A stretch of 64,000 nt of DNA, from positions 139,316,001 to 139,380,000 of the forward strand of contig NC_086097.1 in NCBI RefSeq assembly GCF_963921235.1. Reading direction: 5' to 3'. The position numbers and the translations under genes are program-made. The notes under the pieces are model-generated. The model was not told the DNA's origin and ran no database searches. It saw only the letters and a list, made by a program, of their open reading frames with translations. Source of the stretch: Mobula hypostoma (taxonomy: Eukaryota). Of this stretch, positions 1 through 64,000 are shown one piece after another. The first letter of the stretch is position 1, and the number at the start of each line of letters is the position of its first letter.

Positions 1-344
1 CACTGGTGCAGAGTGTGGTGTGTGGGGTGGAGGGTTCAGCAGAAATAAGCTCGTTTGTCAACATTGCCAATCTGTGTTGGATCAGCTTCTTCCTGCACAG
101 CCGCTGAGAGCACAGGCACAGGTCACACCACACCTCGAATCACATCAACCTCCGAGTGAAGGGAGGAGGTTTACACTCAATTCTTCCAACACGTCACAGA
201 ACAGCAGCATGTTCTGGGAACCCACAAATGTGGCTGCGGATGGTGACGGGGTAGTTTTGGTTATTTAGAGAAGATGAGAATGCCAGTGATCAATGAGGTT
301 GGGTACAGTGATGTGGACTGACCCCATGTCACCTGCCTGTCCAG

Positions 345-519
345 GAACTGGGCCTCAGCAGCAATGCAGCGTGACTGTTGTAAACAGTGAAAATTCAATC
401 CAGCTGCTCAACGCCTTCACCTACACGTCAGCTTTGACCCCCGTGGTGACCGCCGTTGAGCCCAGGCAAGGAGGAACAGCAGGAGGCACCAAACTGACCA
501 TCACGGGATCGGGCTTCAG
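345..519 (+). CDS. PKHD1L1: Internal coding exon of fibrocystin-L (PKHD1L1-like); end of one IPT/TIG repeat and start of the next
   Basis: Acceptor cctgtccag|G at 344/345 and donor CAG|gtgagt at 519/520. Translates (G)TGPQQQCSVTVVNSENSIQLLNAFTYTSALTPVVTAVEPRQGGTAGGTKLTITGSGF(S), the IPT/TIG signature FTY...TP.V..V.P..G...GGT.LTITGSGF. Phase 1 in, phase 2 out. Confidence 0.9.
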
Positions 520-1201
520 GTGAGTGTAGGTTCCAATCCAATTGGATATCGCATTCGGAAGAACCTGTCCACTTTTGTGTCATTCTCAGAAGACATGTTA
601 CTTTTCATTTCCAGGTATAATAATTATTCTTAAACAGCATACTTTTGTTGTATGGAACAAAAGGGATATCATGTATTATGGAACGACTGTTCCCACTGAC
701 TATCTTGTTGCTGTGATACGTTTCCACTTTGCTACCCAGTGCCTCAGTGTGAGTATCCTTAGCCTGACCAGTCCTCACACAAGCTCTCACTTGTAGGCGT
801 GAGATAGGCAGATCAAACTTATACTGCCATCTCTGCATCACTCTCCGAACAATATCTGTAGGGAGTCTGGCAATGCCAGTTTAGGTTTCTACTCTCATCC
901 CTGAGAAATTTGATCCATGTTGTGTGGAGAGTGAACCCTAAACAAGGAGAGGAGTTAGTGGACCTCCAGCTCTTGCAATAATCTGCCCTTGAATAGTGAT
1001 TCAGGGAGTCCCTATTGCCCAGAAGCACAACTGAACCAGGAACACAAAGACTGCGGCTGCAGGGGCAGGCCAGAGACAGGGTATTTTCCAGTGCCCCCCC
1101 CCCCCCATGTGGAGACTGTGAAGGAACGTTCAGTGCCCATTGAGTGCAGCTCCAGCAACAGTCAAGACACTCAACCCCAACCAGTTCAGAGCAGCCCAGT
1201 T

Positions 1202-1813
1202 GATTAGGTTATGAAGTCATGCAGTCCTCTTTTATTGTCATTTAGTAATGCATGCATTAAGAAACGATACAATATTTCCTCCGGTGTTATATCACAAAAC
1301 ACAGGACAGACCAAGACTGAAAAAAAACCAAAACCACATAATTATAACATATAGTTACAACAATGCAACAGTACCATAACTTGATGAAAAAGTCCATGAG
1401 CACAGTAAAAGTTCAAAGTCTCTCAAATGTCCCATATCTCACGCAGACGGGTGAAGGGAGGAAAACTCTCCCTGCCATACCTGACTCTGAGTCATCCGAA
1501 AACTTCGAGCTCTGATCAGCTCTCCAACACCGAGTACTGAGCGCCATCACTATCTGAACGAATCGACCTCCTTCTCAGTCGCCAACAGCAGGCAAAGCCA
1601 GGGATTTTGAGGCCTTCCCTCAGAAAGATTCCCGACCGCGCAGTAACGACAGCAGCGAACGAGCGTTTCAGAAATTTTTCCAGATGTTCCTCTGTGCTTT
1701 CACACCCCTCTCTATCAAATCAGAATTGTCCACGGCCCCTATTTAATGGATACAATATCATTTTTCACTGGGGGGCTGCACACGCACGGTGCACTGCTTT
1801 CTCTCCTCCCGCC
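1202..1813 (-). mobile_element. Probable non-autonomous interspersed retroelement (SINE-like or LINE 3' derivative), family unassigned
   Basis: The minus strand ends ...ctaaatgacAATAAAagaggactgcatgacttcataacctaatc (polyA signal plus short-repeat tail). The body is locally CpG-rich (about 1440-1790) relative to the flanks. It resembles a repeat I recall from batoid genomes; not database-verified. Confidence 0.55.
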
Positions 1814-1851
1814 TATCACCAGAAGACATTGCATATCACCAGAAGACATTG
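1814..1851. repeat. 18-bp direct repeat with 20-bp period
   Basis: tatcaccagaagacattg at 1814-1831 and 1834-1851. Confidence 0.9.
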
Positions 1852-1952
1852 GAGCAGAAATAGGCTATTTGGCCCATTGAATTTGCTCTGCCATTCACTC
1901 ATGGCTAATTTATTATCCCTCTCAACCCTAATCTCCTGCCTTCTCCCCATAC
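1841..1952 (-). mobile_element. CR1-like LINE 3' end fragment
   Basis: agaagacattggagcagaaataggctatttggcccattgaatttgctctgccattcactcatggct...ctcctgccttctcccc resembles the reverse complement of chondrichthyan CR1/HER1-type 3' ends (recalled pattern). Confidence 0.6.
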
Positions 1953-1999
1953 ACCATCCACCACCCTAAACACACACTCTCTCCACCACCGACACACAG

Positions 2000-2293
2000 T
2001 GTTCACCCTCTTCCAATGCATTGCAATTTCTCACCCAGATTCCATCAACAGCACCTCCCAAACCCTTGACAGCTACCACCAAGAGAAACAAGGGCAGCAA
2101 GCACAGATTGCCCTCCTGTCACTCACTGTCCCACCTTGGAAATGTTCCTCGTTTTATCCTCACCACTGTCTAACTCTTGGATCTCCCTCCCAACAGGACT
2201 ACAGGTGCACCTTCACTAGACCTTCTCAAGGGCAATTGGGATGCAACATGCAGTAAATGCTGGGCTTGCCAGTGATATTCAGATCCCAAGAAA
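2000..2293 (+). mobile_element. Decayed LINE (CR1/L2-like) 3' fragment
   Basis: ...ctccctcccaacagga...ccttctcaagggcaattgggatg...taaatgctgggcttgccagtgat...atccc resembles a LINE 3' tail common in shark and ray DNA (recalled pattern). The 5' boundary is approximate. Confidence 0.45.
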
Positions 2294-2393
2294 TAGGTGC
2301 AAGTAGAGCACCCAGCACTCCTACCTTTCTGCAGTTATACTCACCTGTAGACCTGCGCACCTCCCACAATGATGGTTCCTCTTGCACTTCCAG

Positions 2394-2544
2394 CATAAAT
2401 GAGACTTCTGTCACTGTGGCTGAAGCTGCCTGTGAGATCCAGTCTGTGAATGAAACCAACATTGTTTGCATCACCGGTGCACAATCACCCTCCCAGAAGA
2501 CCAAGGTCAAGGTCAACGTAAAGGGAAATGGCATCGCCAAACTG
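2394..2544 (+). CDS. PKHD1L1: Internal coding exon of fibrocystin-L; second half of IPT/TIG domain
   Basis: Pyrimidine tract ttcctcttgcacttccag|C and donor CTG|gtgagg. The first base completes the Ser codon (AG+C) from the previous exon. Translates INETSVTVAEAACEIQSVNETNIVCITGAQSPSQKTKVKVNVKGNGIAKL, with the TIG C-x-I-x-S-V-N-x-T-x-I-x-C motif. Confidence 0.9.
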
Positions 2545-2854
2545 GTGAGGGACTCATGGCCTTTGAAAGAAAGAGAGTTGTTCGGCAGGGGGCGGGTAGG
2601 AATGTGGGGAGGGGTCCAACACGAGACAGGAGGAGATGGAATGCAAGAAGTATGGATGGGATCTGGAAGAGTGAGAATGTGAGAAGGGTGGATGGGACAC
2701 AGGGATCAGTAATATCCTAATGTAAGGTGATGTTGTCCCAGTGCAAGGGGGCTGGAAATTTTGAGATGGAAGTGGGCCGTATTAGGAGACAATAGCTTCG
2801 GTGTAAAAAGCCAGTTGAAGTCTAAAGGAATGAGAGGTGATCCTTCTATAGATG

Positions 2855-3360
2855 TACTGTGGAGAGCATTCTGACAGGCTGCATCACTGCCTGGTAAGGG
2901 GGAGGGGGCTACTGCACAGGACCAAAAGAAGCTGCAGAGGGTTGTAAATTTAGTCAGCTCCATCTTGGGTACTAGCCTACAAAGTACCCAGGATATCTTC
3001 AAGGAGCGGTGTCTCAGATAGGCAGTGTCGATTATTAGGGACCTCCAGCACCCAGGGTATGCCCTTTTCTCACTGATACCATCAGGTAGGTGGAACAGAA
3101 GCGTGAAGGCACACACTCAGCTTCTTCCCCTCTGCTATCTGATTCCTAAATGGACACTGAAACTTTGGACACTATCTCACTTTTTAAATACATATTATTT
3201 CTGGTTTTGCATGATTTTTAATCTATTCAATATACATATACTGCAATTGATTTACTTATTTATTTTTACTTTTTTCTTCCATATTATGTATTGCATTGAA
3301 CTACGCTTACTAAGTTAACAAATTTCATGACACAGGCTGGTGATAATAAACCTGATTCTG
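2855..3360 (+). mobile_element. Rex1/Babar-like non-LTR retrotransposon 3' fragment (degenerate ORF C-terminus and 3' UTR)
   Basis: Translates TVESILTGCITAW*G...QDQKKLQRVVNLVSSILGTSLQSTQDIFKERCLR*AVSIIRDLQHPGYALFSLIPSGRWNRSVKAHTQ, the Rex1-type C-terminal pattern (ESILT.CIT.W, LQRVV, II.D..HP...LF.L.PSGR). It has in-frame stops, an AT-rich 3' UTR and a terminal gataATAAAcctgattctg. Confidence 0.8.
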
Positions 3361-3476
3361 GTTGATATCTTAACGGGAGTCACGGGAAATGCTATTGAGG
3401 TAGAAATGGCAGAACAAGCTGAATGGGCTGAATGGCCTTTTTCCTTTCCTCACCTTCTGTTCGTTATTTTTGGCAG

Positions 3477-3633
3477 GACTTTGCAGATTACTACTATGTC
3501 GATGTGTGGTCATCACGGTACACGTGGGGAGGTCAGCCACCCCCTGAGAAGGGCTCCCTGGTGGTCATCACCAAGGGCCAAACCATCCTGTTGGACCAAA
3601 GCACGCCCGTGCTAAAGATGCTGCTTATTCAAG
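3477..3633 (+). CDS. PKHD1L1: Internal coding exon of fibrocystin-L; start of G8 domain
   Basis: Acceptor ttatttttggcag|GAC and donor CAAG|gtgacc. Translates DFADYYYVDVWSSRYTWGGQPPPEKGSLVVITKGQTILLDQSTPVLKMLLIQ(G), which matches my recollection of the PKHD1L1 G8 N-terminus (WS...WGG..PP..GSLVVITKGQTILLDQSTP.LKMLLIQG). Phase 0 in, phase 1 out. Confidence 0.93.
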
Positions 3634-4080
3634 GTGACCGCACTCAGAGCCCTCCTGCTGCCGACGCAGAGTGAAGTGGAGTTGGGCTCGAGGGAATGGG
3701 GACACAGCAGTCACAGTGCTGGCAACTCAGGGGCCTACAGGAGTCATTTGAAGCTGCCCAGACTCCCGTGTACCATTTGGCAGGAGCTCCTAAAACAGGC
3801 GCAGACCCTTGAATCACGTGTATTTCCACAGTGGAGCGACACACACAGAATGCTGGAGCACTGGGGGACTGCTTTGCCAAGCCCCTTCACTCTACCCACT
3901 GCAAAAGGCAGGATCTCCAGGAGACCACTTCCCATTCCCACACTAACACGTTTATCCACGGCCATGGTGAGCCCAGAGACAGGCCAGAGGAGCAACACTT
4001 CATATTCTGTCTCGCTGATTTCAACCTGATAGCATGAACATTGATTTGTCTGCTTCCAGTAACCACTCCCCTCTGTTTTC

Positions 4081-4097
4081 CACACACACACACACAC
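4081..4097. repeat. (CA)n microsatellite
   Basis: cacacacacacacacac. Confidence 0.9.
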
Positions 4098-4339
4098 CCT
4101 TTTGTTTTCTGTCATTCCAGGAGCCCTCTCACCCCTTCTCTTCCCCTCTCCATCCTCATGACTTGCCTGTCACTTCCCTTTAGTTCCCCACCTCCTTCCC
4201 CTTATTCCAAGGTCTTCTGTTCTCTCTTATCAGATTCCTTCTTCAATCCTCTGGCTCATCCACCTGTCACCTTCGAGCTTCCCACATCATTCCCTTTCAT
4301 TCCCCTTCCCCCATTCCTCCACACCTTTATGTTCTAAAT

Positions 4340-4448
4340 TCATAGAACATAGAAAACCTACAGCACAATACAGGCCCTTCGGCCCACAAAGCTGTGCCGA
4401 ACATGTCCTTACCTTAGATATTACCTAGGGTTACCCATAGCCCTCTAC
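4340..4448 (-). mobile_element. CR1-like LINE 3' end nested in the Penelope-like remnant
   Basis: catagaacatagaaaacctacagcacaatacaggcccttcggcccacaaagctgtgccgaac is the reverse complement of a CR1-type 3' terminus with a short (TTCTATG)n tail (recalled pattern). Confidence 0.6.
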
Positions 4449-4542
4449 TTCAACCACTCTTCCTTTCCAGTCTCAGCCCAGAGCATCGACTGCTGGTTTT
4501 CCTCCATGGATGCTGACTGGCCTGCGGAGTTCCCCCAGCACC

Positions 4543-4559
4543 TGTGTGTGTGTGTGTGT
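4543..4559. repeat. (TG)n microsatellite
   Basis: tgtgtgtgtgtgtgtgt at the end of the Penelope-like remnant. Confidence 0.9.
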
Positions 4560-4690
4560 CTCACAATTTCCAGATACTTTCCTATCTTTGTTTAGCTGTA
4601 GCGGTGCCAGCCACTACCAGCCAACAGCATTGGGGCAGTGCCATGCTGGCCCACAGGGGGTGCACTGTTGTGCCGACCCACGGCAGTGGA

Positions 4691-4713
4691 TGTGTGTGTG
4701 TGTGTGTGTGTGT
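4691..4713. repeat. (TG)n microsatellite
   Basis: About 11 TG units. Confidence 0.95.
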
Positions 4714-4914
4714 CCTCAGAAAAGCACACTGTACAAGACCACACCAGGACAGGTGGACTTGGCCTTCTGCTCCATGTTGGTGTGTGTCTCCATCTGCTGC
4801 CACCACCACCCCCTCTCCTGTGTATTTACCCAAAGAGGCAGTGTGCGGGCAGGAGGGTGGGGCTGTGGAGGAGGTTAGAGATCACTGAGATCACTGCCCT
4901 TAACCTGTTTGCAG

Positions 4915-4994
4915 GTGGTTCTCTCATCTTCGATGAGGTCGACATTGAATTCCAGGCCGAGAACATTCTGATCACGGACGGCGGGCTACTCCAG
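4915..4994 (+). CDS. PKHD1L1: Internal coding exon of fibrocystin-L; G8 domain
   Basis: Acceptor ccttaacctgtttgcag|GT and donor CAG|gtaatg. Translates (G)GSLIFDEVDIEFQAENILITDGGLLQ. Phase 1 in, phase 0 out, compatible with both neighbours. Confidence 0.93.
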
Positions 4995-5006
4995 GTAATG
5001 GAGGTT

Positions 5007-5109
5007 GGGGGAGGATGGTGTCAGAGTATTGGAGGAGAATGGTGTCAGGGTACCGGGGGCAGCATGGTTTCAGGGTACTGGGGGAGGAAGGTGTCAGGAT
5101 ACTGGGGGG
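5007..5109. repeat. Degenerate G-rich ~24-bp tandem repeat, about 4 copies
   Basis: ggggaggatggtgtcagagtatt / ggaggagaatggtgtcagggtacc / gggggcagcatggtttcagggtact / gggggaggaaggtgtcaggatact / gggggg, starting 13 nt after the exon 4915-4994 donor. Confidence 0.8.
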
Positions 5110-5317
5110 ATTGGGAGAACTCAGATCCATGGCTCAGTGATACAGGGTAAAGCATGTGCGCAATGTGAAGAGAGATCTGCGACTGGTGTAGGTGCTCCTC
5201 CTGGCCTAGTGGCTGTGACCTCCTCCTGACTGCAGGTCCTCTGATTCACTGCTGGCTAATTGGGTTGTCCATCACAGAGATGGACGTATTCCCAACCAAT
5301 AGGATGTAAATCAATTA

Positions 5318-5410
5318 AAACTTGCAGATAAATTGAAAACAGAAAATGTTGGAAACACCCAGCAGGACAGGCAGTGCGTGTGGAGGGAGTAACAGTTAAA
5401 GGTTGGGAAC
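5318..5410 (-). mobile_element. Penelope-like terminal fragment
   Basis: aacagaaaatgttggaaacacccagcaggacaggcagtgcgtgtggagggagtaacagttaa is a diverged reverse complement of the terminal motif at 4500-4545. Confidence 0.45.
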
Positions 5411-6261
5411 TCTTCTGTCGTGTGACGGCACAGCAGGAATGCACCCAGCTGGATGCACCAGCCCAGCACTCTCGAGGAGCCTTGAGCTGGAGCAGGTGAA
5501 CGCCAAGGGAGGCCATTCCGCCCTTCACCAACTCAGTGACCATGACGACTGCTGGGCTTCATTTCCTGAGTCCCTCATCTGCAGCAATGCACGGACATTA
5601 GCCCTGAATCTACTTGGTCAAGACTTGCAGCCACCAAGGTGGAACAACCTGAGGATTCCCCGTCACCAAGGAGGGAAATTCTGGGTGCTCCCCCTGTCCG
5701 GATGAAAGGACTTATCTCGGTGTGAGTGGTCCATTGCAGGAACCTGGAAGCTCCACCTCACACACCATCACCACCACCACCACCGTTGTGGCTCCCAGTT
5801 TCTCTGCTGAAGTGGCTTGAGTCACGGGCAATCACAGTACAAAGAGGCTCTCACTCTGTCTGGCCATCTGCTGACCACGGGTGCCAGACCAGTGGGAACA
5901 TGCAGTCAGCCCAAGTGGGGGTGGCTCTGGTCACCACGGATTGCTGTGTGGAGACGGAATGAACGTCCCCTCAGCTGTGGCTCAGTCCGAATGTCTCCGC
6001 AGTCACTTTATCACACCGTCACATTCCGATCTGCCGGAAGGTTCTAGACACAGGCCCACGCTCTCAGGTCCTACACTCCAAGAGATGGAAAGTAAAAGCT
6101 CCTGGACAAATCAAGGGGATTCTACTGGTCCCCGCTTCGGGACACACATTTGGGAGTCCAGCCACAGGAGAGTTGTCCCCAGTATCCCTGCCTGAGATAC
6201 TGATCGATGGGTGGGGGTGTGCTCATCAATTAAACTATTTCCCCCTTTTTTCCTGGGCTAG

Positions 6262-6391
6262 GTGGGAACAAGTTCCACTCCTTTCCAACACAAAGCCACC
6301 ATCACCCTTCACGGCCACCTGCGTTCCAGGGAACTGCCCCTGTACGGATCCAAGACGCTGGCTGTTCGAGAGGGCACACTGGAGCTCCACG
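6262..6391 (+). CDS. PKHD1L1: Internal coding exon of fibrocystin-L; G8 domain C-terminal part
   Basis: Acceptor ccccttttttcctgggctag|GTG and donor CACG|gtaagc. Translates VGTSSTPFQHKATITLHGHLRSRELPLYGSKTLAVREGTLELH(G), the G8 motif G...PF...A.ITL.G...G.K.LAV..G.L.LHG. Confidence 0.93.
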
Positions 6392-6569
6392 GTAAGCCTG
6401 CAGGAGATGAGTGCACACAGCAGCTTCCACAATACACTCCAGTGAACACCCCGCACCCCAGCAGAACCCTAACCCCAATTAAACATCACAGGGCCCTTTA
6501 CAGAACGATATTCAAACCAAGAGTGAAGACCTCTCAGAGAGGTGACCAAGAGGGACACTGCGAAATTTG

Positions 6570-6725
6570 TCTGGAATTGGTATATTGCGCTGAGATACAG
6601 TGAGCAGCTTTTGCTTTGGTGCCATCCAAACAGATCATGCCAAACGTAATTACATTAAGATAGTAAAAAGAAAACAGAATGCAAAATAGAATATTACAGT
6701 TTCAGAGAAATGCAGTGCAGGTAAA
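6570..6725 (-). mobile_element. Possible decayed LINE 3' UTR fragment
   Basis: ggaattggtatattg...gagatacagtgag...catccaaacagatcat...aaacagaatgcaaaata...agagaaatgcagtgcaggtaaa resembles reverse-oriented LINE tails recalled from chondrichthyan DNA. Support is weak. Confidence 0.35.
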
Positions 6726-6899
6726 GGACATCCTCAGAAATTCAGAACAGTTCATTCCCACAGAAATATGTAGGTATAATGAATGTAAGTTCGTCCTTTA
6801 GATGGCATCTATCCCAATCGTTTGAGGGAATGTCTGTACACACCCGTAGATTTTAGATTTGCTCTTCTGACTGCTGTGTTTCCCATTCTCCTCGTTCAG

Positions 6900-7029
6900 G
6901 TCAGCCAGTCCCTGTAACGTGGACTCACCTGGCTGAGACAGCAGAGGCAGGCACTTCAACAATAACGCGCCAGAAACCTGTGAGCTGGCAGGCAGGGGAC
7001 CAGATTGTCATTGCAACAACTGGTAACAG
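6900..7029 (+). CDS. PKHD1L1: Internal coding exon of fibrocystin-L following the G8 domain (absent from the supplied ORF track)
   Basis: Acceptor tcccattctcctcgttcag|GT and donor ACAG|gtaagt. Translated by hand as (G)QPVPVTWTHLAETAEAGTSTITRQKPVSWQAGDQIVIATTGN(R), the post-G8 motif TWT.L..TA.AG......V.W..GD.IVIA.TG. Phase 1 in, phase 2 out. Confidence 0.92.
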
Positions 7030-7231
7030 GTAAGTCCATGGTGTTGTTGTACTTGGGTAGCTAAGGCTGGGCAGGACATGTGAAACCTCGTCAGGGTCAC
7101 CAAGGTCCAGAGCTGGACCTCAGCCCACCACTGGGACCTCATAGGCTGAAATGAGGGAATCTGTTGCACTGTAGGACGGGTGGTACGGAGGGAGCATCAA
7201 ACTCAGGGAGGACCAAAATTAAGAGAGCAGA

Positions 7232-10200
7232 ACACTATGGATGGACAGTACTGAGGGAGTGTCACACTGTGGGACGGACAGTACTGAGGGAGTGTCACAC
7301 TGTGGGTTTGACGGTATTGTGGGAGTGTCACGCTGTGGGATGGACAGTATTGAGGGAGTGTCACACTGTGAGATGGACGGTACTGAGGGAGTGTCACACT
7401 GTGGGACGGACAGTATTGAGGGAGTGTCACACTGTGAGATGGACGGTACTGAGGGAGTGTCACACTGTGGGATGGACAGTACTGAGGGAGTGTCACACTG
7501 TGGGATGGACAGTATTGAGGGAGTGTCACACTGTGAGATGGACGGTACTGAGGGAGTGTCACACTGTGGGATGGACGGTACTCAGGGAGTGTCACACTGC
7601 GGGATGGTCGGTATTGAGGGAGTGTCACACTGCGGGATGGTCGGTATTGAGGGAGTGTCACACTGCGGTATGGACGGTACTGAGGGAGTGTCACACTGTG
7701 GGATGGACGGTACTGAGGGAGTGTCACACTGTGGGATGGACAGTATTGAGGGAGTGTCACACTGTGGGATGGACGGTACTGAGGGAGTGTCACACTGTGG
7801 GATGGACGGTACTGAGGGAGTGTCACACTGCGGGATGGTCGGTATTGAGGGAGTGTCACACTGCGGTATGGAGAGTACTGAGGGAGTGTCACACTGCGGT
7901 ATGGAGAGTACTGAGGGAGTGTCACACTGCGGGATGGACGGTACTGAGGGAGTGTCACACTGCGGGATGGAGAGTACTGAGGGAGTGTCACACTGCGGGA
8001 TGGAGAGTACTGAGGGAGTGTCACACTGCGGGATGGACGGTACTGAGGGAGAGTCACACTGCGGGATGGAGAGTACTGAGGGAGTGTCACACTGCGGGAT
8101 GGACGGTACTGAGGGAGTGTCACACTGCGGGATGAACAGTACTGAGGGAGTGTCACACTGCGGGATGGACGATACTGAGTGAGTGTCACACTGCGTGATG
8201 GATGGTACTGAGGGAGTGTCACACTGCGGGATGGACGGTACTGATGGAGTGTCACACTGCGGGATGGTCGGTACTGAGGGAGTGTCACACTGCGGTATGG
8301 AGAGTACTGAGGGAGTGTCACACTGCGGGATGGACGGTACTGAGGGAGAGTCACACTGCGGGATGGACAGTACTGAGGGAGTGTCACACTGCGGGATGGA
8401 GAGTTCTGAGGGAGTGTCACACTGCGGGATGGACGGTACTGAGGGAGTGTCACACTGCGGGATGGACGGTACTGAGGGAGAGTCACACTGCGGGATGGAC
8501 GGTACTGAGGGAGTGTCACACTGTGGGATGGAGAGTACTGAGGGAGTGTCACACTGCGGGATGGACGGTACTGAGGGAGTGTCACACTGCGGGATGGACA
8601 GTACTGAGGGAGTGTCACACTGCGGGATGGACGGTACTGAGGGAGTGTCACACTGCGGGATGGACGGTACTGAGGGAGTGTCACACTGCGGGATGGACGG
8701 TACTGAGGGAGTGTCACAATGCGGGATGGACGGTACTGAGGGAGTGTCACACTGCGGGATGGACGGTACTGATGGAGTGTCACACTGCGGGATGGTCGGT
8801 ACTGAGGGAGTGTCACACTGCGGGATGGACAGTACTGATGGAGTGTCACACTGTGGGATAGACGGTACTGAGGGAGTGTCACACTGCGGGATGGTCGGTA
8901 CTGAGGGAGTGTCACACTGTGGGATGGAGAGTACAGAGGGAGTGTCACACTGCGGGATGGACAGTACTGAGGGAGTGTCAGACTGTGGGATGGTTGGTAC
9001 TGAGGGAGTGTCAGACTGTGGGATGGATGGTACTGAGGGAGTGTCAGACTGTGGGATGGTCGGTACTGAGAGATTGTCACACTATAGGATGGAGAGTACT
9101 CAGGGAGTGTCACACTGCGGGATGGACAGTACAGAGGGAGTGTCACACTGCGGGATGGACGGTACTGAGGGAGTGTCAGACTGTGGGATGGTCGGTACTG
9201 AGGGAGTGTCACACTGTGGGATGGACGGTACTGAGGGAGTGTCAGACTGCGGGATGGTCGGTACTGAGGGAGTGTCACCCTGCGGGATGGACGGTACTGA
9301 GGGAGTGTCACACTGCGGGATGGACGGTACTGAGTGAGTGTCACACTGTGGGATGGACGGTACTGATGGAGTGTCACACTGCGGTATGGAGAGTACTGAG
9401 GGAGTGTCACACTGCGGGATGGACGGTACTGAGGGAGAGTCACACTGCGGGATGGGACAGTACTGAGGGAGTGTCACACTGCGGGATGGAGAGTACTGAG
9501 GGAGTGTCACACTGCGGGATGGACGGTACTGAGGGAGTATCACACTGCGGGATGGACGGTACTGAGGGAGAGTCACACTGCGGGATGGACGGTACTGAGG
9601 GAGTGTCACACTGCGGGATGGAGAGTACTGAGGGAGTGTCACACTGCGGGATGGACGGTACTGAGGGAGTGTCACACTGCGGGATGGACGGTACTGAGGG
9701 AGTGTCACACTGCGGGATGGACGGTACTGAGTGAGTGTCACACTGCGGGATGGACGGTACTGAGGGAGTGTCACACTGCGGGATGGACGGTACTGAGGGA
9801 GTGTCACACTGCGGGATGGACGGTACTGAGGGAGTGTCACACTGCGGGATGGACGGGACTGATGGAGTGTCACACTGCGGGATGGTCGGTACTGAGGGAG
9901 TGTCACACTGTGGGATGGACGGTACTGATGGAGTGTCACACTGTGGGATAGACGGTACTGAGGGAGTGTCACACTGCGGGATGGTCGGTACTGAGGGAGT
10001 GTCACACTGTGGGATGGAGAGTACAGAGGGAGTGTCACACTGCGGGATGGACAGTACTGAGGGAGTGTCAGACTGTGGGATGGTTGGTACTGAGGGAGTG
10101 TCAGACAGTGGGATGGATGGTACTGAGGGAGTGTCAGACTGTGGGATGGTCGGTACTGAGAGATTGTCACACTATAGGATGGAGAGTACTCAGGGAGTGT

Positions 10201-13200
10201 CACACTGCGGGATGGACAGTACAGAGGGAGTGTCAGACTGCGGGATGGACGGTACTGAGGGAGTGTCAGACTGTGGGATGGTCGGTACTGAGGGAGTGTC
10301 ACACTGTGGGATGGACGGTACTGAGGGAGTGTCAGACTGCGGGATGGTCGGTACTGAGGGAGTGTCACACTGCGGGACGGACGGTACTGAGGGAGTGTCA
10401 CACTGCGGGACGGAGAGTACTGAGGGAGTGTCACACTGCGGGACGAAGAGTACGGACGGAGTGTCACACTGCGGGATGGACGGTACTGAGGAAGTGTCAC
10501 ACTGCGGGATGGAGAGTACTGAGGGAGTGTCACACTGCGGGATGGACGGTACTGAGGGAGTGTCACACTGCGGGATGAACAGTACTGAGGGAGTGTCACA
10601 CTGCGGGATGGACGATACTGAGTGAGTGTCACACTGCGTGATGGATGGTACTGAGGGAGTGTCACACTGCGGGATGGACGGTACTGAGGGAGTGTCAGAC
10701 TGCGGGATGGTCGGTACTGAGGGAGTGTCACACTGCGGTATGGAGAGTACTGAGGGAGTGTCACACTGCGGGATGGACGGTACTGAGGGAGAGTCACACT
10801 GCGGGATGGACAGTACTGAGGGAGTGTCACACTGCGGGATGGAGAGTTCTGAGGGAGTGTCACACTGCGGGATGGACGGTACTGAGGGAGTGTCACACTG
10901 CGGGATGGACGGTACTGAGGGAGAGTCACACTGCGGGATGGACGGTACTGAGGGAGTGTCACACTGTGGGATGGAGAGTACTGAGGGAGTGTCACACTGC
11001 GGGATGGACGGTACTGAGGGAGTGTCACACTGCGGGATGGACAGTACTGAGGGAGTGTCACACTGCGGGATGGACGGTACTGAGGGAGTGTCACACTGCG
11101 GGATGGACGGTACTGAGGGAGTGTCACACTGCGGGATGGACGGTACTGAGGGAGTGTCACAATGCGGGATGGACGGTACTGAGGGAGTGTCACACTGCGG
11201 GATGGACGGTACTGATGGAGTGTCACACTGCGGGATGGTCGGTACTGAGGGAGTGTCACACTGCGGGATGGACAGTACTGATGGAGTGTCACACTGTGGG
11301 ATAGACGGTACTGAGGGAGTGTCACACTGCGGGATGGTCGGTACTGAGGGAGTGTCACACTGTGGGATGGAGAGTACAGAGGGAGTGTCACACTGCGGGA
11401 TGGACAGTACTGAGGGAGTGTCAGACTGTGGGATGGTTGGTACTGAGGGAGTGTCAGACTGTGGGATGGATGGTACTGAGGGAGTGTCAGACTGTGGGAT
11501 GGTCGGTACTGAGAGATTGTCACACTATAGGATGGAGAGTACTCAGGGAGTGTCACACTGCGGGATGGACAGTACAGAGGGAGTGTCACACTGCGGGATG
11601 GACGGTACTGAGGGAGTGTCAGACTGTGGGATGGTCGGTACTGAGGGAGTGTCACACTGTGGGATGGACGGTACTGAGGGAGTGTCAGACTGCGGGATGG
11701 TCGGTACTGAGGGAGTGTCACCCTGCGGGATGGACGGTACTGAGGGAGTGTCACACTGCGGGATGGACGGTACTGAGTGAGTGTCACACTGTGGGATGGA
11801 CGGTACTGATGGAGTGTCACACTGCGGTATGGAGAGTACTGAGGGAGTGTCACACTGCGGGATGGACGGTACTGAGGGAGAGTCACACTGCGGGATGGGA
11901 CAGTACTGAGGGAGTGTCACACTGCGGGATGGAGAGTACTGAGGGAGTGTCACACTGCGGGATGGACGGTACTGAGGGAGTATCACACTGCGGGATGGAC
12001 GGTACTGAGGGAGAGTCACACTGCGGGATGGACGGTACTGAGGGAGTGTCACACTGCGGGATGGAGAGTACTGAGGGAGTGTCACACTGCGGGATGGACG
12101 GTACTGAGGGAGTGTCACACTGCGGGATGGACGGTACTGAGGGAGTGTCACACTGCGGGATGGACGGTACTGAGTGAGTGTCACACTGCGGGATGGACGG
12201 TACTGAGGGAGTGTCACACTGCGGGATGGACGGTACTGAGGGAGTGTCACACTGCGGGATGGACGGTACTGAGGGAGTGTCACACTGCGGGATGGACGGG
12301 ACTGATGGAGTGTCACACTGCGGGATGGTCGGTACTGAGGGAGTGTCACACTGTGGGATGGACGGTACTGATGGAGTGTCACACTGTGGGATAGACGGTA
12401 CTGAGGGAGTGTCACACTGCGGGATGGTCGGTACTGAGGGAGTGTCACACTGTGGGATGGAGAGTACAGAGGGAGTGTCACACTGCGGGATGGACAGTAC
12501 TGAGGGAGTGTCAGACTGTGGGATGGTTGGTACTGAGGGAGTGTCAGACAGTGGGATGGATGGTACTGAGGGAGTGTCAGACTGTGGGATGGTCGGTACT
12601 GAGAGATTGTCACACTATAGGATGGAGAGTACTCAGGGAGTGTCACACTGCGGGATGGACAGTACAGAGGGAGTGTCAGACTGCGGGATGGACGGTACTG
12701 AGGGAGTGTCAGACTGTGGGATGGTCGGTACTGAGGGAGTGTCACACTGTGGGATGGACGGTACTGAGGGAGTGTCAGACTGCGGGATGGTCGGTACTGA
12801 GGGAGTGTCACACTGCGGGACGGACGGTACTGAGGGAGTGTCACACTGCGGGACGGAGAGTACTGAGGGAGTGTCACACTGCGGGACGAAGAGTACGGAC
12901 GGAGTGTCACACTGCGGGATGGACGGTACTGAGGAAGTGTCACACTGCGGGATGGAGAGTACTGAGGGAGTGTCACACTGTGGGTTTGACGGTATTGTGG
13001 GAGTGTCACTCTGTGGGATGGACAGTATTGAGGGAGTGTCACACTGTGAGATGGACGGTACTGAGGGAGTGTCACACTGTGGGACGGACAGTATTGAGGG
13101 AGTGTCACACTGTGAGATGGACGGTACTGAGGGAGTGTCACACTGTGGGATGGACAGTACTGAGGGAGTGTCACACTGTGGGATGGACAGTATTGAGGGA

Positions 13201-16200
13201 GTGTCACACTGTGAGATGGACGGTACTGAGGGAGTGTCACACTGTGGGATGGACGGTACTCAGGGAGTGTCACACTGCGGGATGGTCGGTATTGAGGGAG
13301 TGTCACACTGCGGTATGGAGAGTACTGAGGGAGTGTCACACTGCGGGATGGACGGTACTGAGAGAGAGTCACACTGCGGGATGGACGGTACTGAGGGAGT
13401 GTCACACTGCGGGATGGAGAGTACTGAGGGAGTGTCACACTGCGGGATGGAGAGTACTGAGGGAGTGTCACACTGCGGGATGGACGGTACTGAGGGAGTG
13501 TCACACTGCGGGATGGACAGTACTGAGGGAGTGTCACACTGCGGGATGGACGATACTGAGTGAGTGTCACACTGCGGGATGGACGGTACTGAGGGAGAGT
13601 CACACTGCGGGATGGACGGTACTGAGGGAGTGTCACACTGTGGGACGGACAGTATTGAGGGAGTGTCACACTGTGAGATGGACGGTACTGAGGGAGTGTC
13701 ACACTGTGGGATGGACAGTACTGAGGGAGTGTCACACTGTGGGATGGACAGTATTGAGGGAGTGTCACGCTGTGAGATGGACGGTACTGAGGGAGTGTCA
13801 CACTGTGGGATGGACGGTACTGAGGGAGTGTCACACTGCGGGATGGTCGGTATTGAGGGAGTGTCACACTGCGGTCTGGAGAGTACTGAGGGAGTGTCAC
13901 ACTGCGGTATGGAGAGTACTGAGGGAGTGTCACACTGTGGGATGGACGGTACTGAGGGAGTGTCACACTGCGGGATGGAGAGTACTCAGGGAGTGTCACA
14001 CTGCGGGATGGACGGTACTGAGGGAGAGTCACACTGCAGGATGGAGAGTACTGAGGGAGTGTCACACTGCGGGATGGACGGTACTGAGGGAGTGTCACAC
14101 TGCGGGATGGACAGTACTGAGGGAGTGTCACACTGCGGGATGGACGATACTGAGTGAGTGTCACACTGCGTGATGGATGGTACTGAGGGAGTGTCACACT
14201 GCGGGATGGACGGTACTGAGGGAGTGTCACACTGCGGGATGGACGGTACTGAGGGAGTGTCACACTGCGGGATGGACGGTACTGAGGGAGTGTCACACTG
14301 TGGGATGGACGGTACTGATGGAGTGTCACACTGCGGGATGGTCGGTACTGAGGGAGTGTCACACTGCGGTATGGAGAGTACTGAGGGAGTGTCACACTGC
14401 GGGATGGACGGTACTGAGGGAGAATCACACTGCGGGATGGACAGTACTGAGGGAGTGTCACACTGCGGGATGGAGAGTACTGAGGGAGTGTCACACTGCG
14501 GGATGGACGGTACTGAGGGAGTGTCACACTGCGGGATGGACGGTACTGAGGGAGTGTCACACTGCGGGATGGACGGTACTGAGTGAGTGTCACACTGCGG
14601 GATGGACGGTACTGAGGGAGTGTCACACTGCGGGATGGACGGTACTGAGGGAGTGTCACACTGCGGGATGGACGGTACTGAGGGAGTGTCACACTGCGGG
14701 ATGGACGGTACTGAGGGAGTGTCACACTGCGGGATGGACGGTACTGATGGAGTGTCACACTGCGGGATGGTCGGTACTGAGGGAGTGTCACAATGTGGGA
14801 TGGACAGTACTGATGGAGTGTCACACTGTGGGATAGACGGTACTGAGGGAGTGTCACACTGCGGGATGGTCGGTACTGAGGGAGTGTCACACTGTGGGAT
14901 GGAGAGTACAGAGGGAGTGTCACACTGCGGGATGGACAGTACTGAGGGAGTGTCAGACTGTGGGATGGTTGGTACTGAGGGAGTGTCAGACTGTGGGATG
15001 GATGGTACTGAGGGAGTGTCAGACTGTGGGATGGTCGGTACTGAGAGATTGTCACACTATAGGATGGAGAGTACTCAGGGAGTGTCACACTGCGGGATGG
15101 ACAGTACAGAGGGAGTGTCACACTGCGGGATGGATGGTACTGAGGGAGTGTCAGACTGTGGGATGGTCGGTACTGAGGGAGTGTCACACTGTGGGATGGA
15201 CGGTACTGAGGGAGTGTAAGACTGCGGGATGGTCGGTACTCAGGGAGTGTCACACTGCGGGATGGACGGTACTGATGGATTGTCACACTGCGGGATGGAC
15301 GGTACTGAGTGAGTGTCACACTGCGGGATGGACGGTACTGATGGAGTGTCACACTGCGGTATGGAGAGTACTGAGGGAGTGTCACACTGCGGGATGGACG
15401 GTACTGAGGGAGAGTCACACTGCGGGATGGGACAGTACTGAGGGAGTGTCAAACCGCGGGATGGAGAGTACTGAGGGAGTGTCACACTGCGGGATGGACG
15501 GTACTGAGGGAGTATCACACTGCGGGATGGACGGGACTGAGGGAGAGTCACACTGCGGGATGGACGGTACTGAGGGAGTGTCACACTGTGGGATGGAGAG
15601 TACTGAGGGAGTGTCACACTGCGGGATGGACGGTACTGAGGGAGTGTCACACTGCGGGATGGACGGTACTCAGGGAGTGTCACACTGCGGGATGGACGGT
15701 ACTGAGGGAGTGTCACACTGCGGGATGGACGGTACTGATGGAGTGTCACACTGCGGGATGGTCGGTACTGAGGGAGTGTCACACTGTGGGATAGACGGTA
15801 CTGAGGGAGTGTCACACTGCGGGATGGTCGGTACTGAGAGATTGTCACACTATAGGATGGAGAGTACTCAGGGAGTGTCACACTGCGGGATGGACAGTAA
15901 AGAGGGAGTGTCACACTGTGGGATGGTCGGTACTGAGGGAGTGTCACACTGTGGGATGGACGGTACTGAGGGAGTGTCAGACTGCGGGATGGTCGGTACT
16001 GAGGGAGTGTCACACTGCGGGACGGACGGTACTGAGGGAGTGTCACACTGCGGGACGGAGGGTACTGAGGGAGTGTCACACTGCGGGACTGAGAGTACTG
16101 AGGTAGTGTCACACTGCGGGACGAAGAGTACGGACGGAGTGTCACACTGCGGGATGGACGGTACTGAGGGAGTGTCACACTGCGGGATGGACGGTACTGA

Positions 16201-19200
16201 GGGAGTGTCACACTGCGGGATGGAGAGTACTGAGTGAGTGTCACACTGCGTGATGGACGGTACTGAGGGAGTGTCACACTGCGGGATGGACAGTACTGAG
16301 GTAGTGTCACACTGCGGGATGGACGGTACTGAGGGAGTGTCACACTGCGGGATGGACGGTACTGAGGGAGTGTCACACTGCGGGATGGACGGTACTGAGG
16401 GAGAGTCACACTGCGGGATGGACAGTACTGAGGGAGTGTCACACTGCGGGATGGAGAGTACTGAGGGAGTGTCACACAGCGGGATGGACAGTACAGAGGG
16501 AGTGTCACACTGCGGGATGGACGGTACTGAGGGAGTGTCAGACTGCGGGATGGACAGTACTGAGGGAGTGTCACACTGCGGGATGGACGGTACTGAGTGA
16601 GTGTCACACTGCGGGATGGACGGTACTGAGGGAGTGTCACACTGCGGGATGGACGGTACTGAGGGAGTGTCACACTGCGGGATGGACGGTACTGAGGGAG
16701 TGTCACACTGCGGGATGGACGGTACTGATGGAGTGTCACACTGCGGGATGGTCGGTACTGAGGGAGTGTCACACTGTGGGATGGACAGTACTGATGGAGT
16801 GTCACACTGTTGGATAGACGGTACTGAGGGAGTGTCACACTGCGGGATGGTCGGTACTGAGGGAGTGTCACACTGTGGGATGGAGAGTACAGAGGGAGTG
16901 TCACACTGCGGGATGGACAGTACTGAGGGAGTGTCAGACTGTGGGATGGTTGGTACTGAGGGAGTGTCAGACTGTGGGATGGATGGTACTGAGGGAGTGT
17001 CAGACTGTGGGATGGTCGGTACTGAGAGATTGTCACACTATAGGATGGAGAGTACTGAGGGAGTGTCACACTGCGGGACGGAGAGTACGGACGGAGTGTC
17101 ACACTGCGGGATGGACGGTACTGAGGGAGTGTCACACTGCGGGATGGACGGTACTGAGTGAGTGTCACACTGCGGGATGGACGGTACTGAGGGAGTGTCA
17201 AACTGCGGGATGGACGGTACTGAGGGAGTGTCACACTGCGGGATGCATGGTACTGATGGAGTGTCACACTGCGGGATGGTCGGTACTGAGGGTGTGTCAC
17301 ACTGTGGGATGGACAGTACTGATGGAGTGTCACACTGTGGGATAGACGGTACTGAGGGAGTGTCACACTGCGGGATGGTCGGTACTGAGGGAGTGTCACA
17401 CTGTGGGATGGAGAGTACAGAGGGAGTGTCACACTGCGGGATGGACAGTACTGAGGGAGTGTCAGACTGTGGGATGGTTGGTACTGAGGGAGTGTCAGAC
17501 TGTGGGATGGATGGTACTGAGGGAGTGTCAGACTGTGGGATGGTCGGTACTGAGAGATTGTCACACTATAGGATGGAGAGTACTGAGGGAGTGTCACACT
17601 GCGGGACGGAGAGTACGGACGGAGTGTCACACTGCGGGACGGACGGTACTGAGGGAGTGTCACACTGCGGGACGGAGGGTACTGAGGGAGTGTCACACTG
17701 CGGGACGGAGAGTACTGAGGGAGTGTCACACTGCGGGACGAAGAGTACGGACGGAGTGTCACACTGCGGGATGGACGGTACTGAGGAAGTGTCACACTGC
17801 GGGATGGAGAGTACTGAGGGAGTGTCACACTGTGGGTTTGACGGTATTGTGGGAGTGTCACTCTGTGGGATGGACAGTATTGAGGGATTGTCACACTGTG
17901 AGATGGACGGTACTGAGGGAGTGTCACACTGTGGGACGGACAGTATTGAGGGAGTGTCACACTGTGAGATGGACGGTACTGAGGGAGTGTCACACTGTGG
18001 GATGGACAGTACTGAGGGAGTGTCACACTGTGGGATGGACAGTATTGAGGGAGTGTCACACTGTGAGATGGACGGTACTGAGGGAGTGTCACACTGTGGG
18101 ATGGACGGTTCTCAGGGAGTGTCACACTGCGGGATGGTCGGTATTGAGGGAGTGTCACACTGCGGTATGGAGAGTACTGAGGGAGTGTCACACTGCGGGA
18201 TGGACGGTACTGAGAGAGAGTCACACTGCGGGATGGACGGTACTGAGGGAGTGTCACACTGCGGGATGGACAGTACTGAGGGAGTGTCACACTGCGGGAT
18301 GGAGAGTACTGAGGGAGTGTCACACTGCGGGATGGACGGTACTGAGGGAGTGTCACACTGCGGGATGGACAGTACTGAGGGAGTGTCACACTGCGGGATG
18401 GACGATACTGAGTGAGTGTCACACTGCGGGATGGACGGTACTGAGGGAGAGTCACACTGCGGGATGGACGGTACTGAGGGAGTGTCACACTGTGGGACGG
18501 ACAGTATTGAGGGAGTGTCACACTGTGAGATGGACGGTACTGAGGGAGTGTCACACTGTGGGATGGACAGTACTGAGGGAGTGTCACACTGTGGGATGGA
18601 CAGTATTGAGGGAGTGTCACACTGTGAGATGGACGGTACTGAGGGAGTGTCACACTGGGGGATGGACGGTACTGAGGGAGTGTCACACTGCGGGATGGTC
18701 GGTATTGAGGGAGTGTCACACTGCGGTCTGGAGAGTACTGAGGGAGTGTCACACTGCGGTATGGAGAGTACTGAGGGAGTGTCACACTGCGGGATGGACG
18801 GTACTGAGGGAGTGTCACACTGCGGGATGGAGAGTACTGAGGGAGTGTCACACTGCGGGATGGACGGTACTGAGGGAGAGTCACACTGCGGGATGGAGAG
18901 TACTAAGGGAGTGTCACACTGCGGGATGGACGGTACTGAGGGAGTGTCACACTGCGGGATGGACAGTACTGAGGGAGTGTCACACTGCGGGATGGACGAT
19001 ACTGAGTGAGTGTCACACTGCGTGATGGATGGTACTGAGGGAGTGTCACACTGCGGGATGGACGGTACTGAGGGAGTGTCACACTGCGGGATGGACGGTA
19101 CTGAGGGAGTGTCACACTGCGGGATGGACGGTACTGAGGGAGTGTCACACTGCGGGATGGACGGTACTGATGGAGTGTCACACTGCGGGATAGTCGGTAC

Positions 19201-22200
19201 TGAGGGAGTGTCACACTGCGGTATGGAGAGTACTGAGGGAGTGTCACACTGCGGGATGGACGGTACTGAGGGAGAATCACACTGCGGCATGGACAGTACT
19301 GAGGGAGTGTCACACTGCGGGATGGAGAGTACTGAGGGAGTGTCACACTGCGGGATGGACAGTACTGAGGGAGTGTCACACTGCGGGATGGACGGTACTG
19401 AGGGAGTGTCACACTGCGGGATGGACGGTACTGAGTGAGTGTCACACTGCGGGATGGACGGTACTGAGGGAGTGTCACACTGCGGGATGGACGGTACTGA
19501 GGGAGTGTCACACTGCGGGATGGACGGTACTGAGGGAGTGTCACACTGCGGGATGGACGGTAATGAGGGAGTGTCACACTGCGGGATGGACGGTACTGAT
19601 GGAGTGTCACACTGCGGGATGGTCGGTACTGAGGGAGTGTCACACTGTGGGATGGACTGTACTGAGGGAGTGTCACACTGTGGGATAGACGGTACTGAGG
19701 GAGTGTCACACTGCGGGATGGTCGGTACTGAGGGAGTGTCACACTGTGGGATGGAGAGTACAGAGGGAGTGTCACACTGCGGGATGGACAGTACTGAGGG
19801 AGTGTCAGACCGTGGGATGGTTGGTACTGAGGGAGTGTCAGACTGTGGGATGGATGGTACTGAGGGAGTGTCAGACTGTGGGATGGTCGGTACTGAGAGA
19901 TTGTCACACTATAGGATGGAGAGTACTCAGGGAGTGTCACACTGCGGGATGGACAGTACAGAGGGAGTGTCACACTGCGGGATGGATGGTACTGAGGGAG
20001 TGTCAGACTGTGGGATGGTCGGTACTGAGGCAGTGTCACACTGTGGGATGGACGGTACTGAGGGAGTGTAAGACTGCGGGATGGTCGGTACTCAGGGAGT
20101 GTCACACTGCGGGATGGACGGTACTGATGGAGTGTCACACTGCGGGATGGACGGTACTGAGTGAGTGTCACACTGCGGGATGGACGGTACTGATGGAGTG
20201 TCACACTGCGGTATGGAGAGTACTGAGGGAGTGTCACACTGCGGGATGGACGGTACTGAGGGAGAGTCACACTGCGGGATGGGACAGTACTGAGGGAGTG
20301 TCAAACCGCGGGATGGAGAGTACTGAGGGAGTGTCACACTGCGGGATGGACGGTACTGAGGGAGTATCACACTGCGGGATGGACGGGACTGAGGGAGAGT
20401 CACACTGCGGGATGGACGGTACTGAGGGAGTGTCACACTGTGGGATGGAGAGTACTGAGGGAGTGTCACACTGCGGGATGGACGGTACTGAGGGAGTGTC
20501 ACACTGCGGGATGGACGGTACTCAGGGAGTGTCACACTGCGGGATGGACGGTACTGAGGGAGTGTCACACTGCGGGATGGACGGTATTGATGGAGTGTCA
20601 CACTGCGGGATGGTCGGTACTGAGGGAGTGTCACACTGTGGGATAGACGGTACTGAGGGAGTGTCACACTGCGGGATGGTCGGTACTGAGAGATTGTCAC
20701 ACTATAGTATGGAGAGTACTCAGGGAGTGTCACACTGCGGGATGGACAGTAAAGAGGGAGTGTCACACTGTGGGATGGTCGGTACTGAGGGAGTGTCACA
20801 CTGTGGGATGGACGGTACTGAGGGAGTGTCAGACTGCGGGATGGTCGGTACTGAGGGAGTGTCACACTGCGGGACGGACGGTACTGAGGGAGTGTCACAC
20901 TGCGGGACGGAGGGTACTGAGGGAGTGTCACACTGCGGGACGGAGAGTACTGAGGGAGTGTCACACTGCGGGACGGAGAGTACGGACGGAGTGTCACACT
21001 GCGGGATGGACGGTACTGAGGGAGTGTCACACTGCGGGATGGACGGTACTGAGGGAGTGTCACACTGCGGGATGGAGAGTACTGAGTGAGTGTCACACTG
21101 CGTGATGGACGGTACTGAGGGAGTGTCACACTGCGGGATGGACAGTACTGAGGTAGTGTCACACTGCGGGATGGACGGTACTGAGGGAGTGTCACACTGC
21201 GGGATGGACGGTACTGAGGGAGTGTCACACTGCGGGATGGACGGTACTGAGGGAGAGTCACACTGCGGGATGGACAGTACTGAGGGAGTGTCACACTGCG
21301 GGATGGAGAGTACTGAGGGAGTGTCACACAGCGGGATGGACAGTACAGAGGGAGTGTCACACTGCGGGATGGACGGTACTGAGGGAGTGTCAGACTGCGG
21401 GATGGACAGTACTGAGGGAGTGTCACACTGCGGGATGGACGGTACTGAGTGAGTGTCACACTGCGGGATGGACCGTACTGAGGGAGTGTCACACTGCGGG
21501 ATGGACGGTACTGAGGGAGTGTCACACTGCGGGATGGACGGTACTGAGGGAGTGTCACACTGCGGGATGGACGGTACTGATGGAGTGTCACACTGCGGGA
21601 TGGTCGGTACTGAGGGAGTGTCACACTGTGGGATGGACAGTACTGATGGAGTGTCACACTGTGGGATAGACGGTACTGAGGGAGTGTCACACTGCGGGAT
21701 GGTCGGTACTGAGGGAGTGTCACACTGTGGGATGGAGAGTACAGAGGGAGTGTCACACTGCGGGATGGACAGTACTGAGGGAGTGTCAGACTGTGGGATG
21801 GTTGGTACTGAGGGAGTGTCAGACTGTGGGATGGATGGTACTGAGGGAGTGTCAGACTGTGGGATGGTCGGTACTGAGAGATTGTCACACTATAGGATGG
21901 AGAGTACTGAGGGAGTGTCACACTGCGGGACGGAGAGTACGGACGGAGTGTCACACTGCGGGATGGACGGTACTGAGGGAGTGTCACACTGCGGGATGGA
22001 CGGTACTGAGTGAGTGTCACACTGCGGGATGGACGGTACTGAGGGAGTGTCAAACTGCGGGATGGACGGTACTGAGGGAGTGTCACACTGCGGGATGCAT
22101 GGTACTGATGGAGTGTCACACTGCGGGATGGTCGGTACTGAGGGTGTGTCACACTGTGGGATGGACAGTACTGATGGAGTGTCACACTGTGGGATAGACG

Positions 22201-25200
22201 GTACTGAGGGAGTGTCACACTGCGGGATGGTCGGTACTGAGGGAGTGTCACACTGTGGGATGGAGAGTACAGAGGGAGTGTCACACTGCGGGATGGACAG
22301 TACTGAGGGAGTGTCAGACTGTGGGATGGTTGGTACTGAGGGAGTGTCAGACTGTGGGATGGATGGTACTGAGGGAGTGTCAGACTGTGGGATGGTCGGT
22401 ACTGAGAGATTGTCACACTATAGGATGGAGAGTACTGAGGGAGTGTCACACTGCGGGACGGAGAGTACGGACGGAGTGTCACACTGCGGGACGGACGGTA
22501 CTGAGGGAGTGTCACACTGCGGGACGGAGGGTACTGAGGGAGTGTCACACTGCGGGACGGAGAGTACTGAGGGAGTGTCACACTGCGGGACGAAGAGTAC
22601 GGACGGAGTGTCACACTGCGGGATGGACGGTACTGAGGAAGTGTCACACTGCGGGATGGAGAGTACTGAGGGAGTGTCACACTGTGGGTTTGACGGTATT
22701 GTGGGAGTGTCACTCTGTGGGATGGACAGTATTGAGGGATTGTCACACTGTGAGATGGACGGTACTGAGGGAGTGTCACACTGTGGGACGGACAGTATTG
22801 AGGGAGTGTCACACTGTGAGATGGACGGTACTGAGGGAGTGTCACACTGTGGGATGGACAGTACTGAGGGAGTGTCACACTGTGGGATGGACAGTATTGA
22901 GGGAGTGTCACACTGTGAGATGGACGGTACTGAGGGAGTGTCACACTGTGGGATGGACGGTTCTCAGGGAGTGTCACACTGCGGGATGGTCGGTATTGAG
23001 GGAGTGTCACACTGCGGTATGGAGAGTACTGAGGGAGTGTCACACTGCGGGATGGACGGTACTGAGAGAGAGTCACACTGCGGGATGGACGGTACTGAGG
23101 GAGTGTCACACTGCGGGATGGACAGTACTGAGGGAGTGTCACACTGCGGGATGGAGAGTACTGAGGGAGTGTCACACTGCGGGATGGACGGTACTGAGGG
23201 AGTGTCACACTGCGGGATGGACAGTACTGAGGGAGTGTCACACTGCGGGATGGACGATACTGAGTGAGTGTCACACTGCGGGATGGACGGTACTGAGGGA
23301 GAGTCACACTGCGGGATGGACGGTACTGAGGGAGTGTCACACTGTGGGACGGACAGTATTGAGGGAGTGTCACACTGTGAGATGGACGGTACTGAGGGAG
23401 TGTCACACTGTGGGATGGACAGTACTGAGGGAGTGTCACACTGTGGGATGGACAGTATTGAGGGAGTGTCACACTGTGAGATGGACGGTACTGAGGGAGT
23501 GTCACACTGTGGGATGGACGGTACTGAGGGAGTGTCACACTGCGGGATGGTCGGTATTGAGGGAGTGTCACACTGCGGTCTGGAGAGTACTGAGGGAGTG
23601 TCACACTGCGGTATGGAGAGTACTGAGGGAGTGTCACACTGCGGGATGGACGGTACTGAGGGAGTGTCACACTGCGGGATGGAGAGTACTGAGGGAGTGT
23701 CACACTGCGGGATGGACGGTACTGAGGGAGAGTCACACTGCGGGATGGAGAGTACTGAGGGAGTGTCACACTGCGGGATGGACGGTACTGAGGGAGTGTC
23801 ACACTGCGGGATGGACAGTACTGAGGGAGTGTCACACTGCGGGATGGACGGTACTGAGTGAGTGTCACACTGCGTGATGGATGGTACTGAGGGAGTGTCA
23901 CACTGCGGGATGGACGGTACTGAGGGAGTGTCACACTGCGGGATGGACGGTACTGAGGGAGTGTCACACTGCGGGATGGACGGTACTGAGGGAGTGTCAC
24001 ACTGCGGGATGGACGGTACTGATGGAGTGTCACACTGCGGGATAGTCGGTACTGAGGGAGTGTCACACTGCGGTATGGAGAGTACTGAGGGAGTGTCACA
24101 CTGCGGGATGGACGGTACTGAGGGAGAATCACACTGCGGGATGGACAGTACTGAGGGAGTGTCACACTGCGGGATGGAGAGTACTGAGGGAGTGTCACAC
24201 TGCGGGATGGACAGTACTGAGGGAGTGTCACACTGCGGGATGGACGGTACTGAGGGAGTGTCACACTGCGGGATGGACGGTACTGAGTGAGTGTCACACT
24301 GCGGGATGGACGGTACTGAGGGAGTGTCACACTGCGGGATGGACGGTACTGAGGGAGTGTCACACTGCGGGATGGACGGTACTGAGGGAGTGTCACACTG
24401 CGGGATGGACGGTAATGAGGGAGTGTCACACTGCGGGATGGACGGTACTGATGGAGTGTCACACTGCGGGATGGTCGGTACTGAGGGAGTGTCACAATGT
24501 GGGATGGACAGTACTGATGGAGTGTCACACTGTGGGATAGACGGTACTGAGGGAGTGTCACACTGCGGGATGGTCGGTACTGAGGGAGTGTCACACTGTG
24601 GGATGGAGAGTACTGAGGGAGTGTCACACTGCGGGATGGACAGTACTGAGGGAGTGTCAGACCGTGGGATGGTTGGTACTGAGGGAGTGTCAGACTGTGG
24701 GATGGATGGTACTGAGGGAGTGTCAGACTGTGGGATGGTCGGTACTGAGAGATTGTCACACTATAGGATGGAGAGTACTCAGGGAGTGTCACACTGCGGG
24801 ATGGACAGTACAGAGGGAGTGTCACACTGCGGGATGGATGGTACTGAGGGAGTGTCAGACTGTGGGATGGTCGGTACTGAGGCAGTGTCACACTGTGGGA
24901 TGGACGGTACTGAGGGAGTGTAAGACTGCGGGATGGTCGGTACTGAGGGAGTGTCACACTGCGGGATGGACGGTACTGATGGAGTGTCACTCTGCGGGAT
25001 GGACGGTACTGAGTGAGTGTCACACTGCGGGATGGACGGTACTGATGGAGTGTCACACTGCGGTATGGAGAGTACTGAGGGAGTGTCACACTGCGGGATG
25101 GACGGTACTGAGGGAGAGTCACACTGCGGGATGGGACAGTACTGAGGGAGTGTCAAACTGCGGGATGGAGAGTACTGAGGGAGTGTCACACTGCGGGATG

Positions 25201-28200
25201 GACGGTACTGAGGGAGTATCACACTGCGGGATGGACGGGACTGAGGGAGAGTCACACTGCGGGATGGACGGTACTGAGGGAGTGTCACACTGTGGGATGG
25301 AGAGTACTGAGGGAGTGTCACACTGCGGGATGGACGGTACTGAGGGAGTGTCACACTGCGGGATGGACGGTACTGAGGGAGTGTCACACTGCGGGATGGA
25401 CGGTACTGATGGAGTGTCACACTGCGGGATGGTCGGTACTGAGGGAGTGTCACACTGTTTGATAGACGGTACTGAGGGAGTGTCACACTGCGGGATGGTC
25501 GGTACTGAGAGATTGTCACACTATAGGATGGAGAGTACTCAGGGAGTGTCACACTGCGGGATGGACAGTACAGAGGGAGTGTCACACTGCGGTATGGACG
25601 GTACTGAGGGAGTGTCAGACTGTGGGATGGTCGGTACTGAGGGAGTGTCACACTGTGGGATGGACGGTACTGAGGGAGTGTCAGACTGCGGGATGGTCGG
25701 TACTGAGGGAGTGTCACACTGCGGGATGGACGGTACTGAGGGAGTGTCACACTGCGGGACGGAGGGTACTGAGGGAGTGTCACACTGCGGGACGGAGAGT
25801 ACTGAGGTAGTGTCACACTGCGGGACGAAGAGTACGGACGGAGTGTCACACTGCGGGATGGACGGTACTGAGGGAGTGTCACACTGCGGGATGGAGAGTA
25901 CTGAGGGAGTGTCACACTGCGGGATGGTCGGTACTGAGGGAGAGTCACACTGCGGGATGGAGAGTACTGAGGGAGTGTCACACTGCGGGATGGACGGTAC
26001 TGAGGGAGTGTCACACTGCGGGATGGACGGTACTGAGGGAGTGTCACACTGCGGGATGGACGGTACTGAGTGAGTGTCACACTGCGGGATGGACGGTACT
26101 GAGGGAGTGTCACACTGCGGGATGGACGGTACTGAGGGAGTGTCACACTGCGGGATGGACGGTACTGAGGGAGTGTCACACTGCGGGATGGACGGTACTG
26201 AGGGAGTGTCACACTGCGGGATGGACGGTACTGAGGGAGTGTCACACTGCGGGATGGACGGTACTGAGGGAGTGTCACACTGCGGTATGGAGAGTACTGA
26301 GGGAGTGTCACACTGCGGGATTTACAGTACTGAGGGAGAGTCACACTGCGGGATGGACAGTACTGAGGGAGTGTCACACTGCGGGATGGAGAGTACTGAG
26401 GGAGTGTCACACAGCGGGATGGACAGTACAGAGGGAGTGTCACACTGCGGGATGGACGGTACTGAGGGAGTGTCACACTGCGGGATGGACAGTACTGAGG
26501 GAGTGTCACACTGCGGGATGGACGGTACTGAGTGAGTGTCACACTGCGGGATGGACGGTACTGAGGGAGTGTCACACTGCGGGATGGACGGTACTGAGGG
26601 AGTGTCACACTGCGGGATGGACGGTACTGAGGGAGTGTCACACTGCGGGATGGACGGTACTGATGGAGTGTCACACTGCGGGATGGTCGGTACTGAGGGA
26701 GTGTCACACTGTGGGATGGACAGTACTGATGGAGTGTCACACTGTTGGATAGACGGTACTGAGGGAGTGTCACACTGCGGGATGGTCGGTACTGAGGGAG
26801 TGTCACACTGTGGGATGGAGAGTACAGAGGGAGTGTCACACTGCGGGATGGACAGTACTGAGGGAGTGTCAGACTGTGGGATGGTTGGTACTGAGGGAGT
26901 GTCAGACTGTGGGATGGATGGTACTGAGGGAGTGTCAGACTGTGGGATGGTCGGTACTGAGAGATTGTCACACTATAGGATGGAGAGTACTGAGGGAGTG
27001 TCACACTGCGGGACGGAGAGTACGGACGGAGTGTCACACTGCGGAATGGACGGTACTGAGGGAGTGTCACACTGCGGGATGGACGGTACTGAGTGAGTGT
27101 CACACTGCGGGATGGACGGTACTGAGGGAGTGTCACACTGCGGGATGGACGGTACTGAGGGAGTGTCAAACTGCGGGATGGACGGTACTGAGGGAGTGTC
27201 ACACTGCGGGATGGACGGTACTGATGGAGTGTCACACTGCGGGATGGTCGGTACTGAGGGAGTGTCACACTGTGGGATGGACAGTACTGATGGAGTGTCA
27301 CACTGTGGGATAGACGGTACTGAGGGAGTGTCACACTGCGGGATGGTCGGTACTGAGGGAGTGTCACACTGTGGGATGGAGAGTACAGAGGGAGTGTCAC
27401 ACTGCGGGATGGACGGTACTGAGGGAGTGTCACACTGCGGGATGGACAGTACTGAGGGAGTGTCACACTGCGGGATGGAGAGTACTGAGGGAGTGTCACA
27501 CTGCGGGATGGAGGGTACTGAGGGAGTGTCACACTGCGGGACGGAGAGTACTGAGGGAGTGTCACACTGCGGGACGAAGAGTACGGACGGAGTGTCACAC
27601 TGCGGGATGGACGGTACTGAGGAAGTGTCACACTGCGGGATGGAGAGTACTGAGGGAGTGTCACACTGTGGGTTTGACGGTATTGTGGGAGTGTCACTCT
27701 GTGGGATGGACAGTATTGAGGGAGTGTCACACTGTGAGATGGACAGTACTGAGGGAGTGTCACACTGTGGGACGGACAGTATTGAGGGAGTGTCACACTG
27801 TGAGATGGACGGTACTGAGGGAGTGTCACACTGTGGGATGGACAGTACTGAGGGAGTGTCACACTGTGGGATGGACAGTATTGAGGGAGTGTCACACTGT
27901 GAGATGGACGGTACTGAGGGAGTGTCACACTGTGGGATGGACGGTTCTCAGGGAGTGTCACACTGCGGGATGGTCGGTATTGAGGGAGTGTCACACTGCG
28001 GTATGGAGAGTACTGAGGGAGTGTCACACTGCGGGATGGACGGTACTGAGAGAGAGTCACACTGCGGGATGGACGGTACTGAGGGAGTGTCACACTGCGG
28101 GATGGACAGTACTGAGGGAGTGTCACACTGCGGGATGGAGAGTACTGAGGGAGTGTCACACTGCGGGATGGACGGTACTGAGGGAGTGTCACACTGCGGG

Positions 28201-31200
28201 ATGGACAGTACTGAGGGAGTGTCACACTGCGGGATGGACGATACTGAGTGAGTGTCACACTGCGGGATGGACGGTACTGAGGGAGAGTCACACTGCGGGA
28301 TGGACGGTACTGAGGGAGTGTCACACTGTGGGACGGACAGTATTGAGGGAGTGTCACACTGTGAGATGGACGGTACTGAGGGAGTGTCACACTGTGGGAT
28401 GGACAGTACTGAGGGAGTGTCACACTGTGGGATGGACAGTATTGAGGGAGTGTCACACTGTGAGATGGACGGTACTGAGGGAGTGTCACACTGTGGGATG
28501 GACGGTACTGAGGGAGTGTCACACTGCGGGATGGTCGGTATTGAGGGAGTGTCACACTGCGGTCTGGAGAGTACTGAGGGAGTGTCACACTGCGGTATGG
28601 AGAGTACTGAGGGAGTGTCACACTGCGGGATGGACGGTACTGATGGAGTGTCACACTGCGGGATGGAGAGTACTGAGGGAGTGTCACACTGCGGGATGGA
28701 CGGTACTGAGGGAGAGTCACACTGCGGGATGGAGAGTACTGAGGGAGTGTCACACTGCGGGATGGACGGTACTGAGGGAGTGTCACACTGCGGGATGGAC
28801 AGTACTGAGGGAGTGTCACACTGCGGGATGGACGATACTGAGTGAGTGTCACACTGCGTGATGGATGGTACTGAGGGAGTGTCACACTGCGGGATGGACG
28901 GTACTGAGGGAGTGTCACACTGCGGGATGGACGGTACTGAGGGAGTGTCACACTGCGGGATGGACGGTACTGAGGGAGTGTCACACTGCGGGATGGACGG
29001 TACTGATGGAGTGTCACACTGCGGGATAGTCGGTACTGAGGGAGTGTCACACTGCGGTATGGAGAATACTGAGGGAGTGTCACACTGCGGGATGGACGGT
29101 ACTGAGGGAGAATCACACTGCGGGATGGACAGTACTGAGGGAGTGTCACACTGCGGGATGGAGAGTACTGAGGGAGTGTCACACTGCGGGATGGACGGTA
29201 CTGAGGGAGTGTCACACTGCGGGATGGACGGTACTGAGGGAGTGTCACACTGCGGGATGGACGGTACTGAGTGAGTGTCACACTGCGGGATGGACGGTAC
29301 TGAGGGAGTGTCACACTGCGGGATGGACGGTACTGAGGGAGTGTCACACTGCGGGATGGACGGTACTGAGGGAGTGTCACACTGCGGGATGGACGGTAAT
29401 GAGGGAGTGTCACACTGCGGGATGGACGGTACTGATGGAGTGTCACACTGCGGGATGGTCGGTACTGAGGGAGTGTCACAATGTGGGATGGACAGTACTG
29501 ATGGAGTGTCACACTGTGGGATAGACGGTACTGAGGGAGTGTCACACTGCGGGATGGTCGGTACTGAGGGAGTGTCACACTGTGGGATGGAGAGTACAGA
29601 GGGAGTGTCACACTGCGGGATGGACAGTACTGAGGGAGTGTCAGACCGTGGGATGGTTGGTACTGAGGGAGTGTCAGACTGTGGGATGGATGGTACTGAG
29701 GGAGTGTCAGACTGTGGGATGGTCGGTACTGAGAGATTGTCACACTATAGGATGGAGAGTACTCAGGGAGTGTCACACTGCGGAATGGACAGTACAGAGG
29801 GAGTGTCACACTGCGGGATGGATGGTACTGAGGGAGTGTCAGACTGTGGGATGGTCGGTACTGAGGGAGTGTCACACTGTGGGATGGACGGTACTGAGGG
29901 AGTGTAAGACTGCGGGATGGTCGGTACTGAGGGAGTGTCACACTGCGGGATGGACGGTACTGATGGAGTGTCACACTGCGGGATGGACGGTACTGAGTGA
30001 GTGTCACACTGCGGGATGGACGGTACTGATGGAGTGTCACACTGCGGTATGGAGAGTACTGAGGGAGTGTCACACTGCGGGATGGACGGTACTGAGGGAG
30101 AGTCACACTGCGGGATGGGACAGTACTGAGGGAGTGTCAAACTGCGGGATGGAGAGTACTGAGGGAGTGTCACACTGCGGGATGGACGGTACTGAGGGAG
30201 TATCACACTGCGGGATGGACGGGACTGAGGGAGAGTCACACTGCGGGATGGACGGTACTGAGGGAGTGTCACACTGTGGGATGGAGAGTACTGAGGGAGT
30301 GTCACACTGCGGGATGGACGGTACTGAGGGAGTGTCACACTGCGGGATGGACGGTACTGAGGGAGTGTCACACTGCGGGATGGACGGTACTGAGGGAGTG
30401 TCACACTGCGGGATGGACGGTACTGATGGAGTGTCACACTGCGGGATGGTCGGTACTGAGGGAGTGTCACACTGTTTGATAGACGGTACTGAGGGAGTGT
30501 CACACTGCGGGATGGTCGGTACTGAGAGATTGTCACACTATAGGATGGAGAGTACTCAGGGAGTGTCACACTGCGGGATGGACAGTACAGAGGGAGTGTC
30601 ACACTGCGGGATGGACGGTACTGAGGGAGTGTCAGACTGTGGGATGGTCGGTACTGAGGGAGTGTCACACTGTGGGATGGACGGTACTGAGGGAGTGTCA
30701 GACTGCGGGATGGTCGGTACTGAGGGAGTGTCACACTGCGGGACGGACGGTACTGAGGGAGTGTCACACTGCGGGACGGAGGGTACTGAGGGAGTGTCAC
30801 ACTGCGGGACGGAGAGTACTGAGGTAGTGTCACACTGCGGGACGAAGAGTACGGACGGAGTGTCACACTGCGGGATGGACGGTACTGAGGGAGTGTCACA
30901 CTGCGGGATGGAGAGTACTGAGGGAGTGTCACACTGCGGGATGGACGGTACTGAGGGAGAGTCACACTGCGGGATGGAGAGTACTGAGGGAGTGTCACAC
31001 TGCGGGATGGACGGTACTGAGGAAGTGTCACACTGCGGGATGGACAGTACTGTACACTGCGGGATGGACGATACTGAGTGAGTGTCACACTGCGTGATGG
31101 ACGGTACTGAGGGAGTGTCACACTGCGGGATGGACAGTACTGAGGTAGTGTCACACTGCGGGATGGACGGTACTGAGGGAGTGTCACACTGCGGGATGGA

Positions 31201-34200
31201 CGGTACTGAGGGAGTGTCACACTGCGGGATGGACGGTACTGATGGAGTGTCACACTGCGGGATGGACGGTACTGAGGGAGTGTCACACTGCGGTATGGAG
31301 AGTACTGAGGGAGTGTCACACTGCGGGATGGACGGTACTGAGGGAGAGTCACACTGCGGGATGGACAGTACTGAGGGAGTGTCACACTGCGGGATGGAGA
31401 GTACTGAGGGAGTGTCACACTGCGGGATGGACAGTACAGAGGGAGTGTCACACTGCGGGATGGACGGTACTGAGGGAGTGTCAGACTGCGGGATGGACAG
31501 TACTGAGGGAGTGTCACACTGCGGGATGGACGGTACTGAGTGAGTGTCACACTGCAGGATGGACGGTACTGAGGGAGTGTCACACTGCGGGATGGACGGT
31601 ACTGAGGGAGTGTCACACTGCGGGATGGACGGTACTGAGGGAGTGTCACACTGCGGGATGGACGGTACTGATGGAGTGTCACACTGCGGGATGGTCGGTA
31701 CTGAGGGAGTGTCACACTGTGGGATGGACAGTACTGATGGAGTGTCACACTGTGGGATAGACGGTACTGAGGGAGTGTCACACTGCGGGATGGTCGGTAC
31801 TGAGGGAGTGTCACACTGTGGGATGGAGAGTACAGAGGGAGTGTCACACTGCGGGATGGACAGTACTGAGGGAGTGTTAGACTGTGGGATGGTTGGTACT
31901 GAGGGAGTGTCAGACTGTGGGATGGATGGTACTGAGGGAGTGTCAGACTGTGGGATGGTCGGTACTGAGAGATTGTCACACTATAGGATGGAGAGTACTG
32001 AGGGAGTGTCACACTGCGGGACGGAGAGTACGGACGGAGTGTCACACTGCGGGATGGACGGTACTGAGGGAGTGTCACACTGCGGGATGGACGGTACTGA
32101 GTGAGTGTCACACTGCGGGATGGACGGTACTGAGGGAGTGTCACACTGCGGGATGGACGGTACTGAGGGAGTGTCACACTGCGGGATGGACGGTACTGAG
32201 GGAGTGTCACACTGCGGGATGGACGGTACTGATGGAGTGTCACACTGCGGGATGGTCGGTACTGAGGGTGTGTCACACTGTGGGATGGACAGTACTGATG
32301 GAGTGTCACACTGTGGGATAGACGGTACTGAGGGAGTGTCACACTGCGGGATGGTCGGTACTGAGGGAGTGTCACACTGTGGGATGGAGAGTACAGAGGG
32401 AGTGTCACACTGCGGGATGGACAGTACTGAGGGAGTGTCAGACTGTGGGATGGTTGGTACTGAGGGAGTGTCAGACTGTGGGATGGATGGTACTGAGGGA
32501 GTGTCAGACTGTGGGATGGTCGGTACTGAGAGATTGTCACACTATAGGATGGAGAGTACTGAGGGAGTGTCACACTGCGGGACGGAGAGTACGGACGGAG
32601 TGTCACACTGCGGGATGGACGGTACTGAGGGAGAGTCACACTGCGGGATGGAGAGTACTGAGGGAGTGTCACACTGCGGGATGGACGGTACTGAGGGAGT
32701 GTCACACTGCGGGATGGACGGTACTGAGGGAGTGTCACACTGCGGGATGGACGGTACTGAGGGAGTGTCACACTGCGGGACGGAGGGTACTGAGGGAGTG
32801 TCACACTGCGGGACGGAGAGTACTGAGGGAGTGTCACACTGCGGGACGGAGAGTACGGACGGAGTGTCACACTGCGGGATGGACGGTACTGAGGGAGTGT
32901 CACACTGCGGGATGGAGAGTACTGAGGGAGTGTCACACTGTGGGTTTGACGGTATTGTGGGAGTGTCACTCTGTGGGATGGACAGTATTGAGGGAGTGTC
33001 ACACTGTGAGATGGACGGTACTGAGGGAGTGTCACACTGTGGGACGGATAGTATTGAGGGAGTGTCACACTGTGAGATGGACGGTACTGAGGGAGGGTCA
33101 CACTGTGGGATGGACAGTACTGAGGGAGTGTCACACTGTGGGATGGACAGTATTGAGGGAGTGTCACACTGTGAGATGGACGGTACTGAGGGAGTGTCAC
33201 ACTGTGGGATGTACGGTACTCAGGGAGTGTCACACTGCGGGATGGTCGGTATTGAGGGAGTGTCACACTGCGGTATGGAGAGTACTGAGGGAGTGTCACA
33301 CTGCGGGATGGACGGTACTGAGAGAGAGTCACACTGCGGGATGGACGGTACTGAGGGAGTGTCACACTGCGGGATGGACAGTACTGAGGGAGTGTCACAC
33401 TGCGGGATGGAGAGTACTGAGGGAGTGTCACACTGCGGGATGGACGGTACTGAGGGAGTGTCACACTGCGGGATGGACAGTACTGAGGGAGTGTCACACT
33501 GCGGGATGGACGATACTGAGTGAGTGTCACACTGCGGGATGGACGGTACTGAGGGAGAGTCACACTGTGGGATGGACGGTACTGAGGGAGTGTCACACTG
33601 TGGGATGGACAGTACTGAGGGAGTGTCACACTGTGGGATGGACGGTACTGAGGGAATGTCACACTGTGGGATGGACAGTACTGAGGGAGTGTCACACTGT
33701 GGGATGGACAGTACTGAGGGAGTGTCACACTGTGGGATGGACAGTACTGAGGGAGTGTCACACTGTGGGATGGACGGTACTGAGGGAGTGTCACACTGCG
33801 GGATGGTCGGTATTGAGGGAGTGTCACACTGCGGTCTGGAGAGTACTGAGGGAGTGTCACACTGCGGGATGGAGAGTACTGAGGGAGTGTCACACTGCGG
33901 GATGGACGGTACTAAGGGAGTGTCACACTGCGGGATGGAGAGTACTGAGGGAGTGTCACACTGTGGGATGGACGGTACTGAGGGAGTGTCACACTGCGGG
34001 ATGGAGAGTACTGAGGGAGTGTCACACTGCGGGATGGACGGTACTGAGGGAGTGTCACACTGCGGGATGGACAGTACTGAGGGAGTGTCACACTGCGGGA
34101 TGGACGATACTGAGTGAGTGTCACACTGCGTGATGGATGGTACTGAGGGAGTGTCACACTGCGGGATGGACGGTACTGAGGGAGTGTCACACTGCGGGAT

Positions 34201-37200
34201 GGACGGTACTGAGGGAGTGTCACACTGCGGGATGGATGGTACTGAGGGAGTGTCACACTGCGGGATGGACGGTACTGAGGGAGTGTCACACTGCGGGATG
34301 GTCGGTACTGAGGGAGTGTCACACTGCGGGATGGAGAGTACTGAGGGAGTGTCACACTGCGGGATGGACGGTACTGAGGGAGAGTCACACTGCGGGATGG
34401 ACAGTACTGAGGGAGTGTCACACTGCGGGATGGAGAGTACTGAGGGAGTGTCACACTGCGGGATGGACGGTACTGAGGGAGTGTCACACTGCGGGATGGA
34501 CGGTACTGAGGGAGTGTCACACTGCGGGATGGACGGTACTGAGTGAGTGTCACACTGCGGGATGGACGGTACTGAGGGAGTGTCACACTGCGGGATGGAC
34601 GGTACTGAGGGAGTGTCACACTGCGGGATGGACGGTACTGAGGGAGTGTCACACTGCGGGATGGACGGTACTGATGGAGTGTCACACTGCGGGATGGTCG
34701 GTACTGAGGGAGTGTCACACTGTGGGATGGACAGTACTGATGGAGTGTCACACTGTGGGATAGACGGTACAGAGGGCGTGTCACACTGCGGGATGGTCGG
34801 TACTGAGGGAGTGTCACACTGTGGGATGGAGAGTACAGAGGGAGTGTCACACTGCGGGATGGACAGTACTGAGGGAGTGTCAGACTGTGGGATGGTTGGT
34901 ACTGAGGGAGTGTCAGACTGTGGGATGGATGGTACTGAGGGAGTGTCAGACTGTGGGATGGTCGGTACTGAGAGATTGTCACACTATAGGATGGAGAGTA
35001 CTCAGGGAGTGTCACACTGCGGGATGGACAGTACAGAGGGAGTGTCACACTGCGGGATGGACGGTACTGAGGGAGTGTCAGACTGTGGGATGGTCGGTAC
35101 TGAGGGAGTGTCACACTGTGGGATGGACGGTACTGAGGGAGTGTCAGACTGCGGGATGGTCGGGACTGAGGGAGTGTCACACTGCGGGATGGACGTTACT
35201 GATGGAGTGTCACACTGCGGTATGGAGAGTACTGAGTGAGTGTCACACTGCGGGATGGACGGTACTGATGGAGTGTCACACTGCGGTATGGAGAGTACTG
35301 AGGGAGTGTCACACTGCGGGATGGACGGTACTGAGGGAGTGTCACACTGCGGGATGGAGAGTACTGAGGGAGTGTCACACTGCGGGATGGACGGTACTGA
35401 GGGAGTGTCACACTGCGGGATGGACGGGACTGAGGGAGAGTCACACTGCGGGATGGACGGTACTGAGGGAGTGTCACACTGTGGGATGGAGAGTACTGAG
35501 GGAGTGTCACACTGCGGGATGGACGGTACTGAGGGAGTGTCACACTGCGGGATGGACGGTACTGAGGGAGTGTCACACTGCGGGATGGACGGTACTGAGG
35601 GAGTGTCACACTGCGGGATGGACGGTACTGAGGGAGTGTCACACTGCGGGATGGACGGTACTGAGGGAGTGTCACACTGCGGGATGGACGGTACTGAGGG
35701 AGTGTCACACTGCGGGATGGTCGGTACTGAGAGATTGTCACACTATAGGATGGAGAGTACTCAGGGAGTGTCACACTGCGGGATGGACAGTACTGAGGGA
35801 GTGTCACACTGCGGGATGGACGGTACTGAGGGAGTGTCAGACTGTGGGATGGACGGTACTGAGGGAGTGTCACACTGTGGGATGGACGGTACTGAGGGAG
35901 TGTCAGACTGCAGGATGGTCGGTACTGAGGGAGTGTCACACTGCGGGATGGACGGTACTGAGGGAGTGTCACACTGCGGGACGGAGGGTACTGAGGGAGT
36001 GTCACACTGCGGGACGGAGAGTACTGAGGGAGTGTCACACTGCGGGACGGAGAGTACGGACGGAGTGTCACACTGCGGGATGGACGGTACTGAGGGAGTG
36101 TCACACTGCGGGATGGAGAGTACTGAGGGAGTGTCACACTGCGGGATGGACGGTACTGAGGGAGTGTCACACTGCGGGATGGAGAGTACTGAGGGAGTGT
36201 CACACTGCGGGATGGACGGTACTGAGGGAGTGTCACACTGCGGGATGGACAGTACTGAGGGAGTGTCACACTGCGGGATGGACGATACTGAGTGAGTGTC
36301 ACACTGCGTGATGGACGGTACTGAGGGAGTGTCACACTGCGGGATGGACAGTACTGAGGGAGTGTCACACTGCGGGATGGACGGTACTGAGGGAGTGTCA
36401 CACTGCGGGATGGACGGTACTGAGGGAGTGTCACACTGCGGGATGGACGGTACTGAGGGAGTGTCACACTGCGGGATGGACGGTACTGAGGGAGTGTCAC
36501 ACTGCGGGATGGAGAGTACTGAGGGAGTGTCACACTGCGGGATGGACGGTACTGAGGGAGTGTCACACTGCGGGATGGACAGTACTGAGGGAGTGTCACA
36601 CTGCGGGATGGAGAGTACTGAGGGAGTGTCACACTGCGGGATGGACGGTACTGAGGGAGTGTCACACTGTGGGATGGACAGTACTGAGGGAGTGTCACAC
36701 TGCGGGATGGACGGTACTGAGGGAGTGTCAGACTGCGGGATGGACAGTACTGAGGGAGTGTCACACTGCGGGATGGACGGTACTGAGGGAGTGTCACACT
36801 GCGGGATGGACGGTACTGAGGGAGTGTCACACTGCGGGATGGACGGTACTGAGGGAGTGTCACACTGCGGGATGGACGGTACTGAGGGAGTGTCACACTG
36901 CGGGATGGACGGTACTGAGGGAGTGTCACACTGCGGGATGGACGGTACTGAGGGAGTGTCACACTGTGGGATGGACAGTACTGAGGGAGTGTCACACTGT
37001 GGGATGGACGGTACTGAGGGAGTGTCACACTGCGGGATGGACGGTACTGAGGGAGTGTCACACTGCGGGATGGAGAGTACTGAGGGAGTGTCACACTGCG
37101 GGATGGACAGTACTGAGGGAGTGTCAGACTGTGGGATGGTTGGTACTGAGGGAGTGTCAGACTGTGGGATGGATGGTACTGAGGGAGTGTCAGACTGTGG

Positions 37201-40200
37201 GATGGTCGGTACTGAGAGATTGTCACACTATAGGATGGAGAGTACTGAGGGAGTGTCACACTGCGGGATGGAGAGTACGGACGGAGTGTCACACTGCGGG
37301 ATGGACGGTACTGAGGGAGTGTCACACTGTGGGATGGACGGTACTGAGGGAGTGTCACACTGCGGGATGGACGGTACTGAGGGAGTGTCACACTGCGGGA
37401 TGGACGGTACTGAGGGAGTGTCACACTGCGGGATGGACGGTACTGAGGGAGTGTCACACTGCGGGATGGACGGTACTGAGGGAGTGTCACACTGTGGGAT
37501 GGACAGTACTGATGGAGTGTCACACTGTGGGATAGACGGTACTGAGGGAGTGTCACACTGCGGGATGGACGGTACTGAGGGAGTGTCACACTGTGGGATG
37601 GAGAGTACTGAGGGAGTGTCACACTGCGGGATGGACAGTACTGAGGGAGTGTCAGACTGTGGGATGGTTGGTACTGAGGGAGTGTCAGACTGTGGGATGG
37701 ATGGTACTGAGGGAGTGTCAGACTGTGGGATGGTCGGTACTGAGAGATTGTCACACTATAGGATGGAGAGTACTGAGGGAGTGTCACACTGCGGGACGGA
37801 GAGTACGGACGGAGTGTCACACTGCGGGATGGACGGTACTGAGGGAGTGTCACACTGCGGGATGGACGGTACTGAGGGAGTGTCACACTGCGGGATGGAC
37901 GGTACTGAGGGAGTGTCACACTGGGGGGTGGAGAGTACTGAGGGAGTGTCACACTGCGGGATGGACGGTACTGAGGGAGTGTCACACTGCGGGATGGACA
38001 GTACTGAGGGAGTGTCACACTGCGGGATGGACGATACTGAGTGAGTGTCACACTGCGTAATGGACAGTACTGAGGGAGTGTCACACTGCGGGATGGACGG
38101 TACTGAGGGAGTGTCACACTGCGGGATGGACGGTACTGAGGGAGTGTCACACTGCGGGATGGACGGTACTGAGGGAGTGTCACACTGCGGGATGGTCGGT
38201 ACTGAGGGAGTGTCACACTGCGGTATGGAGAGTACTGAGGGAGTGTCACACTGCGGGATGGACGGTACTGAGGGAGAGTAACACTGCGGGATGGACAGTA
38301 CTGAGGGAGTGTCACACTGCGGGATGGAGAGTACTGAGGGAGTGTCACACTGCGGGATGGACGGTACTGAGGGAGTGTCACACTGCGGGATGGACGGTAC
38401 TGAGGGAGAGTCACACTGCGGGATGGACAGTACTGAGGGAGTGTCACACTGTGGGATGGAGGGTACTGAGGGAGTGTCACACTGCGGGATGGACGGTACT
38501 GAGGGAGTGTCACACTGCGGGATGGACGGTACTGAGTGAGTGTCACACTGCGGGATGGACGGTACTGAGGGAGTGTCACACTGCGGGATGGACGGTACTG
38601 AGGGAGTGTCACACTGCGGGATGGACGGTACTGAGGGAGTGTCACACTGCGGGATGGACGGTACTGAGGGAGTGTCACACTGTGGGATGGACGGTACTGA
38701 GGGAGTGTCACACTGCGGGATGGACGGTACTGAGGGAGTGTCACACTGCGGGATGGACGGTACTGAGGGAGTGTCACACTGCGGGATGGTCGGTACTGAG
38801 GGAGTGTCACACTGTGGGATGGACAGTACTGATGGAGTGTCACACTGTGGGATAGACGGTACTGAGGGAGTGTCACACTGTGGGATGGTCGGTACTGAGG
38901 GAGTGTCACACTGTGGGATGGAGAGTACTGAGGGAGTGTCACACTGCGGGATGGAGAGTACAGAGGGAGTGTCACACTGCGGGATGGACAGTACTGAGGG
39001 AGTGTCAGACTGTGGGATGGTTGGTACTGAGGGAGTGTCAGACTGTGGGATGGATGGTACTGAGGGAGTGTCAGACTGTGGGATGGTCGGTACTGAGAGA
39101 TTGTCACACTATAGGATGGAGAGTACTCAGGGAGTGTCACACTGCGGGATGGACAGTACAGAGGGAGTGTCACACTGCGGGATGGACGGTACTGAGGGAG
39201 TGTCAGACTGTGGGATGGTCGGTACTGAGGGAGTGTCACACTGTGGGATGGACGGTACTGAGGGAGTGTCAGACTGCGGGATGGTCGGTACTGAGGGAGT
39301 GTCACACTGCGGGATGGACGGTACTGAGGGAGTGTCACACTGCGGGATGGACGGTACTGAGTGAGTGTCACACTGCGGGATGGACGGTACTGATGGAGTG
39401 TCACACTGCGGTATGGAGAGTACTGAGGGAGTGTCACACTGCGGGATGGACGGTACTGAGGGAGAGTCACACTGCGGGATGGACAGTACTGAGGGAGTGT
39501 CACACTGCGGGATGGACGGTACTGAGGGAGTGTCACACTGCGGGATGGACAGTACTGAGGGAGTGTCACACTGCGGGATGGAGAGTACTGAGGGAGTGTC
39601 ACACTGCGGGATGGACGGTACTGAGGGAGTGTCACACTGCGGGATGGACGGTACTGAGGGAGAGTCACACTGCGGGATGGACAGTACTGAGGGAGTGTCA
39701 CACTGTGGGATGGAGAGTACTGAGGGAGTGTCACACTGCGGGATGGACGGTACTGAGGGAGTGTCACACTGCGGGATGGACGGTACTGAGGGAGTGTCAC
39801 ACTGCGGGATGGACGGTACTGAGGGAGTGTCACACTGCGGGATGGACGGTACTGAGGGAGTGTCACACTGCGGGATGGACGGTACTGATGGAGTGTCACA
39901 CTGCGGGATGGTCGGTACTGAGGGAGTGTCACACTGTGGGATGGACGGTACTGAGGGAGTGTCACACTGCGGGATGGTCGGTACTGAGGGAGTGTCACAC
40001 TGTGGGATGGACAGTACTGAGGGAGTGTCACACTGCGGGATGGACGGTACTGAGGGAGTGTCACACTGCGGGATGGACGGTACTGAGGGAGTGTCACACT
40101 GTGGGATGGAGAGTACAGAGGGAGTGTCACACTGCGGGATGGACAGTACTGAGGGAGTGTCAGACTGTGGGATGGTTGGTACTGAGGGAGTGTCAGACTG

Positions 40201-43200
40201 TGGGATGCATGGTACTGAGGGAGTGTCAGACTGTGGGATGGTCGATACTGAGAGATTGTCACACTATAGGATGGAGAGTACTGAGGGAGTGTCACACTGC
40301 GGGACGGAGAGTACGGACGGAGTGTCACACTGCAGGATGGACGGTACTGAGGGAGTGTCACACTGCGGGATGGACAGTACTGAGGGAGTGTCACACTGCG
40401 GGATGGACGGTACTGAGGGAGTGTCACACTGTGGGATGGACAGTACTGAGGGAGTGTCACACTGCGGGATGGACGGTACTGAGGGAGTGTCACACTGCGG
40501 GATGGACAGTACTGAGGGAGTGTCACACTGCGGGATGGACGATACTGAGTGAGTGTCACACTGCGTAATGGACGGTACTGAGGGAGTGTCACACTGCGGG
40601 ATGGACGGTACTGAGGGAGTGTCACACTGCGGGATGGACGGTACTGAGGGAGTGTCACACTGCGGGATGGACGGTACTGAGGGAGTGTCACACTGCGGGA
40701 TGGTCGGTACTGAGGGAGTGTCACACTGCGGGATGGAGAGTACTGAGGGAGTGTCACACTGCGGGATGGACGGTACTGAGGGAGAGTCACACTGCGGGAT
40801 GGACAGTACTGAGGGAGTGTCACACTGCGGGATGGAGAGTACTGAGGGAGTGTCACACTGCGGGATGGACGGTACTGAGGGAGTGTCACACTGCGGGATG
40901 GACGGTACTGAGGGAGTGTCACACTGCGGGATGGACGGTACTGAGGGAGTGTCACACTGTGGGATGGAGGGTACTGAGGGAGTGTCACACTGCGGGATGG
41001 ACGGTACTGAGGGAGTGTCACACTGCGGGATGGACGGTACTGAGTGAGTGTCACACTGCGGGATGGACGGTACTGAGGGAGTGTCACACTGCGGGATGGA
41101 CGGTACTGAGGGAGTGTCACACTGCGGGATGGACGGTACTGAGGGAGTGTCACACTGCGGGATGGACGGTACTGAGGGAGTGTCACACTGCGGGATGGAC
41201 GGTACTGAGGGAGTGTCACACTGTGGGATGGACGGTACTGAGGGAGTGTCACACTGTGGGATGGACGGTACTGAGGGAGTGTCACACTGTGGGATGGTCG
41301 GTACTGAGGGAGTGTCACACTGTGGGATGGAGAGTACAGAGGGAGTGTCACACTGCGGGATGGACAGTACTGAGGGAGTGTCAGACTGTGGGATGGTTGG
41401 TACTGAGGGAGTGTCAGACTGTGGGATGGATGGTACTGAGGGAGTGTCAGACTGTGGGATGGTCGGTACTGAGAGATTGTCACACTATAGGATGGAGAGT
41501 ACTCAGGGAGTGTCACACTGCGGGATGGACAGTACAGAGGGAGTGTCACACTGCGGGATGGACGGTACTGAGGGAGTGTCAGACTGTGGGATGGTCGGTA
41601 CTGAGGGAGTGTCACACTGTGGGATGGACGGTACTGAGGGAGTGTCAGACTGCGGGATGGACGGTACTGAGGGAGTGTCACACTGCGGGATGGACGGTAC
41701 TGAGGGAGTGTCACACTGCGGGATGGACGGTACTGAGGGAGTGTCACACTGCGGGATGGACGGTACTGAGGGAGTGTCACACTGCGGGATGGAGAGTACT
41801 GAGGGAGTGTCACACTGCGGGATGGACGGTACTGAGGGAGTGTCACACTGCGGGATGGACAGTACTGAGGGAGTGTCACACTGCGGGATGGACGGTACTG
41901 AGGGAGTGTCACACTGCGGGATGGACAGTACTGAGGGAGTGTCACACTGCGGGATGGAGAGTACTGAGGGAGTGTCACACTGCGGGATGGACGGTACTGA
42001 GGGAGTGTCACACTGCGGGATGGACGGTACTGAGGGAGTGTCACACTGCGGGATGGACGGTACTGAGGGAGTGTCACACTGTGGGATGGAGAGTACTGAG
42101 GGAGTGTCACACTGCGGGATGGACGGTACTGAGGGAGTGTCACACTGTGGGATGGACGGTACTGAGGGAGTGTCACACTGTGGGATGGACGGTACTGAGG
42201 GAGTGTCACACTGCGGGATGGACGGTACTGAGGGAGTGTCACACTGCGGGATGGACGGTACTGAGGGAGTGTCACACTGTGGGATGGACGGTACTGAGGG
42301 AGTGTCACACTGTGGGATGGACGGTACTGAGGGAGTGTCACACTGTGGGATGGACGGTACTGAGGGAGTGTCACACTGTGGGATGGAGAGTACTGAGGGA
42401 GTGTCACACTGTGGGATGGACAGTACTGAGGGAGTGTCAGACTGTGGGATGGTTGGTACTGAGGGAGTGTCAGACTGTGGGATGGATGGTACTGAGGGAG
42501 TGTCAGACTGTGGGATGGTCGGTACTGAGAGATTGTCACACTATAGGATGGAGAGTACTCAGGGAGTGTCACACTGCGGGATGGACAGTACAGAGGGAGT
42601 GTCACACTGCGGGATGGACGGTACTGAGGGAGTGTCAGACTGTGGGATGGTCGGTACTGAGGGAGTGTCACACTGTGGGATGGACGGTACTGAGGGAGTG
42701 TCAGACTGCGGGATGGTCGGTACTGAGGGAGTGTCACACTGCGGGATGGACGGTACTGAGGGAGTGTCACACTGCGGGACGGAGGGTACTGAGGGAGTGT
42801 CACACTGCGGGACGGAGAGTACTGAGGGAGTGTCACACTGCGGGACGGAGAGTACGGACGGAGTGTCACACTGCGGGATGGACGGTACTGAGGGAGTGTC
42901 ACACTGTGGGATGGAGAGTACTGAGGGAGTGTCACACTGCGGGATGGACGGTACTGAGGGAGTGTCACACTGCGGGATGGAGAGTACTGAGGGAGTGTCA
43001 CACTGCGGGATGGACAGTACTGAGGGAGTGTCACACTGCGGGATGGACAGTACTGAGGGAGTGTCACACTGCGGGATGGACAATACTGAGTGAGTGTCAC
43101 ACTGTGGGATGGACGGTACTGAGGGAGTGTCACACTGCGGGATGGACAGTACTGAGGGAGTGTCACACTGCGGGATGGACGGTACTGAGGGAGTGTCACA

Positions 43201-46200
43201 CTGCGGGATGGACGGTACTGAGGGAGTGTCACACTGCGGGATGGACGGTACTGAGGGAGTGTCACACTGCGGGATGGACGGTACTGAGGGAGTGTCACAC
43301 TGGGGGATGGAGAGTACTGAGGGAGTGTCACACTGCGGGATGGACGTTACTGAGGGAGTGTCACACTGCGGGATGTACGGTACTGAGTGAGTGTCACACT
43401 GCGGGATGGACGGTACTGAGGGAGTGTCACACTGCGGGATGGACGGTACTGAGGGAGTGTCACACTGTGGGATGGACGGTACTGAGGGAGTGTCACACTG
43501 CGGGATGGACGGTACTGAGGGAGTGTCACACTGCGGGATGGACGGTACTGAGGGAGTGTCACACTGTGGGATGGACGGTACTGAGGGAGTGTCACACTGT
43601 GGGATGGACAGTACTGAGGGAGTGTCACACTGTGGGATGGACTGTACTGAGGGAGTGTCACACTGCGGGATGGACAGTACTGAGGGAGTGTCACACTGCG
43701 GGATGGACGGTACTGAGGGAGTGTCACACTGCGGGATGGACAGTACTGAGGGAGTGTCAGACTGTGGGATGGTTGGTACTGAGGGAGTGTCAGACTGTGG
43801 GATGGATGGTACTGAGGGAGTGTCAGACTGTGGGATGGTCGGTACTGAGAGATTGTCACACTATAGGATGGAGAGTACTGAGGGAGTGTCACACTGCGGG
43901 ACGGAGAGTACGGACGGCGTGTCACACTGCGGGATGGACGGTACTGAGGGAGTGTCACACTGTGGGATGGACAGTACTGAGGGAGTGTCACACTGTGGGA
44001 TGGACGGTACTGAGGGAGTGTCACACTGCGGGATGGAGAGTACTGAGGGAGTGTCACACTGCGGGATGGACGGTACTGAGGGAGTGTCACACTGCGGGAT
44101 GGACAGTACTGAGGGAGTGTCACACTGCGGGATGGACGATACTGGAGTGAGTGTCACACTGCGTAATGGACGGTACTGAGGGAGTGTCACACTGCGGGAT
44201 GGACGGTACTGAGGGAGTGTCACACTGCGGGATGGACGGTACTGAGGGAGTGTCACACTGCGGGATGGACGGTACTGAGGGAGTGTCACACTGTGGGATG
44301 GACAGTACTGAGGGAGTGTCACACTGTGGGATGGAGGGTACTGAGGGAGTGTCACACTGCGGGATGGACGGTACTGAGGGAGTGTCACACTGCGGGATGG
44401 ACGGTACTGAGGGAGTGTCACACTGCGGGATGGACGGTACTGAGGGAGTGTCACACTGCGGGATGGACGGTACTGAGGGAGTGTCACACTGCGGGATGGA
44501 CGGTACTGAGGGAGTGTCACACTGCGGGATGGACGGTACTGAGGGAGTGTCACACTGTGGGATGGACGGTACTGAGGGAGTGTCACACTGCGGGATGGAC
44601 GGTACTGAGGGAGTGTCACACTGTGGGATGGACAGTACTGATGGAGTGTCACACTGTGGGATAGACGGTACTGAGGGAGTGTCACACTGTGGGATGGTCG
44701 GTACTGAGGGAGTGTCACACTGTGGGATGGAGAGTACAGAGGGAGTGTCACACTGCGGGATGGACAGTACTGAGGGAGTGTCAGACTGTGGGATGGTTGG
44801 TACTGAGGGAGTGTCAGACTGTGGGATGGATGGTACTGAGGGAGTGTCAGACTGTGGGATGGTCGGTACTGAGAGATTGTCACACTATAGGATGGAGAGT
44901 ACTCAGGGAGTGTCACACTGCGGGATGGACAGTACAGAGGGAGTGTCACACTGCGGGATGGACGGTACTGAGGGAGTGTCAGACTGTGGGATGGTCGGTA
45001 CTGAGGGAGTGTCACACTGCGGGATGGACAGTACTGAGGGAGTGTCACACTGCGGGATGGACGGTACTGAGTGAGTGTCACACTGCGGGATGGACGGTAC
45101 TGAGGGAGTGTCACACTGGGGGATGGAGAGTACTGAGGGAGTGTCACACTGCGGGATGGACGGTACTGAGGGAGTGTCACACTGCGGGATGGACAGTACT
45201 GAGGGAGTGTCACACTGCGGGATGGACAGTACTGAGGGAGTGTCACACTGCGGGATGGACGGTACTGAGGGAGTGTCACACTGCGGGATGGACGGTACTG
45301 AGGGAGAGTCACACTGCGGGATGGACAGTACTGAGGGAGTGTCACACTGCGGGATGGAGAGTACTGAGGGAGTGTCACACTGCGGGATGGACGGTACTGA
45401 GGGAGTGTCACACTGCGGGATGGACAGTACTGAGGGAGTGTCACACTGCGGGATGGACGGTACTGAGGGAGTGTCACACTGAGGGATGGACGGTACTGAG
45501 GGAGTGTCACACTGTGGGATGGACGGTACTGAGGGAGTGTCACACTGTGGGATGGACGGTACTGAGGGAGTGTCACACTGCGGGATGGACGGTACTGAGG
45601 GAGTGTCACACTGCGGGATGGACGGTACTGATGGAGTGTCACACTGCGGGATGGTCGGTACTGAGGGAGTGTCACACTGTGGGATGGACAATACTGATGG
45701 AGTGTCACATTGTGGGATAGACGGTACTGAGGGAGTGTCACACTGCGGGATGGTCGGTACTGAGGGAGTGTCACACTGTGGGATGGAGAGTACAGAGGGA
45801 GTGTCACACTGCGGGATGGACAGTACTGAGGGAGTGTTAGACTGTGGGATGGTTGGTACTGAGGGAGTGTCAGACTGTGGGATGGATGGTACTGAGGGAG
45901 TGTCAGACTGTGGGATGGTCGGTACTGAGAGATTGTCACACTATAGGATGGAGAGTACTCAGGGAGTGTCACACTGCGGGATGGACAGTACAGAGGGAGT
46001 GTCACACTGCGGGATGGACGGTACTGAGGGAGTGTCAGACTGTGGGATGGTCGGTACTGAGGGAGTGTCACACTGCGGGATGGACAGTACTGGGGAGTGT
46101 CACACTGTGGGAGGGACAGTACTGAGGCTGTGTCACATTGTGGGATGGACAGTACTGAGGGTGTGTCAGACTGCGGGAGAGACAGTACTGAGGGAGTATC

Positions 46201-49200
46201 ACACTGTGGGATGGACGGAACTGAGTGAGTGTCACACTGTGGGATGGACAGTACTGAGGGAGTGTCACACTGTGGGATGGACAGTACTGAGGGAGTGTCA
46301 CACTGTGGGATGGACAGTACTGAGGGAGTGTCACACTGCGGGATGGACGGTACTGAGGGAGTGTCACACTGTGGGATGGACGGTACTGAGGGAGTGTCAC
46401 ACTGCGGGATGGACGGTACTGAGGGAGTGTCACACTGTGGGATGGACGGTACTGAGGGAGTGTCACACTGTGGGATGGACGGTACTGAGGGAGTGTCACA
46501 CTGTGGGATGGACGGTACTGAGGGAGTGTCACACTGTGGGATGGACAGTACTGAGGGAGTGTCACACTGTGGGATGGACGGTACTGAGGGAGTGTCACAC
46601 TGTGGGATGGACAGTACTGAGAGAGTGTCACACTGTGGGATGGACAGTACTGAGGGAGTGTCACACTGCGGGATGGACAGTACTGAGGGAGTGTCAGACT
46701 GTGGGATGGTTGGTTCTGAGGGAGTGTCAGACTGTGGGATTGTCGGTACTGAGAGATTGTCAACACTATAGGATGGAGAGTACTCAGGGAGTGTCACACT
46801 GCAGGATGGACAGTACAGAGGGAGTGTCACACTGCGGGATGGACGGTACTGAGGGAGTGTCAGACTGTGGGATGGACGGTACTGAGGGAGTGTCACACTG
46901 TGGGATGGACGGTACTGAGGGAGTGTCACACTGCGGGATGGACGGTACTGAGGGAGTGTCACACTGCGGGATGGACAGTACTGAGGGAGTGTCACACTGT
47001 GGGATGGACGGTACTGAGTGAGTGTCACACTGCGGGATGGACGTTACTGAGGGAGTGTCACACTGCGGGATGGACAGTACTGAGGGAGTGTCACACTGCG
47101 GGATGGACGGTACTGAGGGAGTGTCACACTGTGGGATGGACAGTACTGAGGGAGTGTCACACTGTGGGATGGACAGTACTGAGGGAGTGTCACACTGTGG
47201 GATGGACGGTACTGAGGGAGTGTCACACTGCGGGATGGACGGTACTGAGGGAGTGTCACACTGTGGGATGGACAGTACTGAGGGAGTGTCACACTGTGGG
47301 ATGGACAGTACTGAGGGAGTGTCACACTGTGGGATGGACGGTACTGAGGGAGTGTCACACTGTGGGATGGACAGTACTGAGGGAGTGTCACACTGTGGGA
47401 TGGACGGTACTGAGGGAGTGTCACACTGTGGGATGGACGGTACTGAGGGAGTGTCACACTGTGGGATGGACGGTACTGAGGGAGTGTCACACTGTGGGAT
47501 GGACGGTACTGAGGGAGTGTCACACTGTGGGATGGACAGTACTGAGGGAGTGTCACACTGTGGGATGGACAGTACTGAGGGAGTGTCAGACTGTGGGATG
47601 GTTGGTACTGAGGGAGTGTCAGACTGTGGGATGGATGGTACTGAGGGAGTGTCAGACTGTGGGATGGTCGGTACTGAGAGATTGTCACACTATAGGATGG
47701 AGAGTACTCAGGGAGTGTCACACTGTGGGATGGACAGTACAGAGGGAGTGTCACACTGTGGGATGGACGGTACTGAGGGAGTGTCAGACTGTGGGATGGA
47801 CGGTACTGAGGGAGTGTCACACTGTGGGATGGACAGTACTGAGGGAGTGTCAGACTGCGGGAGAGACAGTACTGAGGGAGTATCACACTGTGGGATGGAC
47901 GGAACTGAGTGAGTGTCAGACTGTGGGATGGACGGTACTGAGGGAGTGTCACACTGTGGGATGGACGGTACTGAGGGAGTGTCACACTGTGGGATGGAGA
48001 GTACTGAGGGAGTGTCACACTGTGGGATGGACGGTACTGAGAGAGTGTCACACTGTGGGATGGACAGTACTGAGGGAGTGTCACACTGTGGGATGGACAG
48101 TACTGAGGGAGTGTCACACTGTGGGATGGACGGTACTGAGGGAGTGTCACACTGCGGGATGGACGGTACTGAGGGAGTGTCACACTGTGGGATGGACGGT
48201 ACTGAGGGAGTGTCACACTGTGGGATGGACAGTACTGAGGGAGTGTCACACTGTGGGATGGACGGTACTGAGGGAGTGTCACACTGTGGGATGGACGGTA
48301 CTGAGGGAGTGTCACACTGTGGGATGGACGGTACTGAGGGAGTGTCACACTGTGGGATGGACGGTACTGAGGGAGTGTCACACTGTGGGATGGACGGTAC
48401 TGAGGGAGTGTCACACTGTGGGATGGACGGTACTGAGGGAGTGTCACACTGTGGGATGGACAGTACTGAGGGAGTGTCACACTGTGGGATGGACGGTACT
48501 GAGGGAGTGTCACACTGTGGGATGGACGGTACTGAGGGAGTGTCACACTGTGGGATGGAGAGTACAGAGGGCTGCGGGATGGACGGTACTGAGGGAGTGT
48601 CACACTGCGGGATGGACAGTACTGAGGGAGTGTCACACTGTGGGATGGACGGTACTGAGGGAGTGTCACACTGCGGGATGGACAGTACTGAGGGAGTGTC
48701 AGACTGTGGGATGGTCGGTACTGAGAGATTGTCACACTATAGGATGGAGAGTACTGAGGGAGTGTCACACTGCGGGATGGACAGTACTGAGGGAGTGTCA
48801 CACTGCGGGATGGACGGTACTGAGGGAGTGTCACACTGTGGGATGGACGGTACTGAGGGAGTGTCACACTGTGGGATGGACAGTACTGAGGGAGTGTCAC
48901 ACTGTGGGATGGACGGTACTGAGGGAGTGTCACACTGTGGGATGGACAGTACTGAGGGAGTGTCACACTGTGGGATGGACAATACTGAGTGAGTGTCACA
49001 CTGTGGGATGGACACTACTGAGGGAGTGTCACACTGTGGGATGGACGGTACTGAGGGAGTGTCACACTGTGGGATGGACGGTACTGAGGGAGTGTCACAC
49101 TGTGGGATGGACGGTACTGAGGGAGTGTCACACTGCGGGATGGACAGTACTGAGGGAGTGTCACACTGTGGGATGGACAGTACTGAGGGAGTGTCACACT

Positions 49201-52200
49201 GTGGGATGGACAGTACTGAGGGAGTGTCACACTGTGGGATGGACAGTACTGAGGGAGTGTCACACTGTGGGATGGACAGTACTGAGGGAGTGTCACACTG
49301 TGGGATGGACGGTACTGAGGGAGTGTCACACTGTGGGATGGACGGTACTGAGGGAGTGTCACACTGTGGGATGGACGGTACTGAGGGAGTGTCACACTGT
49401 GGGATGGACGGTACTGAGGGAGTGTCACACTGTGGGATGGTCGGTACTGAGGGAGTGTCACACTGTGGGATGGACGGTACTGAGGGAATGTCACACTGTG
49501 GGATGGATAGTACTGAGGGAGTGTCACACAGTTGGATGGACAGTAATGAGGGAGTGTCACACTGTGGGATGGACAGTACAGACGGAGTGTCACACTGTGG
49601 GATGGAATACTGAGGGAGAGTCACACTGTTGGATGGACAGTACTGATGGAGTGTCACACTGTGGGATGGACGGTACTGAGGGAGTGTCACACTGTGGGAT
49701 GGACAGTACTGAGGGAGTGTCAGACTGTGGGATGGGTACTGAGGGAGTGTCACACTGTGGGATGGACAGTACTGAGGGAGTGTCACACTGTGGGATGGAC
49801 AGTACTGAGGGAGTGTCACACTGTGGGATGGACGGTACTGAGGGAGTGTCACACTGTGGGATGGACGGTACTGAGGGAGTGTCACACTGTGGGATGGAGA
49901 GTACTGAGGGAGTGTCACACTGCGGGATGGACGGTACTGAGGGAGTGTCACACTGTGGGATGGACAGTACTGAGGGAGTGTCACACTGTGGGATGGACGA
50001 TACTGAGTGAGTGTCACACTGCGGGATGGACGGTACTGAGGGAGTGTCACACTGCGGGATGGACGGTACTGAGGGAGTGTCACACTGCGGGATGGACGGT
50101 ACTGAGGGAGTGTCACACTGTGGGATGGACGGTACTGAGGGAGTGTCACACTGTGGGATGGACGGTACTGAGGGAGTGTCACACTGCGGGATGGAGAGTA
50201 CTGAGGGAGTGTCACACTGTGGGATGGACGGTACTGAGGGAGAGTCACACTGCGGGATGGACAGTACTGAGGGAGTGTCACACTGCGGGATGGAGAGTAC
50301 TGAGGGAGTGTCACACTGCGGGATGGACGGTACTGAGGGAGTGTCACACTGTGGGATGGACGGTACTGAGGGAGAGTCACACTGTGGGATGGACAGTACT
50401 GAGGGAGTGTCACACTGTGGGATGGAGGGTACTGAGGGAGTGTCACACTGCGGGATGGACGGTACTGAGGGAGTGTCACACTGTGGGATGGACGGTACTG
50501 AGTGAGTGTCACACTGCGGGATGGACGGTACTGAGGGAGTGTCACACTGTGGGATGGACGGTACTGAGGGAGTGTCACACTGCGGGATGGACGGTACTGA
50601 GGGAGTGTCACACTGTGGGATGGACGGTACTGAGGGAGTGTCACACTGTGGGATAGACGGTACTGAGGGAGTGTCACACTGTGGGATGGTCGGTACTGAG
50701 GGAGTGTCACACTGTGGGATAGACGGTACTGAGGGAGTGTCACACTGTGGGATGGTCGGTACTGAGGGAGTGTCACACTGTGGGATGGAGAGTACAGAGG
50801 GAGTGTCACACTGCGGGATGGACAGTACTGAGGGAGTGTCAGACTGTGGGATGGTTGGTACTGAGGGAGTGTCAGACTGTGGGATGGATGGTACTGAGGG
50901 AGTGTCAGACTGTGGGATGGTCGGTACTGAGAGATTGTCACACTATAGGATGGAGAGTACTCAGGGAGTGTCACACTGCGGGATGGACAGTACAGAGGGA
51001 GTGTCACACTGTGGGATGGACGGTACTGAGGGAGTGTCAGACTGTGGGATGGTCGGTACTGAGGGAGTGTCACACTGTGGGATGGACGGTACTGAGGGAG
51101 TGTCAGACTGCGGGATGGACGGTACTGAGGGAGTGTCACACTGTGGGATGGACGGTACTGAGGGAGTGTCACACTGTGGGATGGACGGTACTGAGGGAGT
51201 GTCACACTGCGGGATGGACGGTACTGAGGGAGTGTCACACTGCGGGATGGACAGTACTGAGGGAGTGTCACACTGCGGGATGGACGGTACTGAGGGAGTG
51301 TCACACTGTGGGATGGACAGTACTGAGGGAGTGTCACACTGCGGGATGGACAGTACTGAGGGAGTGTCACACTGCGGGATGGACGGTACTGAGGGAGTGT
51401 CACACTGCGGGATGGACGGTACTGAGGGAGTGTCACACTGTGGGATGGACAGTACTGAGGGAGTGTCACACTGTGGGATGGACAGTACTGAGGGAGTGTC
51501 ACACTGTGGGATGGACGGTACTGAGGGAGTGTCACACTGTGGGATGGACGGTACTGAGGGAGTGTCACACTGTGGGATGGACGGTACTGAGGGAGTGTCA
51601 CACTGTGGGATGGACGGTACTGAGGGAGTGTCACACTGCGGGATGGACGGTACTGAGGGAGTGTCACACTGCGGGATGGACGGTACTGAGGGAGTGTCAC
51701 ACTGTGGGATGGACGGTACTGAGGGAGTGTCACACTGTGGGATGGACAATACTGAGTGAGTGTCACACTGTGGGATGGACAGTACTGAGGGAGTGTCACA
51801 CTGCGGGATGGACAGTACTGAGGGAGTGTCACACTGTGGGATGGAGAGTACAGAGGGAGTGTCACACTGTGGGATGGACAGTACTGAGGGAGTGTCACAC
51901 TGTGGGATGGATGGTACTGAGGGAGTGTCAGACTGTGGGATGGAGGTACTGAGGGAGTGTCAGACTGTGGGATGGACGTACTGAGGATGTGACACTATAG
52001 GATGGACAGTACTGAGGGAGTGTCACACTGTGGGATGGACAGTACTGAGGGAGTGTCACACTGTGGGATGGACGGTACTGAGGGAGTGTCAGACTGTGGG
52101 ATGGACGGTACTGAGGGAGTGTCACACTGTGGGATGGACAGTACTGAGGGAGTGTCACACTGTGGGATGGACGGTACTGAGGGAGTGTCACACTGTGGGA

Positions 52201-55200
52201 TGGACAGTACTGAGGGAGTGTCACACTGTGGGATGGACAGTACTGAGGGAGTGTCACACTGTGGGATGGACGGTACTGAGGGAGTGTCACACTGTGGGAT
52301 GGACGGTACTGAGGGAGTGTCACACTGTGGGATGGACAGTACTGAGGGAGTGTCACACTGTGGGATGGACAGTACTGAGGGAGTGTCACACTGTGGGATG
52401 GACGGTACTGAGGGAGTGTCACACTGTGGGATGGACGGTACTGAGGGAGTGTCACACTGTGGGATGGACGGTACTGAGGGAGTGTCACACTGTGGGATGG
52501 ACGGTACTGAGGGAGTGTCACACTGTGGGATGGACGGTACTGAGGGAGTGTCACACTGTGGGATGGACAGTACTGAGGGAGTGTCACACTGTGGGATGGA
52601 CAGTACTGAGGGAGTGTCACACTGTGGGATGGACGGTACTGAGGGAGTGTCACACTGTGGGATGGACAGTACTGAGGGAGTGTCAGACTGTGGGATGGAC
52701 GGTACTGAGAGATTGTCACACTATAGGATGGAGAGTACTCAGGGAGTGTCACACTGCGGGATGGACAGTACAGAGGGAGTGTCACACTGCGGGATGGACG
52801 GTACTGAGGGAGTGTCACACTGTGGGATGGACGGTACTGAGGGAGTGTCAGACTGTGGGATGGACGGTACTGAGGGGGTGTCAGACTGTGGGATGGACGG
52901 TACTGAGGGAGTGTCACACTGTGGGATGGACGGTACTGAGGGAGTGTCACACTGTGGGATGGACGGTACTGAGTGAGTGTCACACTGTGGGATGGACGGT
53001 ACTGAGGGAGTGTCACACTGTGGGATGGACAGTACTGAGGGAGTGTCACACTGTGGGATGGACGGTACTGAGGGAGTGTCACACTGTGGGATGGACAGTA
53101 CTGAGGGAGTGTCACACTGTGGGATGGACAGTACTGAGGGAGTGTCAGACTGCGGGATGGACGGTACTGAGGGAGTGTCACACTGTGGGATGGACGGTAC
53201 TGAGGGAGTGTCACACTGTGGGATGGACAGTACTGAGGGAGTGTCACACTGTGGGATGGACAGTACTGAGGGAGTGTCACACTGTGGGATGGACGGTACT
53301 GAGGGAGTGTCACACTGTGGGATGGACAGTACTGAGGGAGTGTCACACTGTGGGATGGACGGTACTGAGGGAGTGTCACACTGTGGGATGGACGGTACTG
53401 AGGGAGTGTCACACTGTGGGATGGACGGTACTGAGGGAGTGTCACACTGTGGGATGGACGGTACTGAGGGAGTGTCACACTGTGGGATGGACGGTACTGA
53501 GGGAGTGTCACACTGTGGGATGGATGGTACGGAGGGAGTGTCACACTGTGGGATGGACAATACTGAGTGAGTGTCACACTGTGGGATGGACAGTACTGAG
53601 GGAGTGTCACACTGTGGGATGGACGGTACTGAGGGAGTGTCACACTGTGGGATGGACAGTACTGAGGGAGTGTCACACTGTGGGATGGACAGTACTGAGG
53701 GAGTGTCACACTGTGGGATGGTTGGTACTGAGGGAGTGTCAGACTGTGGGATGGATGGTACTGAGGGAGTGTCAGACTGTGGGATGGACGGTACTGAGTG
53801 ATTGTCACACTAAAGGATGGAGAGTACTGAGGGAGTGTCACACTGCGGGATGGACAGTACTGAGGGAGTGTCACACTGTGGGATGGACGGTACTGAGGGA
53901 GTGTCAGACTGTGGGATGGACGGTACTGAGGGAGTGTCACACTGTGGGATGGACAGTACTGAGGGAGTGTCACACTGTGGGATGGACGGTACTGAGGGAG
54001 TGTCACACTGTGGGATGGACAGTACTGATGGAGTGTCACACTGTGGGATGGACAGTACTGAGGGGGTGTCACACTGTGGGATGGACGGTACTGAGGGAGT
54101 GTCACACTGTGGGATGGACGGTACTGAGGGAGTGTCACACTGTGGGATGGACAGTACTGAGGGAGTGTCACACTGTGGGATGGACAGTACTGAGCGAGTG
54201 TCACACTGTGGGATGGACGGTACTGAGGGAGTGTCACACTGTGGGATGGACGGTACTGAGGGAGTGTCACACTGTGGGATGGACGGTACTGAGGGAGTGT
54301 CACACTGTGGGATGGACGGTACTGAGGGAGTGTCATACTGTGGGATGGACGGTACTGAGGGAGTGTCACACTGTGGGATGGACGGTACTGAGGGAGTGTC
54401 ACACTGTGGGATGGACAGTACTGAGGGAGTGTCACACTGTGGGATGGACGGTACTGAGGGAGTGTCACACTGTGGGATGGACAGTACTGAGGGAGTGTCA
54501 CACTGTGGGATGGAGAGTACTGAGGGAGTGTCACACTGTGGGATGGACAGTACTGAGGGAGTGTCAGACTGTGGGATGGTTGGTACTGAGGGAGTGTCAG
54601 ACTGTGGGATGGAAGGTACTGAGGGAGTGTCAGACTGTGGGATGGTCAGTACTGAGGGAGTGTCACACTGTGGGATGGACAGTACTGAGGGAGTGTCACA
54701 CTGTGGGATGGACAGTACTGAGGGAGTGTCACACTGTGGGATGGACGGTACTGAGGGAGTGTCAGACTGTGGGATGGACGGTACTGAGGGAGTGTCAGAC
54801 TGTGGGATGGACGGTACTGAGGGAGTGTCAGACTGTGGGATGGACGGTACTGAGGGAGTGTCACACTGTGGGATGGACGGTACTGAGGGAGTGTCACACT
54901 GTGGGATGGACGGTACTGAGGGAGTGTCACACTGTGGGATGGACGTTACTGAGGGAGTGTCACACTGTGGGATGGAGAGTACTGAGTGAGTGTCACACTG
55001 CGGGATGGACGGTACTGAGGGAGTGTCACACTGCGGGATGGACAGTACTGAGGGAGTGTCACACTGTGGGATGGACGGTACTGAGGGAGTGTCACACTGT
55101 GGGATGGACAGTACTGAGGGAGTGTCACACTGTGGGATGGACAGTACTGAGGGAGTGTCACACTGTGGGATGGACGGTACTGAGGGAGTGTCACACTGTG

Positions 55201-58200
55201 GGATGGACGGTACTGAGGGAGTGTCACACTGTGGGATGGACAGTACTGAGGATGTGTCACACTGTGGGATGGAGAGTACTGAGGGAGTGTCACACTGTGG
55301 GATGGACAGTACTAAGCGAGTGTCACACTGTGGGATGGACGGTACTGAGGGAGTGTCACACTGTGGGATGGACGGTACTGAGGGAGTGTCACACTGTGGG
55401 ATGGACAGTACTGAGGGAGTGTCACACTGTGGGATGGACAGTACTGAGGGAGTGTCACACTGTGGGATGGACGGTACTGAGGGGGTGTCACACTGTGGGA
55501 TGGACGGTACTGAGGGAGTGTCACACTGTGGGATGGATGGTACGGAGGGAGTGTCACACTGTGGGATGGACAATACTGAGTGAGTGTCACACTGTGGGAT
55601 GGACGGTACTGAGGGAGTGTCACACTGTGGGATGGACAGTACTGAGGGAGTGTCACACTGTGGGATGGACAGTACTGAGGGAGTGTCACACTGTGGGATG
55701 GACAGTACTGAGGGAGTGTCACACTGTGGGATGGATGGTACTGAGGGAGTGTCAGACTGTGGGATGGATGGTACTGAGCGAGTGTTAGACTGTGGGATGG
55801 TCTGTACTGAGAGATTGTGACACTATAGGATGGAGAGTACTCAGGGAGTGTCACACTGCGGGATGGACAGTACTGAGGGAGTGTCACACTGTGGGATGGA
55901 CGGTACTGAGGGAGTGTCAGACTGTGGGATGGACGGTACTGAGGGAGTGTCACACTGTGGGATGGACAGTACTGAGGGAGTGTCACACTGTGGGATGGAC
56001 GGTACTGAGGGAGTGTCACACTGTGGGATGGACAGTACTGAGGGAGTGTCACACTGTGGGATGGACAGTACTGAGGGAGTGTCACACTGTGGGATGGACG
56101 GTACTGAGGGAGTGTCACACTGTGGGATGGACGGTACTGAGGGAGTGTCACACTGTGGGATGGACAGTACTGAGGGAGTGTCACACTGTGGGATGGACAG
56201 TACTGAGGGAGTGTCACACTGTGGGATGGACGGTACTGAGGGAGTGTCACACTGTGGGATGGACGGTACTGAGGGAGTGTCACACTGTGGGATGGACGGT
56301 ACTGAGGGAGTGTCACACTGTGGGATGGACGGTACTGAGGGAGTGTCACACTGTGGGATGGACGGTACTGAGGGAGTGTCACACTGTGGGATGGACAATA
56401 CTGAGGGAGTGTCACACTGTGGGATGGACAGTACTGAGGGAGTGTCACACTGTGGGATGGACAGTACTGAGGGAGTGTCACACTGTGGGATGGACAGTAC
56501 TGAGGGAGTGTCAGACTGTGGGATGGACGGTACTGAGAGAGTGTCACACTGTGGGATGGACAGTACTGAGGGAGTGTCACACTGTGGGATGGACAGTACT
56601 GAGGGAGTGTCACACTGTGGGATGGACGGTACTGAGGGAGTGTCAGACTGTGGGATGGACGGTACTGAGGGAGTGTCAGACTGTGGGATGGACGGTACTG
56701 AGGGAGTGTCAGACTGTGGGATGGACGGTACTGAGGGAGTGTCACACTGTGGGATGGACGGTACTGAGGGGGTGTCACACTGTGGGATGGACGGTACTGA
56801 GGGAGTGTCACACTGTGGGATGGACGGTACTGAAGGAGTGTCACACTGTGGGATGGACAGTACTGAGGGAGTGTCACACTGTGGGATGGACGGTACTGAG
56901 GGAGTGTCACACTGTGGGATGGACAGTACTGAGGGAGTGTCACACTGTGGGATGGACAGTACTGAGGGAGTGTCACACTGTGGGATGGACGGTACTGAGG
57001 GAGTGTCACACTGTGGGATGGACAGTACTGAGGGAGTGTCACACTGTGGGATGGACAGTACTGAGGGAGTGTCACACTGTGGGATGGACGTTACTGAGGG
57101 AGTGTCACACTGTGGGATGGACGGTACTGAGGGAGTGTCACACTGTGGGATGGACGGTACTGAGGGAGTGTCACACTGTGGGATGGACGGTACTGAGGGA
57201 GTGTCACACTGTGGGATGGACGGTACTGAGGGAGTGTCACACTGTGGGATGGACGGTACTGAGGGAGTGTCACACTGTGGGATGGACGGTACTGAGGGAG
57301 TGTCACACTGTGGGATGGACAGTACTGAGGGAGTGTCACACTGTGGGATGGACGGTACTGAGGGAGTGTCACACTGTGGGATGGACAGTACTGAGGGAGT
57401 GTCACACTGTGGGATGGACAGTACTGAGGGAGTGTCACACTGTGGGATGGACAGTACTGAGGGAGTGTCACACTGTGGGATGGACAGTACTGAGGGAGTG
57501 TCAGACTGTGGGATGGGCGGTACTGAGGGAGTGTCAGACTGTGGGATAGACGGTACTGAGGGATGGTCACACTGTGGGATGGAGAGTACTGAGGGAGTGT
57601 CACACTGTGGGATGGACAGTACTGAGGGAGTGTCACACTGTGGGATGGACGGTACTGAGGGAGTGTCAGACTGTGGGATGGACGGTACTGAGGGAGTGTC
57701 ACACTGTGGGATGGACAGTACTGAGGGAGTGTCACACTGTGGGATGGACGGTACTGAGGGAGTGTCACACTGTGGGATGGACAGTACTGAGGGAGTGTCA
57801 CACTGTGGGATGGACAGTACTAAGCGAGAGTCACACTGTGGGATGGACGGTACTGAGGGAGTGTCACACTGTGGGATGGACGGTACTGAGGGAGTGTCAC
57901 ACTGTGGGATGGACAGTACTGAGGGAGTGTCACACTGTGGGATGGACAGTACTGAGGGAGTGTCACACTGTGGGATGGACGGTACTGAGGGAGTGTCACA
58001 CTGTGGGATGGACGGTACTGAGGGAGTGTCACACTGTGGGATGGACGGTACTGAGGGAGTGTCACACTGTGGGATGGACGGTACTGAGGGAGTGTCACAC
58101 TGTGGGATGGACGGTACTGAGGGAGTGTCACACTGTGGGATGGACAGTACTGAGGGAGTGTCACACTGTGGGATGGACAGTACTGAGGGAGTGTCACACT

Positions 58201-61200
58201 GTGGGATGGACAGTACTGAGGGAGTGTCACACTGTGGGATGGACAGTACTGAGGGAGTGTCACACTGTGGGATGGACAGTACTGAGGGAGTGTCAGACTG
58301 TGGGATGGACGGTACTGAGCGAGTGTCAGACTGTGGGATGGACAGTACTGCGGGAGTATCAGACTGTGGGATGGACGATACTGAAAGTGTGTCACACTGT
58401 GGGATGGACAGTACTGAGGGAGTGTCACACTGTGGGATGGACAGTACTGAGGGAGTGTCACACTGTGGGATGGACGGTATTGAGGGAGTGTCAGACTGTG
58501 GGATGGACAGTATTGAGGGAGTGTCAGACTGTGGGATGGACGGTACTGAGGGGGTGTCAGACTGTGGGATGGACGGTACTGAGGGAGTGTCACACTGTGG
58601 GATGGACGGTACTGAGGGGGTGTCACACTGTGGGATGGACGGTACTGAGGGAGTGTCACACTGCGGGATGGACGTTACTGATGGAGTGTCACACTGCGGT
58701 ATGGAGAGTACTGAGTGAGTGTCATACTGCGGGATGGACGGTACTGAGGGAGTGTCACACTGTGGGATGGACAGTACTGAGGGAGTGTCACACTGTGGGA
58801 TGGACGGTACTGAGGGAGTGTCACACTGTGGGATGGACAGTACTGAGGGAGTGTCACACTGTGGGATGGACAGTACTGAGGGAGTGTCACACTGTGGGAT
58901 GGACGGTACTGAGGGAGTGTCACACTGTGGGATGGACGGTACTGAGGGAGTGTCACACTGTGGGATGGACAGTACTGAGGGAGTGTCACACTGTGGGATG
59001 GACAGTACTGAGGGAGTGTCACACTGTGGGATGGACGGTACTGAGTGAGTGTCACACTGTGGGATGGACACTACTGAGGGAGTGTCACACTGTGGGATGG
59101 ACGGTACTGAGGGAGTGTCACACTGTGGGATGGACGGTACTGAGGGAGTGTCACACTGTGGGATGGACGGTACTGAGGGAGTGTCACACTGTGGGATGGA
59201 CGGTATTGAGGGAGTGTCAGACTGTGGGATGGACGGTACTGAGGGAGTGTCACACTGTGGGATGGACGGTACTGAGGGAGTGTCACACTGTGGGATGGAC
59301 GGTACTGAAGGAGTGTCACACTGTGGGATGGACAGTACTGAGGGAGTGTCACACTGTGGGATGGACGGTACTGAGGGAGTGTCACACTGTGGGATGGACA
59401 GTACTGAGGGAGTGTCACACTGTGGGATGGACAGTACTGAGGGAGTGTCACACTGTGGGATGGACAGTACTGAGGGGGTGTCACACTGTGGGATGGACAG
59501 TACTGAGGGAGTGTCAGACTGTGGGATGGACAGTACTGAGGGAGTGTCACACTGTGGGATGGACAGTACTGAGTATGTGTCACACTGTGGGATGGAGAGT
59601 ACTGAGGGAGTGTCACACTGTGGGATGGACAGTACTAAGCGAGTGTCACACTGTGGGATGTACGGTACTGAGGGAGTGTCACATTGTGGGATGGACAGTA
59701 CTGAGGGAGTGTCACACTGTGGGATGGACAGTACTGAGGGAGTGTCACACTGTGGGATGGACGGTACTGAGGGAGTGTCACACTGTGGGATGGACGGTAC
59801 TGAGGGAGTGTCACACTGTGGGATGGACGGTACTGAGGGAGTGTCACACTGTGGGATGGACGGTACTGAGGGAGTGTCACACTGTGGGATGGACGGTACT
59901 GAGGGGGTGTCACACTGTGGGATGGACGGTACTGAGGGAGTGTCACACTGTGGGATGGACGGTACTGAGGGAGTGTCACACTGTGGGATGGACAGTACTG
60001 AGGGAGTGTCACACTGTGGGATGGACGGTACTGAGGGAGTGTCACACTGTGGGATGGACAGTACTGAGGGAGTGTCACACTGTGGGATGGACAGTACTGA
60101 GGGAGTGTCACACTGTGGGATGGACAGTACTGAGGGAGTGTCAGACTGTGGGATGGACAGTACTGAGGGAGTGTCAGACTGTGGGATGGATGGTACTGAG
60201 GGAGTGTCAGACTGTGGGATGGACGGTACTGAGGGAGTGTCACACTGTGGGATGGACAGTACTGAGGGAGTGTCACACTGTGGGATGGACAGTACTGAGG
60301 GAGTGTCACACTGTGGGATGGACGGTACTGAGGGAGTGTCAGACTGTGGGATGGACGGTACTGAGGGAGTGTCACACTGTGGGATGGACGGTACTGAGGG
60401 AGTGTCAGACTGTGGGATGGACAGTACTGAGGGAGTGTCACACTGTGGGATGGACGGTACTGAGGGAGTGTCACACTGTGGGATGGACAGTACTGAGGGA
60501 GTGTCACACTGTGGGATGGACAGTACTGAGGGAGTGTCACACTGTGGGATGGACAGTACTGAGGGAGTGTCACACTGTGGGATGGACAGTACTGAGGGAG
60601 TGTCACACTGTGGGATGGACAGTACTGAGGGAGTGTCACACTGTGGGATGGACAGTACTGAGGGAGTGTCACACTGTGGGATGGACAGTACTGAGGGAGT
60701 GTCACACTGTGGGATGGACAGTACTGAGGGAGTGTCACACTGTGGAATGGACAGTACTGAGGGAGTGTCACACTGTGGGATGGACGGTACTGAGGGAGTG
60801 TCACACTGTGGGATGGACGGTACTGAGGGAGTGTCACACTGTGGGATGGACGGTACTGAGGGAGTGTCACACTGTGGGATGGACGGTACTGAGGGAGTGT
60901 CACACTGTGGGATGGACGGTACTGAGGGAGTGTCACACTGTGGGATGGACAGTACTGAGGGAGTGTCACACTGTGGGATGGACAGTACTGAGGGAGTGTC
61001 ACACTGTGGGATGGACAGTACTGAGGGAGTGTCACACTGTGGGATGGACGGTACTGAGGGAGTGTCACACTGTGGGATGGACAGTACTGAGGGAGTGTCA
61101 CACTGTGGGATGGACAGTACTGAGGGAGTGTCACACTGTGGGATGGACAGTACTGAGGGAGTGTCACACTGTGGGATGGACAGTACTGAGGGAGTGTCAG

Positions 61201-64000
61201 ACTGTGGGATGGACAGTACTGAGGGAGTGTCAGACTGTGGGATGGACAGTACTGAGGGAGTGTCACACTGTGGGATGGACAGTACTGAGGGAGTGTCACA
61301 CTGTGGGATGGACAGTACTGAGGGAGTGTCACACTGTGGGATGGACGGTACTGAGGGAGTGTCAGACTGTGGGATGGACGGTACTGAGGGAGTGTCACAC
61401 TGTGGGATGGACAGTACTGAGGGAGTGTCACACTGTGGGATGGACGGTACTGAGGGAGTGTCACACTGTGGGATGGACAGTACTGAGGGAGTGTCACACT
61501 GTGGGATGGACAGTACTGAGGGAGTGTCACACTGTGGGATGGACAGTACTGAGGGAGTGTCACACTGTGGGATGGACAGTACTGAGGGAGTGTCACACTG
61601 TGGGATGGACAGTACTGAGGGAGTGTCACACTGTGGGATGGACAGTACTGAGGGAGTGTCACACTGTGGGATGGACGGTACTGAGGGAGTGTCACACTGT
61701 GGGATGGACGGTACTGAGGGAGTGTCACACTGTGGGATGGACGGTACTGAGGGAGTGTCACACTGTGGGATGGACGGTACTGAGGGAGTGTCACACTGTG
61801 GGATGGACGGTACTGAGGGAGTGTCACACTGTGGGATGGACAGTACTGAGGGAGTGTCACACTGTGGGATGGACAGTACTGAGGGAGTGTCACACTGTGG
61901 GATGGACAGTACTGAGGGAGTGTCACACTGTGGGATGGACGGTACTGAGGGAGTGTCACACTGTGGGATGGTCGGTACTGAGAGATTGTCACACTATAGG
62001 ATGGAGAGTACTCAGGGAGTGTCACACTGTGGGATGGACAGTACTGAGGGAGTGTCACACTGTGGGATGGACGGTACTGAGGGAGTGTCACACTGTGGGA
62101 TGGACAGTACTGAGGGAGTGTCACACTGTGGGATGGACGGTACTGAGGGAGTGTCAGACTGTGGGATGGACAGTACTGAGGGAGTGCAACACTGTGGGAT
62201 GGACGGTACTGAGAGAGTGTCACACTGTGGGATGGATGGTACGGAAGGAGTGTCACACTGTGGGATGGACGGTACTGAGGGAGTGTCACACTGTGGGATG
62301 GACAGTACTGAGGGAGTGTCACACTGTGGGATGGACAGTACTGAGGGAGTGTCACACTGTGGGATGGACAGTACTGAGGGAGTGTCACACTGTGGGATGG
62401 ACAGTACTGAGGGAGTGTCACACTGTGGGATGGACAGTACTGAGGGAGTGTCACACTGTGGGATGGACGGTACTGAGGGAGTGTCACACTGTGGGATGGA
62501 CAGTACTGAGGGAGTGTCACACTGTGGGATGGACAGTACTGAGGGAGTGTCACACTGTGGGATGGACAGTACTGAGGGAGTGTCAGACTGTGGGATGGAC
62601 GTTACTGAGGGAGTGTCACACTGTGGGATGGACGGTACTGAGGGGGTGTCACACTGTGGGATGGACGGTACTGAGGGAGTGTCACACTGTGGGATGGACG
62701 GTACTGAGGGAGTGTCACACTGTGGGATGGACGGTACTGAGGGAGTGTCACACTGTGGGATGGACGGTACTGAGGGAGTGTCACACTGTGGGATGGACAG
62801 TACTGAGGGAGTGTCACACTGTGGGATGGACAGTACTGAGGGAGTGTCACACTGTGGGATGGACAGTACTGAGGGAGTGTCACACTGTGGGATGGACAGT
62901 ACTGAGGGAGTGTCACACTGTGGGATGGACAGTACTGAGGGAGTGTCACACTGTGGGATGGACAGTACTGAGGGAGTGTCACACTGTGGGATGGACAGTA
63001 CTGAGGGAGTGTCAGACTGTGGGATGGACAGTACTGAGGGAGTGTCACACTGTGGGATGGACAGTACTGAGGGAGTGTCACACTGTGGGATGGACAGTAC
63101 TGAGGGAGTGTCACACTGTGGGATGGACAGTACTGAGGGAGTGTCACACTGTGGGATGGACGGTACTGAGGGAGTGTCAGACTGTGGGATGGACAGTACT
63201 GAGGGAGTGTCACACTGTGGGATGGACAGTACTGAGGGAGTGTCACACTGTGGGATGGACGGTACTGAGGGAGTGTCACACTGTGGGATGGACGGTACTG
63301 AGGGAGTGTCACACTGTGGGATGGACAGTACTGAGGGAGTGTCACACTGTGGGATGGACAGTACTGAGGGAGTGTCACACTGTGGGATGGACAGTACTGA
63401 GGGAGTGTCACACTGTGGGATGGACGGTACTGAGGGAGTGTCACACTGTGGGATGGACAGTACTGAGGGAGTGTCACACTGTGGGATGGACAGTACTGAG
63501 GGAGTGTCACACTGTGGGATGGACAGTACTGAGGGAGTGTCACACTGTGGGATGGACAGTACTGAGGGAGTGTCACACTGTGGGATGGACAGTACTGAGG
63601 GAGTGTCACACTGTGGGATGGACAGTACTGAGGGAGTGTCACACTGTGGGATGGACAGTACTGAGGGAGTGTCACACTGTGGGATGGACAGTACTGAGGG
63701 AGTGTCACACTGTGGGATGGACAGTACTGAGGGAGTGTCACACTGTGGGATGGACAGTACTGAGGGAGTGTCACACTGTGGGATGGACAGTACTGAGGGA
63801 GTGTCACACTGTGGGATGGACAGTACTGAGGGAGTGTCACACTGTGGGATGGACAGTACTGAGGGAGTGTCACACTGTGGGATGGACGGTACTGAGGGAG
63901 TGTCACACTGTGGGATGGACAGTACTGAGGGAGTGTCACACTGTGGGATGGACAGTACTGATGGAGTGTCACACTGTGGGATGGACAGTACTGAGGGAGT
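7232..64000. repeat. Giant 33-bp tandem satellite array (about 1,720 head-to-tail monomers, running off the window end), presumed intronic
   Basis: Consensus GTACTGAGGGAGTGTCACACTG(C/T)GGGATGGAC(G/A) repeats without spacers or inversions from about 7232 to 64000. The ORF track shows 11-aa periodicity ([11 protein letters not shown] / [11 protein letters not shown] / [11 protein letters not shown] / [11 protein letters not shown]). Confidence 0.99.

Follow-up and report, generated by a model that had tools for sequence, protein, structure and literature searches.

A giant 33-bp minisatellite array fills one intron of a frameshifted, likely pseudogenic PKHD1L1 in Mobula hypostoma

Introduction

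Can a compact vertebrate gene be transcribed and spliced across tens of kilobases of pure tandem repeat, or does such an intron belong to a gene that no longer works? A 64,000-nucleotide stretch of the Mobula hypostoma genome (NC_086097.1, positions 139,316,001 to 139,380,000; hereafter the window) raises this question because six exons of a PKHD1L1-like gene are followed there by a repeat block that runs to the window's end. A sequence-only reading of the window took the gene to be apparently intact and proposed that polymerase II must splice across the block, in the manner of the giant introns of Drosophila Y genes.

Two known systems frame the comparison. In Drosophila, the Y-linked fertility genes kl-3 and kl-5 have gigantic introns filled with satellite DNA (PMC6508621, PMC11207136), which reach hundreds of kilobases to megabases, more than 1,000 times the typical length (PMC11207136). 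TRACT, a 30-bp VNTR of human CACNA1C, is intronic and 3 to 30+ kb long (PMC13131567, 10.1101/311795). Furthermore, the genomes of stingrays and sharks are described as having numerous regions composed mainly of simple tandem repeats, along with long introns filled with repeats (10.1101/2025.06.08.657570, PMC10620051).

Results

Extent and structure of the array

Coordinates called extended are positions on the forward strand of NC_086097.1 minus 139,316,000, and the window is extended 1-64,000 (Table 1). Within the window, TRF reported one 33-bp array (7239-64000; 1,720.7 copies, 92% matches). The array continues beyond the window and then stops, giving, in the one haplotype examined, a total of 85,687 bp and 2,595 copies of the 33-mer at 93%. 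The intron that holds it measures 86,093 bp (7030 to extended 93,122), 71 times the gene's median intron of 1.2 kb, and the array makes up 99.5% of it and 38% of the PKHD1L1 span; the next exon begins 204 bp after the last repeat. The earlier description of at least 57 kb of satellite forming essentially a whole intron is thus borne out at 85.7 kb, as are the strong donor (AG/GTAAGT at 7029/7030), the roughly 200 bp of unique sequence ahead of the repeat (Table 1) and the shortness of the five preceding introns, which were put at 0.5-1.9 kb and measure 1,874, 932, 1,281, 1,267 and 508 bp.

Table 1. Features of the PKHD1L1 locus inside and around the window
Feature	Position	Strand	Remarks
Frameshift 1	extended -15,203		exon -15,223 to -15,060; ~15 kb upstream of window, 22 kb upstream of array
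PKHD1L1 exon, IPT/TIG	345..519	+	gar residues 2049-2107
PKHD1L1 exon, IPT/TIG	2394..2544	+	
PKHD1L1 exon, G8 domain start	3477..3633	+	
PKHD1L1 exon	4915..4994	+	
PKHD1L1 exon, G8 domain	6262..6391	+	
PKHD1L1 exon just 5' of giant intron	6900..7029	+	gar residues 2282-2325; phase-2 donor GTAAGT
Unique 5' end of giant intron	7030..7231	+	202 bp; in organism B too, leading into repeat
33-bp minisatellite array, window part	7232..64000	+	G-rich on sense strand of gene
Array continuation past window	to extended 92,918	+	67.8-84.5 kb noisy
Next PKHD1L1 exon after array	extended 93,123-93,361		phase 2; outside window
Small array, unit as in giant array (33-mer)	extended 123,142-124,176		outside window
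Frameshift 2	extended 133,269		exon 133,124-133,351; downstream of array
Frameshift 3	extended 152,026		exon 151,951-152,102; downstream of array

The copies are set head to tail and include 278 distinct units, with variants graded by region. Higher-order blocks of 2,443 and 4,852/4,984 bp occupy ~8.3-31 kb of the window, and the 4,852-bp blocks differ from one another by 0.35-0.8%. An 83-mer variant occurs 134 times in the genome, every time inside this array. The most diverged portion of the array is its 3' edge and, like the similarity of the blocks and the confinement of the 83-mer, this speaks for growth in place. A large share of the array is younger than 0.15% divergence. Set between two in-phase exons, it has the traits of a giant intronic minisatellite like TRACT (unit of 10-100 bp, variant units, multi-kilobase length, intronic position). 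A search of the array's register for a transposable element-sized insertion gave none, the largest jump being 57 bp, in agreement with the earlier view. Open frames of up to 2,716 codons in the array follow from the 33-bp unit and are not genes.

On the sense strand the array has a G skew of +0.44 and 1,040 long-loop G4-like motifs, with 0 strict G4 motifs. It contains neither AATAAA/ATTAAA nor any acceptor-like site; because its sense strand lacks poly(A) signals and acceptor-like sites, a transcript would be predicted to splice across it, although 84 donor-like GTGAGT words in the array count against this.

The gene on both sides

A tblastn search with gar PKHD1L1 gave no match in 7030-93121, as anticipated for an array free of exons, and query residues resume at 2325. 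Joined together, the six window exons read through with no stop codon and in compatible phases, and the phase-2 exon predicted to follow the array lies directly beyond the intron, in phase and with no exon missing. The gene is therefore not cut short by the array, and the suggested alternative that the array breaks it fails on structural grounds: the remaining exons of fibrocystin-L, foreseen by the same reading, all follow in order to the terminal, transmembrane-coding exon.

We aligned a whole-gene model of 76 exons (12,375 nt) against gar PKHD1L1 (P0151), with zebrafish (P0157) and frog (P0161) as further reference proteins; the orthologues and homologues recovered came from ray-finned fish, frog and lancelet, together with fragments and one 191-residue catshark piece, and included no full-length shark or ray sequence. 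Similarity is collinear over gar residues 27 to ~4,210 and covers the IPT/TIG, G8 and beta-helix domains, the genome holds one strong match, and exons of ENY2 (queried as part of two fused teleost models) lie ~30 kb upstream on the same strand. Collinear domains, single copy and the ENY2 neighbor identify the gene as the PKHD1L1 orthologue. Single copy, collinearity and contiguous residues also rule out two paralogues fused across the array. Splice sites are almost all canonical, and the gene is complete apart from its frameshifts, with the first coding exon left unplaced in the model. Four sequencing runs presumed to be RNA (X21-X24) gave no coverage of the exons compared, an outcome that speaks neither for nor against expression. 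The exon order, domains, upstream ENY2 and terminal transmembrane exon are thus held in common with gar, zebrafish and frog, whereas three frameshifts distinguish the gene described here.

Three frameshifts

In this assembly the whole-gene model carries three frameshifts and 0 nonsense codons, which contradicts the description of the gene as apparently intact; an uninterrupted frame, as a functional PKHD1L1 would have, is not found. Relative to gar the changes are deletions of 11, 5 and 2 nt, none of them a single-base homopolymer slip, and they fall in unique sequence in three exons across 167 kb. As assembled, frameshift 1 leads to a translation stop near residue 1,270 of ~4,230, and frameshift 2 disrupts a motif kept intact by all 10 ray-finned references and by 15 of 18 other homologues. 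A candidate cryptic acceptor 40 nt into the frameshift-1 exon would allow frameshift 1 to be skipped, but as a GAG with a purine-rich tract it is considered weak.

As a control for assembly errors, 143 of 147 scored GPCR matches were stop-free, although these were the best 147 of 1,944 candidates and scoring the best first biases the control toward intact genes. Indels unaccompanied by nonsense codons are also the pattern of consensus errors, and a young pseudogene would have a probability of ~0.2-0.3 of showing 0 stops. Among the lineage-private changes listed, 4 are non-synonymous and 2 synonymous, compared with 3 and 8 in organism C, a difference that is not significant (p = 0.14). Overall, the coding sequence suggests that this PKHD1L1 is likely a young pseudogene, recently dead.

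A dispersed and old repeat family

The 33-mer is a dispersed minisatellite family. A 14-mer of its unit has 12,349 genomic copies, compared with 16 for a control, and 2,012 of them lie in the giant array; 33-mer arrays occur on at least five contigs, including C9, C12, C22 and C24. Another array, 1.4 Mb from this one, spans at least 54.7 kb and ends in a 200-N gap. In two related organisms, B and C, contigs enter the 33-mer at the same intron junctions, a comparison that speaks to the presence of the repeat and carries no length; judged by this shared position, the repeat is older than the species.

C1, the contig of the giant array, was sampled between 100 and 180 Mb in 20 stretches of 10 kb. 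Tandem repeats occupy less than 4% of 17 of them; the other three, at 139.0, 139.8 and 180 Mb, have 14%, 23% and 8%. The megabase-scale repeat domain of a centromeric or pericentromeric block is not found in this sample, and the locus is a local repeat-rich patch. The literature searched gave no description of the 33-mer, and none of cartilaginous fish losing PKHD1L1; the repeat libraries of 10.1101/2025.06.08.657570 and PMC10620051 may include the unit.

Discussion

We favor, with moderate confidence, a reading in which an 85.7-kb array of a dispersed 33-bp family fills an intron of a single, frameshifted PKHD1L1, likely a young pseudogene, where the array probably grew unchecked. The starting point would have been an old intronic 33-bp minisatellite, enlarged where it stood through unequal exchange or slippage, processes that we infer to have duplicated kilobase blocks, in a gene already dying or dead. 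A transcript, if any, would be spliced across the array without difficulty; 22 kb ahead of the array, however, the reading of its mRNA would end at a premature stop, and the mRNA would be degraded. The array would be a tolerated passenger without function. Array turnover (0.05-0.8%) and gene loss (a rough ~0.3-0.4%) overlap in age, so that either may have come first.

The mechanism may be best understood by analogy with TRACT rather than with the Drosophila Y mega-introns. Both are intronic vertebrate minisatellites with a unit of ~30 bp, multi-kilobase length and variant units, expanded from a short seed. TRACT, however, sits in an intron that was large beforehand and in a functioning gene, whereas here a member of a dispersed family has come to 86 kb and 99.5% of the intron of a frameshifted host. 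The likeness to Drosophila is weak. The part of it that stands is an intron almost entirely of tandem repeat, far above its neighbors in length; the rest does not, because the intron is 71 times the gene median rather than more than 1,000 times typical, 86 kb rather than megabases, and its repeat is a dispersed 33-bp minisatellite. In the cited work, kl-3 and kl-5 are essential, expressed genes with a dedicated expression program, whereas this gene is broken in the assembly. Repeat-filled introns are likewise known from elasmobranch repeat-rich domains, and the sections of those reports available to us mention neither the 33-mer nor any one intron with an array as large as this.

Two further readings that would give the locus greater weight are less likely than the favored one. 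We consider it unlikely that the gene works, the three frameshifts having arisen in assembly or belonging to a single haplotype, and that polymerase II transcribes and splices an 86-kb intron of pure repeat. The in-phase junction, the canonical splice sites, the lack of nonsense codons and consensus noise within the array would fit this, as would reports that mouse, zebrafish and human need PKHD1L1 to hear normally (PMC10593026, PMC11527881, PMC6707252). However, three multi-base deletions in unique sequence, spread over three exons and 167 kb, and the mostly clean GPCR control argue against it, and the first frameshift in the assembled gene already lies upstream of the array.

Similarly improbable, in our judgment, is that the G-rich array reached tens of kilobases while the gene still worked and lowered its expression through R-loops, heterochromatin or stalled polymerase, with frameshifts arising later. 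A fixed giant expansion would then be the first hit of gene loss, an 86-kb swelling that silenced the hair-cell gene PKHD1L1 before its frame decayed, a sequence of events to which we give an equally low chance. The age of the repeat relative to the species, the sense-strand G skew with its long-loop motifs, and some higher-order blocks (0.8%) whose age seems to match or exceed the rough age of the loss (0.3-0.4%) are consistent with this order. In human fibroblasts and testis, moreover, the gene is reported to be expressed at lower levels when TRACT alleles are long (PMC13131567). Against it stand the lack of strict G4 motifs and the youth of much of the array, below 0.15%.

Very unlikely is an array far shorter in the animal, inflated or mis-stacked by the assembly. 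At extended 67.8-84.5 kb, 17 kb of sequence that resembles a noisy consensus, 34 of 494 spacings are off register (2.0 per kb); the window has 15 of 1,566 (0.26 per kb). Many of the off-register sites look as if the two alleles at a variable position had been written one after the other. The nearby 54.7-kb array terminates at a gap, and minisatellite density in zebra finch tracks HiFi coverage dropout (10.1101/2025.10.14.682431). However, the array itself is assembled without a gap (0 N in 464 kb around the locus) and its 57 kb in the window are clean; the longest exact duplicate is just 2,282 bp, 99.3% of 2-kb words are unique, a private +1 variant occurs in six block copies that have since diverged, and the regional gradients among the distinct units also speak against inflation.

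The locus is therefore probably a very large instance of a common kind of intronic repeat, rather than a functional gene whose transcript is spliced over a giant satellite. The array is an intronic minisatellite of great size, roughly three times the upper end of what is known for TRACT, in a likely dead gene, and it shows how far intronic minisatellites can grow. It also serves as a warning that an intact-looking window may belong to a pseudogene. If the gene does work, it would be a compact vertebrate gene spliced over 86 kb of pure repeat, and if expansion preceded the frameshifts, it would offer a natural case of gene loss through repeat expansion.

Results

The sequence examined, the window (C1:139,316,001-139,380,000) plus 200 kb on each side (464 kb, with no N) of a 3.48-Gb assembly in 200 contigs, contains one large array of a 33-bp unit that runs past the window end. 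It totals 85,687 bp in 2,595 copies with 93% matches, a length that is approximate because part of the 3' half is noisy. The PKHD1L1 (fibrocystin-L) intron holding it measures 86,093 bp and is 99.5% array, with 202 bp of unique sequence at the 5' end and 204 bp at the 3' end. The sequence-only reading, that a satellite of at least 57 kb forms essentially a whole intron, thus holds. The phase-2 exon that it proposed looking for downstream follows just after the 204 bp of unique sequence, and because this exon picks up the gar protein at residue 2325, no exon is missing. The 75 modelled PKHD1L1 introns have a median length of 1,205 bp, and after the array intron the largest is 8,968 bp. At 71 times the median, the array intron takes up 38% of the 228-kb modelled gene span.

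The array could be tiled with long accurate reads, since 99.3% of its 2-kb words are unique. The 57 kb within the window is clean. Between 67.8 and 84.5 kb in extended coordinates the off-register rate is 8 times that of the window part, and both alleles of variable sites are apparently written side by side; mis-stacked reads seem to have been merged into a consensus here, hence the caution over total length.

Features of the PKHD1L1 locus and related repeats (extended coordinates, contig position minus 139,316,000, unless C1, contig NC_086097.1, or another contig is named)
Feature	Position	Detail
Array intron	7030 to 93,122	
33-bp array, window part	7239 to 64000	
33-bp array, end	92,918	
First exon after array	93,123	phase-2 acceptor
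Second intronic array of 33-bp unit	123,142 to 124,176	1 kb
Frameshift 1	near -15,203	11 nt fewer than gar; assembly sequence
Stop from frameshift 1	-15,158	96 nt ahead of donor
Frameshift 2	near 133,270	5 nt absent inside conserved motif; assembly sequence
Frameshift 3	near 152,026	2 nt short; precedes transmembrane exon; assembly sequence
GC donors	-11,499; -1,536; 146,553	three modelled introns
Unrelated intronic minisatellites	-3,312 to -1,924; -32,308 to -31,524; 109,670 to 110,128	66-, 39- and 29-bp units; 0.5-1.4 kb
Another 33-mer array	C1:137,932,207-137,986,888	at least 54.7 kb; 84% matches; minus strand
That array with abutting 32-mer array	C1:137,932,207-137,998,955	32-mer unrelated; 11.9 kb
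40-mer array	C1:139.0 Mb	1.4 kb; resembles 33-mer family
23-mer array	C1:139.8 Mb	2.2 kb
GPCR matches with internal stops	C9:179,707,111; C18:110,466,845; C68:7,843,208; C78:18,211,998	

Spliced alignment to a profile built from 10 PKHD1L1 proteins of ray-finned fish gave a gene model with 76 exons totalling 12,375 nt. It starts at gar residue 27, with no first coding exon recovered, and extends to about residue 4,210, where its last exon runs into a transmembrane segment. ENY2 lies ~30 kb upstream, and the largest exon has one strong match in the genome. The gene had been described as apparently intact, a description that does not survive the three frameshifts in the assembled model, which has no in-frame stops. 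The first leads to a premature stop at about residue 1,270, which lies 22 kb before the array begins. Under the 50-nt rule, as usually applied, the distance of this stop from the donor would make the transcript a target of nonsense-mediated decay. The motif hit by the second is whole in 10/10 references and in 15 of 18 further homologues; two of the other three keep only G-L-G and one lacks the motif. The GC donors include two weak ones, GCATGT and GCACCT, which may be misplaced or represent extra lesions.

On the sense strand of the array there are no AATAAA, ATTAAA or acceptor-like tracts, 84 GTGAGT words, a G skew of +0.44, and 1,040 long-loop but 0 strict G4 motifs. If transcribed, the array would probably be splice-silent and R-loop-prone. 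The 33-bp unit holds two short palindromes and is open in several frames; stop-free runs in the whole intron reach 2,716 codons and could be mis-annotated as genes. Across 93,123-95,238, two of the first three post-array exons have the highest GC3 of the gene (0.80 and 0.84). The 1,024-bp exon in this stretch is also unusually diverged, sharing 59% identity with gar where frog shares 82% and zebrafish 77%. A recombination hot spot next to the array, with GC-biased conversion, is a possible cause.

A 14-mer taken from the 33-bp unit has 12,349 genomic copies, against 16 for a control, and 2,012 (16%) lie in this array. Among the first 100 of 1,020 matches to a variant 29-mer, arrays appear on C9, C12, C22 and C24, spanning about 0.4-8 kb by listed positions, and the large array elsewhere on C1 stops at a 200-N gap. 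Given these dispersed arrays, the PKHD1L1 array is not unique in kind, though few others of the family in this genome are probably as large. Tandem repeats cluster in a mid-chromosome patch of C1, whereas just 11 matches to the 14-mer are scattered over C1:1-136 Mb; the patch is possibly a fusion scar or a former chromosome end.

Discussion

PKHD1L1 is most likely a recently broken gene in which the array is a passenger, to judge from the assembled sequence. That the frameshifts are assembly consensus errors also fits, since such error would likewise yield indels without nonsense codons. However, a gene that had diverged by about 0.3-0.4% since its death would show zero stops with a probability of 0.2-0.3, and all three lesions are multi-base deletions in unique sequence, at three separate sites. 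A GPCR control is mostly clean as well, with 143 of 147 scored matches stop-free, in a set biased by scoring the best 147 of 1,944 candidates; the four stop-bearing matches are candidate pseudogenes or introns. In two related organisms, B and C, the rows listed give 4 non-synonymous and 2 synonymous exonic changes common to both relative to the assembly, and 3 and 8 in C only (one-sided p = 0.14 for the contrast), counts that leave out 133 and 28 further rows and include one split codon classed by hand.

At the 5' side, a contig of B (about 2.4% diverged) starts at 6659 and stops inside the repeat, and contigs of both organisms start within the repeat at the 3' junction; with one sample each, and depth below 5 for B, they bear on the junctions and not on array length. 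All 134 genomic copies of an 83-mer variant lie inside this array, which must therefore have been homogenised in place. It comprises 278 distinct units, an exact duplicate of 2,282 bp, and 4.85-5.0-kb blocks differing by 0.35-0.8%, with private 21-mers per kb at about 0.5-1.4 in the first 36 kb, 0.65-2.9 further on, and 9.2 at the 3' edge. Such a pattern would be expected if the seed is old and the interior young and block-duplicated, probably through unequal exchange. The age of the array overlaps the rough age of PKHD1L1 loss, so age does not separate the order of growth and loss.

The array is real and striking in size. The proposed likeness to Drosophila-type intron gigantism fails on size and on an intact host gene, going by the portions available of PMC11207136 and PMC6508621. 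Stingray and shark genomes have tandem-repeat-rich regions and long introns, according to the available parts of 10.1101/2025.06.08.657570 and PMC10620051. Neither PKHD1L1 nor the word minisatellite appears in the main text, as available, of a mobulid preprint (10.64898/2026.10.27.761883), and no description of the 33-mer was found in the literature searched, preprint supplements lying outside it. The PKHD1L1 array behaves as a giant intronic VNTR of the type represented by TRACT in human CACNA1C, given as 3-30+ kb in the accessible part of PMC13131567. Giant intronic minisatellites are already known as a kind, and the PKHD1L1 array adds a further case.
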